Source: Mytilus edulis
Taxonomy: Eukaryota
NCBI RefSeq assembly: GCF_963676685.1
Contig: NC_092352.1
Coordinates: 67,208,001-67,272,000 of the forward strand
Length of the DNA stretch: 64,000 nt
Direction of reading: 5' to 3'
Shown here: positions 1-64,000 of the stretch, one piece after another
Layout: each line of letters starts with the position of its first letter
Position numbering within the stretch: position 1 is the first letter of the stretch
Made by a program: the position numbers and the translations under genes
Notes under the pieces: model-generated
What the model saw: the letters and a program-made list of their open reading frames with translations, nothing else
Databases searched by the model: none
Told to the model about the DNA's origin: nothing

Positions 1-127
1 TAGAATTTAACATAATGAATGGTTTTCAATTGCTACACATATCACATGTCTGATAGTAAAATTGTGTATGTAGACCAAATCGAGGAAAATAAACTCATCA
101 TAGATACCAGGATTAAATTTTGTATTA

Positions 128-170
128 ACGCCAGACGCGCGTTTCGTATGCAAAATACTCATCAGTGACC
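128..170 (-). ncRNA. Minimal type-I hammerhead ribozyme (Penelope-like repeat)
   Basis: The minus strand reads GGTCA CTGATGA GTA-TTTTGCA-TAC GAAA CGCGCG TC TGGCGT: intact core, helix II GTA/TAC, palindromic helix III. It lies in a ~250 bp dispersed repeat (about 95-345). Confidence 0.7.
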
Positions 171-472
171 TTCGAATCCAAAAAAGTTAAAAAGGCCAAA
201 TTAAGTACGAAGTTGAAAAGCATTGAGGACCAAAATTCCTAAAAGTTTTGCCAAATACAGTGAAGGTAATCTATTCCTGAGGTAGAAACGACTTAGTATT
301 TCAAAAATTCAAAAGTTTTGTAAACAGTTAATTTATAAATATGACCCAAAACATAGTCAGTTATCAAGTGTCTTCCATTGATTAGAAGATTAACTTATAT
401 ATTATGTTGGGATTGTTTGTGTAGATGAATAAGATTCTGTTTTAGAATTTAACAATACATGCAACAGCCTGT

Positions 473-1239
473 CTAATAATATAATGTATTACCTCTGCGC
501 CATGATCCAGGTATCTGTGGGCGTGTTCTGTGTAAATTGTTCATTTCCATATCCAAATCTCCATTTTGTTTATCTTTTATTGCATGTTTTTGTTTTATTT
601 GTTCTTTCATCTGACGCTTGAATCTTTTTCTTTTCTCTATCTTTGCTAATCTTTCTTGTTCTATCCATGCTCTTGGAACCTTAAAACGTCCCCGTTTTAA
701 CTGTACTTTTTTATATGCATCTCTCCTATTTAGAAAACAAGAGAAAACAAATGACCTATTACTATAACGTCTTGTTAACATATTAAATATATTTTTAATT
801 CAATTTACATAACGTATCAGCTATACTAAATTCGACAATAACACATTGCTTAAGTTGGTAGGTTTGCTCATTACATGTTTTAGTGGACCACAACGCTTCA
901 AACGACAACCCAAATTGATTATGGAACAAATCTTGCAACAGATGCATTAAGGATCGTCTTTGCTAAATCTGTAAGTACAGTTTTTGGTGTCTTCATTCTT
1001 TGTTTTGTTTTTATATCAGTTTACGAGTTGATATACCGTCATTTCGTTCCTGTATACCACTCGTTTCTTCCATTGTTTGTAATTTAAATAAACAGATGTT
1101 CAGATAACCTATGTAATGCGTAAATAAGATTACCAAATCGCAAAAATTACAGCTGCTAATATCACAAGACAGAACAGAACCCCAGCAACTGTTGAGGCTG
1201 CTACAACACCGGTAAATGAGTCATCTTCACAGGCAATAC
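473..1239 (-). CDS. 3' end of a single-pass membrane protein (TM exon plus basic cytoplasmic-tail exon), possibly EGF-like domain-containing; 5' exons not identified
   Basis: Exon 1134-1239 (catag|GT...TG|gtaat) encodes GIACEDDSFTGVVAASTVAGVLFCLVILAAVIFAIW. It splices in phase 2 to exon 473-725 (polypyrimidine tract, then aatag|G), giving W-RDAYKKVQLKRGRFKVPRAW...GNTLYY*. GIACE resembles the end of an EGF module. Confidence 0.7.
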
Positions 1240-2134
1240 CTATGAAACACAAATAGAATGCACCTTTGAAATACAAAATATTGTTATTAATATGTATATT
1301 ACTATTATAGATTTTAAGACACTACAATGATTTATATTTTTATAAAAAATAATGCTAAGAGTTATAGAATCATTTTCACAACAGCGTGGACCATATACAA
1401 TTTCTTGGACTATTGCAGACTGAGTGAGCCAAAATAATCACTAATATCGGTATCCAATGACAAACAAGTTAAATGATTCAGTAGGATTACCAACCAAAGT
1501 ATTACGGTTGTCCACACTGTTATGAAAATGATTCGATGCACCGTCAGAATGTGTTGAAAGGGACTGTATGTACAATGAATTATCAAATATAAATCTTTTT
1601 CATATACCAATAATTGAATATAGGGTATTCCTATTTACTTTCAAAACAGATACATAAGTATGTGCAACTCAGTACATGTAGTACGCTTTTGATTTAATTT
1701 TGCTTTAAAGGTGTATTTCTAATGCTTCGAATGTTTAATAGTTTGTATATTTTTTTAACAAACGCAATACACGCCTCGATAGTCTCATAAATGTTAATTT
1801 ATTCTGAAGCACTTATGAGCTAATTAAAATTTCGTTATAGCTTACTTTAGCCATTCATTTGAAAAGAACATCACAATAAACAATCCATCTTATTGTAGCT
1901 AGTGTAACGTGTAACCGGGCGGGGACGTTTAGATATTTTTATCCTCGGGTTCATACCAGTTTCCTGGGATTTGAAAAGCAATTCAAAAGTTCTAAAGTCA
2001 ATAAAAAGTTTACACTATCACTATCAAATATGAAACAAATACTATACTACATCAAAACGAATTTCAACACCTATTAACCTAACCCGAACCTGTTGAATTA
2101 AAACTGTATAATACCCTTTCAGTCCTACTGTTTG

Positions 2135-2425
2135 AAACTATAGTCTGAAATCTAAATGTATGGAACTGGTTTGTAACCTAAATGTATGAAACTGGTCTGA
2201 AACCTAAATGTATGGAACGGGTCTGAAACCTAAATGTATGGAACGGGTCTGAAACCTAAATGTGTATATGAAACTGGTCAGACGGTTTAGAACTATTGTC
2301 TGAAACCTAAATATTTGGAACTGGTCTGAAACCTAAATGTTTGAAACTGGTCAGACGGTTTGGAACTATTGTCTGAAACCTAAATGTTTGGAACTGGTCT
2401 GAAACCTAAATGTTTGGAACTATTC
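2135..2425. repeat. 26-bp minisatellite (GGAACTGGTCTGAAACCTAAATGTTT) inside the LTR; second array at ~3870-4095
   Basis: Directly visible tandem units; copy number differs between the two LTRs. Confidence 0.85.
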
Positions 2426-3617
2426 AAACTGTTGTAAACTTTCGACGTATGAAACTTTATTAAAATATATTTATAAAACTGTTGGAACAGGGTAGCACTA
2501 AGGTATGATTTAACAGCAAACACTCACTGTAATAGTGAGAGATGTGGAACGCAAAACCTTAGCACTAACCCTGTTTATACAACTTCTACGGAACCGAAAC
2601 TATCTATATTTTCTCAACAGGTTTCAAACACTCCACTTTGTTTGACAAATCCTGCTACTCGTCTTTAAAAATTTACGGTCCTACCTTTCTAGTCTTCTTC
2701 TATCAACGTCTCTGATAAGAATGACAACTTACACTGGATAGCTACCCACTATTTATACTTCGAACGCGGACCTCGAAGAGAGCACCCTAGCAACAACTGT
2801 ACAGGTAAAGCGTCTGATAGCAACCACGGATAAAGGGATGATTTTTAATGCCGTTTTCAATGATAAAGAGATCAAATGGGAAATTCAAAGAGGTTTCGAA
2901 AAATATACAACTGTAGAAATATTATAACCTTCTGAAACTGTAAATTCGTAACACTACCCACGCCTCCGATTTCATGCGTCCTCGCATGAGTTTACAATTT
3001 TGTTTTGACTAAATTAAAACACAATCAGAACGTCAACGGTCCAAGTTAACACTAGCTGACACCATACCAAGGTCCTACTTTTAACCTCAATTTTTCCACT
3101 CATTCCGCAGAATACCTCTCCCAGCAACTGTTTGTACACCGAGGGTTATACCATGATAACAAACTAATGGCTTTCCTACAACAATATATCGACAAGCGTC
3201 AGACGTATGGTTACCTTAGCCTACTAACAGTTCCGGGGTTCCTGTCAGCCTCTTTCAACTAGGATGTTCTTTCTGTTTTGTTAGCTTAGTTCCTATTTTC
3301 CAAATATCATACTTTTATTCATATTTGTACAAGCAACTGAATACTGAACTTAAATTAAATTTTGACCAGATATAACCGTTTCAAATATAATATTTTGAGT
3401 ACCACTTGAAAAGTTGTGTTGCAAACAAAACGGTTTAAAACAATTTTTCCTCACAACAGGCCACTTACGGACCCCTCAATAAGAGTTGTTATAAAGGGTT
3501 CTTTAACGTGCACAGGACGTGGTACTTCCTGAACACGGGACCTCGAATTTAACGTCCCTATCCGACGGACGGACAGTCATAGACAATCACAAAATACTCA
3601 ACAAAAATGCTCGACAA

Positions 3618-3635
3618 ATCCCACCGCTGCCACCA
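3618..3635 (-). promoter_or_regulatory. Primer-binding site complementary to a tRNA-Leu 3' end
   Basis: The plus strand ATCCCACCGCTGCCACCA matches a tRNA-Leu 3' end including CCA and is directly adjacent to the LTR terminus. Confidence 0.85.
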
Positions 3636-4470
3636 TTTGTAACGTGTAACCGGGCGGGGACGTTTAGATATTTTTATCCTCGGGTTCGTACCAGTTTCCT
3701 GGGATTTGAAAAGCCATTCAAAAGTTCTAAAGTCAATAAAAAGTTTACACTATCACTATCAAATATAAAAAACAAATACTATACTACATAAAAACGAATT
3801 TCAACACCTATCAACCTAACCCGAACCTGTTGAATTAAAACTGTTTAATACCCTTTCAGTCCTACTGTTTGAAACTATAGTCTGAAATCTAAAAGTAATG
3901 GAACTGGTTTGTAACCTAAATGTATGAAACTGGTCTAAAACCTAAATGTATGGAACGGGTCTGAAACCTAAATGTGTATATGAAACTGGTCAGACGGTTT
4001 TGGAACTATTGTCTGAAACCTAAATGTTTGGAACTGGTCTGAAACCTAAATGTTTGGAACTGGTCTGAAACCTAAATGTTTGGAACTATTCAAACTGTTG
4101 TAAACTTTCGACGTATGAAACTTTATTAAAATATATTTATAAAACTGTTGGAACAGGGTAGCACTAAGGTATGGTTTAACAGCAAACACTCACTGCAATA
4201 GTGAGAGATATGGAACGCAAAACCTTAGCACTAACCCTGTTTATACAACTTCTAAGGAACCGAAACTATCTATATTTTCTCAACAGGTTTCAAACACTCC
4301 ACTTTGTTTGACAAATCCTGCTACTCGTCTTTAAAAATTAACGGTCCTACCTTTCTAGTCTTCTTCTATCAACGTCTCTGATAAGAATGACAACTTACAC
4401 TGGATAGCTACCCACTATTTATACTTCGAACGCGGACCTCGAAGAGAGCCCCCTAGCAACAACTGTACAG

Positions 4471-4600
4471 GTATCTTGATCTTGATCTTGATCTTGATAG
4501 GTTTACGGTGAAACATCCAAGGATATTAATACACCGCGCGTGCGTCAAGTAATTTACTTAAGTTGGACCCCCCTTACAATTTCACTAAAGGTTTTAGCTG
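4471..4600 (-). mobile_element. 130-bp insertion unique to one LTR; probable 5'-truncated LINE/SINE 3' end with a (TCAAGA)n tail
   Basis: Absent from the other LTR (CTGTACAG|GTAAAGCG at ~2804). Flanked by a GGTA direct repeat, with (TCTTGA)4 at one end. Confidence 0.6.
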
Positions 4601-6873
4601 GTAAAGCGTCTGATAGCAACCACGGATAAAGGGATGATTTTTAATGCCGCTTTCAATGATAAAGAGATCAAATGGGAAATTCAAAGAGGTTTCGAAAAAT
4701 ATACAACTGTAGAAATATTATAACCTTCTGAAACTGTAAATTCGTAACACTACCCACGCCTTCGATTTCATGCGTCCTCGCATGAGTTTACAATTTTGTT
4801 TTGACTAAATTAAAACACAATCAGAACGTCAACGGTCCACGTTAACACTAGCTGACACCATACCAAGGTCCTACTTTTAACCTCAATTTTTCCACTCATT
4901 CCGCAGAATACCTCTCTCAGCAACTGTTTGTACACCGAGGATTATACCATGATAACAAACTAATGGCTTTCCTACAACAATCTATCGACAAGCGTCAGAC
5001 CTAGGGGTACCTTAGCCTACTAACAGTTCCGGGGTTCCTGTCAGCCTCTTTCGACTAGCATGTTCTTTCTGTTTTGTTAGCTAAGTTCCTATTTTCCAAA
5101 TATCATATTACTTTTATTCACACTGGTGTAAAATTTAAATCATATAGCATTTATTTTCTTAATAAAGGTATAAGATGAAGGGCGAAGGACTGGTGATCCC
5201 TGTAATACACTCAGTTCACTGATAATTCTGTATAATACAAACGTAAAATTGAGGACATATATAGTCTGTTTATCAGATATAAAGTTCCTGGTATGGTGTA
5301 TCCTATATTCCGGTTACCAGTGCAGTACGGTCTGGTGTATAAATACAGATACACAGGTCCCGCTAGCAAATAATATTTGAAGTGACAAATAACGTGGATA
5401 GCAATGAGGTTCAACAGTAGGTGCATGGTGTGCGTCCTATTAACATTTTAGTAAACTAACCTTCCTAAAATTGAGAGAATGATGTGGCAGAAATTACCTC
5501 AAGAATAAAATTCATACACCATAACTGTGAAAGTATAACAGGGCATGATACATACAAACATGTATCAAGCATATACATCAAGCACGGGGAACATGGTATG
5601 ACATTTAAACGGACTAAAAAGTATTTGGAACGAGGACAAATAAAAAAGAGTATGAATTCAATCAGGAATATAGGTCCCTGTCCAACACCTGCGTTGTTAT
5701 TGCAACATGGACGTTTGTATATTGTAAGTACTAAGGATTGATATGACGATGTACATGTGGGTAGGATATTATATTACACTTATATTTTCTAGAGTATTGC
5801 CAAATTGAACTTAGAAAGTCTTTGCCCTGTCTGCAGCTCTTAGCTTACAACTACCCAATACTGGTATATCGACACCATCATAACATATATATTGGATTGC
5901 ACATTTCGTATGATACAATACATTTGCATTTGCACGTTAGTAAATGTTTCAGATTCTTTTAATTATACGGAACAGTATACGTGTATCGTATGCGTGAAGA
6001 GAGAAATATATAGGACAAGAAATAAGAACACTTTATTCACAAGAAATGCTAAAAATGACTAGCTATCAGTAGTACAGTGATTTTTATATGACTATTATAT
6101 ATCAAAGTATGACAGTTGTTATCTTTTGATTTGCCATTTGATTATGGACTATCTGTTTTGAATTTTCCTCGGAGTTCGGTATTTGTTTTATTATACTTTT
6201 TTAATTTCTCTGTACCGATGTGAAGCATTTGCTGGATGAGAAATAAAAGATTTTAAAGCACTTTGAATTATACTCGAGGTGTATGCTATCTCTTAATCTC
6301 GGGGTGTGGGCATAATGAAGTCATATAGCCTTACTTACGAATATCGTAGTGCTAAAAGGGAGTGAGTGCTATATACTATTTGCGAGTATCACAGAGACAT
6401 TACATAATTTCTTGTGCAATTTGTTCGTGTAATTCCAGTCAAAACATACTATGTAACCTATGTAAGATCAATTGTAATTCTCACTTTTCATTTGCATCAA
6501 TAGCAATCAATATATATAAAGCATGAATAAAATAATAATATTCAAATGGGGGCGTTTGTTATTTCATAACTGCACCTACACATGTAGCTTAACTTTTAAA
6601 TTAAAACCTACTGTGGTTACACTTTTACATTAAAAATTATGTACACCATATTAAAGTTATGCATATTAAGTGTGTGTAAAACCACGTTAACATGGTTAAA
6701 GCTATCATTTTAATTATTTATTATCAAAACAATCATAGTACGGTATAAACTTGTCAATCTTTTGAGAAAGTAGTATGCCCTGAGCAAATTGGAAGTCCTT
6801 AGACATACATTATTCTTTGATGTCACTTAATTATGGCTTACATGAATGTGTATGCATAACTAGGTGTAAACAA

Positions 6874-7376
6874 GTGAATACAGTGTGTCTGCAGGTGTTA
6901 AAAAGAATGCGGTTGTTTCGTTCTTCTTTTCCTTTGTTTTCTTATTTTTCACATTAATAAAGGGGTATGATGCAAAAACGGATGGAGTTTTAGACACTTT
7001 TACAATAGTTATCAAAGGTACCAGGATTATAATTTAATACGCCAGACGCGCGTTTCGTCTACATAAGACTCATCNNNNNNNNNNNNNNNNNNNNNNNNNN
7101 NNNNNNNNNNNNNNNNNNNNNNNNNNNNNNNNNNNNNNNNNNNNNNNNNNNNNNNNNNNNNNNNNNNNNNNNNNGTGAATACAGTGTGTCTGCAGGTGTT
7201 AAAAAAGAATGCGGTTGTTTCGTTCTTCTTTTCCTTTGTTTTCTTATTTTTCACATTAATAAAGGGGTATGATGCAAAAACGGATGGAGTTTTAGACACT
7301 TTTACAATAGTTATCAAAGGTACCAGGATTATAATTTAATACGCCAGACGCGCGTTTCGTCTACATAAGACTCATC
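6874..7376. other. Assembly gap (100 N, 7075-7174) with ~200 bp duplicated on both sides
   Basis: 6874-7074 is essentially identical to 7175-7376, which is typical of an unmerged contig overlap. Confidence 0.9.
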
Positions 7377-8799
7377 GGTGAAGTTCAGATCAAAACAGTT
7401 AAAAAGCCAAACAAATACAAATTAAGTTGAAGAGCATTGAGGACCCAAAATCCCAAAAATGTTTGCCAATACGGCTAAGGTATTCTACTCAGATTACAAG
7501 ATTTTCCCTGATATTACTTTAGATTTGCCTTAATTCCTTGAACCTTGACACACGTATTAATTATTCAAATCGTTCACAGAGCAAGACTTAAATATTCTAA
7601 ATGTACAATTACTTTTTTTTTTTTTTTTTTTCTATATTCGTGATATATGTGATCCAAATTAACTAAAATTCCTTGCATTATATTATAAAACAAAGTGTTT
7701 GCAGTAGCTAATGTTTTGAATAGATTAAATATAGCAGCAGCTATCTTAGTTCAATTCTGATTTTCTTTAGTTGAATTTACTAATTTCAGAGTTGTAGTGT
7801 GCTGCAGCACCCTCACAACCACCCCCCCCCTTTTTTTCCCCTTCGCGTCACTACTAAGTTTCTTCAATTTTGACAACAGCTAGTAACTTACAAATATCAT
7901 GATCCCATTTCATTGATAAATTAAGAAGTAATAATCAAGGTAAGACAACAAAATCTTAGGAATGGCCTCGACTTTTTGTCATTAAACTTTACTTTGAGGA
8001 ACTCGAAGTACAATGTTTGTGCTCGAAACAACAAATCCAGTATTTTGATAATCATACTCTAAACTTTCATGACTACAAGGACTGTCCATGAAACAAGACC
8101 GAGTAAAAAATAACAAGAAAGATATGATATTTTAGTCAGACTAAAGACTTGTTTACAAAAAAATTCGGTGCATCGAAATTAAGTGTTAGTGTCCTTGAGA
8201 GACTTATGGTTTTCCCATTTTTGGCCTTGAGCGTAACTGGAAACTCCGTTATTCAATTAATTTAGCATTTGTAAAAAATATATATGTATTCAAAAGAACA
8301 AAAGAAAGGTGTTAGTTAGCCCAACGTATCTTATCTCGCTAAAGCATAATAAAAATCTTATTCACTGCTAATGGTTTGTGAAATTATTCTTTTATATCAT
8401 CTTTTAAAATGTTCATGCGAGCGAATCGTTCTTTGTGTTTTATCACAAGCAACTTTGTTCTTTTTGAATGCAACATTTAAATCTCAAACACTTAACTTGT
8501 AATGCGATCATTCAAATATATTTATTCTGCCTTTAAAAGAAAATTAAAATTTGATACCATTTTGCTGAAATCAGTAATATTCATTTACAAGGAAGTTATC
8601 ATATAAACTTTTGTATCTGCATTACTTTTTGTCATTATTTTGTTTACATTAAAACTAAAAAAATGTTTTTGGTTATTTGTTTCCTTCGTTTAATTTCCTA
8701 CAAGGGTTACTTTGATACATATATATTATAAATATGTTCACTTTGATCTTCTCTCGATCGACAGTTAAACTCTTGCCAAATAAAGACGTAATTATTGCT

Positions 8800-8912
8800 T
8801 TACGGGATGTAAAAGTACGCAGCCACGACAGAATGGTCACGTAAAATCCGATGCCTCGTGTAATGAAAATGCTACGCTTTCTAGTTAAGTTAAGAACCAT
8901 TGCAGCTGTTGT
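8800..8912 (+). repeat. Degenerate Nin/Deu-domain SINE remnant
   Basis: CAGAATGGTCACGTAAAATCCGATGCCTCGTG...GTTAAGAACC resembles the Nin/Deu core and the copy at ~29120-29255. Confidence 0.45.
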
Positions 8913-11117
8913 AAAGCAATAATATTGTCCGTATCTAATATTACCTTTATTTCCGTTTGGCAATCCATATTTTCCTGACCTTCATCATATACAGCCTGTA
9001 TTACTGTACAGGAACTTAATATTATCATAGGCGGATCCAAGGGACAGCCCCACCCCTCCCCCCCCCCCCCCCCCCCGTTTTGTGGGAATACATTGGTTGA
9101 TTATATAGGAAATCACGGAAGCATGACTGGAGCGGGCCCCCTTATGTCAGTCTGAGCCCCCTCCTTTTAAGGTCAACCAGCGGGCCACTGTTCATTGTAA
9201 TTTGTTCGTAACATACAACATGAAATACCTGCCATTGGACGTGAAGCAACCAACATCCGATAAAGCAATCGATATATGTCTAATTGACAGTTACCCCCCC
9301 CCCCCCCCCCCCCCCCCCTATCTTTGTGTAACGTTTACCCCTTGATCGATATTGTATTGACGATTTGGCCTTTGAGGAAATATTTTAAATCTTTAACTTT
9401 TCTTTGTTTCCTTGGTCATGCATACTTGTTTTTTTCATCGTTATCAATTTGAAATCAAAAATTATTTTGTCCATTCAAGTTTTGTGTGTGTTCCATATGA
9501 CTGTGTATTATCACGACTTTTGAACATACGGTTCCTCTTATATTTACAGTATTTATGTATCTAATTTAGTTAACTTCTTTAATGGAAGGGTGTGGCATAA
9601 ACGTTAAATAGAAGTTTTTAAGTCAACTTACCTTGAAGAACGTTTAGAATTGTAAAAGCTGATAAAATCCGTTTAATATTTTCCATAATTCAATTTTCAT
9701 ACATATAAACTTCCTTGATGAATTTATACAATAATTGGTGTCGCTTTTCTTTAATAACAAAAGACGTAAAGTCGAATCAAAATTTAAAATCTGCAGATTA
9801 AATTTTAAACCGACAATGCACAGGTGAAATAAATTGTCATGTCAAATTGTACAAGTTTCAAGCATCGATAATGTCTATATTGTATTACTCCAAAAGTGGT
9901 AAATATTACAGTTTTTGTACAAGGTCATGCTCTAGTGGCAACAGTTTACACACAGCCAGTAGTAATTAATACGCTAATTTATTACATTTTTAGTGCAGGA
10001 GAATCGTTTTGTTTACGCGTGTCACGAGATGTCGTAATATGGTAGTGTAAATATGGGTGTTTTAAACTTTAATTCAACTTAAAATACAATTTATCGATGA
10101 GAATTGTAATACTACAGACGATTAATGACTCGTTCGAAATAATTTTTATAATAAAAATAAAATATTAATATTAAAGTTTAAAATGGTAACATTGTGTAGA
10201 TAGAATTTATTAGTATTTTTATCCCATTAAAAAGAAATGAGATTCGTACAGCTCAAATTTCAAGGATACAAACTATAAGTGTCTAGACGCTTTCTTATCA
10301 ATATTTCATCTTTTTTTTTTTTTTATTAAAGTGCATGCTGTGTTACATGTAGTACATGTATGTGTTAATGCGCAGCGTCTTTACAATGGTATTCTTTAAT
10401 ATACAGAGTACACCCCGTCTCTCGCATGCCACGATAAAAGCGTTATTCTATTTAGGTAACTTGTTTATAAATATGCTTTTAGGTACCCCCTTCTCTTTCA
10501 AATCAAAGGTTATTCAATAGATATTTTATTTTAGATATTGGAGTAAATTCTAATCTTAAGAAAGAAAAAAAACTTATATTTATCTAAGCAGATATATTCA
10601 AATTCAAATATTTATTGTCATATAAGCTCTATAAACAAAAGGGGTTTGTGACAAATATAATGAATGAAAGCATACACAAAAGACATTTCAAAAACAAAAC
10701 CATAGGAAACCATATCCCATAAAACATGTACATGTACAAGAAAAAAAGCTAAACAATCTTTTTAAGCATATTTATATAAATAAATCAAGGGTCCCCTTTC
10801 CTCATTTATAATGCTTGGTTAAAATAGGACCACTAGCTTTCAATTTATTTTGAGGTTGATGGGGAAAGAAGATATTCAATTTTCTCATTTTCTTGTCAAG
10901 ACATATAATCTGCCGATTAACTACATTTCCTAAAAAGTTATCTCTTATTTTAGATATTTTTTACAGTATCAAATAAAACGAGCTTCATCCTCCAATAAAT
11001 TACAGGATGGACATTGTCTATACCAATCAATTCATTAAAACAAATAGCTGTCGACCCTCCTTTAGCACCCAAGTTAGTAAAAGTTAATAACTCAGTACTT
11101 AGTGAGAATATTGCTTA

Positions 11118-11394
11118 TTATCGCTATTTTGAGCATTTTTCCTTTGATCTTTTTTTGTGATAATTTTTCATATCATGCTACTCGCTTGAGATGGAAATTT
11201 ATCGCTAGAAATTAAGGAGCCACGTGGCGTTGCTAATGAAATTGACATGAAATTGACAACGTCGTCATAGGTAAAATAGCGATAAACAGATTATCATTGG
11301 TCATCTCAACTCAATTGCTTTTCTCGATTTCGCCGTGACCGGCTCAAGCGAGAAAATCAATCTCGTTGAGATAACCAATGATAATCTATAAATC
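11118..11394. mobile_element. Short non-autonomous element ending in a ~105 bp hairpin (Crypton-like/palindromic MITE)
   Basis: AGATTATCATTGGTCATCTCAAC...GTTGAGATAACCAATGATAATCT inverted repeat at ~11289-11387. Family assignment is inference. Confidence 0.45.
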
Positions 11395-11954
11395 TTTCTA
11401 TTTCTCTGTAGCGAAACCTCGAAAAACATGCAGGTAGAAGATCTGGTGAACACTGTGTGAAGTAAAAAAGAATCTGTCTGCCATAATGTCACAAGCAAAA
11501 AAAAACACGTGATATCGATATATTACTCTGCATTTATGTGTATTTTTACAACTGTTCATGTAGCTAATACTTTTTAGCAACACACATTTGCTACAATATA
11601 CAATGTTTTTGTATCTTTCGTGAAAAACTTTCGTGATATCTTTTTGAGGACTAATTGACATTATAGTTTGGTCTTGTGAATAGAACTTCGTGCAATTCAA
11701 AGTACATTCACTGACATTTGATTTTTCACCCAAATGGTTTCCCTATACTCGTCTACTGTAGCTTTGTAACTGATGGTCTGTTTAGAAGACTAAAAGGAAG
11801 ATTATGTGAGGAAATGTTTGATTAAAAATATAGATAAGATTTGTCATACATATTCTATAAGAGTTCATTACTTACGACGATTTTTATCTATTAGGTGACT
11901 TCCTTGTTTTCGGTTTTGTGATTCTTTGATTGAAGAAATCATTTTGGAATTAGG

Positions 11955-14900
11955 ATGGCCCAGGAACTTGTTTGCCTTTTGTCATTTACATTCGCCTTGG
12001 GATTACAAGTAAGTTTGGGAGAACATGCGAAAAAACGGCTGCTTTTAAACGATCCTGCCATTTTCAATTCTAGACTTGCAAAACTAGAATCTACTATTCA
12101 AAGCATGGACAAAGTAATCGAATCTATGAATAATACATTCAATGCTAAACTAAAGTCTATGGAATCTAGTTATCAGGCAAATCTTCAAACTAAAGTCAGA
12201 GACCATGAACGCCATATTCAGAATCTTACAAGTAGTCTATCGACATTACGGATTGGTATTGCGAATCAACAGAACACAATGACACAAATGTCACAATCGT
12301 TTCAAGGTCAGTATACATGTACACACTTCATAATTTATTTACCTGATAGAATAGTAAGGAGATAAGGACATGTCAGAGTTAGAAATCAAAGGAATGGAAA
12401 CACTTTATAAGAACTTCAAAGATTTACAAATATTAAGGTTCATTGTCTCTGAAGGAACGGTAATACATGGCTTGCATTTCTACCAGGTTTTCCGTAAAAG
12501 AGGATTGCAGCTTACTCGGGTTAGCATATTCTGTGTTACCAAGATCAAAATCTGCTTACCCTTCAGCAGCACATAAGTGTTGCTTAGTCTTCGTTTTCTA
12601 TGTAGTGTTTTGTGGACTTGTGTTCATCCTTCGCTTTTGTCACGGTTTTGTCCGTTGTTTCTCGTTAGTCTTGCGAGATTTGAATGTCCTCTTTGCATCT
12701 TCCGCCTCTTTTTTCAGCACACATTAAGTTGAAGTTTTACGAGAGGTGGCAAAACTTATTACTGCTGACTATTTCCGAAGACATGATATTTACCTCGTTT
12801 TTGATTTTTCCTTTGGTCTCGTTTCATTTAATCAAGACGTTTCTAGGTTCCCCCCCCCCCCCCCCCCCCCCCCCTCTACTATTCTGATTCGATCATTTTA
12901 CTTTTTTTCCGATTTAAACTTAACTATGAGATATCAAAGGTACAGTTAACCCAACTTGTTTTTTGTTTCGTTTTAGAGTTATTTGTCTTTTCATAAGAAT
13001 AATCATAAAAATATCCATTCCGCAGGAAGGTTAACATACTGCATGGCTTACCTCTTTCCGTCCGTCCGTTACATAACCGAAATTTAGTAGAAAGATTCAT
13101 TTGGTATCATTTTCATATTCATTGATCATCGAATTCCTACTTTTGAATATAACATTTATTTCATATATCCAGTAACAATCGAGGCTGTCTGATATTTGGG
13201 ATCAATCATTATGTAAGCATGCTATATAGATGTACAATGCGATGTGCTTTTACATGGACCGCTTATCAACTATCTGCGTACCGATTACTCATTGCAAGGA
13301 ATCATAAGTGAGCAATAGCTCTCAGTGCAACTTGTTCGGTAACCTTTTTGCCATGTATATCTTAATGTGTATCGACTAGTGATATTACAAATAAAAAGTA
13401 TTGTTTCTTTTTTTTTTTAAGAACGAGGTGCAACCTATGTGAGATGGGGCAAAACTGGATGTTCCGGTACTGGCACAAAACTAGTTTACTCTGGTAGGTG
13501 ATTTCAGTCACAATTACAGTTTAACTACAACATTTTTTAAACAGAAATCTGCACTGTTGTAAAAATAATAAACATAAGATGTTAAACTGACTGTAGAATG
13601 TTCAATCTAATTCAGTCTTTAGATTCTATATAACTTGGTTAATATCAATCTCAGACTGTAACCCAATAACAAAAGTATATCTATGTTAGAAACTAACGTT
13701 GAAATACATCTTTTAAGAATGCTAAACCATTCAAACTATTTTCATGCATGTGAAGGAATTAACTAGGGACGATCGAAGATAAACATCAAACTAATTTAAA
13801 AGCGGAATTGGTCAATGTCACTATTTATCGCGACTTTTAGTTGAAGTGGGCATTTTGACACTCAGAAGATGACTTCATATTGAAAGTATTTATCATCAGA
13901 GTATTATTCTGAGAAATAATTTATTGGTAAAGTAAATTGACATTTATATTGAACTTTTACAAATTGTACGTACTTTCAAACTGAAAATATGATTGATATG
14001 TACTTTAAATGATCAATTGACTTTTTCTGTTAATATAATATTTATTATTTAATCACGGCCGACACTCGGCTAACCGAGAGATTGGTCGGTTAATCTATAT
14101 TGAGTATGCGGTTATATCGGCGGTTGGTCTGTTAATCGGGTTGGCTAAAGTCTGTTAATCAGGTGTTATCGAGAAAATCATTGAAAGTTCAGCATGTTTC
14201 ATAGTATAACTTTCTAAATATATTTTCATCATAAAAAGTATTCATGTCTAACAAAACAATTCAATGTACTGAATTCAGTGGTGTAATTATTATTTTTCTA
14301 GCTTCGATGTATGATCTATAAAATGAAAAGGCGGGTTACTCATCAATAAATTTATACACATTTTACACACATAAAATGTAGACAAAATGACACATTGGTT
14401 AAATTTATTTGCATTCAATATTTTGAACATCGAAAAAAGAAAGGCATTATGTCTGTTAACCATATTGATATCATTGTGTGAAAAATCTACACGAAAATCT
14501 GTATTTTGGTGACATAAATCAATCTTTATTTAAAACCTGGTCTGTTAATGGGTCGGATGTATAAAACTCGGTCTGTTAATTGGTCTGTTAAGAGTTATGA
14601 ATGGCAATAAAAGTATAATTTTATTGCTATATGGGGTGTTATCGGATTAAATGAGTAGGCTCAAAAAGAGCGGCTAAAATATACGAAAACACCACATGAG
14701 CAATGAAACATAACATATACGGAAACAACACATGAAATTGAAAATTGATAAAAATGGTTTCATAAAGTGTAATATTAAAGTAATATTAATTCCATCCAAG
14801 AATGATCGCATATCATGTTGATTCTGCTTAATTGTCATGAATGACACAAATTTGTCATCTACATTGGTAACCAGTATATAAACCAGAGATAAACGTCGTA

Positions 14901-17075
14901 ATGTAACTAAACATCAGTAAGTAAAATATATTGGGATGACAAAATATGAAAAGAAAGAGAAAATAATGAGTAAGATAAATAAAATGTAGAAAAAAATGAC
15001 ATAACAATTTAAAGAATACAGAAATAAACAATACCCCCAATCCGGACCCTCATGGTATACACGAGCATCTGAATGGAAACGCAGAATATAGAATAGTATA
15101 GACAGTAGAGAGTATATACATTGCTAAAAACGAGAGAAAAATAATACTTGTTTAAGAATACACACATGAAACACCGATGGCTGTTGAAACAGTAACGGAT
15201 TGCGATATACTTATATTGGTGACAAATTCTAGAAGTTTACATGCGGACAACAATGGTGGCAGGTTAATGCCATTTTGCGTTTTAGCGTTAGCGTTTTCGC
15301 CTTACTTATTCTATATGGTGGAAACTCGAAATTGCGAAGTCGAAAACGCGAAAATGCGAAACCGATTTCTCGTTTCGACTTCGCGTTTTCGACTGTGCGA
15401 TTTCGCCTTTTCGTGATTTCGCGTTTTCGCCCTATAGAATATGAAAGGCGAAATCGCGAAAACGCGAAATGCACTTCACCGGCCACCATAGACAACTGTA
15501 GTTCTCCTCTGTACTTATGTAGAAAGGAACTAAACGGAATAAAATGAATTGAAACTTAAAATAACCAAATGTAGCTGCATTCGCTCCTTTCCGTTTACTT
15601 CTTTAGAGTGATTTGTGAACAACATATGATTTAAGTAATAGAAGAAAAGAACCAATTGGATGATGCTGACAAATTAGGGTTTAACGTCCAGTGACAAATA
15701 TCATGTTCATATGTGAACGAGAACACGTTATATGTACCCTGTGTTGTATTAGAAAGACACTTTCAGTCGGAATTGAGAACGTGCTACTTCGAACAGACAC
15801 AAAAATTATGGCTGATTGAAAACGTCAATAAAAAAATCATGCATATTCCAGAGGCCAATCCATATCACGCTATATTGAAGTGACACACCCTTCAATAAAA
15901 TTCAAAGAAAGTCCAAAAAAAAATACTCTTTCTAGGATACTGTCGCACCGTATTGTCATTTTTGTTTACTCAGGAACGTCTCATTCTTAAATTTTTCAAG
16001 GGGAAAATATAAAGGTAGCAAAATTATTGTCGTGGCTAAATAACTCTTAACTGACACAATTTCAATTGTCCAACCCATTAACAGACTTTATTCCAATAAT
16101 TTTCACTAAAACGTGGTATTATTCACGTTATTTTACAATTATGAAATATTTACTAATGTCAATTTATTTTTTAGAACCACAGTCCTGTTGTTTGTCCTTT
16201 AAATGATATCTAAATTTGTTTGTTTCACCTTTTATTAAAAAAATTGCTATGCGTATAAGCATAAATACTACATACTTGCGCTACGCCTTTTAGTTTTACT
16301 GAAAATTGCGCAGACTAAGAAATGTTTTTACAAGTGCAAAATGTTCTATGACAGATATCATTTTGTCAGACACTTTTCTTTTTTTTGATTTGGTTCTTAT
16401 AACATGCCAAAAATCTGTATATTTAATAGAGTTTAACATTAAATTATAAGCGTTTTACTCTTAACAGACGTATAACCAACCCGATTAACAGACCAATCGC
16501 CCATATAGCCGCATACTCAATATAGATTAACCGACCAATCTCTCGGTTAGCCGAGTGTCGGCCGTGTTAATAGTCAAGAGTTACCATACATTAAATTATT
16601 TGTAGGTTACTCATCTGGTCAAAAATTCTTCTATGGAAATGATTATTATCGAGGAGGCCCATCTAACATGCTATGTCTACCTGATCACCCCGAACTAAGT
16701 AACACTACTGCAGGTACCAATAGCTATATCTACGGATCAGAATATGACGATTCGCAGTTCGGGTCTGGTGCTCAAAATCAGGATGTGCCATGTGCCCTTT
16801 GTCTTAGCAATGCATCAACAACTGTAATGATTCCTGGAAGAAAGTCATGCTTCAGTGGTTGGAGAATAGAATACAGCGGATTTCTTGCATCTGGGGCTTA
16901 CCACCACGCGGCATCGTCTTTTGTCTGTATTGATAAACAGCCAGAGTTTATTCCTGGTGGACGAAGTGACAACAATGATAAAACACTTTTTATAACCGGC
17001 TACAAATGTGGATCACTCCCTTGTCCACCGTATACTGATGATTTGCAGGTGTATTGTGTTGTATGTTCAAAATGA
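11955..17075 (+). CDS. Secreted short-chain collagen C4-like protein (signal peptide, coiled coil, C4/NC1-like domain), 297 aa
   Basis: Exons 11955-12306, 13422-13493 and 16606-17075, all GT-AG and phase 1, total 894 nt. Signal peptide MAQELVCLLSFTFALGLQVSLG, then a heptad region, then family motifs GATYVRWGKTGC...LVYSG, GGPSNMLCLP, IYGSEY, DVPCALC, MIPGRKSC..GW..EYSGFL, CGSLPCPPY and CVVCSK*. Confidence 0.92.
14054..16566. mobile_element. 2.5-kb non-autonomous DNA transposon with ~95-bp TIRs (CACGGCCG...CGGCCGTG) and a 5-bp TSD (TTAAT), in intron 2 of the C4-like gene
   Basis: Near-perfect inverted termini. TTAAT at 14049-14053 and 16567-16571. Subterminal GGTCTGTTAA repeats. No transposase ORF. 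Confidence 0.9.
15252..15490. mobile_element. Palindromic MITE nested in the CACGG element
   Basis: Ends ATGGTGGCAGGTTAATGCCATTTTGCGTTTT and AAAACGCGAAATGCACTTCACCGGCCACCAT are imperfect inverted repeats, with internal GCGAAA/TTTCGC repeats. Confidence 0.7.
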
Positions 17076-17920
17076 ATGAAAAGAAAGAGTTCGGGACTAT
17101 AGGGACTATAGGTTATCTGCTCTTTAAATCATAAAAAAAATACAAACGAAAATGACTTTAAACTTTTTAACTAATTATATACGACAAAAATGTATAAATC
17201 ATGTCTAAGGGACATAACTCTACCTCAAAATAACTACAAGTTAACAAAACCCACTTGTATTTTTATTACTCTTGGCCGACTGTAGAGGGAGAACAGTTTT
17301 AATAAAGCTACAATATTAACAAAGAACACTACCCATTCCTGGATCTTGATATCTTTATCTATATATCTTTCACGGGAAGCCTAATACCAAAATTTATAAT
17401 AAAAGAGACATTTGACTCGAACTGATTTAATCTGAGTTTAACTGTGCGTATTGCTGTGTGTTTCTTTATTCTATATTTGCTAGAGGTATAGGGGGTTGAG
17501 ATCTCATACAACATGTATATCCCACCGCACTTTTGCGCCTATCCCAAGTCAGGAGCCTCTGATCTTTGCAAGTCTTTTTATGTTTTTTTTTAATTTTAGT
17601 TCATTGATATGTTTTGGAGCTAGGTATTACGTCCATTACGTACAACTGTATCCATCTGTTTGGGGAAATAAAAAAAAACCTTAGAATTTCTCAGCTGTCT
17701 CAAAATAACGGAATTAAATGAAACGTCTATAAATGTAAATGATCGATAAATAATTGAAAAGTTGTCTCCTCTTTATAAAATGAGTTTATAATTCATCTAC
17801 TGAGGCTGAACGTTTTGCTTGAATTTGACATGAATCCATGAATACAAAAACTGATACGAATATCAATAACCATTTCAATGTTAACAACATTTTTATATCT
17901 ACTGTATTTTCAACTGGTTT

Positions 17921-18631
17921 TCAAGGATCGGTTGACGATTCATTTGTTACAAAATGTACATGACACATAATTAAGTCATTCTGATTATCTTGTTCGAAAC
18001 AACTCAGAAAGGTGTTTATCCAAAAAGCCTCGTTGTAATGATGTTCTAAATTTACCGCATGGACGATCTCTATATACGTTGAACTATTTTTGGATGAACT
18101 TGGGTTATCGTACTTATTCGCATTCGAATACATTGTATCACTTTGAATCATGTGTGTTTGGTTTTATCTTTTAGAATTACAAAAAAATATATATCAATAT
18201 GTTTTCACTTAGAATTGATATATTGGATCTTTGCATCGCTATACATATCAGTCATTATTGAAAAGGATATGTTAGGTTATTTTTTGCACCAATCATATTC
18301 TGATCTTCATAAATCGTATCGTTTATTGTCATCAACTATGAGTGCACTGCGTGAGAAATGAACTTAAAAGCTCATCGAAGTCAATCTTGCTTACATGGCT
18401 TCAAATGTTTATTATACATCGAGACTAACTGAAATATTTCAAGTATCAAAATCCGGAACAGACATTTTAGACAAGTCTTCGTCATTATACACCTGATTAA
18501 ACATGAGATCCGCCATTTCTTTTTGATGGCAAAACTAAAGCCACTTTAAACTTAACATTACATGTACCTTCTTATCAACAAACATACAACTGAAAAGACT
18601 ACCACCAGAACTAGTCCTCCCGTAACACTAC
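17921..18631 (-). pseudogene. Relic receptor gene: intact TM exon plus a frameshifted Tyr-rich tail exon
   Basis: Exon 18568-18631 (tatag|GT...AG|gtac, phase 1-2 like the paralogues) encodes GSVTGGLVLVVVFSVVCLLIRR. Downstream fragments TIYEDQ, DMYSDA and MYSNANKYDNP are separated by stops or frameshifts. Confidence 0.55.
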
Positions 18632-18774
18632 CTATAAAAGTTGAACAAAAAATAGAATCAGCAGTTTTATTTTCTAGTGCATAATATCCACTTAATATAA
18701 CAAAACAATGTAACCTCTACTTTAAATGATTAACCTTGTTTATTTTTACTGCTGCTTCTGAAAATAAGAAAATG

Positions 18775-19895
18775 GTGTAACGAAAATACTATTACCGATT
18801 CCTAAAATAATGGCAGCTCCTGTATGAAATATTCCAGGTGGAATGTACACGGAATATAGTAGGAATATTGCTCTAAATTCCTACCAGAAAATAGTGATAT
18901 TCCAGTCAGACAATAGTAAGAATTCACACTAAAAATAGCCGTAAAATTTAAATTAGCAGGAATTTCTTAGTAGGAATATTGTATATTCTACCAGGAAAAT
19001 GCAAATTAGCAGGAATAATTTGGTAGGATAATAATAAACCTAGTAGGAATGTTTCAAAATTCCGACCAGAAAAATATTTTCTGAAAAGAATCTAAAAATA
19101 TACAAAATGTAAGTGTGTATTCACAAATAGACAACTGGGTCAATGATTTAAGTTTGATTCTCAACAACAAAGAACAAAGGAAATTCATGGAATAAATTCA
19201 TTTTAAAAAAATGGACTTTCGAAATGTATAAGGAAAATGCAATATATGCAAGCTAGAAATTGTGTAATACATAAACATGAAGATAAGCCCAAAATATGCC
19301 TAGTTGAAATTAAGAGTTATGAACAAATAATGAGTAACATTATGTACTATTGTTGAATTAATTCATAACTAAATATTTTGGCAGCCAGATAAAAAAATCA
19401 TTTTGAATGTAAAAGAATTACTTTCAGTCAGTTCTTACATTTCTATACTGCAGTTGTGTGACCCTAGCTTGCAGCATTGTGTTCCAACACAACTTTTCAT
19501 TCTTTTCCCCTCCAACTTTTGAATTTGCGAACTGGAACTTGCTTGCATTTAACACTGCAATATGTGTGTTCATAGCAAACGGGAATTCAGTTCAAGATAA
19601 TTCCAGGTTGAAACATTTTCTGGTAGGAATCTTGTACAAGTAGATCTAGTAGGAAAATAAATAATCAAATCAGATTTTCAAAACTATCAAAAATCCATTC
19701 AGACTTTTAAAATTCCACCTAGGTAGTAGGATTTTGATAGTAGGAATATAAAAAAATCCAATCAGAATTTTGTTCATTTTCCATGTCCGCCTACTTTCTA
19801 TATGGAATCTTTGATTCTAGGTAGACTACAGTAACTCTTCATTCCTACTAATGTCTAGGTGGAATCCTACTACATGTACATATTTCGTACGGGTG
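18775..19895. repeat. Degenerate MITE-like element rich in AGGAAT/ATTCCT subrepeats
   Basis: Dense dispersed TAGGAAT/ATTCCTA motifs at both ends; termini uncertain. Confidence 0.4.
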
Positions 19896-20739
19896 ACAGT
19901 TCCAATTGTTTTATGAATTTATTTTCCAAAATTGTAGTATTGTTTTTTTTGTTCAAGTGGTATTCAGACCGAAAAACTACGCGGTGCTGTTTTATGCCTT
20001 CTGACCTTGGAAAAGAGCATCTAGCTTTTTCTGTATAATACTTTCGTCAATCCATTCATCATATTTATGACAAATTGGTTAAAGGCCAGTCTAAAATAGT
20101 CTAGTATGAACTGAATTTGTCACTAACATGCAACTGTAATATAAAACGTAATATAAGGTTTTAAATAAGAGTAGATTTGCTATTATAAAATACAATGAGT
20201 ACATTACAAGATTATCACAAAGATTTTTATTGTTTGTACCATATCCATATTGATTCAAATAAAAAGGCGAACAAAAACAGTCTTGATTAGTTTGAAACAC
20301 GTAACCATTGCATCTCCAAGGTTCCATCAGTTTCAGTTCTCAATCAAAATAACATCAAATCGTTCATAAAGAGCTGTTCTGTGAATAGATGTGCCTTGGA
20401 CGACAATAAATGTTTTAGAAACTTGTGCCTGCACTTTTGTCGCATCAATTCCAACATGATGTGTGTTTCATGCATCTCATATATACAACTTCAAACGGGA
20501 CTCATTGTAAGGTGATAGCAATATCAAAATATTATAATTTTAGAAAAAAAATCAACCAAACAACTATAAAACTAATTCTTTGTTTTTAACTATTTTTTCG
20601 TTGATAGTCTTTTATAACATACCTATTACATACATTGTCTTTTTTCCTTAAGAGTTATTTTGGAAGGTTGTACTGTAAATATAAATTAAACATGAATCGT
20701 CCTGACTTTTTCAGTTTGCAAACTAATTTAATATTAAAA

Positions 20740-21225
20740 ACAAAGAAGATATGGTATGATTGCCAATGAAACAATTCTCAACAAGAGACCAAAATGACAC
20801 AGAAATTAACAACTATAGGTCATCGTACGGTCTTCAACAATGAGCAAAACACATACCGCATAGTCAGCTATAAAAGGCCCCGAAATGACAATGTAAAACA
20901 ATTCAAACGAGAAAACTAACGGCCATATTTATATAAAAAAATAGACGAAAAACAAATATGTAACACATAAACAAATGACAACCTTTGAATTACAGGCTCC
21001 TGACTTGCATTGGGGCAGGCATAAACATATATAATGTTTCGGGGTTAAACATGTTACCTACCCTAACTTGGGACAGTGGTATAACAGTACAACATAAGAA
21101 CGACCTATAAAAACCAGTTGAAAAAGGCTTAACTCATCAGATGGACAAAAATACAAGTGGATGTGGCCGAGTACTTGTTCATCCCAATAGCAAAGACACT
21201 AGAAACAGATCTGAGAGTACACGTA
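20740..21225 (+). repeat. Dispersed Helitron/Helentron-like non-autonomous repeat
   Basis: The GAAGATATGGTATGATTGCCAATGA...CAACTATAGGTCATCGTACGG head recurs at ~27680, ~44140 and ~62530. Confidence 0.55.
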
Positions 21226-22043
21226 AGTATTATTTGAAATAATTCTGTTACACAATTGTATGAAATGATACAAAGAATTTGGTCCGACCAATATCCTTTT
21301 CCTACATTAACATGATTAAGCTTGTTGCGGTGCTTATATTTTCAACACTTGATACCACTGACTAATCTTTACATGAATTTTCATATTGAAACATCTTATT
21401 AAAGAAAGGGGAAACGAAAGATACTAAAGGTACATTCAAACTGATAGGTAAAAAATCAACAGTCTTAAAAAAAAGATAAACAACAGTACACAAGTTTCTA
21501 ATTTCAATAGGTGCATATATATTTTATTTGAAGTCAAAAAACGACTTTTATTTTTGTTTTTTATGTATGTCACTAGGTACTTATAGTATCAATCTACAAG
21601 ACGAAAAAAATATTTGAACATTTTAAGTGGTCATTTTAACATTTTGTACTACACTGTATGATGAAGCATTTCTAATGGAAACTGTTGCCTTATTTCTATT
21701 AGTTTGTTTGCATTCTCTTTGGGTTAAATAATTTTTTTCTTCTCATTTTGGTTCACACACCAAGCAACCCACTGTTTTATGTTAAATTCGTCGACAAAAC
21801 ATCTACATCTAACTACCAACATGATAAAGTCAGACAACCATTTCTAAGCATGGCCAGATTAGTGCTGATGTTTATTTAAGTTGAAAATTAAGATTAAATA
21901 AGTATTTTATTAGTAGTATTATATAACTGACATAGAAATCTATCACGCAGCAATTAATAATATCACGCCGTTTTGTTAGTAAAACTACTGAAACGGACAG
22001 TTAGTTTTTTTTGCTAAATTAGGGTTCTATTGATGTAACGGAG

Positions 22044-25000
22044 TCACGTGTTTGTATCACTACGACAGTGGTCATATGTTTGATTGGTGATGTCTTCTTG
22101 ACTGTTGGTAAAAGTTTTATCATACATAAAATCAGCATTTCTATTGTATAAGCCTTGATGTTGATCGGGAAGATCCGCATGTCTTGAAATATCATACGAG
22201 TACTCGTCATCATCAGTAACATGTGAAGCTGTGTCGGAATCCTCTTTTGATATAGGTATCTCATAGTGATTGACACTATCATATTCTATCAAAGCAGTCG
22301 GAGAAGTATTACAGTTATTCACATAGGAATATGGATCCGGAGATAGCTCTGTATCTTTATCTGCTGTTCCGAAAACTGAATGATCAGGAGTACTACCATT
22401 GTGCTTCTGTGGAGTATCTTGTCGATGTGATAAACATGGAATGACAGCATCGGGATTCTCGTATGTTTTATTTGTCACAGTTTTGCAATTCAACTTGTCG
22501 TATGGCGTTCGAGGATGTGAAGCGTCTGCATCCGTATAGAGTGACCGACTGAGGATATTGTCACGGGCTTTTCTGAAATAACCATAATTACTAATTACTT
22601 TACCACTTACAATCACTATGATAAAATTCATATTTGATTTATATTTGTGACAGATTTAATGCTCGAAATGGTTAATAACAAAAGTATTTGTCAGTCACGT
22701 CGACAATCTTCGAAAATCAATATGACAATTTGACCTTCGTATCCCGAGCAGTGTCATTTAAAAATGATAAGCCACGGCAGTAATGTTTTTACTAAAAGTA
22801 AGGGAGGGTTCGGCGCGTCCAAACATGTTTAACATGACACACTCTGTATATGCCTGTTCCAAATCGATCCTCGCGTAGTTCAGTAGTTACCGGTCATTCC
22901 TGTATATCATATTTGTTTCTGGATTTTTTTTGTGTATATAGATCATTCTCTTGTTTAAATTATTAGGCATATGGGACCTTGATTATCTTGCGATGTGGTA
23001 GGCTATTGCCAACGGTTGAGGCATGGTGACCTATTGAAGATAACTTCAATTCATGTGGTATCTGGTCGAGACTTTTCTCATTGGCAAGCGTACCATATCT
23101 TTCAAGAAACATATCTTCGTAGTCTATTTAAATTGAAATTGAAGACATGTAGAAAGATGTCAAGTTGAGTAAGCAGGTGTATGTGACATGATACGTTTTG
23201 TTGAAATCTCAAATCTCAATGAAATATGCCACTCAAGTCATTTTATTTATACACTCCAAATAACTGGAAAATATATAATTACCTTTTGGCAAACCAGAAC
23301 ATTACTACGACAGCCGCAATAATTACGACAACTCCTGTCGTGACTCCAACAGAAACGCCTTTTGGAATGAAAAATGCAGATTTAATATTAATGATTAAAA
23401 TGATTGCCATCTTCTTTAGTATGATCCTTAAATTAAGACATTCATGTTTAGCACGATAGAATTGAGAACGAAAACGGTGAATGTATTAAAGACAATCCAA
23501 CCACATAGAGCAGAAAGCTACCCAAGGCCACCAATGAGTCTTCAATACAGCAAGAAAATCACACATTAGGAGGGGAGTTTTAGCTGGCCACTTGATTATT
23601 TAATCAGTCTAGATCAGCGAAAATAGACGTCATACAAAGACGAAACGAAATGAACCAAATAAATTAAAAGAAAACGCATACAAGACTTTTAAACAAATGT
23701 CAGAGTCTCTTGCGTTGTGACACGCACAAAAATGCAGCGGATTTAAACATGTTTTTGTGAGATCTCAACCCAACCCTACACCCAATGTAGAAGAAACAAT
23801 CACACAACAGTAACGCTTAGTTTACAAAAAGCTCTAGTCCGATGTTTGAAAAGGTAAGATAATAAACTTAGCAAAATGACAATGGTATATAGACAAACAC
23901 AGGACTACTAGCAGCTACGGGTTGACTTTCAGATCAAAATAATACAAACTTAATACACCAACTTAGTTCAAGACCCAAACGTCAAGTCTTTATCTGATTG
24001 TATAGTACTAGTGTAGCTTACCCTTTCTCCGGAAAGAGATCTCACTCTCACAGGACATTTTCCGACACTTCACCGATTATTTTTGCTCCTTATCTAAAGT
24101 GACGTTGATATCAGTTTTAAAGACATTGACACGATCAGGGATTGCAACCCACGGACTACCGCAACATTAGACGTCAGCTAACTTTCTTTTACAAATATGC
24201 AAGAGGTAAATGTTATACGGTAACCCTTCATTTTTCACATCTTATTATTGTATCATTGGCTATCATACAGCGATTTCCATACTCATAAAGAAGAGGAAGA
24301 ACTACAGCAGAAAAATAATCAGTAATTAGATAAGTTAGGTTTGGAATTTTTAACTTAAATAGAAAAAGAGGATTGAATTACAAAGGACTCGTTTGACCGG
24401 ATAATTAAAAAAATTACAGTACCTGCAACATTATATTCACTTTCCATTGAATGGGCATTTCGACTCTCTGTAATTGAATAATTAGTACATGTGACTTAAC
24501 TGAATTTTATACACTTAACATAAATACATATTATATCAAAAATGATATGGTTGATTTTTTATACTTGCTATAAAGGTGTCAAGAACTTCACATAATTCAT
24601 AACGAAATAAGCGGAAAATTTATTGACCTTACATGTGATTCGCTCCCTTATTGGTACATTTTTTTCTTTTCCTGTTTTCTATACTAAAAATAATTCTATG
24701 ATACACACATTTTTGGAGCAATTAAACTGCAGTTTTTTCGGTTGTATTCATTTTAAATTTAAATTTAAGAATTAAAATCCAAACTACATTATTGTTAAAC
24801 TAGCAAGGTAAATTCTAATAATTTAATTTTGGATGTAACGCGTATTCTGATTGGCTGACGTAATTTTGTTATCAGCCCATAGACATAATTTAGTCATGTG
24901 ACCGTGACGTAATCAACGTTTTTCGTGGTTTTCTACGGTTTAAAATGGAATTTAGAATTAAACTATAAGAAATGACTGTAATATTATTTCTGTCTATTCG

Positions 25001-28000
25001 AAATAACATAAAAAATGTGGTGCACACTGTTAAATAACCCGCTACGCGCGTTATTCAGTGTGCACCAAATTTTTTATGTTATTTCTTCATAGACAGAAAA
25101 AATATTACAGTCATTCCTTAAATAATTTAATTTTGAATGTAACGCGTCTTCTGATTGGCTGACGTTATTTTGTTATGAGCCCATAGACATAGTTTAGTCA
25201 TGTGACCGTGACGTCATCAACGTTTTTTCATGGTTTTCTACGGTTTAAAATGAAATTTAGAATTAAATTATAAGAAATGACTGTAATATTTTTTCTGTCT
25301 ATTCGAAATAACACAAAAAATGTGGTGCACACTGTTAAATAATCCGCTACGCGCGTTATTCAGTGTGCACCATTTTTTTTATGTTATTTCTTCATAGACA
25401 GAAAAATATTACAGTCATTCCTTAAATAAATCACAGTGTATGGATTAACATTATAAAACACATCAGAATTATTTTCGTTTATTGTTTTGAACATAAAAAA
25501 TCAGGCTGTTATTTTTTCGTTTGAATTAATTGACATTTGTCATTTCTGGGCGTTTTAAGTTTTGCTCATTGTTGGAGGTCGTACAGTGACCAATAGTTGA
25601 TAATTTCTACGCTATTTGTTTTTGTGTAAAGAGTTGTTTAATTGACAACCCTGGTATATACCTTCTTAAACGCGATCTTCCATGTATAGCCTATTCAATA
25701 TTTTTTACCCAGTTCAACTCGTAGATAAAAATTTCTATAGATAATCGCAACTCAATTGTAAAAACTCGATATTTGCCCACAAGATGCGATACTCATAAGA
25801 CCTAGACTAAGTGTTGATTTCACTGTAAATTATGTTAACACAATTAATTGTCAATGAACTGATATACAATGTACTGTATATGCAAGATGCACATGTGTGG
25901 AAGAATCCGTTATAGTAAATTTTAATTGTGCAGTCCTTAGTGAGATTTATAGTTACCTTTGCAAGTAAACACAATTTTAAAACGCTTCGGTATCTTTATA
26001 CATTCATCTAAAGTAGATAAAGAAGTGTTCCAAACGGGTTCGCATCTTCGTTTTTCATTACAGGATAATTTAACACTTTCTTCTATTCGCCTTCTGCAAG
26101 TATTATAAAGGTCTGGTGTTGAACAAACAAATGTCTCGTGTGTAAGATTAACAGCTAGAACTAAAACTTGTCTACTCCGAAGATTACATAATACAGAAGA
26201 CATATCAGATGGGCACACAGTCTGATCAGGTCTTGAAATATTGACACGGTTTCCAACTGGAAATAAAAACTTTGTTTTATTGGATTGCCAAAATCATACA
26301 AGTGATGGGTTAACCAGATTTAAACTACAACTTTCTACGTCATAAAATGTCTACACCAAGTCGGGAATATGACAGTTATTATCCATACGTTTGATGTTTT
26401 CAATTGATTTCTTACCTCAAAAACATTATGCAGATTTGTAGGATATTCATATTGTCCAATTTGAATAATAATTCTGTTACTAACAATGTATAAGACATTA
26501 GTATCTTTAATTTTAATTATTTTTTTTTTGGGGTGAGGGGGGTCATTTAAGTCTTTGAAGTATTTGTGACTGAAAAGTGGAGCTTATTTTTGGGAATAAA
26601 GACCAGCATTTCTACTTAACCATACTTGTTCAGCAACCTCTATTTGTTATATTAATCAGTTGCGGTCTCATTTTGGTATCGCCTATGTGTGATTGTTTTT
26701 ATAACATTAAGTTGGACTGTCCAATGTTGTGTTAAATTGTATAACTTACGAACACAGTTATATCTAACATGCAACTTCCGAGTTCTTTCCAAATCAGCAT
26801 ATTTTGACGTGTTTATCATTTTGTCTGTTAATTGACACGAGTTTTGACCAATACAAGATAATGTAGGTTCCTGGTTCAATGAGTTGGTTTCTTCTGTTGT
26901 TTCTTTAGGAAGGATACAGCTATCTTCGTCTACGTCAGGAAAGGCAGTTATATTGATATCTTCTATTAGTGTATCCCGAGGGCATTGTAGTTTTACTGTT
27001 GAATATTCGCATAACAGTCTTTCATATACGTTTTCTGTAAAGACACAAAAGCATAATCATATTTTTTAGAAGGTACTGTACATTATATTAAGGGGTCTCA
27101 TTGGGGGGTTTCGATCCCGGATCCCGCTTATTGTTTTGTCAGATTCCCGTATTCCGCTTACACTATTTGCGTAAGCAATTCTCATTTTTTTGTCATTTCC
27201 CGGGTCCTGATAGACCTCATTTCCCGTTTTCACGACACAATAATTTTACTTTCACGTGTCCCTTTTACAAAAAATTGGCAATCCCACGTCACGCTTAGAC
27301 CCCAATTTCATGTGAAATACAAAGGGCAATTAAAAATTAAAACCATCGTGAAAGAATGCATAAAAATGCCAGCTGTGGTACTTCAGATACGCGTTTCATT
27401 TACACGAGTCTCATCAGTGACGCTAGAATCAAAATACTAGTAGTTGAAAGGCCAAGTCAAATAGGAAGTTGAAGGTATAAAAACCGAAACCCTAATACTG
27501 CGCAAGAATAAAATGTGGCGGAAGAAATAAAATCGAGATAATGTATTCCTAAGTGAATGTAATTGTTATCGAAGGAGAATTACGTCTATTCACATTATTT
27601 ATTGTTGCTTTTGATGAGGCTATTGTTGTTAGACGTCCACAAGAACTAAGGCACTAATGACAAATAAGAAGATAAAGGAAGACGTGGTATAAGTGCCAAT
27701 GAGACAACTCTCCATCCAAATAACAAGTTATAAAAGTAAACCATTACAGGTATATGTACGGCCTTGAACACAGAGCCTTGGCTCACACCGAACACGCTAT
27801 AATGGGCCCCAAAATTACTAGTATAAAACCATTCAAACGGAAAAACCAAGTGTTTGCATGCTGATGTTTCTTTGTTCAAGAAAATCTATGTCGATACTTC
27901 CAAACTCAAAGTCTCTCACGTTGACTTTCGGTTTACATTGGACTATAACAAAAATTTTGTCAGTGAAAATAAGCATAACCAATTTCCTAATTTAAACATA

Positions 28001-31000
28001 ATAGGCTAAGCAAAAACCTTGTCTTTATAAATATCACTGGTTTAAAGCAGTCAAATATCTTTAACAGACTGCATATTACGTTTAATGATAACAAAACTGT
28101 TCATCAACCATGAAGAAACACCAGGGTTGTACAAGGTCCTTATGGGGTTATGGTTTTGAAAAGTGTCAAAAGTAGTTAACTTTGGTTCCGAAAAGGCTTG
28201 TTAATAAATCAGATTTAAGAAATTACCAGTGATAAATTTCTAGAATAAAAAGAAAGATATTAAAGGGCAACAATGTTTATTGCTAGTAAAACTGTCCATG
28301 CATCTACATTGAAGGGGAAAGGAAGGAGTTGGTAAGTGGAAATTAAAATTTAAAAAAAACTTTTTGAATTAATATGGGTTTTCACAGAGACCTGGTACGC
28401 AAATATTAAAGAGAGAGAGGAAAATGAAATTTAAATAGCTATCGGCATTATTCGCTTCCCGTTTTGTGAATTGGAATACATATAATTAAATCTGCAATAA
28501 TTGTTTGTTTGATCAATCTTAGGTTATGACAAAAGAGCACACCAGCTAGTCTATAAGATTTTAAAATATTAACATTTAGGCCGGAGTTGTATCGCTTTGT
28601 ACAACATATCTTAATTGTTTACATGTATAAATTATGAAAAGTTTAAAACCACACAATTTTTATATTTTCCTAGGCTCATCCGTTCTTAACATAACTTATA
28701 TTGCCATAAAAAACAACATTAGAAATTATGAATATTTGTGCAAACATTAGAGAAACTAAAACCAATTATTACGAAACACACACAACTATTAAACGTCATC
28801 AGTGAAAAACAAATATAGATACTCTACAGATAAGAAGACAGGCATCAGTTTTACGTATTTTTACATTTTAACAAAATATTCAAACTTTGTTGAATGAATG
28901 AAAGACAAATCAGTACCTAGCTGTATAGACAGGAGACAGAAAATGGGACATCTCTCCACCATAGTCAAATTGAAGCTTATGTTAGCAACTAACGGCCACA
29001 GCTCAACCTTTCACAATGAGCAATCCCAAATGTTGACGGGAGTATAGAAATATGGTCAACCTTTGCATTGGTCAACTTCCGACCGGCTATTGAACACTGG
29101 TCGTATTGGTGTGTTCGTTAGGCTGTGCGGGATGTATATTAATATGAAGCTGCATCCGATCAGAATGGGGATAATAAACCCATTGCCACGTGAAGAGAAA
29201 AAACAACACTAATATTGCATTAATTTTGTGGGGGTTCTTATGCGGCCTGTTGCTTGGCTTAATTTTTGTTCATAACTAATATACTCTTCTTTTCCGCTGG
29301 AATTCCAAATGCTGTCCTTCATCCTGGCTGACCCCCTATTACAGGCCCTTAACTTATTGTATTAGTTTGTAATTTGTTCTCGTCCTGATCAATGCATACA
29401 ATATTTGACAGTCTACGTCAAGCAAACAACATAGCATACCATAAGTCAAAACTTTATGACAACACAATTAACAGAAAACAAACATGACAGATAACAACGA
29501 CTGATTTAGGAAATCTTTTCTAGCCTGGAACAAATAACTTGAAAATAACAGAGACAAAGAACCGATTTAGAATATACGAAGAACATTTAAACGGCAAGCA
29601 GGTGCTGATAACAGATTTTGTAAACGGGTTGGTATGACAGAACAGATTAGGTCTTGTTAATTGTATATACATGTACGACAGGTTATCGAAGTTACTTTTA
29701 TTCATATCATCATTTTGTAACATACTAGCTAGTATATTTAGAAAATTAGAAACCTATCGAAATATATATTCTAAGTTGAGCAAGTCATTTGTTAAAAAAA
29801 AAAAAACTTTGACGCCGATGTTTAAAAAACAATACATGCATGCATATGTTCCAGACCTTATATGAGTATTTGGACCATACGCGTATGGTCATAACCATAT
29901 GGATTTTTGCTTAATTACTATACTCATATGGTACAACCATACGAGTATATACTTCTATGGTTATTAACGGGCCGGACCAAATGAGTATTTTGACCATATA
30001 GGTATTTTTTTCAAATATGCATTACATAGAGATTAATACATGGCCTTTTTCATATAAGCCTGGGTATCATCCCGAGACCCCCATATCAGCCCGAGACGGA
30101 GTCGAGGTGCTGCTACATGTATGGGTCGAGGGATGATATCCAGGCTGATATGGAAAAGGCCATGTATTAATCGCTTTATCATATACTTCCGACAATAGTT
30201 TTATGTAAGGCAAATAAACAAATGCAATGACTAAAACAGTCAAAAACGTTATAAAGAAGATAAATTATGAATCAAATATACTATTATAATTGTCCCAACA
30301 ACAGCATATATTACCTCCATATACTACCTCGGCTCCATATATATGTATGGTAACATTTCCTATATAGGCATTTTGAAACATTGAAAATTTGGAAGAGTTT
30401 TATGATCATTATTACTCCATGTTTGTTGTACTATTAAATGATTAATAATTGTCAATGTAATTTGTTAGCAAGTACTCAACCCCACAAAAGTTCCCTTTTA
30501 AAAATTTGACGTCGTCATAAAAAAATGTCTGACGTCACAATGGAAAGGTTAACAACCGATACCGGAAACACCGGAAGTAACTTGCATGAGAGGCACTATT
30601 AAGGGTTTTGTGCAGGAGATGCACCTGATATGGGTGTACTTCCGCTCATCACACATATGCAAAAGCTATCATATCAATGCTAAGTATATGATAAAAACGT
30701 TTCAATAATACAATAAACTTTATCTTAAAAAAACAACGATGGTGACATGACAATATATTAATTTAAAGTTACGTTAAAATTAAATATTGATGCCAAAGTT
30801 AATTTTTATCGCTTATTACATTCTTGCATGTAGGCGCATTTATGATGGTTGTGCACGATCCTTTCCGGTTATACCCTTTGTTTGCAAGTGAACAGATAGC
30901 CTTCTTTGCAGCTGCGTGCAGTGATGCCAAGGTTTTGGATTATTCCGATGTGTCTACGGTGTTTATGGAGCTCTAGATTTTAAAAATATCGTGATATGAC

Positions 31001-31543
31001 TACAGTACACCATATTCACAATAACAACTCAGATAAGATGTGTTCCTTGCCATTGACTTCTTGTGTAACTATTTATTGAGAAATTTTTGAAAGTTATCTT
31101 TTCAAGTTGACATATTGCTATTCACTCGTAATAACAAATCGGTAATGGACATCAGTATAAAATGTGATCGATTATTTTATTCTGACAGTTAATCTCTTTA
31201 TTATAATAATATAATAAAATACCTATATGATAGCGTATTTTTATGAAACGGTCATACCATATGAAGAGTTGAGAAGTATTCAAAGTAAACTATAACAGAG
31301 TGTTAATTACCCCGACCATATGAGTATATACCCATATGGTCATGACCATACGCGTATGGTCCAAATACTCATATGGTCCGGAACACATACATTATGTTCT
31401 CAATCTAATTAAGTTTAATGTATCTCATGAATGCATTCATTTCAAGCATGCAAGAAAAGTGAAGTATACCTACCTTCAGAACTATATAAACGGATAAATA
31501 TTAACATCACAACTAAGAAAAGTATTACTTTACTATCGTCCAT
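22044..31543 (-). CDS. Receptor A: type-I membrane protein with two SUEL/RBL-like domains and a Tyr-rich tail, 434 aa
   Basis: Exons: 31474-31543 (signal MDDSKVILFLVVMLIFIRLYSS), 26750-27034 (LCEYSTVKLQCP...SCIGQNSC...KLHVRYNC), 25957-26256 (VCP...C...SCNEKRRC...FTC), 24423-24467 (stalk), 23283-23358 (TM GVSVGVTTGVVVIIAAVVVMFWFAKR) and 22044-22572 (tail). All introns are GT-AG with phases 1,1,1,1,2, giving an open 1305-nt CDS. Confidence 0.88.
24817..25424. repeat. Tandem dimer of a 304-bp element, each unit ending in a ~155-bp hairpin
   Basis: Units 24817-25120 and 25121-25424 are near-identical. Each has a TAAGAAATGACTGTAATATT...AATATTACAGTCATTCCTTA inverted repeat. In intron 3 of receptor A. 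Confidence 0.85.
29100..29400 (+). repeat. Degenerate Nin/Deu-domain SINE remnant
   Basis: CAGAATGGGGATAATAAACCC...GGGGGTTCTTATGCGGCCTGTTGC, similar to the domain inside the LTR element. Confidence 0.45.
29847..31385. mobile_element. Non-autonomous TIR element with TGT...ACA ends and a 4-bp TSD (CATA), Ginger-like; carries a nested hairpin element (~30030-30695)
   Basis: TGTTCCAGACCTTATATGAGTATTTGGACCATACGCGTATGGTCAT pairs with ATGACCATACGCGTATGGTCCAAATACTCATATGGTCCGGAACA. CATA at 29843-29846 and 31386-31389. Nested GATTAATACATGGCC...GGCCATGTATTAATC hairpin. Confidence 0.85.
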
Positions 31544-32119
31544 GTTTGTTTCCGTAAAGGAAGTTGATTTATAAGTGTTAGGACGGTTAATGGTTCAACT
31601 AAGAGTAGTTTATGTAAGTTTAAGATGGCCTTATCACACTCTTTTTATAGATATACACAACAAAAAGAATTGGTAAGTACTATCTGATGGTTGACTGAAC
31701 TAAGGACTTATCGATGGATTGTTTGTTGGCTTAGGACTACGATTGTATGCAACACGTTAAAAATGAATGTCCTTTGAAAAAACCGAAGCACTACAAAAGA
31801 GACATTTCGATCACAGGCTCAAAATCTAAAAATGTCTAATCCTTTTCAAACTTGATTTTCAAATAGTACTTGAACACACCCGCGGCATCGCGGATCCGTA
31901 ACTTAAAATCTTTTTCCTTAAACCCGTTCTGTGACAGAATTGCTCTTCTTCATTCAACGGCACAACCGTCTGGAGAAAAAGCTCACTCACGTTTCACTAC
32001 AATAAACTAACTTCGATTCTTTAAATAATCAACCAAATTATATATATATATATAGTGGTATTGAGATGGACGAAAATAAACTTTGTTTACATCTTCGGAT
32101 TTCAAATGTTTGGCTTTGA

Positions 32120-32161
32120 GCGTTCCTGATGAAGGTAAATCCAGAAAAGCGCTTCGGACGC
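32120..32161 (+). ncRNA. Minimal hammerhead ribozyme, family 2
   Basis: GCGTTC CTGATGA AGGTAAATCCA GAAA AGCGCT TC GGACGC: helix I, core and palindromic helix III present; helix II is weak. Confidence 0.6.
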
Positions 32162-32778
32162 AAGAAATTATTAAAAGTGTTATTTTCAATTTTTTTCAAA
32201 CTCATAGATCGAAAATAAACTGACAACGCCATGGCTAAAAAAAGAAAAAGACAAGCAGACAACTAAGAAAACTGAAGACTAAGCAACACGATCCCCACAA
32301 AACTGGGAGTGATCTCGGGTGATCCGGATAGGTAAGCATGCACGTGTTGGCAATGTCAGTTTTAATTTCAACAAGGATACTACATCTTATCAAAGAGGGG
32401 CGAAAGATACCAAAGGGACAGTCAAACTCATAGATCAAAAATAAAGTGACAACGCCATGGCTAAACAAAGAAAAAGACAAACAGACAAACAGACAAACAA
32501 TAGTACACAAGACACAACATAGAAAACTAAAGACTATGCAACACGAAACCCACCAAAACTGATTATTACTATATTATGTTAGTGTTCTTATTTTTAAATA
32601 TTATATCACTCTCTAGTAAAGAACTTGTAGTATGGTAACAACATTTTGCACAAAAGATATCTATGAAAATAAAATTAAAAAAAATAAAATTTGCAACATA
32701 TTACAATCAGTCGTTTTCTTGTATGGGATAACATGATAATTATTGAAAAATGCATTTGCAATTTAACAATGAATTGTA

Positions 32779-35700
32779 TCAGTTTTTTGCTATATCGTAA
32801 TTGTCCTCTGTTGTCGGACCAAAGGCATGGTCATAAGTCTGATCGCTAATATTATTCTGTCTACTATGAGACGCACTGTCATAAACAGTGTCTACAGCTC
32901 TACTATATATGCCCTGCTGATGATCAGAGCAGTTATTTCCCCTTGAAACGTCATACTGGTTTTCATGAAATACATAATTGTCTTTTTCAGTCTCGTTCAT
33001 AGGTTTTGCCATTTCGTAGTTATTTTGTTTAGAATTTAGATTTGTTAATTCCATATTTGTTGAAATCTCCGAATTGCAGTTAGCTATGTTTTCATTTCCA
33101 ATGTGATCAGCGTTTACGTGGTGACGATCTATATTATGTTTGTCATCTGATTTTTTTCTGTAAAGGAAAAATGAAATGGTGAATTATGGAAAATAATCTT
33201 TCGACTAACTTGATTTTTAGCTAATGGTGAGTCCAATTTGCACTACACGCCCGGGCCCGTTCGTGTTTTTAATTTTAAGTTTGATACCTTTTATAAATTG
33301 TGCTCTCTTACTAATAAACTAATCAGAGACACCATGAAATTGAACTTTTGTATTTGAACCAGAAGTTTCGTCTACAAAAAAAAAACCTCATCAATGAGGC
33401 TCGAATACATAAAAGTTAAAAAGGCAAAATAAAGTACGAAGCTGAAGAGCATTGAGGACCGAATATAATTAAAACGTGTTAAAGTTTTGCCAAATACAGT
33501 TAAGGTAATCTATTCCTGAGGTAGACAAGCCTTAGCTTTTCAAAAATTAAAAGTTTTGTAAACAGTTCGCTCTCTTTTATATAGGATTTTTAAATGTCAT
33601 GAATAAATTGTATATTAACTAGTCAAACTTTCCATCCCATTTCTGTGTGTTCACGTTGTGAAACGTCTGAATTTGAATCCACCTTGTTTGATTTTTTTCC
33701 TGTCCAAATTATGATTAAATATTTTGCTAATTGACTGTAAAAACTTAAATTAATCATAGATTACTGAAAGTCGGTTCAATCAGTATACAAATCTGATCAA
33801 ATCTGGTATTAAGAATAGAAAGAACTGCCTGCAACATACACTATGTTAAATATTTTGTATCACGTAAATCAACTCTGTTCAGATTTCAATGCCTTATCCT
33901 CTCGTCACAACAAATATATTGTTCCAGCAAACAAAGCCTTAAATAATATTTGTATATGCATGTGGAATGTCTGAATAAAGAAATTGAAGTTTACAGCAAA
34001 ACTAAGAATCCCGCTTCCCACATATCCCTACATGATTAACGAGAGTGGCGATTTAAAAAAATCATAAATACATTCTTCTCTAATTTGCATTTGTAACTTT
34101 TTTTATTCGAGCGTCTCTGGTGAGTCTTTTGTAGAAAAAACACACGTCTGGCGCGAATATAAAATTTCAATTCTGCTATTCATAATAAGTTTTTTAGTCC
34201 TCAGCATTATGACATTTTGAATGAATGTGAAATTCAATCGCGGTTAATGCATACAAAGCAGGAGACGCTTACCCTGTCGACTCAACCGTTTCGCTACTTC
34301 CTGGGTTTATGTGATTTCCTTAGTTTTTGTTTACTATCTTAATTTGTCATTTAAAAAAATGAGAAAAAATCGTTATAATTCCACGTGCCAGAAGAGCTAG
34401 AGCGTGTCTGAATTTATATTTATTAGGAAGGTGTGATGCGTTAAATCTGAAAACAAGGCTGTATAAGAAATCAAAGCAGCTGGAGAGATATAGAAGTTTT
34501 TCTAAAAGATATTAAATCAGAATTTTTTTTTTCTGTCGCTTTAATTCATTAAGTCTGAATGAGAGGGAGACGAAAGATAACAAAGGGGTAATATTCAAAC
34601 TCATAAGTCGACAATAAACTTGCAATGTCATGGCTAAAAACTAAAAAAAACAAACAGACAAACAACAGTAAATAAAACACAACATAGAACACTATAACAG
34701 ACTGATACTTAAATGTACTTATCTCAGTTTTCCCTCCCTTTTTAATGCCGTACAGATGGATGATGCTTAAAACCTTTGATTATATAAAATATTTACCTTC
34801 TAACGAACCACAGATACGCTACGACGACTCCAATAATAATAAGTATCCCAACTATGACGCCTACAACAATACCTACATAACATGAAGTAAATTATGTTAT
34901 TCACAACAAAAATAGGCATCTTCTTATTTTAAAGCATTATATTCTTCCGCTGCCTCAAACCAGGTAGTCTTATATCGTATGGTTGAAATATAGATGACAA
35001 ATCATATACTGTGGATTTATTCATTTTCGTGTGATCAATTTTCGTGGATGGAGGAAAACTTGCATTTTTGTGGATATTTGATTTCGTGGTTTTGCCGATT
35101 TCTCTGAACAATTCAAATAGAAAAGTTGTAATTCGTTGAACATTATAGAATAGAAAAATAAAACAAAGAACTCTTGTAATTCTTAGCCAGATAAAACGTT
35201 ATTTTTATATTGTAATTTGTGTATCGTTTTAAATGAAATAGACAGAATGAGCTGGTTGTGCATACCTGCTACACCACTTTCAGTCTGCAATGGAAATGCA
35301 TTAGGAACTTCTGAAACAATATATAGTAAAAGCCATCAATTATTGATTGATTTTTTTTATCATCATAGATTCAATATAAGTAACTGCAGATTTAAATTAT
35401 TCATCACGAATAGAATAAAACTACTAATAATAAATTGTGTGTGTGTGTGTGGCAATTGTTTTATCATCTTGATTTTTAGTTACTGCTGAAGTTACACAAT
35501 GATGTGTGTGCTCCGTTAGTGTCTTCTTTTAGTTTTGTTGCACTTAAATTAGTTTCCTTAACATTTAAGTATAGCGTAAACAAGGAAGTTGAAGATTTAT
35601 CCAGAGACACGAGTCTTCGAACGTTCACATTTTGAATGAAGCACGGAAATAATTCAATTATTTAACATTGTTTGGTAATGTTTTGTTTAATTACTAGCGA

Positions 35701-38700
35701 CATGTTATTGTGATTATATCTTAAAATGTGTGTCACATTTTGTTTAAATGTGTGTCACATTTTGTTTAAATGTGTGTCACATTTTGTTTAAATGTGTGTC
35801 ACATTTTGTTTATAGTGTAAATAGGCACTTGTTTATTCATCTTCTTTGTATGCAAAATATTTAATCCATGGAAGGAAACCATTACTTTTGTAAAGAATAT
35901 GAAAGACAAAAATTGAACAAATTGTTTTGGAAGAATTGGGGTAGTGATATTAAAGTAGTATCATATCATGTGAAATGAACCAAAAGAAATATTATATCAT
36001 GCTTTAGAAAAATTTTGTTCAAACGCGTAGTGCAAATTAATGTGATTTGATGGAAAGCTTACACATGCATATACATCATTTGTTCTTTTTGTAATAATGA
36101 AAAGAAAATATATGATAATGATAATTGAAGTAAAGTAATATACAAAATACTATTATAATCTTCACTTACGTTTACAGCTAAATGATATATAAACAAACTT
36201 GGGCAATCTACTGCAGTCATCACAACCGTTAGTAAGTTGTTCACACATTTGGTTTCCATTACATGCTGAATTTACCTTCATTTGATAACATTCTGTGCAA
36301 CTCCTTTTTAAGTTTTGATTTTCGCAAAACGATAAATACTGCTTTAATTTTACTGACTGAATTTCTATTTTTCTGTCACTATTGGTACAATTTACTAACT
36401 TCATATTGAATGGACAAACTGATCCTAAAGGCTTCCGATAGTGGTCATTTTCCTCATCATCTGTAAGGAAATAAGAAACGCAACTTTGTGATCATTATTC
36501 AGGTTCTCATTTCATGTAAATTCAAAATGCTCCAATGGTTTCTTTTATCATTGCGAGATTTAAGTTCTTTTTTTTTTTAATTCATAAAGCATTGTTTTAC
36601 ACGGCATGTCATGCAATCGGACTAATTAATCTTGCATTGGTGTCGATTATCCAGAAATTTTAAAATTATAAATGTAAGCAATGATTTATTTTTATTATAA
36701 AAATTATTTGGGTCAGCAAGGCTTCCTTGAGATGGTATTATTTTTGTAAGGAGTTTTGTTTAATATTTTGTTGTTGTTGCACTTTGAAAATAAGGTAAAT
36801 AAGAAATTTAAGATAGTTTCACAAAAATATGATTTTTTCTTTTGTACTGTACATGTATTTATCTTTTTACATTTTAATATTTCTTTTTTGTTTTTTGTAG
36901 TTTAGCTCTCCTTAAATTCGTATTTTAAACATGCATGCTATGCAAAAAAAAAAGTCTTTGTTTTATTGTGTGCATTTCATACTTACGAACACAGTCAAAT
37001 TCAATTAACAATTTCCTTGTTTTTTCCAAAACTGAACGTGAAACATTTAGCATTTTGTCCGTTAAAACACACGAGTGTTGACCAATACAAGATGAGTAAG
37101 ACGTTGAGTCTAGAGCTATCTTAGTTTCTTTATTTACGTCATCTGTGATACTGCAAGTATCTTGTACGCCATGAATTGTAATTTTAATATCGTCTATTGA
37201 GTTTCCCACAGTACAGTTGAGTGTTACTTCATCATTTTCACATAACACGCTTTCAAAGTACAACTCTTTAAATGAAAAAAAAAAAACATATTTTAATTGT
37301 TTGCTTTTTTTTCTTGAACTGTTTTTTATCCATTCATGTTTGATCTTGAAATGTTCTTTAACAAAACGTATGAAAACATCTTCTTTTAAGGATCAAAGAG
37401 GAATAGGAATTTTAAATGCTTCAGACTCTATTGTAATATCAAATAAATTGGATTCAACGCTCTATTGTGCAATTCCGTCGGGGTCAGTATTTATTGGTGG
37501 AGAAAGCCGAAATATCCGGCGAAAACTTGCCACCTTCAGTAGGAAAACTGAAAATTCTAGCCAATTAAGATTAGAGTTGATAACGACTTCCCCATGAGGG
37601 ATTCTAACTCACAACTTCAGTGGTGTCAGACAGTTATATAGTTGTTCTGTTATTAAGACCTATCGTCCCAACGCCATCAAACTCAATTGTGAACTGTGTG
37701 TAAATGATATAAAAACTTGAAATAAAAATATTATAAAAAATGATATTTAAGTCGATTATTAACTACTCTAACAGACAGGTTTATCCACCATTTATAGATC
37801 ATTATAGTACATGATCATCATTTTGATATTTGCCGATAAATCAAAGATAGGATTTGTTTTGATAAATTTTTTTGAAGCACATATGTTTATCAAAGAGAAA
37901 AAGAAGTTTAATAACAATATCAGAATTGTTTTCGTTTGGTGCCTCTCCATTAACGGAAACCGGAAGGTAAAAAAAATGTGACTATGACAAATCAGACTTT
38001 CTAGCATCTGTGGTCGTATGTGACAGAGACAAAACAAACCACAAAGCTGTGTTCTGGTAGCATCTGTTAGACTGTCGGAAAGAAAACAATCCTCTTTTTA
38101 TAATCATACTTTTTGGTTCATTAGCTTCCTTGTAAGCATTACATTTGGTGTGTAATATCATGAACAAATGTATTTAGTTCTCATCTGAAAACCAAATTTG
38201 ATTTAATGTTGAAAAAATCTGCTAAGAGCTAATTTAAGTCGAAAGACTCATTTATAATTATGGATATCGTTGAACGTGTTGTTGGAGATTTGTGACAAGT
38301 GCTTTAAAAATAACACCGACCTCCTATTACCTGCTGTACTCGTCGTTTGCTTTTTAAGAAGGGACATGATAGAAGCAAATGGAAGTTTTGTTTTTATTTC
38401 AACTTATTTATATTTTACTATTTATCTGAATGTTTTCCCGTGAATTTTGATTGATAGCGCCCTTCTTAGAAAAGATCTAGACTAGTTTTAAGTGTTAACA
38501 AGGGATGTAACATTAGGTCACTACTTTTCTAATATATATAGAATGATATTGGATTGTATAAGTGTTAGGTCAATGTAACAATCTTAGAATTGCAAAAAGA
38601 AACCGAACTTACATTTATTCTTGTCATAAATCGCAAATGTGTTCTTATAGAACATCTCAATATAACAGTTCATAATTATTTCGAAATACTGTCTTTCATT

Positions 38701-39296
38701 GTTTCAGAGTTGATAATTTGCATATTAATGATTTAAAGAAACGTTTAATAAAAAAGTTGACATGGTCAATTACATGTATGTCCCTGTTTTGAAACATGTT
38801 TTTATGTAATGATATGTAGTTTACTAAACCGGATAACTTTCATCTCTACTGCCTTAAAATATGTTTGTACGCTTACACAAACAGAAATTAGTAAATCTGT
38901 ATAAATTTAAAATGTCTTTTCAATTTAAACAATAAAATGATCAGCTGAAATACTGAACAAATACTATGGCAGCTATTTGGTGATGTTTGGAAGTTCTATC
39001 AGATAATAGTCAAATCCCTTTTCCATGCACACAGGTTGGAACATGACAATTGAAAGTATTTGATGACAACGCGTATTAAAATTATTAAGACTCTTCATTT
39101 GTCATTTGCATACACTATTGATGTGTCTGTACAGAGAAGTAAAATAGATATTAGTGTTTGAACACAATATAAGTGATGTAAGTTTTTAACAGATGAATTA
39201 CTGATAACAAAAAGTTAAATTCTTACCGTGTGATTTTTCTGCAAATGATAATAATGCAAGAGACAGTCTTAACATGTTAAATGAAATATTCCCCAT
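32779..39296 (-). CDS. Receptor B: type-I membrane protein with two SUEL/RBL-like domains and a Tyr-rich tail, 379 aa
   Basis: Exons: 39227-39296 (MGNISFNMLRLSLALLSFAEKSH), 36987-37265, 36170-36460, 35266-35310, 34797-34872 (GIVVGVIVGILIIIGVVVAYLWFVRR) and 32779-33157. Same phases and exon sizes (70/45/76) as gene A; open 1140-nt CDS. Confidence 0.9.
35724..35811. repeat. 22-bp perfect tandem repeat x4 (AAATGTGTGTCACATTTTGTTT)
   Basis: Four exact copies, each internally palindromic. Confidence 0.95.
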
Positions 39297-39629
39297 ATTT
39301 TAACAGCGTATATTGAACTCTTTCCTTTGCAAGGAAGTAAATGGTCAATTATTTATGACAAATAATAATTATATATCAGTAGTTAAGTGTACACAATCAT
39401 AAATAAACGTAAACTTCCCTTTCATACTCCAACTTTTCTTGATAGCATATACAGAGAGAGATTTTCCTACAATTTTCATAGATGAAATTTTAGATAGCAA
39501 AATGTTTAGTTTTATACATAGATAAATAAGATCGTATGATAAAACAAAGCAATGAATGCGGTTGTTAAATCTGATATATGCTTTTTGTGCTTCTTTGTTA
39601 TATATTTGTTTCTTTTTAATAGTGATTAG

Positions 39630-40453
39630 GGCCGTGTTCACACTGACCTTAATTCGGTGTTGTGTTAGTTTAACTCACACGTAAACTAAACACAATTGCG
39701 TTCCCATTGATAAAACTCAATGTTTACATGTAGTTTAAATCATGTTTTGTCACACACAGTCGATAGTCAATGTAGGCCTTGTGTAGGTTAAGTGTACACA
39801 AAACTAGACATTTAGGACATTAGTTTTACCGTGTATATTTAAGGAGGAAACTATTTTTGAATAAAATTGATATTTTTAACAATTATTAAAAATGTTTGTT
39901 TCACCCTCAGCTGCCGATATATGTACTGCTAAAATTGAAAGAAAAAAAAAATGTTTTCGACTTGTCACCAAAATTTGTCCTGAAAAAAATCTAAAGCCCA
40001 ACCACCCCACACCCTGAGTCAGATTTATCTGAGTCAGATTGTTTTTCGCGCAAACGTTTTATTCCGTTATTTTTGCGATGCTGGTGATCACTTTTTTCTT
40101 TCAATTTTTAACACTATAATGCATGGGGAAACTCTTGATTCAGAATATTGTTTTTATCATCTGTATGACCAGATTTGTTTTTATCAAATTTTGGATCGGA
40201 GTATTTCCATCCCCCCTTTTTGAAGTCCAATGTCGTTCCATTCTTGCTAGAAAAGTTGTATGAAAACTTTGCATTCGGTTCTACGTAATGAACATTTAAA
40301 TGACATATAGCTTACAAGTGTGAACAAATCTTATGTACAGGTAATTAAACAAGGTGTATAGATGTGAACAAATTTTATGTGAAACCAGTGTCCATTACAT
40401 TAAACTAATTGCAAACATGTTTACTGTACACAGCGATTGGTGTGAACACGGCC
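39630..40453. mobile_element. MITE with a 14-bp TIR (GGCCGTGTTCACAC) and 3-bp TSD (TAG), PIF/Harbinger-like
   Basis: TIRs at both ends, each flanked by TAG. It splits a Helitron-like repeat about 330 bp upstream of the gene B ATG. Confidence 0.8.
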
Positions 40454-42155
40454 TAGGTTTATAACACAATGTTGACTGTTGTGCCCCTATTGTTGACATT
40501 TTTACCTATTATGTCTGCTTGTTTTATACACGCATCGTTGTCAATATAATGGAATTTAATAAGACTGTCATAAAAGTGAGAGGTTTCGCTAGCTATAAAA
40601 CCAGGTTTAATCCACCATTTTCTACATAAGATAATACCTGTACCAAGTCAAGAATATGACAGTTGTTATCCATTCGTTTGATGTGTTTGAAATTTAGATT
40701 TTGCAATTTTATTTTGGACTTTCCGTTTTGAGTTTAGTATTTTAGTGATTTTACTTTTCATTTTCTATTGAACATTACATTTTTTGGTTATATTGTTTTG
40801 TCGTATGGAGAGTACATTTCACATTTGACTTTAAAAGCTTTTATTTTTCATTCCTTATCTATATTTTGTAAAGCGGTAAGTTTGTAAGGATGGAGATTCT
40901 TACCATATCTGTCAGTATCTTTGTTCATCCTTTTATCTACGCATTTGTATTTGCAATTGTCCCTAGAACAACTTTAAACAGTGTTATCCTTTTATTCACT
41001 ATGGTAAGGTGGATGTTGGTTTTTTTTATGCGTGTCCAACCGATTTTTTATTTAACTGTGAGTGGGGGTCACAAAAAGAAGGATTTGTATTGTATTCACA
41101 TTTAATAGAATTGAACAAAATAAATAAATGTACAATGTAGTCACATAAACTTTACATTTGACAAATTAGTTTTGTGCTTATCGGATAGCAGATGGCTTTT
41201 GCAGGACTCCCTCCTCCTGCAAATGCATGGCCTATTGATCCAAGTTTCAGATCAGATCCTAGCTTTAGTGCTGTATTTTTGGCACACAGAACAGTAATAT
41301 CCTTCCTCTGTGACGATTAGCCATTTAAAGTCCTGTTCATATTTATCTGCGCTTGCGTGCTTTGTCCGTTGTTGTAATGCTTTTTTCCAATTGCAATACA
41401 TATATCCGCTCTAGGTCACTTATTTGGTCTAGAATTTTCCCTAACACCACCGTCATCTGCCTTTCTTTACCCTGATTAAGAAGAGAAAATATTAAAATTT
41501 GACAATCGGCCATTTTTTGTCAATAAAAACAAATCAGCGAGGCGCGATTAGAGTTAAAATTTTTACGGTGCGAAACCGACAAAATCCGGAATTTGAAAAA
41601 AAAAGCTAGCACCTACTTTAATGGAAAGGTGGTCGGCTTTTAAAAGAAGGTGGTCGACACACCGACCTTTAATGTCAAATGGAAAACTCTGGACTTACCA
41701 GAGACGTGTTCGAAACTTTGAGGGAATTCCACGTATGATGTACTTGCGCACCCATGTTTTCGTCTTCCAGATGATTTACTGTTTTTACTTTATTTCGGGA
41801 GGAAATGAACTTATCTGCAATCGTGATTCACACCCTAAATTACCAATCTGATTATCATTTTCGAAGTCTTTATCATAGAATGACATTTTACTACAACGTT
41901 TGCGGTTCCTGTATCGAAAGGATGGACATTGATTGAGTTAAAAATTCGTTTTGACTCGTAGTTAACAATTTGTAAATCGTCCATTAAAAAAAAACAGAAG
42001 GACGAAAGATACCAGAGGGACAGTCAAACTCATAGATTGAAAATAAACTAATAACGTCATGGATAAAAATTTAAAAAAAAGACAAGCAGACAAATAAGAC
42101 TAAGCAACACAAACCCCACCAAAAACTGGGAGTGATCTCGGGTGCTCCGGAAGGG

Positions 42156-43081
42156 CAGGCGCGTAGCTACGTTTACGTCAAAATGCTCGGGCGTACACTT
42201 GAATTTAAATTAAAAAAATATTTCAAACTAAATAAAATAAAAGGAACTGATTAAAATATCATCGGCCTTGTAATTCTCTTTTGAATGGCTTGTAATTGCA
42301 AATAAAAAGTGATGAAATTTACTTTTGAACCAAATGATTATATATATTATATATTTGTTTTGTCAAAGTAGGAATCTACTGTTATTTATACTTTCTTTCC
42401 TTTGTTCAAAGCAATTCATTATCTGCTGAAATTCGATATGTGGTTTACATTTTTGTCGAGCCTGTGACAGAGCAATCCAAAATTTCGTCGGCGGCGTCAA
42501 TATTTAGTTCAGTATGTGAAAAGTCATGTAAGTAATATCACAAAAATTCTGAACTCTGTGAAAAAATTCAAAACAGAAAGTCCCTATGACTGTTTATGAT
42601 CAAAAGAGTATCAAGAGCAAACTGATGGAATTTTATACGAATATATCATGCTTTCAAGTGGTATTTGCCAAACATACCGCATGTACCGCTTCAGAGGTAA
42701 ACAAATTTCCAGTTACGTTAAACGAATATTTTTTACCTTTCAACCGGTGCTTTTGAACTTTAGCAAAAACTACCTTGACCAAAAACTTTAACCTGAAGTG
42801 CGATAGACGGACGGAGGAACGAATGGACGAACAGACTGAAAAACATAATGCCCATAGGTTGGGCATAAAAAAATTATTCTAAACATTTGCTTAAGTATGT
42901 TACTATAGTTTTTAATGACCGGAATGGTATCTCATTCTGGACAACTCGTTAGTTTTTTGGGGCTTTGCCCCCTCGAACCAACTACCAGCCGTTGCTTTGA
43001 CCTGTACCCACTTGGAATCCTAAGACCCATTGCTTAGGTAGGTTAGGGCATACACGTTAAAATGTCCTAGCTACGCCACTG
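42156..43081. mobile_element. TIR element (CAGGCGCGTAGCTA...TAGCTACGCCACTG) with a 5-bp TSD (AAGGG), inserted in another repeat
   Basis: The host repeat GGTGCTCCGGAAGGG|TAAGCAGATCC is split with AAGGG duplicated; compare the uninterrupted copy at ~32320-32340. Confidence 0.75.
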
Positions 43082-44599
43082 AAGGGTAAGCAGATCCTGC
43101 ACCACACGTAGCACCCGTCGTGTTGCTTATGTTATTACAAATTCGGTAAAAAGGATAATTCGGTAGGTCACATTGTTAACTGTCTCTCCCACTTTAAAAT
43201 CGACATTGACTTTGAATAAGCGATAATTTTTTCTAGCAGTGTAAGACTTGTTATTTGAAATCATGATGGTATTGGTTAAGTATATCTTTCCACTTCTCAA
43301 ATGGATCGAAAAAGTAAAAATAATCTGCTTAACCTCTGTCATCTCGTTTTGTATCTGCAGTTAAGATATGAAACGGATTGAAATACGTCTGTAGTATCAT
43401 TTGTTTAAGTTCGAAAGATTTGACGGATCACACAGTCAATGAACCGCTAATTATTTTGTGAGAGAACATAAATTGGCACAACTTTTTGAAAATTTCAAAC
43501 CCTCATTGCTCTTCAACTTTGAACTTGTTTGGCTTTATAAATATTTTGATATGAGCGTCACTGATGGGTCTTATGTAGACGAAACGCGCGTCTGGTTTTC
43601 GTACCTTTGATATCATCTATATGGCGTTATGTGAATAATAATCTTTGTTGTACACCTTACTGCAATGCCTTTTATGAGTATCGTATCGTATCGTATGTTG
43701 CCGGAACACAGACCTAGCCGTATCGGTGACAGCAGTCTAAATAGGCATTTTTGGTTTCAAGTATTTATATAAGCGAATTGTTGAAAACTTTTTCGTTACA
43801 AGTTGTCTGGTTGGTCCAAATTTGTCAAAATATGGTCAAATTCATGACTGATACATTATTAACTTGCAAGTCAATAATTCAACCTTAATTACTTCGTATT
43901 CATGCAACCGTCACGAAACAACTGTAGATGGAGATGAATAATTCCTTTACCAGGCATACTCAGCTTGCACAAGGAAAAGAATGTCAACATTGAAGGTAAA
44001 CAAGTGTTTACCGTTTCGTTGACAGATTTAATAAACTAAAATTATTATTAAACAGATACACAACATAGTGAATAACATACATTTTTATCTTATAGCATGA
44101 AATCAAACAAACATAAAACTCAAATCTATTTATAGATATAGGAAGATGTGGTATGAGTGCCAATGAGACAACTCTCCATCCAAGTAACAACTTATAAAAG
44201 TAAACTATTATAGGTCAAAGTACGGCCTTAAACATGGTTTATTTCGGCTTAAAGGACCGTTGACAGTCTTCCAAAGTCATGTAAATGGTTATTCAGATGG
44301 CGTCTAGACTAAAATAAACACATAATGCCGATACATATAAATGAGTCTATACATTGTTAATTGCTAATTTGAAAATTATATGAATTCATATAATGAAAAC
44401 TAATGCCGTTTTAATACATTCAGTTATACCGTTCTATATATATATAGTACAATCAAACAAATTATATATGATGAGTTTGTTTACAATCTCTAGGTCTATG
44501 CCAGTACTGGTGAATATTTGTATCCGAGAGTACCACCAGCCAACCTCCTCTATGTATATGGAACGGTCTTTTCTGTAAATATTTTTTTAACAAACAACA

Positions 44600-46100
44600 T
44601 CCATAATTCCTTTGACAGTATTTGACATAACATTGCAGCATTTCCCTGTGTCTAAATAGTATATGATAAAAAAAATATTATGAAAACAATCTGCAGGTCT
44701 ACTATATATGCCCTGTTGATTATTAATACAACAATGTTTTTCTGTCATAATCCCTTATTCATTTATTGTATTATAATTTAATGAGTATGCTTATTCCAAT
44801 GTATTGGCATAATTAGTATGTACAAGTCAGTCTGTTTCGATGGGTTCTGGAACTATAGAATAATCTACCGTATTGGACAATGATCTCTATTTTTGTCTTC
44901 TAGCTCCAGTTTCAATGCTCGATTCTTCCTTATTGACTGTCATGTTCTTATTTGTTTTTTTAAAACTTATTCTTCTGTGTTATTTGGCACAGAATAACGT
45001 ATTCATGTTAACTATTTTTAATCGGGGGTTTTCAGTTATCTCGTTCTAGATAGTGGACAACATCTCATAGTTGGAGTCAAAAAGACTTGGGATGAATTCC
45101 GGTGCTAGCCAAATTTTCATCCTGTTTCCTAAAACTTTGATATAATTTATCAAAACTTTTCGAATCAAGATTTGTAGACAACATCTCATACTTCAAGTTG
45201 GAAGGATTAAACTTTTTTTATTGACTTTCAAAGTAATGTGAACATATGTGTTTAAAAAAGTTACCCGATGGATATGAACTGTTAAATAGATATATCAAAT
45301 GAAAAACTTTTAGTTTAATTTTGAAAGAATTGTGAACTTTTTTTATATCCTTTAACTTCTAATCTATAGATAATATTGCGTTCATCTGGAAATGCTGTTC
45401 TGTCATATCGCGGCTCTTTATAGATAGTTACCATACAGAGATTTTCCACACATTGACAATTGTAATAAAATATTGACCAGAAACTGTCATCCAAGGTGCA
45501 CAGGATATTTTTAGATTTTAATTAAAAAACAAATAACTACAAATATGTATGATTGATGATGTGGTTAGTTGGTTGTAGATTTTGTCATCACGGAAGATAC
45601 ACATATTTATGTCTTACGTTTTATTGTCAATTCAGAACTGACAAACTCAAATCAAATCCTTACGGTTTGATATGTCTGAAAATGACAACATTAGAAAAGA
45701 GGGACGAAAGATACCAAAGGGACAGTCAAACTCATAAATCTAAAACAAACTGACAACGCCATGGCTAAAAATGAAAAAGACAAACAGAAAAACAATAGTA
45801 CACATGACACAACATAGAAAACTAAAGAATAAAGAGTTGTACAAAATAGAATAGAGAGTTGTACAAAATAGAACGTAATACATCCCATTTCAACGTCGTA
45901 AGACATTTTCCTTTACAAGGAAGTTAATGGTTACCTATTCATGTCATAACAATAATACCAGTAGTAAAGTAGACAACATTATAACAATGTATAAATCAAT
46001 TCATAAAATTAAACGTGTAGATACGGATAAGATTTCTCTATAGTTTGTCTAAGTACTTTTGATATTTGTTTCGCTATGCTTTGTCATATCCACATTGTTC
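44600..46100 (-). pseudogene. Collapsed receptor pseudogene (D-type tail exon plus exon-1/promoter relic)
   Basis: Minus-strand fragments PSNLKYEMLSTNLDSKSFDKLYQSFRKQ, DSNYEMLST, TVNKEESSIETG..SLSNTVDYSIVPEP and QQGIYSRP, broken by stops and frameshifts. An exon-1-like MGCITFYFVQLSIL and the family promoter motif at 45908-45924 are present. No lectin or TM exons were found between them. Confidence 0.75.
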
Positions 46101-46992
46101 TATTTATACTCTCTCTCGGTTAAACTTATAAGTTACAGGTCTTCCGGGGTTTTTTTTGTCTTCGTCTTCATCGACAATTTTAAATCTGGTATTTAAATGA
46201 GCGTACCTCAAATAATGTCCAAGATAGCTATGTACGTAATCCAAGCTTCTTCACCGCTTACGGGACTTACTTTCAAATAATATAACGGTTTTATGCGCAT
46301 TACCTAAGATAAATACACAAAATAAAAACCACGATTCTTTTGGTTCATGTCTTAATAATCAACAATAATTCGTTACAAGTAATTTTGTTGCTCCAAATTT
46401 GTCAAAATAAGGTCAAATTCATCGCTGATACATTATTGAATTGCAAGTCAATAATTCAATCTCAATGAAATTCATATTCATTGGACCTGGAGATAAAATT
46501 TCAGTTATTAAAAGATAAATGTTTTCGTGTGTTATAAATCAAATATGAGCATTGAAGTGAATTTTTTAACATAAAATTCAACAACTACTGTGGATTCATT
46601 TATATTCGTTGGATACCATTTTTGTGGATTTCGTGGGCACAGCAGAACAGGAATTTTGAGTTATAAACCAATGATAGGATAGAGTGTATGACAATTTTAA
46701 TACCTTATCAGTAGGTTAGAATTTTCAATAATTTCGTGCCATTCAATACCATAATATTTGACATCAACCATTTAAGGCATACATTTGGAAATGTCATTGT
46801 CACGCTCCAGAAATTAACATATTGATATGGTTGAAAACAATAGTGAATTATGAGTACTAGATCTTAACATCAGTAATTTTCAAATGTTTAAAGAATGAAA
46901 TAAGTTTTCTTTATATGGTTTAATGGCGGATAAGGTTTGCAATGTTAGAGATATGATGTCATATTTGGGGTAATTGCATACATTGTATGTAT

Positions 46993-49900
46993 TCAGTGTT
47001 TTGCTATATCATAATCATCCTCTGTTGTCTGACCAAAGGCATGGTCGTACGTAAGATCGGTGATATTATTCTGTCTACTATGAGAAGCACTGTCATACAC
47101 AGTATCTACAGCTCTACTATATATGCCCTGCTTATAATCTGAGCCGTCATTTTTTCCTGAAACGTCATACTGATCTTCATTAAATGGATAATTGTCTTTT
47201 TCCAATGTTGGTGTATCTTTATCATATTTAGAATCCTTTATTGGTGTAGCCATTTCGTAGTTATATGCATTTAAATGCGTTACAGGACACCCAGCGTCCG
47301 AAGGTTCAAGCACTGTAGAATAGATCGCTAAATTGGAATATGGTCTTATTTGTCCGCTGATTCTGGTTTCGGAGTTTGATTCCTGGTCGTTGACCGTTTT
47401 GCCTTCATTTGTTCCATTATGATCATAGTTTCTTAGTTCATTTGTTGACATTTCAGAATTGCAGTTTGCAGGCATTGCTGTATTTTGATTGCCAATATAA
47501 TCATCACTTTTATCATGACAGTTAGCTATATTATGTATGTCATCTGTGCTTCTTCTGCAATAAAAAACAGAAATGTTTATATCAAGACTGTTTTGATTTA
47601 TTCGCAACTTATGAATCTTATGGACACAGGGCGTGCGCCTTTCTTGTATTTATTTATTAGTTTTTTTTACAATACAGTTCATTAAAACTAATACCAGAAA
47701 ATTATCAAGGGAAACATCTCTCTTCCTTTATACATGTTACATAAGTCTGACTAAATGTGATTCATAATTGTTTGATTTGTTTCTTGCTCTGAAATTGATC
47801 AAATAGTTTTCAATTTGCTGGTAAACAAACAAAAAACAATTACTCAAAGAAAAGTTGCTGAAAGTAAGTGCCTTGTCGAATAGTTTACAAATGATATTTC
47901 TCCAATATGATTTGGTCAAACCTTGTAGATAGTCAACGTTATAATATACGTATTACTGTTTTCTTTTCTATAAATCCGCGGATATTGGGTATGCTTACAA
48001 GCTTTGAGTACATTAAAGATTTACCTTCTAACAAACCACATGTACACTACGACGACTCCAACAATTGTAATCAGTCCAACTGAGACACCGACAGTAACAC
48101 CTACATAAAATAATATATATATGTATATCGAAATCCGGATCTGGTGTACAAAACATATTAACACCTTATGTTTGTGGCATAACATCGTGGCCACAAGTTA
48201 CTTGTTTTCTGTTTAGTATTAAATTTATATTAAGATCCATTTTGTTACATCTTGTGATCAATTTTATTTGGCAATCGCCAATGGCAGTCAGCAGGGTTAA
48301 AGAACATCAGTTGTTCGACCTGTTAGTCAAATGCGTTTTGTTTAAATATACTTTTTCACTTGTTTGGTCTTTTGGAAAATGTTGTTTGTGCTGTATTTAG
48401 ACCCTTCTACAACGAAATTTATTACAGATGCACTCGTATAAAAATTGCGGTTTTTATCCAACGCAATCATAGGTTTGAACGTAGTTTTCAATTTAGACTC
48501 GTTTATATATACATATCCGATGGATACATCTGTTGTAGAGTTGTCACTGACTCAGACGTACTTATAAATATAATTATTTTCTGTGACTGTATATTACATT
48601 AATTTGTAGGATCCTTTACTATAGATAATTTAGCTGATTTGTAACAATAATATCTTCATGCCTTATATATCATGTACTGTAGTACGCCGCTAGATTAAAA
48701 CTGACGAAGAAAGGAAACACACGGCCAGCGAAAGCTTTTTTTTTTAGAGCCCAGGTGGTCGTGTGGTCTAGCGGGACGGCTGCAGTGCAGGCGATTTGGT
48801 GTCACAATATCACAGTAGCATGGGTTCGAATCCCGGCGAGGGAAGAACCAAAAATTTGCGAAAGCAAATTTACAGATCTAACATTGTTGGGTTGATGTTT
48901 AGACGAGTTGTATATATATATATACAAGACTTATTGTCTTTTTATGTTGATTATTTTGTGATTCAGGTTGCTAACATAAGATTGACTTAAAGTGTTCGTT
49001 TGTAAAATTAATGACAGTCTTATTAGCTGTTAAACGTTTTCTGTGCAGACACATTTAAATGAACAATACAAAACATGCAAGAGAACATAGTTTATACTAT
49101 ATTTCATGGCTTAACATAATATGTTATTTTACAATCGATAATTTAGTACCATTTAAATAAACCTGACAGAAAGAATTGTCTATACATACCTTCTACGTTA
49201 CTTTCAACTTGCAATGGGAATACAGTAGGAACTTCAGTAAGATAATTTAATCAAAGTTAAAAATAAGAAATTATTCCAATATTTGTAATTATTTCTTTTT
49301 TGAACTTCAATATTAATGTAACAGATTTTTATTTTCAGTTATGAATAAAAGATTAAACTTAATTACAAATGTGTTACATAGCAAATATCCAAAGCAACGT
49401 TGTTTACTTCTATGTCATCTTGTCTATTGTAGAGAGTTGTTTCATTTACAAGCATAATACATCAGATTTTTTTTATATCATCAAAGGCCCGAAGTAAACT
49501 TGTACTCCAGAAACGTAAAATTTATTTACAATTTACCACTTATTCTATCGAAATATAAATGTTAATTACCAACTAGTAACTCCATCACCTACCATGCGAG
49601 TTTTTCCTCAATTTAAGCGTCACAATCGAATAAAGGACGCAATTATTAAAATTACAAATATTCTGACATATAAGGATATAATACGAAAACTTATCGGCCA
49701 ACCAAATCATGATACGAGAATGGCCGTTACATTTATGCAGTTTGCATTCCATTGATTCTTTTTCATTTTGGTCATTTTTGTGTAAGGACCACATCTCTGC
49801 GTATGACGTTCACATAGTGTTAGCATACACAAGTTGAAGCAGACATACTTGTGTCGGTTGTATTATTTATATGAATCTGCTTACTGTGATATATTAAATA

Positions 49901-52900
49901 CAAGCACTGCATGGGATAAAACACATACAACAATTCACTGAAGTTGGGTTACTTGAGCGACAGAAAATCATCTTTGTATCTGGAAATGAAACTTTCCAAG
50001 AGGATTTTTGTTTTCTTTTCTAGAAAGTTTTGTATGAATGCTACTTTATAAGAGTCAAAACAAAGTCAGTAATTAGGGTTCCACAAAAAGAAACCATTGA
50101 AATACCGAATCTAATCTTTCTATTAGGCAGGGAAGATAGTAAAGTAAATCGATGTAATATCTGTAAGTATTAATATGACTTTCTGCTGAATCAATTCTAT
50201 GCAACTGTTATTCAAAACTGGTATTTCGCAAACTGATGAATACGGCATCGTTTCAACTGACTTAATTTCAATTTTCCTGCTCGTACTGCCACATGCTATT
50301 GACTCCATTTTATAGGGACAAACTGTTTTTGGATTCTTTAGATTGTGGTTATTATTATTTGTACCTGTAATAGAATAATATGTATGTACGTAAATTTTCA
50401 GATTGTAAAACAGATTTAATTTCCCATATCAAATTCATTTTGTGGCATCAAGACTTACTTCCAATTCTAATGACATGAAATGAACGAAACACTATCAACT
50501 TTTCATGCGTCCGGACACTGTAGAGTTTTTGTTAGGTAACATCTTACCATATTCCTGTTGGCTATTTTTAAATATTTGTCAATTGAGTTTTTCAGACAGG
50601 TTTACACATTTATTTAGATTTATTTCTGCTCGATGTTTTGGTGTGGAAGGATTCAACACCCGTCAGATTATTAATATTTATTCAATTTAAGTTTAACCAA
50701 TGGTAGTTCTGCTGTTGTTTTATGTAGTTCGTGAATTATGAGATAAGTATTTTAATTATTACATTTTATTTATACTTTTACTGGTGCTTTTTTTTCTTAA
50801 TCATTCAGACTTCTGCCGACAAATATCCAAAATATGAAACGTATAATTTAGAAGACTTTGTAAACAGTTTTAAAGATATGAAAACATTTCTTTTTATTCC
50901 GGTATTTGCTTTTTAATAAAAACAAGCTAACTCATAGTAATAGCTTTTCTAAAAAAAAACATTAGCCGTCTCTTAGCTGATGAAAGTGGAAATTGTTCCC
51001 GCTTTGTAGATAAATTCATTCAGAATCGAATAGCCTTTCGTATAAATCAATCAATTTTACAAAAGACGTTATTTAGCAGTATACCGTTTAATGTTGGGTG
51101 TCAAAAATGTCCTTATCGTACGCATCCTTCAAAGCATAACATACTGAACTGACATGATATTGTGTGAGAGACCGTTCTTTTATAATGCCAACAGTTTTTT
51201 TGTATTTGAAATGTATGATTTACTTTTATTTCTATTTCTCTCATATAACATTATATTTATAGTAAAAAATGGTCAATAAACCTTAAAACAACTACTAGAA
51301 GTTTGATGTTGATCCTGCTCATTGTTTTAAGTAATGTTAATTTTTTTCTATTAAGATATTATTTTTTACATGTATTCACAACTCTTCTTTATATCATAGC
51401 TAGACTTGGGAGAATTAAAAGCTTAAAATACTGTAATGGCATCTCCATTTTAGAAGACCGTATGTTGAATTTTAGCAGTAAATTGTTTTGTATGTTGTTT
51501 AATTCGGTTGCTGCTGTCTTAATTAATTACGTATCCTTCATATCTCCTTAACACTCATTCATAGAAATTAAGCACTGCCAAAATATGATAGTTTACATGT
51601 ATAATTTGTTAATATTACTTTTACTGTTATGTCTGTTTTCTGTGATAGACATTTGACGTGACTCTGTACTTATGTATCTCATCATACTTTGAACCACACT
51701 ATTATTTTATTTATTATTATTACTTTTACTGTTAAGTCTGTTTTTGTTATATCTATTTTACGTGACTGTATTTATGTATCCCGTCATACTTTGAACGACA
51801 AAATTATTTCATGTCTACCTGTGCGAATTTCAAACGCGCAATTTTACACCAGTACTTAAAACCCTCCTTCCTTTATGGGTGCATTTTACATAGATAAATT
51901 AAATCGTATAATATAAACAAAATGAGGATGTTAAATTTGATGTATGCCTTTTTGTGCTTCTTCGTTACAATTGTTGTTTTATAATGATTTTACTTTTTTT
52001 TTGTAACATCGTTTGAGAGTAATTTTTGTGTTTTATTCTTCTATTCCCCTTTTGGATTTATTTGACGCGCTAGAGAGAGTTAGACAACGTTCAAACCAGC
52101 CCAAACTCTGTTCTAAAGATCAATGGTTTATCCGTGAGCAAATTAAAATTTTGCTTATCGATGTTTTTCAAACCTTTTTCGTATATCCTGTTTTTACCAG
52201 TATACGTATAGCGATAGTAGATCATAGTTAACTGCATATTGCTAGAAAACAAAACAATAGTCTTGTAATCGTTTAAAACCGTTTATAATGTATTACACAT
52301 AGACTAGAAATATGAATACAGGATTTGATCAATTAAAAAATGTTGAAATTATTCATTTGACACTTGATTTCTCTTTTTATGATTTCATAATTGCTTTTAG
52401 GGATTTACCTCGCCTTGGACCTTAAGTTTACACATGTAAGATATGCCTTGCAGAAATACACTTTCTTCCTGTGAATAATATATATCTAAACAGCTGTACT
52501 ATATCTTCATTAAAGTGTTTTAAATATTGATGAAGTCGCTTTGGAGGTTAAAGCCAATTTTTTAATTGAAGTACATTTATATATGTATTTACTTACGAAC
52601 ACAATAGTATTGTATAACTAGTTTCCACGTTTTCTCCGAACTTGAATTTGAAACATTGATCATTTTGTCTGTTAATACACACGAGTTGCGGCCAATACAA
52701 GACGGATAAGACGCTGAGTCCAAGGCTATCATGGTTTCTGTAAGAGCGTCATCTGTTGTACTGCAAGCATCATGCACTTCATGAATTGTAATGTTAATAT
52801 CGTGTATTGTGTTCCCAACTGTACAATTAAGTTCCGTTTGAGAATTTCCACTCCCCAATCTCTCACAGGATAGCCCTTCAATTAAACAAATCAACATATT

Positions 52901-55900
52901 TGAATTTGTTGCCTCTTTGCACTACACTAAACAGGTTGACATGCTTGTTACTCTTGTACTTTTCATTCTGATAATGATGCTTAACAACAACAAAAAACGT
53001 CAAAAACAGCTATTATGTCGGCTCATGTATTTGTTGGAATACCAAAATGATTCATCTTGGCGCCATTCTGTGTAATTTATATTCAAATAAGTTTGAGAAA
53101 ATGGTCAAACATATTAAATGTAGTCGATTATGAAAACCTGTAAGTGACACATTTAGCAAAGATAAAAATATAAAAATGTGTTTCATTGTTTATTTGGGAA
53201 AGAACGTTTTTTTGAAATTTTAAGGGTACGCATTTTGGCTTTGATTTTTCTTCTCAGGAGCTTATAGATTTTTTTCTCATAAAGACATTTGCGTGTCGTA
53301 TTAAAACAAATAATATTAATAAAGGTACTAAAATGCAAAATATCACATAGAAATTAAGTTAATTTTGACTGACTTAAGTTTAGGAAATATTTTCAACGGA
53401 TCCTCGTGTGAACAAATAACAATTGTCTGTTACAGTCCTGCCTTTGAACATGCATATTTAGATGATAAAACAATGTTATCTCTCTAAACCTTCAGAGTTA
53501 AAACCTCCATTTGGATATGAAGGTCTTTAAAATACACCCCGTTCAACCATACGGACAATCCCTTTGTAAGGACTTATCTTCGGCCTGAAAGCCTAGCATA
53601 TATGTAAGTACATGTTGAATTATTCAAAACACAATATTTTTTCCTACCCTTGGGTATCAATGCAATTACCGTAGACATATTTTCAATGATCTTCAACGTC
53701 TTATTGTACTTTGCATTCTAACTTTTTTATTCGATGCGTCTAATGTAGACCATACGCCTATTTGGCGTACCAAAGTATTAGGTATTATTAGCCTATTATC
53801 TTTGATGAGTTGTTTTATAACAAAATGCAGGTCTAGTTTTACGGGTTTTGTACAATTATCTATTCTGAGATCTATGTTTTCTTAAATTACAATGTATCCA
53901 TATCATTCATGTTAACTAAACACAAATTTAAACTTATAGTAATTCTTTTAATTATGGTTTAAAACCACAAAGTCTTTGATAAATTTGCATTGTAAAAAAG
54001 AATGTGCAAAACTCATTTTTACTTCAAATAAAGAAATACTTGGCATGAGTAAAGTTTATTTGGTACAGCACTAATATAGACAAAATTGTGCATAACATTT
54101 CAATCCATATAAGGATATAACCATCACTGAAAGTTATAAACCTATTAAATTTTCACTCCATTTTCTCCCTGTTTACAAACTTTAGTGACCGTGTAACCTC
54201 AGGTTTCCAAAATATTCTATTGAAACTACAAATAAAACAAAATGATGCTTTGAAACATATTTTTTTTATATATGTTAGGGATTTTTTTACTGTTATTAAA
54301 TGTAGGATTGATTTTCTACAACTGTCAAATTCAATTAAATATTTTGTTCGACCCTTTGTCGTATGCAACCGGGTGTGAAGTACATGTACTATTATTTGGT
54401 GGTGTTACACCTAATAGTGATTATTATACTTGAATGTTAATATCATGTGAAAATTGAATTGATCATAAAGCTGAAGGTTTATTAATAGGAAAGCATCCAA
54501 AAAGTAGGGTTATTTTATATTCTTCTTGATATTAAGCATTTCCTGCTTAATTTGTGTAGTCGTATCAATACTAAAAAAAAATGTCATAATTGGTCGTCAT
54601 TTTTAGGTCAACCATCAACGAGGCGGCAGGATGGAATTATGGTTTTGACAATGATGAATACTTGTGTCCGTGGTCATACTGATACACTGAACGACCAGAA
54701 CGATTCTCGATAGAGTCCTTTAAACATTTGAAAAGGAAATTATTGTGTTTCAATTACATCTTGGTTAAAGTCATATGAAACAATTGACCGGTGAAAAATT
54801 ATGTTATTCCAATTCTTGAACCAGTGCATACAAACATCATAAACTTAGCCTTCTGTGCACGATTTTATTATTATTTTCGCATAAATTTCTTATAATCGTC
54901 AATTTTTTTTCAATCAGTCATGAAATATGGCAGGTAATTAAAGTTCGTGATTTGAAGCCGATGTTTAACACTTGTCACCTGTTTGTCAACAATCAACAAA
55001 AACAACATTGATATTGAGTACATGTTTAACATGTTCAATCAGATAATAGTTTATTTTAAGGACATCCATGCGTATTGCGATCACCGGATTTTTACGAGAT
55101 GGGTCACACTGAGGTCACTTTGGATGCGGAAAATATGTCGGGGAATTGCTTCAAGGAAGCAATTAAAATAAAGTAAACTTCTTCTAAATATGAACAAATT
55201 AAAGAATGTTCTCCAGAAAAAAGTATATGTACACAAGTTTTATAATGAAAACTATCAATTGAGTTATAAGAAACATATGCATTTTTTTTTTAATTTGAGG
55301 TTTCTTATGACTTTAAGTATGCAGCTTCCTTGCACGTATTAATATCGCATGTGCTATATAAAATAATCTAAACTAGGACAAAATAGAATCATGTTGCTAT
55401 CAAATAAAAAAAAACGGTTAGTTAAAATTAGATCACAGAGAACCTTCACGATGATAATTGTAGAAAATTGATTAAATTTACTAAGGTTTCAACTCCATCG
55501 TGCAAAGTTAATTTCCTGTTCTGGGACTAGTTCGCGCTGCTTTCAAGACACCCATTGGTGTCCTTGATCTGTTTTCGGCTGTTTTATTGGGTTAGGTCTC
55601 TTTATTCGTTCGTCATTCTTTAGTTTTATTAGAGGTAACCTGTGAGATCACGAATCACGTACGAATCACGAACGTACATGTATCACCTACTTTCCTTTCA
55701 CGAATTTGACTATACTTTTTGGACCTTTTGGATTATAGCTCTTCATCTTTTATATAAGCTTTGGATTTCAAATATTTTGGCCACGAGCATCACTGAAGAG
55801 ACATATTTTGTCGAAATGCGCATCTGGTGCAACAAAATTGGTACCGTTGATTTTATTGCCTTATGACACAAAGCGGGATCATTAATTTCAAGTTATGATG

Positions 55901-57737
55901 CCTAAGTGTTCATGATTATCTCGCTTTGATTAAAAGTGCATTTGTTATTGATTGATACGCGTACCGTCTGGTTTATTTCTTTTTAGAATGATCTAAATAA
56001 CAAAAAAGGAGGAGATCCCTTGTACTCCTTGTACTTAAAAACAATACCGAATACTTAACAGAAAACTTCACATATACTATGTGTTCTTTCACAGAATGAA
56101 CGATGAATAACCAAATAAGATATAATAATATAATTTTATAATTTCAGCGTATTAAGTTCCAAATTTTATTTTCGGCGTACTATTTTTTTCCCCGGACCAA
56201 ATATCTAAATTATCACCAGCGATACCGCATACTAAATTGGGGTTAGAGGATGACCCTTTTATTCTATGAGCTGGCGGATTTATTGACCAGGAAAAAAATA
56301 GTAATACATATGCTGGCTTTCACCTTAAAAAAACCTGACCTCTAAATTCTATCATACAGTAAAATGATACATGTGTAATAAATACATAATCTTGCGTGTA
56401 GCAGTTGATTTGTTTTTCTAAATTAATAATCTGACTGACCAAATCTGCCAGACCGGCCCCCTCAGAATCAAATTGTTGCCTCCTAATACCCTCCTCAAAG
56501 ATAGATGATCGATACCCGCTATAACTGCGATATAAAGTTATATAAAGAAAAAGACGGGGAAAAAGGGGGGAATGATATTTTTTTTAATTATTTAATCACT
56601 AACGCTTTCCGTCAACGCCATAACGCTGATGACATTTTTTCCGTCTGGACTTTTTGAGGGAAACTTTGAAACCCAATTTTGACATTTGAAATGTTGCATT
56701 CGAAAAATACACCTTGTAAAACGCTCAATTTGAAGTGAAATTCTAAAATGAATTGTGCGTAAATTGTGCTCAAAATGAGTATAGTATCAGAATAAGGTGA
56801 AAAGTCATGCAGACAACTACTATTACTAGTACATGAATTAAACTAGCCAATTGGCATGATATCAATTTGAATGCATGAAATATCATAAACAAAATACCTG
56901 ATCTACACTCGGAAAACTTGACCATTTCAGTCGAAAAAATAAGATCTGAGCCGGCCATCATATCAACCGTGACTTTAAAGTTAAATAAGATTCAAATTGA
57001 ATACGTATATCATACATAAAAGACCAGGAATGACAATGATAAATAATTGATTACAACAACAAATATTTGAAAGGCTCATTTGACACTCGTTTGCATATCC
57101 TATTTCAATGTTTGTACTGGTAAGTAAAAACGTAATATTGTATGCACATAATCTAAGTGATTCTTACTGATGCATTGTATTTATCATGTCAACCCTAAAC
57201 TATAGAAGGAACTTCGTAACTTATAAACAGCATTAATTCTTGAATATGTGTATTAGGGACTAATGTGTACCTTATTTTGCTTAAGTAATTATTAGTTTAA
57301 AACAACTTTCTCATTAATTTTTATAGTAGCCTTTGCATATTTCAAAGCTTTATGATGATTTGGTATAAAGTGTTTTTATTTTCAATAGCAGTTCTCTCAT
57401 ATCATAATTTTATTATAACATTTGATATTGTCACTTTTGGAATGCACACTTCAGTTACCTTGATTGCTATCAACTGTTTTGTCGAATGTTATGTTCGAGA
57501 GTTCATTTTTTAATGACTTTTTGATTTTGACTGTAAAATATTCATGAAATGCTGATTTGGTGTGATTATAGTAACTTTCTTTATAAGGAAAAATACACGG
57601 TATATGTGAATGTAATTTTCTAGTCGATTTATTAGTAAAAATAAAAAAATAAAAAGCTTACCATGTGATTTGTCTGCCATTGACAATATTGCAGTTACAA
57701 GATACAGTCTTAAAAAGTTGAATGTATTATCGTCCAT
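46993..57737 (-). CDS. Receptor C: paralogue with a truncated second lectin exon (single-domain/secreted isoforms, or incipient pseudogene)
   Basis: Exons: 57662-57737 (alternative 59655-59724), 52597-52875, 50364-(stop at 50123; homology lost after QQKV), 49190-49231/49234 (canonical acceptor CAG>CTG, in-frame AAG 3 nt downstream), 48025-48100 (GVTVGVSVGLITIVGVVVVYMWFVRR) and 46993-47554 (intact tail). Confidence 0.75.
48747..48925 (+). mobile_element. tRNA-derived SINE-like segment ending in (TA)n, part of a ~600 bp repeat (~48300-48925)
   Basis: A box TGGTCGTGTGG and B box GGTTCGAATCC (48823-48833); no complete cloverleaf. Confidence 0.65.
55787..55830 (+). ncRNA. Minimal hammerhead ribozyme, family 3 (intact)
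   Basis: GCATCA CTGAAGA GACA-TATTT-TGTC GAAA TGCGCA TC TGGTGC: all three helices and the core are intact. Confidence 0.78.
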
Positions 57738-57763
57738 TTCGACGGCGTATAACAATGTTCACT

Positions 57764-57780
57764 TTCCTTTACAAGGAAGT
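57764..57780. promoter_or_regulatory. Conserved TTCC..AAGGAAGT (inverted ETS-like pair) just upstream of each receptor ATG
   Basis: Copies at 31550-31564, 39322-39338, 45908-45924, 57764-57780 and 59751-59767. Confidence 0.6.
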
Positions 57781-58414
57781 TACGATTTACCTATTCAGGT
57801 CATAAAAATAATGCTAGTAGTAAAGTAAACAAATTATAAATCAACCAATTATGAAATAAACGTTTAGACATGGATTCGATCTCTGGTATAGAGATTAAAT
57901 GGACTGTAAATCATCCAATACTACAACAATCATATACACATTGTCCTTTTTATACTTCCTCTGGTAAAAGTTAAATTATGTAGGACATGTAGTACGTTCT
58001 ACGTAATTTAAACTTTGCAACAACTTAAAATACATATATCTTTGGTAAGATATATAGTACATGATCGACAACGACAATATACCCGAAATGTATTACCAAT
58101 GACATAGTTCCGACACTCTAACATTTACACCACAGATTTAATTTGATTTTGGTAATGTTTTTTGTGAATTATGTTACATTCTAAATAGTGTACATTCTCT
58201 TAAGTCAACACCGAAGTAATCTTGGAAACTAAAAACACAACCAAAATGCATTGAAATACAACAACAGGTACTTGGTGTATATACACTATCCGTAAATTAT
58301 CATTACATGATAACTTAAATAATAAATTGTGTTTTTGTCAACTAACAGTTATAATTCAGTTGAATAGATATTTTAAAAAGATGCAGCATTAGTCTTGAAA
58401 TCATGACGAAACTC

Positions 58415-60560
58415 CTGCATGTCGGCTCATATGTTTTTGGAATACAAAAATGCTTCATCCTGACGCTATTTTGTGTAATTCATATTCAAATAAGTTTGCG
58501 AAAATGGTCAAACATATTAAATGAAGTCGATTATGAAAACTTTGATTTGATACATTTAGCAAAGATAAAAATATAAACATATGATTCATTGTTTATTGGG
58601 GAAAGAACGGTTTTTGGAAATATTTCGGGTAGGCATTTTGGCTTTGGTTTTCTTCTAAAGAGCATATTCAATTTTTTAGCATAAAGACATCTGCGCGTCG
58701 TTAAAAAACAAATAATTAAGATACAAAAATACACGATATCACATAAAAAATAAGTTAATTTTTATTGACTTCAGATTAGGAAATATTTTCAACGGATCCT
58801 CGTGTGAACAAATAACAATTGTCTGTTACAATCCTGCCTTTGAACATGCTTATTTAGATGAAAATGTGAATAAAACAATCTATATCACTCTTAACCTTTA
58901 AACCACTAAGTCTTTGTAAACTTTGCACAGTAAAAAAAATTATGCAGAACTCAACATTTCTTCAAATAAAAAATACTTGGCAAATTAAATACGTATACCA
59001 TGCATAAAAGACCAGGAATGACAATGAAAAATAATTGATTACAACAACAAATATTTGAAAGATAAAGGCTCATTTGACACTCGTTTGCATATCCTGTTTC
59101 AATGTTTGTACTGGTTAGTACTAACGTAATATTGTATGCACATAATCTAAGTGATTCTTACTGATGTATTGTATATATCATGTCAACCCTAAACTATGGA
59201 AGGAACTTCGGAACTTATAAACAGCATTAATTCCTGAATATGTGTATTTAATAACAAATGTGTACCTTATTTTCAGAAGTAATTGTTAGTTTAAAACAAA
59301 TTTCTCGGTAATTTTTACCGTAGCCTTTGAATATCTCAAAAATTTATGATTTTTTGGCGTAAAGTGTTTTTATTTTCATCAGCATGTCTTTCATATCATC
59401 ATTTTATTATAAAATTTTGTATTTTCACTTTTGCATACTTTAGTCACCTTGTTTGCTATCAACTGTTTTGTCGAATGTCGTTTATAAGAGTGTATTTTTA
59501 ATGACTTTTTAATAAAATAGTTGTTGACTGTAAACTATTTATTAAATGATGATGTGGTGTGATTACAGTAACTTTATATGGAAATATACACGGTATATGT
59601 GAATGTAATTTTCTAGTCGATTTATAAGCGAAAATAGAAAAATCAAAAGCTTACCATGTGATTTGTCTGCAAATGACAATATTGCAAGATACAGTCTTAA
59701 AAAGTTGAATGTATTATCGTCCATTTCGACGGCGTATAACAATGTTCACTTTCCTTTACAAGGAAGTTACGATTTACCTATTTAGGTCATAAAAATAATG
59801 CTAGTAGTAAAGTAAACAAATTATAAATCAACCAATTATGAAATAAACGTTTAGATGCGGATTTGATCTCTCGTATAGAGATGAAATGTCCTTTAATCAT
59901 TCAATGCTTCGATTTTCACATATCCACATTTTCCTGTTCATACTTCTTCTGGGGGAAATTAAACTATGTAGGACATGTAGTACGTTCTACGTTTTTTAAA
60001 CTTTGCAACAACTTGAAATACACATATCTTTGGTAAGATATATAGTACATGATCGATAGCGACAATAAACCCGGAATTTATTACCAGTGACATAATTCCG
60101 ACACTCTAACATTTACACCACAGTTTTAACTTGATTCTGGTAATGTTTTTGTGCATTATGTTACATTGTAAATAGTGTACAAGTCAACACCGAAGTAATC
60201 TTGGAAACTAAACACATAAACAAAATGCATTGAAATACAACAACAGGTATTTGGTGTATATATGTCGTGTACATTTTATGATTTTGGTACAGGTTATTAC
60301 GTGTACAAAAAATTTGTACAAGTAATTACTTGTATGATGGCATCGTACAGGTAATTACTATAACAAAGTTTTTGTACAGGTAATTACTTGTACAAAATAG
60401 TAACATGTACACGACATATACACTTCCAGTAAATAATCATTACATGATAACTTTGATACTAAATTGTGTTTTTGTCAACCAACAGTTATAATTCAGTTGA
60501 TAGATATATTTTAAAAAAACACAGCTTTAGTCTTGAATTCAAATAGACGAAACTCCTGCT
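58415..60560 (-). repeat. Tandem duplication of gene C promoter, exon 1 and part of intron 1
   Basis: 58415-58985 matches ~53015-53490 plus ~53960-54045, and 58990-60560 matches ~57000-58415. It contains an intact second signal-peptide exon, 59655-59724 (MDDNTFNFLRLYLAILSFADKSH). Confidence 0.88.
60263..60416. mobile_element. 154-bp MITE (TGTCGTGTACA...TGTACACGACA) with TSD TATA
   Basis: The empty site is visible in the duplicate copy (GGTGTATATACAC at ~58273-58285). Confidence 0.88.
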
Positions 60561-61856
60561 TAACGCAACGTATTATAAACATTGTATCTGGATTAGTTTT
60601 TACAAACACCGGGTCGATGCTAATAGTGGTTTAGACATGTTAATGAATGCAGGATATATGTGTAATCATTGTTATCATGGTTATCATATGCAACCGACTG
60701 AGTTATATTTTTAATTATTTTCAGATATTAATTTGTTCATGTTTATTTTTAACCGAATGCATGATCACGGATCAAATACAAATGCTGATGCACTCAAATG
60801 GCAAGCGATGCATACACAACAGGGTATACTCACTCTGTTGATGCTCATTGCCTGGTTTTGTTAAGAGTTCATGCGATTCCCACAGTATTTGTGTGTTGCC
60901 TGAATTTGTTTTCCTGAATCTGTAAAATATTTGCGATATTTGAACATGGTCGTCATTATGCGTTGATTTGCCTATCTAGAACATCAGGTTCACCAATGAC
61001 AACGAAAATGTTCCAATTGTCGTAACAAATAATCATGTCCTCTTTTTCCGAATTTGACCTACCTTATCGGACTTATTACGAATTGTATATTTACATGAGT
61101 AACACGAAATGTGCTACATGCAGACTTACCCTACTAGATCTCTTACTGAAGCCATCCCTGTTCGAGGTGGGTTCATGTTGTCCAGTCTTTAATTTCTTTT
61201 AATCCACCATTTTCTACATTTGAAAATGCCTGTACCAAGTCAGGAATATGACAGTTCTTGTCCATTCGTTTTTGATGCGTTTTGTTTTTTGATTTTGCCA
61301 TGTGATTATGGACTTTTCAAATTGATTTTCCTCTGAGTTCAGTATTTTTGTGATTTTACTTTTTTTTCAAATATTGTGTATTTTGGTGAACTGTTGTGTG
61401 GCTTTTTGGTCTATAATTTTTTTTTCTTTTTTTCTTTTTTCTGTTGCGTTGACAGTTAATTGTAACGTTTTAGTACGAATGGTCCTTTGTAATCTTTTGC
61501 CTCACTTTGCGAATTCTGAAGGTACTAAAGTGGAGAAATACTTTCGTAATCTATCATTAAAACTTCCGATTATGACTTTAAGTTTAACAATGTCAGAGAA
61601 ATCATTCAATATCCTTCATATTTTGCCTACCACTTAACAATCATACCTGATTTTGGAAATCGCAAAAATAAAAACCACGAGGAGTCGTTGCAGTTTACAA
61701 TACAATACAAGAAAATAAAAATTGAGGTAAACAAAAACCAAAAACAACCTGGTATTATCATGTCCTGCGGACGAAAACGTATATATTGTGCCATTAAGAG
61801 GCACCCGTGGTACATATGTGTGATAGTTATCAAAAGTACCAGGATTATAATTTTAT

Positions 61857-61900
61857 ACGCCAGACGCGCGTTTCGTCTACATAAGACTCATCAGTGACGC
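61857..61900 (-). ncRNA. Minimal hammerhead ribozyme, family 1 (intact)
   Basis: GCGTCA CTGATGA GTC-TTATGTA-GAC GAAA CGCGCG TC TGGCGT. Mutated or partial copies at ~7039-7074, 7341-7381, 27385-27425, 34110-34155, 43555-43595 and 63581-63597. Confidence 0.78.
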
Positions 61901-62810
61901 TCGAATGATAAACAGCATTCGTAGTCAAAGTGAGACAACATAACGGATTGCGGCTTCGACAATTGTAAAAATACATCGCAATCAGAAATGATAAATCATA
62001 AGTCGACGAAAAGCAGACACAACCATGGCTGAAACGAAATGACAAACAGCATCCTACGAAACATATCCAAAGTTATATGTTACAGAAAAATAAAAAATAA
62101 AAAGCAATCCCTCTAAGACTTAATATAATGTTTTCATTCGGAGCTTTCGGTTTATTAGCCTCATTGTTAGCAGCAACACTTAAACAAGGAAAGCATAATT
62201 AATGTGCAAGCAACTAAGGTACAATTTAGTCGATAAGTATACCGCATACCGTCTCTGCTCAAATTTTGAAAAAATAATAAATTTCTGGATGTAACTAAAG
62301 TTACGAAGCCGATTTAAGAACAAACTTAGTACCATTTATATAAATTTCGATTGATTAAAACAGTTCAACGTAGTCATTGAATACGGGTTTTTTTTTATTG
62401 AGAGAACACAATCTGTATATCAGAACGTAAAGGCAAGCTGTAACAAATATGGTTATTCTATGTTATAAGCACATGTTTACGTCGAAAGATATAAAATATA
62501 CATTTTCGTATGTCTGATCAATGACATAGAATTATGGTGTAATATGAGTGTCAATGACACAACATACCACCCAAGTCACACGTTACTTTGGGAAGGTCTG
62601 CAATCCAAACAATATAAAGGTCTATTGAAATTGATGTCCTGCTGTTTATCAGGGCAGATTTTCCACAAAACATCTAATTGGTCTTTATTGAATGCAACAT
62701 TTTTATTTCGGATTCATTTTCTAAATTATCCATTTCATTTTCATTATGATGGTTTGCCATTCCGTATGCAGCGAATTATGATGCTGTACAGGACGGTCCG
62801 TTCCGTTTTG

Positions 62811-63891
62811 CTAAAGAACTGTAAAATAATTAGCAGAATTTGATAATGAACTCTGTGTATGTTCTCTGATTCCAATTCCAATGTTTGATTCTACGTGATT
62901 GACTGTTTGGTCCTCATTTTCCTTTTTAGATTTATTTTGTTGGGTTACTGGACAAGGAATAATGTATTCATTTTCCATTTCTTTGTTGTTTATGTCTGGT
63001 TGATCTCGACTGGGTTGTTTCCTAAAATCTTGCTTTAATTCGTCATAGCTTCTTGATTCTTGATCTGTTGTCAATATCTCATAGTTGGAGTCCGAAGGAA
63101 TTGCAGTGTTTTTATTTCCAATGCTATATTTGTTTTCATCTCGTTTATTAGTTGTGTTTTGTTCGTCATCTGACACTTTTCTACAGTAAAACAAAACAAA
63201 TGATTCAAGTACTCTATCAATAAAATACAATGGATGATTCACTAGGTTAAAAATAGGATAACAAATTGGGAAGTACTGCAAGAAAATGACTTTAGTCAAA
63301 TCTAAGGCATGGCAATACTTACTCTTTCTCTATCCCTTCCTCAGCTATAATGTTATGTGAAGATAATAGAATAGTCGTTAATGCTTATAATGGTAAGGGA
63401 TTTACAAAATTATCTTTTACAAATGACGTTACCTTCTAACAAACAGTATATACACCACAATGACGCCGACAATTGTAATAAGTCCAACTGTAACACCTAC
63501 TGCTACACCTGAATAAAATTGAAATCAAGTTAATAAATAAACTCATCATAAATACCAGGACGAAATTTTTTATATACGATACGCCAGACGCGCGTTCATT
63601 GAATGTTAGCTTCATTCTATGTTATCCATAATGATGGTATCTATTGATAATAATTCTAGTAATAATTTCACCGTTAACATGTTTAAATCACAAAACCAAT
63701 CCGCATCGTCAAAGATATGCTAAGAAATAGTTGAATGTATAAAAGAAAATTAATACACAAATGTTATTTTCTCTTTAAAAGAAATGTTTGTTTGTTTTAT
63801 TCATCTGACAAAATCTGTTTAATGATCATGGCAGAGTTATACTTACTTACTACATTTGTTTCCTCTGATAACGAAACATCCGGAGAAATTG
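62811..63891 (-). CDS. Receptor D (3' part; 5' exons outside the window) with an ITAM-bearing, shortened tail
   Basis: Exons: 63847-63891 (45-nt stalk), 63433-63508 (76-nt TM, VAVGVTVGLITIVGVIVVYILFVRR) and 62811-63180 (tail with DSNYEILTTDQESRSYDEL, ending ANYFTVL*). Confidence 0.82.
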
Positions 63892-64000
63892 CTGAAAGTT
63901 GAATTAAAGTATCGTAAGTTCATTTCTCAAATAATGTTATTTGTATTGTAATAGAGTCTATAGATGCTATAGTTTCAGAGATATAATTCAAAAACTACAT

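Follow-up and report, generated by a model that had tools for sequence, protein, structure and literature searches.

A tandem cluster of Mytilus-specific type-I membrane protein genes in Mytilus edulis, with two diverged SUEL-lectin domains and a tyrosine-rich tail

EVA-1 of C. elegans and EVA1C of vertebrates are type-I membrane proteins of ~400-450 aa, composed of two tandem SUEL domains, a single transmembrane (TM) segment and a cytoplasmic tail, features that are shared by the genes described here. The ectodomain of the latter also resembles the rhamnose-binding (RBL)/SUEL lectins, such as CSL3, SUL-I and SML, and the lectin domain of latrophilin/LAT-1, in domain size, in the coding of each domain by one exon and in a cysteine framework. 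In RBLs this framework is paired as C1-C3, C2-C8, C4-C7 and C5-C6, C4 being the partner of C7. In genomic organization the locus shares with the LILR/KIR, SIGLEC and NK-complex C-type lectin clusters of vertebrates its tandem arrangement, gene births and deaths, exon-level recombination, adjacent long- and short-tail members and the presence of an ITAM consensus in one tail type. Furthermore, the engulfment receptors of the Draper/CED-1/MEGF10 type are invertebrate type-I proteins that carry an ITAM in their own tail, where it is read by a Syk-family kinase (Shark).

We analysed a window of 64,000 nucleotides from Mytilus edulis (NC_092352.1, 67,208,001 to 67,272,000; positions below are counted from its first letter). 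Its minus strand holds genes A (22044-31543), B (32779-39296) and C (46993-57737) and the 3' half of gene D (62811-63891), which are real and far above chance, exon-to-exon matches between paralogues having E values of 1e-10 to 1e-50. A fifth gene, E, continues the array beyond the window. The cluster thus comprises at least five paralogous, Mytilus-specific genes (A to E) for type-I membrane proteins, whose extracellular part consists of two diverged SUEL-lectin domains and whose cytoplasmic tail is rich in tyrosine. A sequence-only reading of this DNA had proposed a type-I topology for A-D and a shared plan of signal exon, two phase-1 Cys-rich exons, stalk, TM and tail, and the topology was supported and the plan confirmed in exon lengths, phases and splice sites. 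All five genes have six exons (signal, cys1, cys2, stalk, TM and a single tail exon). The signal exon measures 70 nt in A and B, 76 nt in C and E and 67 nt in D; cys1 exons span 267-285 nt and cys2 exons 291-309 nt, both in phase 1-1, and the stalk (45 nt) and TM (76 nt) exons have the same length in 5/5 genes. Splice sites are AG/GT except for the stalk acceptor of gene C, and in A, B, D and E the frames are open and the splice sites intact across all six exons. Gene models B and D match M. edulis RefSeq, and A matches M. galloprovincialis RefSeq. Additionally, a 1,740-nt Logan contig (P0120) encodes 375 contiguous residues that begin in cys1, cross cys2, stalk and TM and reach the tail; only a transcript that was spliced from a gene of this family could give such an uninterrupted order. 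The RefSeq models and this one transcript-like contig suggest that A to E may be expressed in M. edulis. At least six copies had been counted; A, B, C, D and a dead D-type tail stand, but a supposed relic at 17921-18151 had no support from BLAST, the tail HMM or the Cys-domain HMMs, so that the array truly begins at ~22044. The other end given for it, 63891, falls precisely on the base that opens the gene D stalk exon.

Gene A opens with a signal-peptide exon of 70 nt (31474-31543; ATG, hydrophobic core and GT donor, ending in phase 1), which shares 100% identity with residues 1-23 of P0167, a RefSeq model from M. galloprovincialis. It is followed by a diverged SUEL-like cys1 exon of 285 nt (26750-27034; phase 1-1, AG/GT, cys1 HMM E 1e-42, 94% identity to P0167), a SUEL-like cys2 exon of 300 nt (25957-26256; phase 1-1, AG/GT, Pfam SUEL_Lectin E 2.2e-4), a 45-nt stalk exon (24423-24467; AG/GT) and a 76-nt TM exon (23283-23358; phase 1 to 2, repeat family D8). 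The tail exon, with acceptor and stop codon (22044-22572), encodes a tail of the long type whose distal multi-tyrosine motif has diverged and which is 89% identical to P0167; per exon, identity to this model ranges from 89 to 100%. Gene B corresponds exon by exon to RefSeq XP_071133303.1 (P0027, 379 aa). Its 70-nt signal exon (39227-39296) is identical to residues 1-23 of that protein, and SUEL-like exons for cys1 (36987-37265; 279 nt, 6/8 framework Cys, assigned from ESM Atlas and an AF2 model) and cys2 (36170-36460; 291 nt, eight Cys, assigned from hhalign and ESM Atlas) precede the stalk exon (35266-35310; 45 nt), the TM exon (34797-34872; 76 nt) and a long-type tail exon with stop codon (32779-33157), identical to the P0027 tail.

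Gene C, a mosaic, is disrupted in this haplotype. Its 76-nt signal exon (57662-57737) shares 92% identity with that of gene E, its 279-nt cys1 exon (52597-52875) 89% with that of gene D, and its long-type tail exon with stop codon (46993-47554) 76% with the gene E tail. The cys2 exon (50177-50364) is truncated: only the first 62 codons are still homologous, no donor follows, and the cys2 HMM covers positions 2-61 only. The 45-nt stalk exon (49190-49234) has the acceptor CTG, not CAG, and a 76-nt TM exon lies at 48025-48100. An intact C-type gene (P0119) is present in M. trossulus. Upstream, a duplicate 70-nt gene C signal exon (59655-59724, minus strand) lies within a 2-kb tandem duplication (56993-58283 / 58981-60262). 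The D-type tail relic on the minus strand at 44590-45205 has several in-frame stops and a Phe for the second Tyr of its ITAM, and a dead cys1 exon is found just beyond the window edge.

Gene D corresponds exon by exon to RefSeq model P0125 (381 aa). Within the window are its 45-nt stalk exon (63847-63891), identical to P0125, its 76-nt TM exon (63433-63508) and a short tail exon (62811-63180) that contains the ITAM consensus YxxL-x8-YxxL and ends where P0125 ends; the cys2, cys1 and signal exons are located outside it (G000:C9:67275292-67283336). The stop follows the ITAM, at a point where C and E read through, and further downstream a frameshift disrupts the distal motif, whose tyrosines are gone. 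Tails are short in D and of the long multi-tyrosine type in A, B, C and E.

The sequence-only reading had recognized a SUEL/Gal_Lectin cysteine pattern and fold in both Cys-rich domains, and this was borne out by profiles, ESM Atlas, Foldseek and the Cys framework. As judged from these comparisons and models, cys1 and cys2 are strongly diverged SUEL/RBL folds. Their Cys columns line up with those of bona fide M. edulis SUEL exons: among 27 aligned domains, including 18 such exons, four columns are invariant and one nearly so. The eight framework positions are all kept in cys2, and cys1 keeps six, lacking exactly C4 and C7. The proposed search with PF02140 gave a divided result, since 8/15 family proteins match (E<=0.1; best E 5.4e-6) but the window exons score below the gathering threshold (21.9 bits for A cys2 and 13.8 bits for B cys1, against 31.4) and are absent from the 127 genomic matches at E<=0.01. 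The orthologues P0120, P0122, P0126 and P0167 have a precomputed PF02140 match. With hhalign, gene B cys2 aligned to true SUEL exons of M. edulis (probability 86%, E 4.8e-6); cys1 found no support in this comparison. The sole PDB profile matches are SUEL domains, 5iaz for cys1 and 8suf for cys2. Neighbours of both domains in ESM Atlas are SUEL lectins, EVA1C and latrophilin (TM by query 0.59-0.75), and those of gene B cys1 are all SUEL. An AF2 model of cys1, of moderate confidence (pLDDT 67), had SUEL/RBL domains as all of its 14 best PDB matches in Foldseek (TMq 0.55-0.67), and is partly circular because true SUEL domains were in its input alignment; the whole-protein model is poor (pLDDT 39).

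Compared with RBL/SUEL lectins and the latrophilin/LAT-1 lectin domain, which are the best PDB fold matches, the array domains lack the YGR sugar-binding motif in both cys1 and cys2 when aligned with M. edulis SUEL exons. Moreover, the DPC motif is changed to D-D/E-C in cys2 and is missing in cys1, and KYL is changed to K-L/F-x. The SUEL fold is present, yet rhamnose or galactose may not be bound. Unlike the secreted lectins the array proteins are anchored in the membrane, and unlike latrophilin they are not GPCRs; identity with latrophilin/ADGRL was rejected on the basis of a single TM exon and no match to 7tm_2, GPS or OLF. The sequence-only reading had recognized no named family with this architecture, but one exists: EVA-1/EVA1C also has a pair of SUEL domains and then a single TM, the layout found in the exon models and in P0027, P0125 and P0167, and EVA1C ranks with the closest structural neighbours of cys1 and cys2. 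Membership in that family was nevertheless rejected: FAM176 (PF14851) had no match in the tails or whole family proteins at E<=0.1-1, and the best genomic matches lie elsewhere, one of them adjoining two SUEL exons on chromosome C10 as a separate candidate EVA1C orthologue. The array genes also differ from EVA-1/EVA1C in that they are confined to one genus, stand in tandem copies and are mosaics.

Three processes shape the cluster: duplication, recombination of exons among paralogues, and decay. The births, deaths and partial duplications that had been suggested are visible in mosaic gene C, the dead tail, the dead cys1 exon and the duplicate signal exon. A conserved tail beneath a diverging ectodomain, as previously proposed, holds only for the final 48 residues in the tails of B, C and E (77-85% identity, against 42-66% in the ectodomain); it does not hold for gene A and its orthologues, in which both parts are equally diverged, or for gene D, with its different, shortened tail. 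The suggested comparison of dN/dS between ectodomain and tail was made per exon, but values stayed under 1 in all of the substantial exons (cys1, cys2, TM and tail; 0.14-0.69 in pairs involving intact genes) and above 1 in just two pairs of the 14-codon stalk, giving no whole-exon sign of positive selection in the ectodomain. Between species, gene A agrees fully with the M. galloprovincialis RefSeq model in the signal exon and at 89-94% in each of the other exons; with a second M. galloprovincialis assembly it shares only 81-86% identity, and the best M. galloprovincialis match of gene B reaches 61-78%. Ectodomain and tail cassettes have recombined across haplotypes and species, as in P0118, where a D-type tail lies under a B-like ectodomain.

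The cytoplasmic tail matches no Pfam family and no solved structure. Its profile shows that the cluster is one branch of a far larger uncharacterized, Mytilus-only receptor family, in which many ectodomains are joined to a common TM-tail cassette. Members were defined by the C-terminal tail motif (profile A1), encoded by a single exon after a phase 1-to-2 TM exon of ~76 nt. The profile matches 115 representative protein clusters, at the C-terminal end in nearly all, and wherever the source name could be read, as it could for approximately 75 matches, it was Mytilus. Searching the genome with the tail gave 58 matches, all on C9 or three small unplaced contigs; at least 55 tail exons share the cassette, and those that are placed lie on the same chromosome as the array. 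At 20 other superfamily loci the TM exon has the same phase in 18 and is exactly 76 nt long in 14. Tail HMM scores are 117 bits for B, 116.5 for C, 115 for E and 62 for A; gene D, having lost the distal motif, lacks the superfamily tail motif and keeps the 76-nt TM exon. Among 53 longer tail-sharing members, Pfam domains were MAM (12), SRCR (6), WSC (5), SUEL (2) and Kringle (1), the SUEL ectodomains joined to the cassette at other loci being of the canonical kind. This superfamily with other ectodomains had been overlooked in the sequence-only reading.

Tyrosine signalling by the tails is plausible from their motifs. A canonical ITAM (YxxL/I-x6-8-YxxL/I) is present in the gene D tail and absent from those of A, B, C and E, and its consensus is kept in 5/5 tails of the D type, drawn from M. 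edulis, M. galloprovincialis and M. californianus. No conserved ITIM ((I/V/L/S)xYxx(I/V/L)) was found: A and D have single matches, that of A being apparently unconserved, B, C and E have none, and 3/20 other superfamily tails match. The tails of A, B, C and E contain no PTB motif. Unlike vertebrate paired receptors, the array proteins are built on the SUEL fold and not on Ig or C-type lectin domains. Their ITAM sits in the tail of the receptor itself, and the TM carries no charged residue that would engage an adaptor; they lack a conserved ITIM, and the multi-tyrosine motif of the long tail is specific to the family, no counterpart being known. Draper/CED-1/MEGF10 provide a precedent for the mechanism proposed for D-type tails, but their EGF-repeat ectodomain and NPxY are absent from the array proteins and there is no sequence similarity.

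We consider it somewhat better than an even bet that these are Mytilus-specific tandem SUEL-fold receptors whose tails signal by tyrosine phosphorylation. The ectodomain would bind an extracellular ligand, which, as YGR is missing, may be a protein, or else a glycan of an unusual kind, instead of rhamnose or galactose. Phosphorylation of conserved tail tyrosines in acidic contexts would then relay the signal by recruiting SH2-type adaptors or kinases. In gene D the canonical ITAM would recruit a tandem-SH2 kinase of Syk/Shark type, and A, B, C and E would signal through the family-specific distal four-tyrosine motif of their long tails. That the receptors might serve immune or non-self recognition can reasonably be guessed from their ectodomain types and birth-and-death evolution.

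The tail tyrosines could alternatively be sorting signals and not phosphorylation sites. The proteins would then be endocytic or scavenger receptors that capture ligand with the ectodomain and are internalized mainly through YxxPhi-type signals, a rather unlikely reading. It draws on the SRCR, MAM, WSC, Kringle and lectin ectodomains of the superfamily, typical of scavenger and clearance receptors, and on YxxPhi matches in 20/20 other superfamily tails and in A, C, D and E. However, gene B has no YxxPhi, the best-conserved tyrosines stand in Y-D-x-S/H and Y-S/N-R/H contexts, which differ from YxxPhi, and most tail tyrosines have an acidic residue <=3 positions upstream, which suits kinase substrates; the full ITAM of D-type tails kept across species also speaks against it. 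The shared layout and structural proximity to EVA1C and latrophilin, together with a missing YGR that fits protein binding, could instead indicate EVA-1/EVA1C-like guidance or adhesion co-receptors in development, with the SUEL pair binding a Slit-like or teneurin-like partner. We regard this as improbable for a one-genus, tandem, mosaic and partly decayed family, unlike a conserved developmental gene, in which no protein gave a FAM176 match and apart from which a candidate EVA1C orthologue lies on C10.

The unusually divergent congeneric 'orthologues' of A and B and the cassettes shuffled between haplotypes and species (P0118, P0119) would suit a polymorphic allorecognition-type locus for self/non-self or gamete recognition in place of pathogen sensing; dN/dS below 1 argues against such a role, and part of the divergence could stem from assembly errors or paralogy, so that we give it a low probability. 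It is highly improbable that the array is mostly non-functional, consisting of decaying duplicates modelled by gene predictors. Decay is evident in the truncated cys2 and lost stalk acceptor of gene C, the dead tail and cys1 exon, the distal tail of gene D and gene E cys2, where Tyr replaces one framework Cys. Nevertheless, A, B, D and E keep open frames and intact splice sites over six exons each, dN/dS is well under 1, the subfamily has a transcript-like contig, and the short tail with ITAM of gene D is kept in M. californianus and M. galloprovincialis.

The family had been put forward as a candidate undescribed one. A literature search found no published description, but the proteins are already in RefSeq/UniProt, labelled 'uncharacterized' or 'SUEL-type lectin domain-containing protein', the latter being the UniProt title of several orthologues.

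The window lies within a 1.37-Gb genome (G000, chromosome C9, 67208001-67272000) and has a GC content of about 32% across its whole length. Repeat finding combined with tblastn of candidate exons located four co-oriented minus-strand copies of a transmembrane (TM) exon (repeat family D8) in the window, and tblastn against the window showed that they are accompanied by Cys-rich and tail exons (E down to 1e-30 and below), which bears out the tandem minus-strand array proposed in the sequence-only reading. Mapping of exons by their coordinates was extended 40 kb past the window and yielded five genes in total. Genes A (22044-31543) and B (32779-39296) are intact, gene C (46993-57737) is broken, gene D (62811 to about 75336) contributes only its tail, TM and stalk exons to the window, and gene E lies wholly outside it, with intact frames. 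All five are composed of a signal exon that measures 67-76 nt and ends in phase 1, two Cys-rich exons of phase 1-1, namely cys1 (267-285 nt) and cys2 (291-309 nt), a stalk exon of 45 nt, a TM exon of 76 nt running from phase 1 to 2, and one tail exon. Splice sites are AG/GT throughout, with the sole exception of the stalk acceptor of gene C (CTG), and the TM helix of every gene is free of charged residues. The first base of the gene D stalk exon, 63891, coincides with the end originally proposed for the array. The proposed start at 17921 found no support: the ORF at 17921-18151, taken for a relic, matched neither tails nor Cys domains by tblastn/BLAST or HMMs and was rejected. A weak SUEL-like ORF at 11401-11733 (HMM E 2.3, without a Pfam match) was left uncounted, and the signal exon initially picked for gene B (37881-37950) was dropped, because RefSeq uses 39227-39296, which is conserved among the paralogues.

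The proteins of the cluster are already present in databases, as uncharacterised entries. Exons were searched singly, while the joined products of genes B, D and A were represented by P0027, P0125 and P0167 from the databases. The 379-aa product of gene B corresponds exon for exon to P0027, which is letter for letter XP_071133303.1, 'uncharacterized protein [Mytilus edulis]', and the 381-aa product of gene D corresponds in the same manner to the M. edulis RefSeq protein P0125. Gene A shares 89-100% identity per exon, with equal boundaries, with P0167 (435 aa) of M. galloprovincialis, and these three agreements support the splice models of B, D and A. A-type orthologues of 430-437 aa occur in M. 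coruscus and M. californianus; the M. californianus genes are numbered consecutively (LOC127710065, 127710066 and 127710067), which suggests a syntenic cluster. A further family member, P0120, comes from a Logan contig of 1,740 nt that encodes 375 contiguous residues spanning cys1, cys2, stalk, TM and tail; since these residues run unbroken from cys1 to tail, the contig represents a spliced transcript. Gene C is broken in this haplotype: homology in cys2 ends after 62 codons, the donor is absent and the stalk acceptor is lost. The M. trossulus protein P0119 (447 aa) is the product of an intact gene with the composition of gene C.

Assignment of both Cys-rich domains to the SUEL/rhamnose-binding-lectin (RBL) fold, as first suggested from the sequence, is supported by several lines of evidence, none of them strong alone. 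The Pfam SUEL_Lectin model (PF02140, HMMER) matched gene A cys2 (E 2.2e-4) and gene B cys1 (E 0.079), both under the gathering score, and was found in 8 of 15 family proteins at E<=0.1, with a best value of 5.4e-6; several orthologues carry a precomputed PF02140 match or the automatic UniProt name 'SUEL-type lectin domain-containing protein'. Searched against the PDB, each profile returned a single match, in both cases a SUEL domain and at E 0.1: the C-terminal domain of rice beta-galactosidase for cys1 and the lectin domain of LAT-1 for cys2. Profile-profile comparison (hhalign) with 18 genuine SUEL exons of the M. edulis genome aligned the cys2 profile, built from 16 sequences, over 66 of 79 columns (probability 86%, E 4.8e-6), while cys1 matched neither the SUEL exons nor cys2 by this method. 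With ESM Atlas features and ESM models, both domains adjoin SUEL lectins, EVA1C and latrophilins (TM-score by query 0.59-0.75). The whole-protein AF2 model of P0027, computed with 15 homologues, was unusable (pLDDT 39). The AF2 model of cys1 (pLDDT 67) found SUEL/RBL structures in all of its best 14 PDB matches (TMq 0.55-0.67), and is supportive only, because true SUEL domains were in its alignment.

Four Cys columns are invariant in the joint alignment. All eight framework cysteines are retained in cys2, and precisely two of them, the fourth and the seventh, are missing from cys1. As these two residues are bonded to each other in the published RBL disulphide map, cys1 would have lost one disulphide as a unit. 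The YGR motif is absent from both domains, DPC is altered in cys2 and missing in cys1, and KYL is altered. Judging from these sequences, the SUEL fold does not by itself warrant the assumption that rhamnose or galactose is bound. The lectin domains of latrophilin and EVA-1 bind protein ligands, and by analogy the ligand here may also be a protein. The cys1 and cys2 exon types are confined to this cluster in the M. edulis genome, which contains at least 127 canonical SUEL exons, mostly with one domain per exon. In this very large expansion, C1 (at about 8.0 Mb), C3 (at 34.2 and 73.1-73.6 Mb) and C8 (at 46.7-47.2 Mb) harbour large tandem arrays.

Two types of tail coexist in the cluster. In genes A, B, C and E the tail is long and includes a distal multi-tyrosine motif; with the tail HMM, B, C and E score 115-117 bits and A scores 62 bits. 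The tail of gene D ends where those of C and E continue, and the DNA downstream is a frameshifted remnant from which the tyrosines have gone; RefSeq P0125 stops at the same point, and M. californianus has a similarly short D-type tail. The D tail conforms to the canonical ITAM consensus, YxxL-x8-YxxL, which is kept in each of the five D-type tails, drawn from three species. Several other branches of the superfamily described below likewise have motifs of the ITAM consensus in the proximal tail. A motif scan of the A, B, C and E tails detected neither an ITAM nor an NPxY motif, nor any conserved ITIM; the gene A tail has one match to the ITIM pattern, whose conservation is not established. From the ITAM of gene D and the conserved tyrosines, it may reasonably be inferred that these tails signal through tyrosine.

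Translations of the tail exons had no credible Pfam match, and the tail profile found no relative among solved structures in the PDB. Within the genome, the gene B tail gave 36 matches, nearly all on C9. Alignment of the last 110 residues of the tails from 20 of these loci revealed a sharply conserved motif in which tyrosine, in acidic contexts, accounts for three of five invariant columns; a juxtamembrane D-Y-I/T-G-x-Q motif is also conserved. The resulting profile made 58 genome matches, every one of which falls either in the 36.7-85.8 Mb interval of C9 or on one of three small unplaced contigs. Among 1.84 billion proteins it recovered 115 representative clusters, with the match C-terminal in nearly all, and the approximately 75 hits with a readable species name all come from five Mytilus species. 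Among 53 longer members, MAM domains occur in 12, SRCR in 6, WSC in 5, SUEL in 2 and Kringle in 1. In 18 of 20 other loci the tail exon is preceded, at a distance of 0.3-3.3 kb, by a TM exon of the same phase, which measures exactly 76 nt in 14 of them. Because this TM-plus-tail cassette is common to differing ectodomains, the cluster is one branch of a superfamily that is restricted to the genus and was assembled by joining differing ectodomain exons to a single cassette.

Elsewhere on C9, superfamily tail exons at three loci (37250513-37275430, 83953790-83967357 and 85800451-85808099) are preceded on the same strand, at a distance of 7-25 kb, by SUEL exons of canonical or near-canonical type (Pfam 58-68 bits at 37.25 and 85.8 Mb; 29.3 bits, under the cut-off, at 83.97 Mb). 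As such exons precede tails, SUEL-plus-tail genes with less diverged lectin domains seem to exist there. At C9 72312001-72322000, part of the tyrosine motif occurs in three to four tandem copies within one tail exon of 308 aa (8910-9833 of that locus), so the motif can be amplified.

The cluster evolves by birth and death with exon-level recombination. Births, deaths and partial duplications had been claimed, and all can be recognised: a dead D-type tail with stops in frame (44590-45205), a second signal exon produced by a 2-kb tandem duplication (59655-59724), a partial copy of cys1 outside the window, and genes that are mosaics. Gene C is D-like in cys1 and cys2 (89% and 84%; dS 0.11-0.16) and E-like in its signal exon and tail (92% and 76%; dS 0.07-0.18), with dS of 0.5-1.9 for the remaining exon combinations. 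The database protein P0118, which joins a B-like ectodomain to a D-type TM and tail, exemplifies the recombination of cassettes across assemblies and species. Strong ectodomain divergence against a conserved tail had also been expected, and this stands only in part. In B, C and E conservation is highest over the final 48 residues of the tail (77-85%) and lowest in cys2 (42-57%), whereas gene A and its orthologues show a similar degree of divergence in ectodomain and tail. Pairwise Nei-Gojobori estimates of dN/dS per exon are below 1 in all substantial exons of ectodomain and tail (cys1 0.15-0.48, cys2 0.18-0.69, whole tail 0.25-0.69) and therefore give no whole-exon sign of positive selection; values above 1 occur only in two pairs of the 14-codon stalk exon.

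The sequence-only reading recognised no named family with this architecture. EVA-1/EVA1C comes nearest, with two SUEL domains and one TM, but its defining FAM176 region is absent from the cluster genes. On C10, at 43163695-43177217, two SUEL exons are followed on the same strand by a FAM176 (PF14851) match; this separate candidate is likely the true EVA1C orthologue of M. edulis. Vertebrate paired-receptor clusters resemble the Mytilus cluster in organisation, with long-tail and ITAM-bearing short-tail members side by side, but differ from it in fold and tail motifs. No published description of the family or of its tail was found in the literature searched. What is new is the genus-specific tail superfamily, its common TM-plus-tail cassette, its restriction to a single chromosome and the two tail types within the cluster.

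Bivalves depend on expanded families of innate recognition molecules, and those described are mostly secreted (C1q, FREPs, lectins); to our knowledge, little has been established about how cell-surface recognition is coupled to signalling in these animals. The locus and its superfamily provide a defined and testable set of membrane receptors with conserved tyrosines in a common tail, some with a canonical ITAM, and make it possible to ask whether Syk/SH2-type immunoreceptor signalling proceeds from lineage-specific receptors in molluscs. They also offer a clean case of exon shuffling and birth-and-death within one genus and on one chromosome, and a candidate for presence-absence variation, which is known in mussel genomes. 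An immune role for the cluster is a guess. On a wider and rather doubtful reading, at least 55 loci on one chromosome might form a Mytilus-only receptor complex, with the window representing one arm, in which phase-1 exons for unrelated ectodomain folds (MAM, SRCR, WSC, Kringle, SUEL) were shuffled onto the 76-nt TM and tail cassette, the tail carrying an ITAM-like proximal motif, an undescribed distal four-tyrosine motif, or both. Such a complex would be an invertebrate counterpart of the leukocyte-receptor and NK complexes of vertebrates, serving pathogen or non-self recognition and possibly relevant to mussel transmissible cancer.

The remaining features of the window concern other sequences. 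Two plus-strand ORFs unrelated to the array, one in which a coiled coil comes after a signal-like start, with only weak coiled-coil Pfam matches (11955-12365), the other a Cys-rich C-terminal ORF of 135 aa without a Pfam match (16668-17075), may be two exons of one gene for a secreted coiled-coil protein. A tandem duplication of about 1.7 kb at 1900-4900 (repeat families D1-D3, D18 and D19) has copies 95-99% identical and contains a 26-nt minisatellite. At 6900-7376, a 100-N gap (7075-7174) is flanked by a pair of identical direct repeats (175 nt each, at a spacing of 302 nt), and hence lies inside a tandem repeat. Finally, the dispersed repeat D5 (about 100-145 nt), found in introns and downstream of tail exons at 32391-32491, 34564-34664, 41993-42093 and 45695-45795, resembles a small mobile element that is common in this region.

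Follow-up and report, generated by a model that had tools for sequence, protein, structure and literature searches.

The predicted cytoplasmic tail of a mussel lectin-like receptor, the product of the gene here called D, carries the tyrosine-based cassette DSNYEILTTDQESRSYDEL (positions 63036-63092, minus strand), which reads as an exact (D/E)xxYxxL-x8-YxxL and appears to be a selected, putatively signalling cassette of the form YE[I/M]L-x8-YD[E/K]L. The gene belongs to a tandem cluster of five minus-strand genes, each with its own transmembrane exon, of which A, B, C and D lie in the window (the whole stretch of 64,000 nucleotides that was analysed, C9:67208001-67272000 of the 1.37-Gb Mytilus edulis RefSeq assembly) and E lies beyond it; the cluster also contains one tail copy in decay and the remnant of a further exon. 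All features described below are likewise on the minus strand. The best explanation, in which we place about even confidence, is that D is a Mytilus-restricted receptor whose selected ITAM-type cassette would serve activation of the Syk/Shark type, and that two classes of tail have been recombined within the family. While ITAM-type and ITIM-type receptors are already known from bivalves, what appears to be new is a lectin-like family specific to Mytilus, carrying no annotation beyond 'uncharacterized', with a demonstrably conserved ITAM cassette, together with the distribution of two tail classes as a mosaic over shared predicted ectodomains.

D corresponds to an intact annotated RefSeq gene on this contig, represented by P0007 (XP_071130892.1, isoform X2, 381 aa) and by a second isoform, P0023 (isoform X1, 383 aa). 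Protein-to-DNA mapping accounts for P0007 with six minus-strand exons at 96-100% identity, and for the three of these that lie in the window the AG acceptors and GT donors are correctly phased. Exons above position 64000 fall outside the window and were taken from the adjoining DNA, in coordinates extended from those of the window: they encode the signal peptide (75336-75268), SUEL-like domain 1 (69730-69449) and SUEL-like domain 2 (67598-67290). Within the window follow the stalk exon (AISPDVSLSEETNVV, 63847-63891, equal to P0007 residues 219-233), the transmembrane exon (S-VAVGVTVGLITIVGVIVVYILFVR-R, 63433-63508, with its AG acceptor and GT donor) and the last coding exon (62811-63180), which encodes the 122 residues of the cytoplasmic tail (P0007 residues 260-381), is directly preceded by the acceptor ...ctgtag and closes with a TAG stop codon at 62811-62813. 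A helix is predicted at residues 239-264, and the membrane helix contains no charged residues.

Judged from its sequence, the protein runs from a signal-like N-terminus through a Cys-rich ectodomain of two SUEL-like domains, a stalk, a hydrophobic helix and an RRK to the tail, a layout that makes D, which is restricted to Mytilus, a type I membrane protein with two degenerate SUEL-lectin-like domains and an acidic 122-residue tail. The SUEL assignment (PF02140) is weak, the best scores of 13.8-25.1 bits lying below the Pfam gathering cut-off of 31.4; the names given to relatives in the databases include 'SUEL-type lectin domain-containing'. The AlphaFold2 model of P0007, based on a 13-row alignment, had a pLDDT of 31 and was too poor for fold comparison. 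In an independent M. edulis assembly the tail (P0003) is 100% identical to that of D. Single-exon translations served for comparisons of genes A, B, C and E, database proteins being used for full-length comparisons.

The two tyrosines of the cassette are encoded at 63081-63083 and 63045-63047. The ITAM consensus, (D/E)xxYxx(L/I)-x6-8-Yxx(L/I), is matched by D in a position that the predicted topology places in the cytoplasmic tail. Chance levels were assessed quantitatively through 20,000 residue shuffles of each of five tails. A loose pattern, Yxx[LI]-x6-8-Yxx[LI], arose in 0.4% of shuffles of the D tail (P = 0.004), while the strict pattern, with an acidic residue at -3, gave P = 0.0008; when all five tails are taken together, the summed chance is ~0.07 for the loose and 0.011 for the strict form. 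The exact ITAM consensus that a preliminary description of this DNA had read in the D tail is present at 63036-63092, at P = 0.0008-0.004 by shuffling, and all of the strings cited there, from D, C, B, A and the decayed copy, were recovered on the minus strand where that description had placed them.

Tails of the D type were found only in Mytilus, both by word searches, with the tail exon and with P0003, and by HMMER on 1.84 billion representative proteins. All eight of the sequences that cover both tyrosines, from three species of the genus, keep the cassette in the shared form NYE[I/M]LT[T/A]DQES[R/K]SYD[E/K]L, with the spacer fixed at 8 residues: P0007, P0003 and P0013 from M. edulis, P0008/P0025, P0010, P0011 and P0001 from M. 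galloprovincialis, and P0009 from M. californianus. Seven D-type tails that differ from one another have a pairwise identity of 93% over the cassette, as against 76% over the remainder of the tail, and the cassette ranks first of 108 sliding 16-residue windows in conservation. Substitution was seen at the acidic -3 position, which is occupied by K or N in two sequences. The remaining three tyrosines of the D-type tail, in KYSIG, EYIIP and YFxVL, are also invariant, so that all five are conserved as against 51% of columns overall (P ~0.03).

The conservation that the preliminary description had proposed to look for in the D motif was therefore found, in eight Mytilus sequences and in the best-conserved stretch of the tail, with two exceptions. 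In the assembled fragment P0004 the second site reads YDEF, and the cassette is missing from P0014, a model from M. coruscus in which the membrane exon is joined straight to QHSSRDQ. An in-frame AG at 63022-63023 in D coincides exactly with the join point of P0014, so that a splice form of D lacking the ITAM is conceivable from the sequence; the acceptor looks weak. The M. trossulus model P0002 begins at the Met of YEML, and the first tyrosine falls outside the model. Two HMMER hits, P0005 and P0006, were dropped as unrelated repeat proteins, and a search of the ESM Atlas with the D tail returned just one unnamed mollusc cluster. These exceptions, and the fact that conservation of the D-tail cassette is genus-deep only, count against the favoured reading.

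D ends right after YFTVL (62814-62828), a YxxV motif, as do its M. galloprovincialis orthologue P0025/P0008 and the M. edulis sequence P0013; the paralogues P0001, P0002, P0009 and P0011 continue for ~30 residues past this point (EPNGTD...YEMA). An interpretation of the early stop as a pseudogenising lesion was rejected since the same end, ...YF[K/T]VL, is common to P0025/P0008 and P0013, which makes the stop a feature of the lineage. The YxxV of this C-terminal motif is shared with the C-type tails, where it appears as YSTVLEP, and with the decayed copy, which has VDYSIVPEP.

The tails of A, B, C and E are of a different class, the YD-ladder. At the position of the ITAM, gene C (tail exon 46993-47556) reads NSEMSTNELRNYDH, in which the first Tyr is replaced by Ser and the spacer is 2 residues shorter. 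Ser occupies this position in every C-type tail, as may be seen in the strings NCNSEMST of gene C (47443-47466) and NCNSEIST of the short YD-ladder tail of gene B (33058-33081, in the tail exon at 32779-33159), and the earlier statement that B and C are without the first ITAM tyrosine is correct. ITIM, ITSM and ITAM motifs are absent from nine of the ten aligned YD-ladder tails, these comprising A-type and C-type tails from four species, and the tenth, P0015, has a single non-conserved match, SPYYNL.

The decayed tail copy (44689-45222), interrupted by several stop codons, is positioned 1.8 kb downstream of the stop codon of C. Its D-type DNA (45222-44819) encodes a Tyr-bearing cassette, YEMLSTNLDSKSFDKL, and a duplicated YEML piece, with YEML at 45179-45190 and 45058-45069, and contains VDYSIV at 44851-44868, so that both features previously ascribed to a pseudogene are seen in this copy. 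The second cassette site has become FDKL, with loss of the tyrosine. After the D-type DNA comes a short YD-ladder piece, QQGIYSR (44723-44689), and the copy, having both an ITAM-type cassette and a piece of YD-ladder, could have descended from an ancestral tail of dual type or be what is left of alternative last exons.

The two tail classes, one of ITAM type and the other a YD-ladder without ITIMs, are demonstrably scattered over near-identical predicted ectodomains. Genes C and D have in common a tract of ~3 kb (D 69797-66872, C 52945-49890), 90% identical in DNA, that spans both SUEL-like exons and the intervening intron; the transmembrane exons are 80% identical, and the tail exons cannot be aligned. 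Within the tract, the exon for SUEL-like domain 1 of C (52598-52879) is ~88-90% identical to that of D (88% in protein), while the exon for SUEL-like domain 2 of C (50177-50332) is truncated by a 247-bp deletion relative to D which, in this assembly, takes the second half of the exon and its donor site. On a tree of the first SUEL-like domain (SUEL1), tail type requires at least four changes, and two well-supported clades (100/99 and 98/96) mix both tail types. The ectodomain exon of B matches that of P0013, a model from another M. edulis assembly with a D-type tail, at 100% identity; P0010 is clearly chimeric, and the P0013 model may be so too. The first intron of D contains what remains of a SUEL1 exon, 31 residues long (L012:641-733), which is closest to the ectodomains of M. 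californianus and M. coruscus that have D-type tails (23/29 residues identical, compared with 18/31 for D's own exon) and hints at replacement of the D ectodomain. Tails have been recombined with near-identical ectodomains through duplication, gene conversion or exon replacement.

Since similar ectodomains are found on alternative tails, the architecture of the family resembles that of paired receptors, and this part of the proposal that the cluster encodes such receptors stands, best illustrated by C and D. C-type and D-type tails on ~90% identical ectodomains would indeed make a closer pair than A and D. The part that fails is the inhibitory member: the ectodomain of A is only ~42% identical to that of D, and A is unsupported as an ITIM partner. 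An activating/inhibitory polarity for the C-/D-type pair is unsupported because the C-type tails are without ITIM, ITSM or ITAM. That the Mytilus SUEL-like receptors are nevertheless a true paired system, independent in origin of that of vertebrates, with near-identical ectodomains held similar by gene conversion or exon replacement and each joined either to an ITAM tail for Syk-type activation or to a YD-ladder tail of different and possibly opposing output, is in our view improbable.

By analogy, D would most likely signal like an ITAM receptor. Ligand-driven clustering would lead to phosphorylation of the two cassette tyrosines by a Src-family kinase, after which a kinase of the Syk/Shark type would bind the phosphorylated cassette through its tandem SH2 domains, giving an activating output, for example phagocytosis or an ERK-type response, on the model of CgIgR and CgSyk in oyster. 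CgIgR has a classical ITAM, co-precipitates with CgSyk and acts upstream of ERK (PMC6994640), and an ITIM receptor acting via SHIP2 has also been described in oyster (PMC11841013). These two examples count in part against the view that a paired-receptor logic is poorly documented in molluscs, a view that holds to the extent that they have not been described as pairs. The present genome contains an SHP2 orthologue (C13:58.01 Mb). In coordinate lists of SH2 and tyrosine-kinase matches a Syk/Shark gene was not located, a point against the signalling reading; the lists yield one candidate locus, C1:124225547-124233884, in which two SH2-matching stretches lie ahead of kinase exons.

YxxL is also a generic YxxPhi sorting signal, and the main alternative to a signalling cassette is that the two YxxL sequences are recognised by AP-2 mu2 in an endocytic lectin-like receptor concerned with uptake or recycling, the ITAM spacing being incidental. 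YEIL, YDEL and YFTV all match YxxPhi, and the acidic cluster TTDQESRS around the motifs is of a kind common among trafficking signals; the lectin-like character of the ectodomain agrees with this, and conservation of the cassette would fit equally well. However, YxxPhi is present in 61% of shuffles of the D tail and alone explains little, and the exact 8-residue spacing and the Leu at +3, kept in eight of eight sequences, are unneeded for sorting signals. We consider this explanation unlikely; sorting and signalling roles coexist in known ITAM receptors. Distinctly unlikely, to our minds, is that the cassette is a chance match, without specific function, in a fast-evolving, tyrosine-bearing disordered tail, its apparent conservation reflecting how little the Mytilus species and paralogues have diverged. 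Such a match would be in keeping with the confinement of relatives to one genus, with a family-wise chance of ~7% that a loose ITAM turns up among five tails, and with the absence of the cassette from P0014, the YDEF of P0004 and the FDKL of the local decayed copy. Set against it are the P of 0.0008 for the strict pattern, the invariance of every tyrosine in the D-type tail, and the excess of conservation in the cassette over the remaining tail (93% against 76%, first of 108 windows), while the only copy to have lost the second tyrosine, that with FDKL, is a pseudogene interrupted by stops.

A further alternative is that of the preliminary description, in which D, with its ITAM and a Syk/Shark kinase, and A, with its strings IEYDSV and TPYDKL and an SHP phosphatase, form an activating/inhibitory pair with homologous ectodomains. 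Both strings do lie in cytoplasmic tails of neighbouring members, the genome encodes the SHP2 orthologue, and ITIM-phosphatase signalling exists in oyster (PMC11841013). Nevertheless, the tail of A (tail exon 22044-22580, with an approximate 5' limit, the acceptor not being fixed) is a divergent YD-ladder tail that can be aligned with those of B, C and E (...QG[I/L]Y.R..D..YD...TYDH...), and its SUEL1 ectodomain, ~42% identical to that of D and those of the other members, sits on a long branch of the tree. IEYDSV (22272-22289) fits (S/I/V/L)xYxx(I/V/L), an ITIM consensus that arises in 27% of shuffles of the A tail (P = 0.27) and is thus within chance. The sole relative of the A tail that was found, P0022, is 92% identical and reads IEYDNP, two of its few differences from A falling within the putative ITIM, at +2 and +3; no paralogues of the A tail were found outside the cluster. 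The level of chance matches and the sequence of P0022 together remove support for a functional ITIM in A. TPYDKL (22491-22508), for its part, has Leu at +3 and fails the ITSM consensus TxYxx[V/I], which is present in none of the five tails. The description of A as an ITIM/ITSM receptor is accordingly not upheld, its motif being absent from the only relative available for comparison, and the pairing of A with D is very unlikely.

For the favoured reading of D, as a receptor with a selected ITAM-type cassette, several known systems offer comparison. As in the vertebrate paired families KIR, Ly49, SIRP and PIR/LILR, neighbouring genes of the mussel cluster have near-identical ectodomains and unrelated tails, and the similarity of the mussel ectodomains reaches into the introns, in keeping with recent copying or conversion, as in those families. 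The mussel system differs from them in that the non-ITAM partner has no ITIM and that C is damaged in this assembly. It also differs in that D bears an ITAM of its own, whereas vertebrate paired receptors employ a charged transmembrane residue to recruit DAP12 or FcR-gamma, and in that the ectodomains are lectin-like rather than of Ig or C-type lectin character. Dectin-1 and CLEC-2, with a (hem)ITAM, and Draper of Drosophila, with an ITAM coupled to Shark, are phagocytic or innate immune receptors that combine an ectodomain for glycans or particles with a motif for a tandem-SH2 kinase, as is proposed for D. Dectin-1, however, has type II topology and only one YxxL, and Draper has EGF repeats and the spacing YxxI-x11-YxxL, in contrast to the type I topology predicted for D, its SUEL-like domains and its canonical x8 spacing.

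The closest parallels among bivalves are from oyster. CgIgR of Crassostrea gigas (PMC6994640) is, like D, a single-pass receptor with an ITAM in its own tail (EGDYTELGQCDPETPYEKL, compared with DSNYEILTTDQESRSYDEL in D), and resembles D in the proposed output of Syk-ERK type, the association with Syk being experimental in CgIgR and predicted for D. CgIgR has five Ig domains where D has two SUEL-lectin-like domains, and sequence homology between the two was not detected. CgNCAM1, also of oyster (PMC11841013), exemplifies in bivalves the ITIM-type inhibition that had been assigned to A. It has two ITIMs and experimentally determined binding to SHIP2, in contrast to the one chance-level, non-conserved match in A.

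With an ITAM that is conserved across the genus, borne by a lectin-like receptor that is structurally variable and tandemly duplicated, and with ectodomains re-used on a second, ITIM-free class of tail, the D family makes a testable case both for the wiring of invertebrate recognition to tyrosine-kinase signalling and for the convergent evolution of paired-receptor architecture. Syk-coupled ITAM signalling is part of the core logic of vertebrate immune receptors and, to our knowledge, ITAM-Syk signalling has been demonstrated for only a few invertebrate receptors. The example of gene A counsels caution: lone ITIM-like strings in tyrosine-rich tails are a poor basis for calling inhibitory motifs. 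Finally, beyond the cassette, the D tail contains the motif YIIP (62955-62966), set in NEYIIPCPV, the Tyr and Pro of which show no variation among 11 D-type tails and which may resemble a PLC-gamma SH2 site of the PDGF receptor.

In gene D, an intact member of the tandem minus-strand receptor genes with SUEL-lectin-like ectodomains, an in-frame internal AG (…gattttag/g, window 63021-63023, minus strand) lies directly 3' of the ITAM cassette. Judged from the sequence, splicing of the transmembrane exon to this internal AG would remove both the juxtamembrane segment and the ITAM cassette. The Mytilus coruscus protein model P0014 has exactly the shape expected from such a junction.

A decayed tail copy is present downstream of gene C (window 44689-45222, minus strand), and in it a Tyr-bearing ITAM-type cassette stands alongside a piece of the YD-ladder that characterises C-type tails. 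There is a hint of the same layout in M. trossulus, where neighbouring gene numbers are carried by a C-type gene (LOC134726822) and a D-type tail fragment whose frame is open (LOC134726823). The occurrence of cassette and ladder in one layout could reflect alternative last exons or an ancestral dual tail. Gene C itself is probably defective in this assembly: relative to D, a 247-bp deletion takes out the second half of its SUEL-like domain 2 exon (window 50126-50428, minus strand) together with the splice donor, and the reading ends after ...IELIQQKV.

Within the first intron of D lies the truncated remnant of a SUEL1 exon, GLIIESLLCENSDVELNCPVENVIDDINIVI (L012:641-733, corresponding to window-extended 72641-72733; minus strand). 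Its nearest matches are ectodomains with ITAM-type tails from M. californianus and M. coruscus, a resemblance which suggests that the ectodomain of D was replaced.

The gene at C13:58.01 Mb (L027:1385-8988, minus strand) is clearly an orthologue of SHP2 (PTPN11/corkscrew), one exon matching human SHP2 structures with E = 1e-43. Another locus, C4:54.61 Mb, holds a pair of complete Csk-like SH2 exons (L026:6678-6986 and L026:7847-8068, minus strand) separated by 1.1 kb, with tyrosine-kinase exons downstream of both; the two may be mutually exclusive, or may belong to a Csk-like kinase with tandem SH2 domains.

Elsewhere in the window, two long open frames on the plus strand (11955-12365 and 16668-17075), neither with an above-threshold Pfam match, belong to one gene unrelated to the receptors; one encodes a signal peptide and coiled-coil stretch, the second a C-terminal domain rich in Cys (…GSLPCPPY…CVVCSK). 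The N run at 7075-7174 is a gap in the assembly. The intron separating the stalk and transmembrane exons of D carries a dispersed repeat of ~65 bp (63529-63596), with dozens of genomic matches at 83-91% identity on many chromosomes, and another repeated element, DESYVDETRVWRIKL, forms the common ending of ORFs 7027-7317 and 61845-62045.
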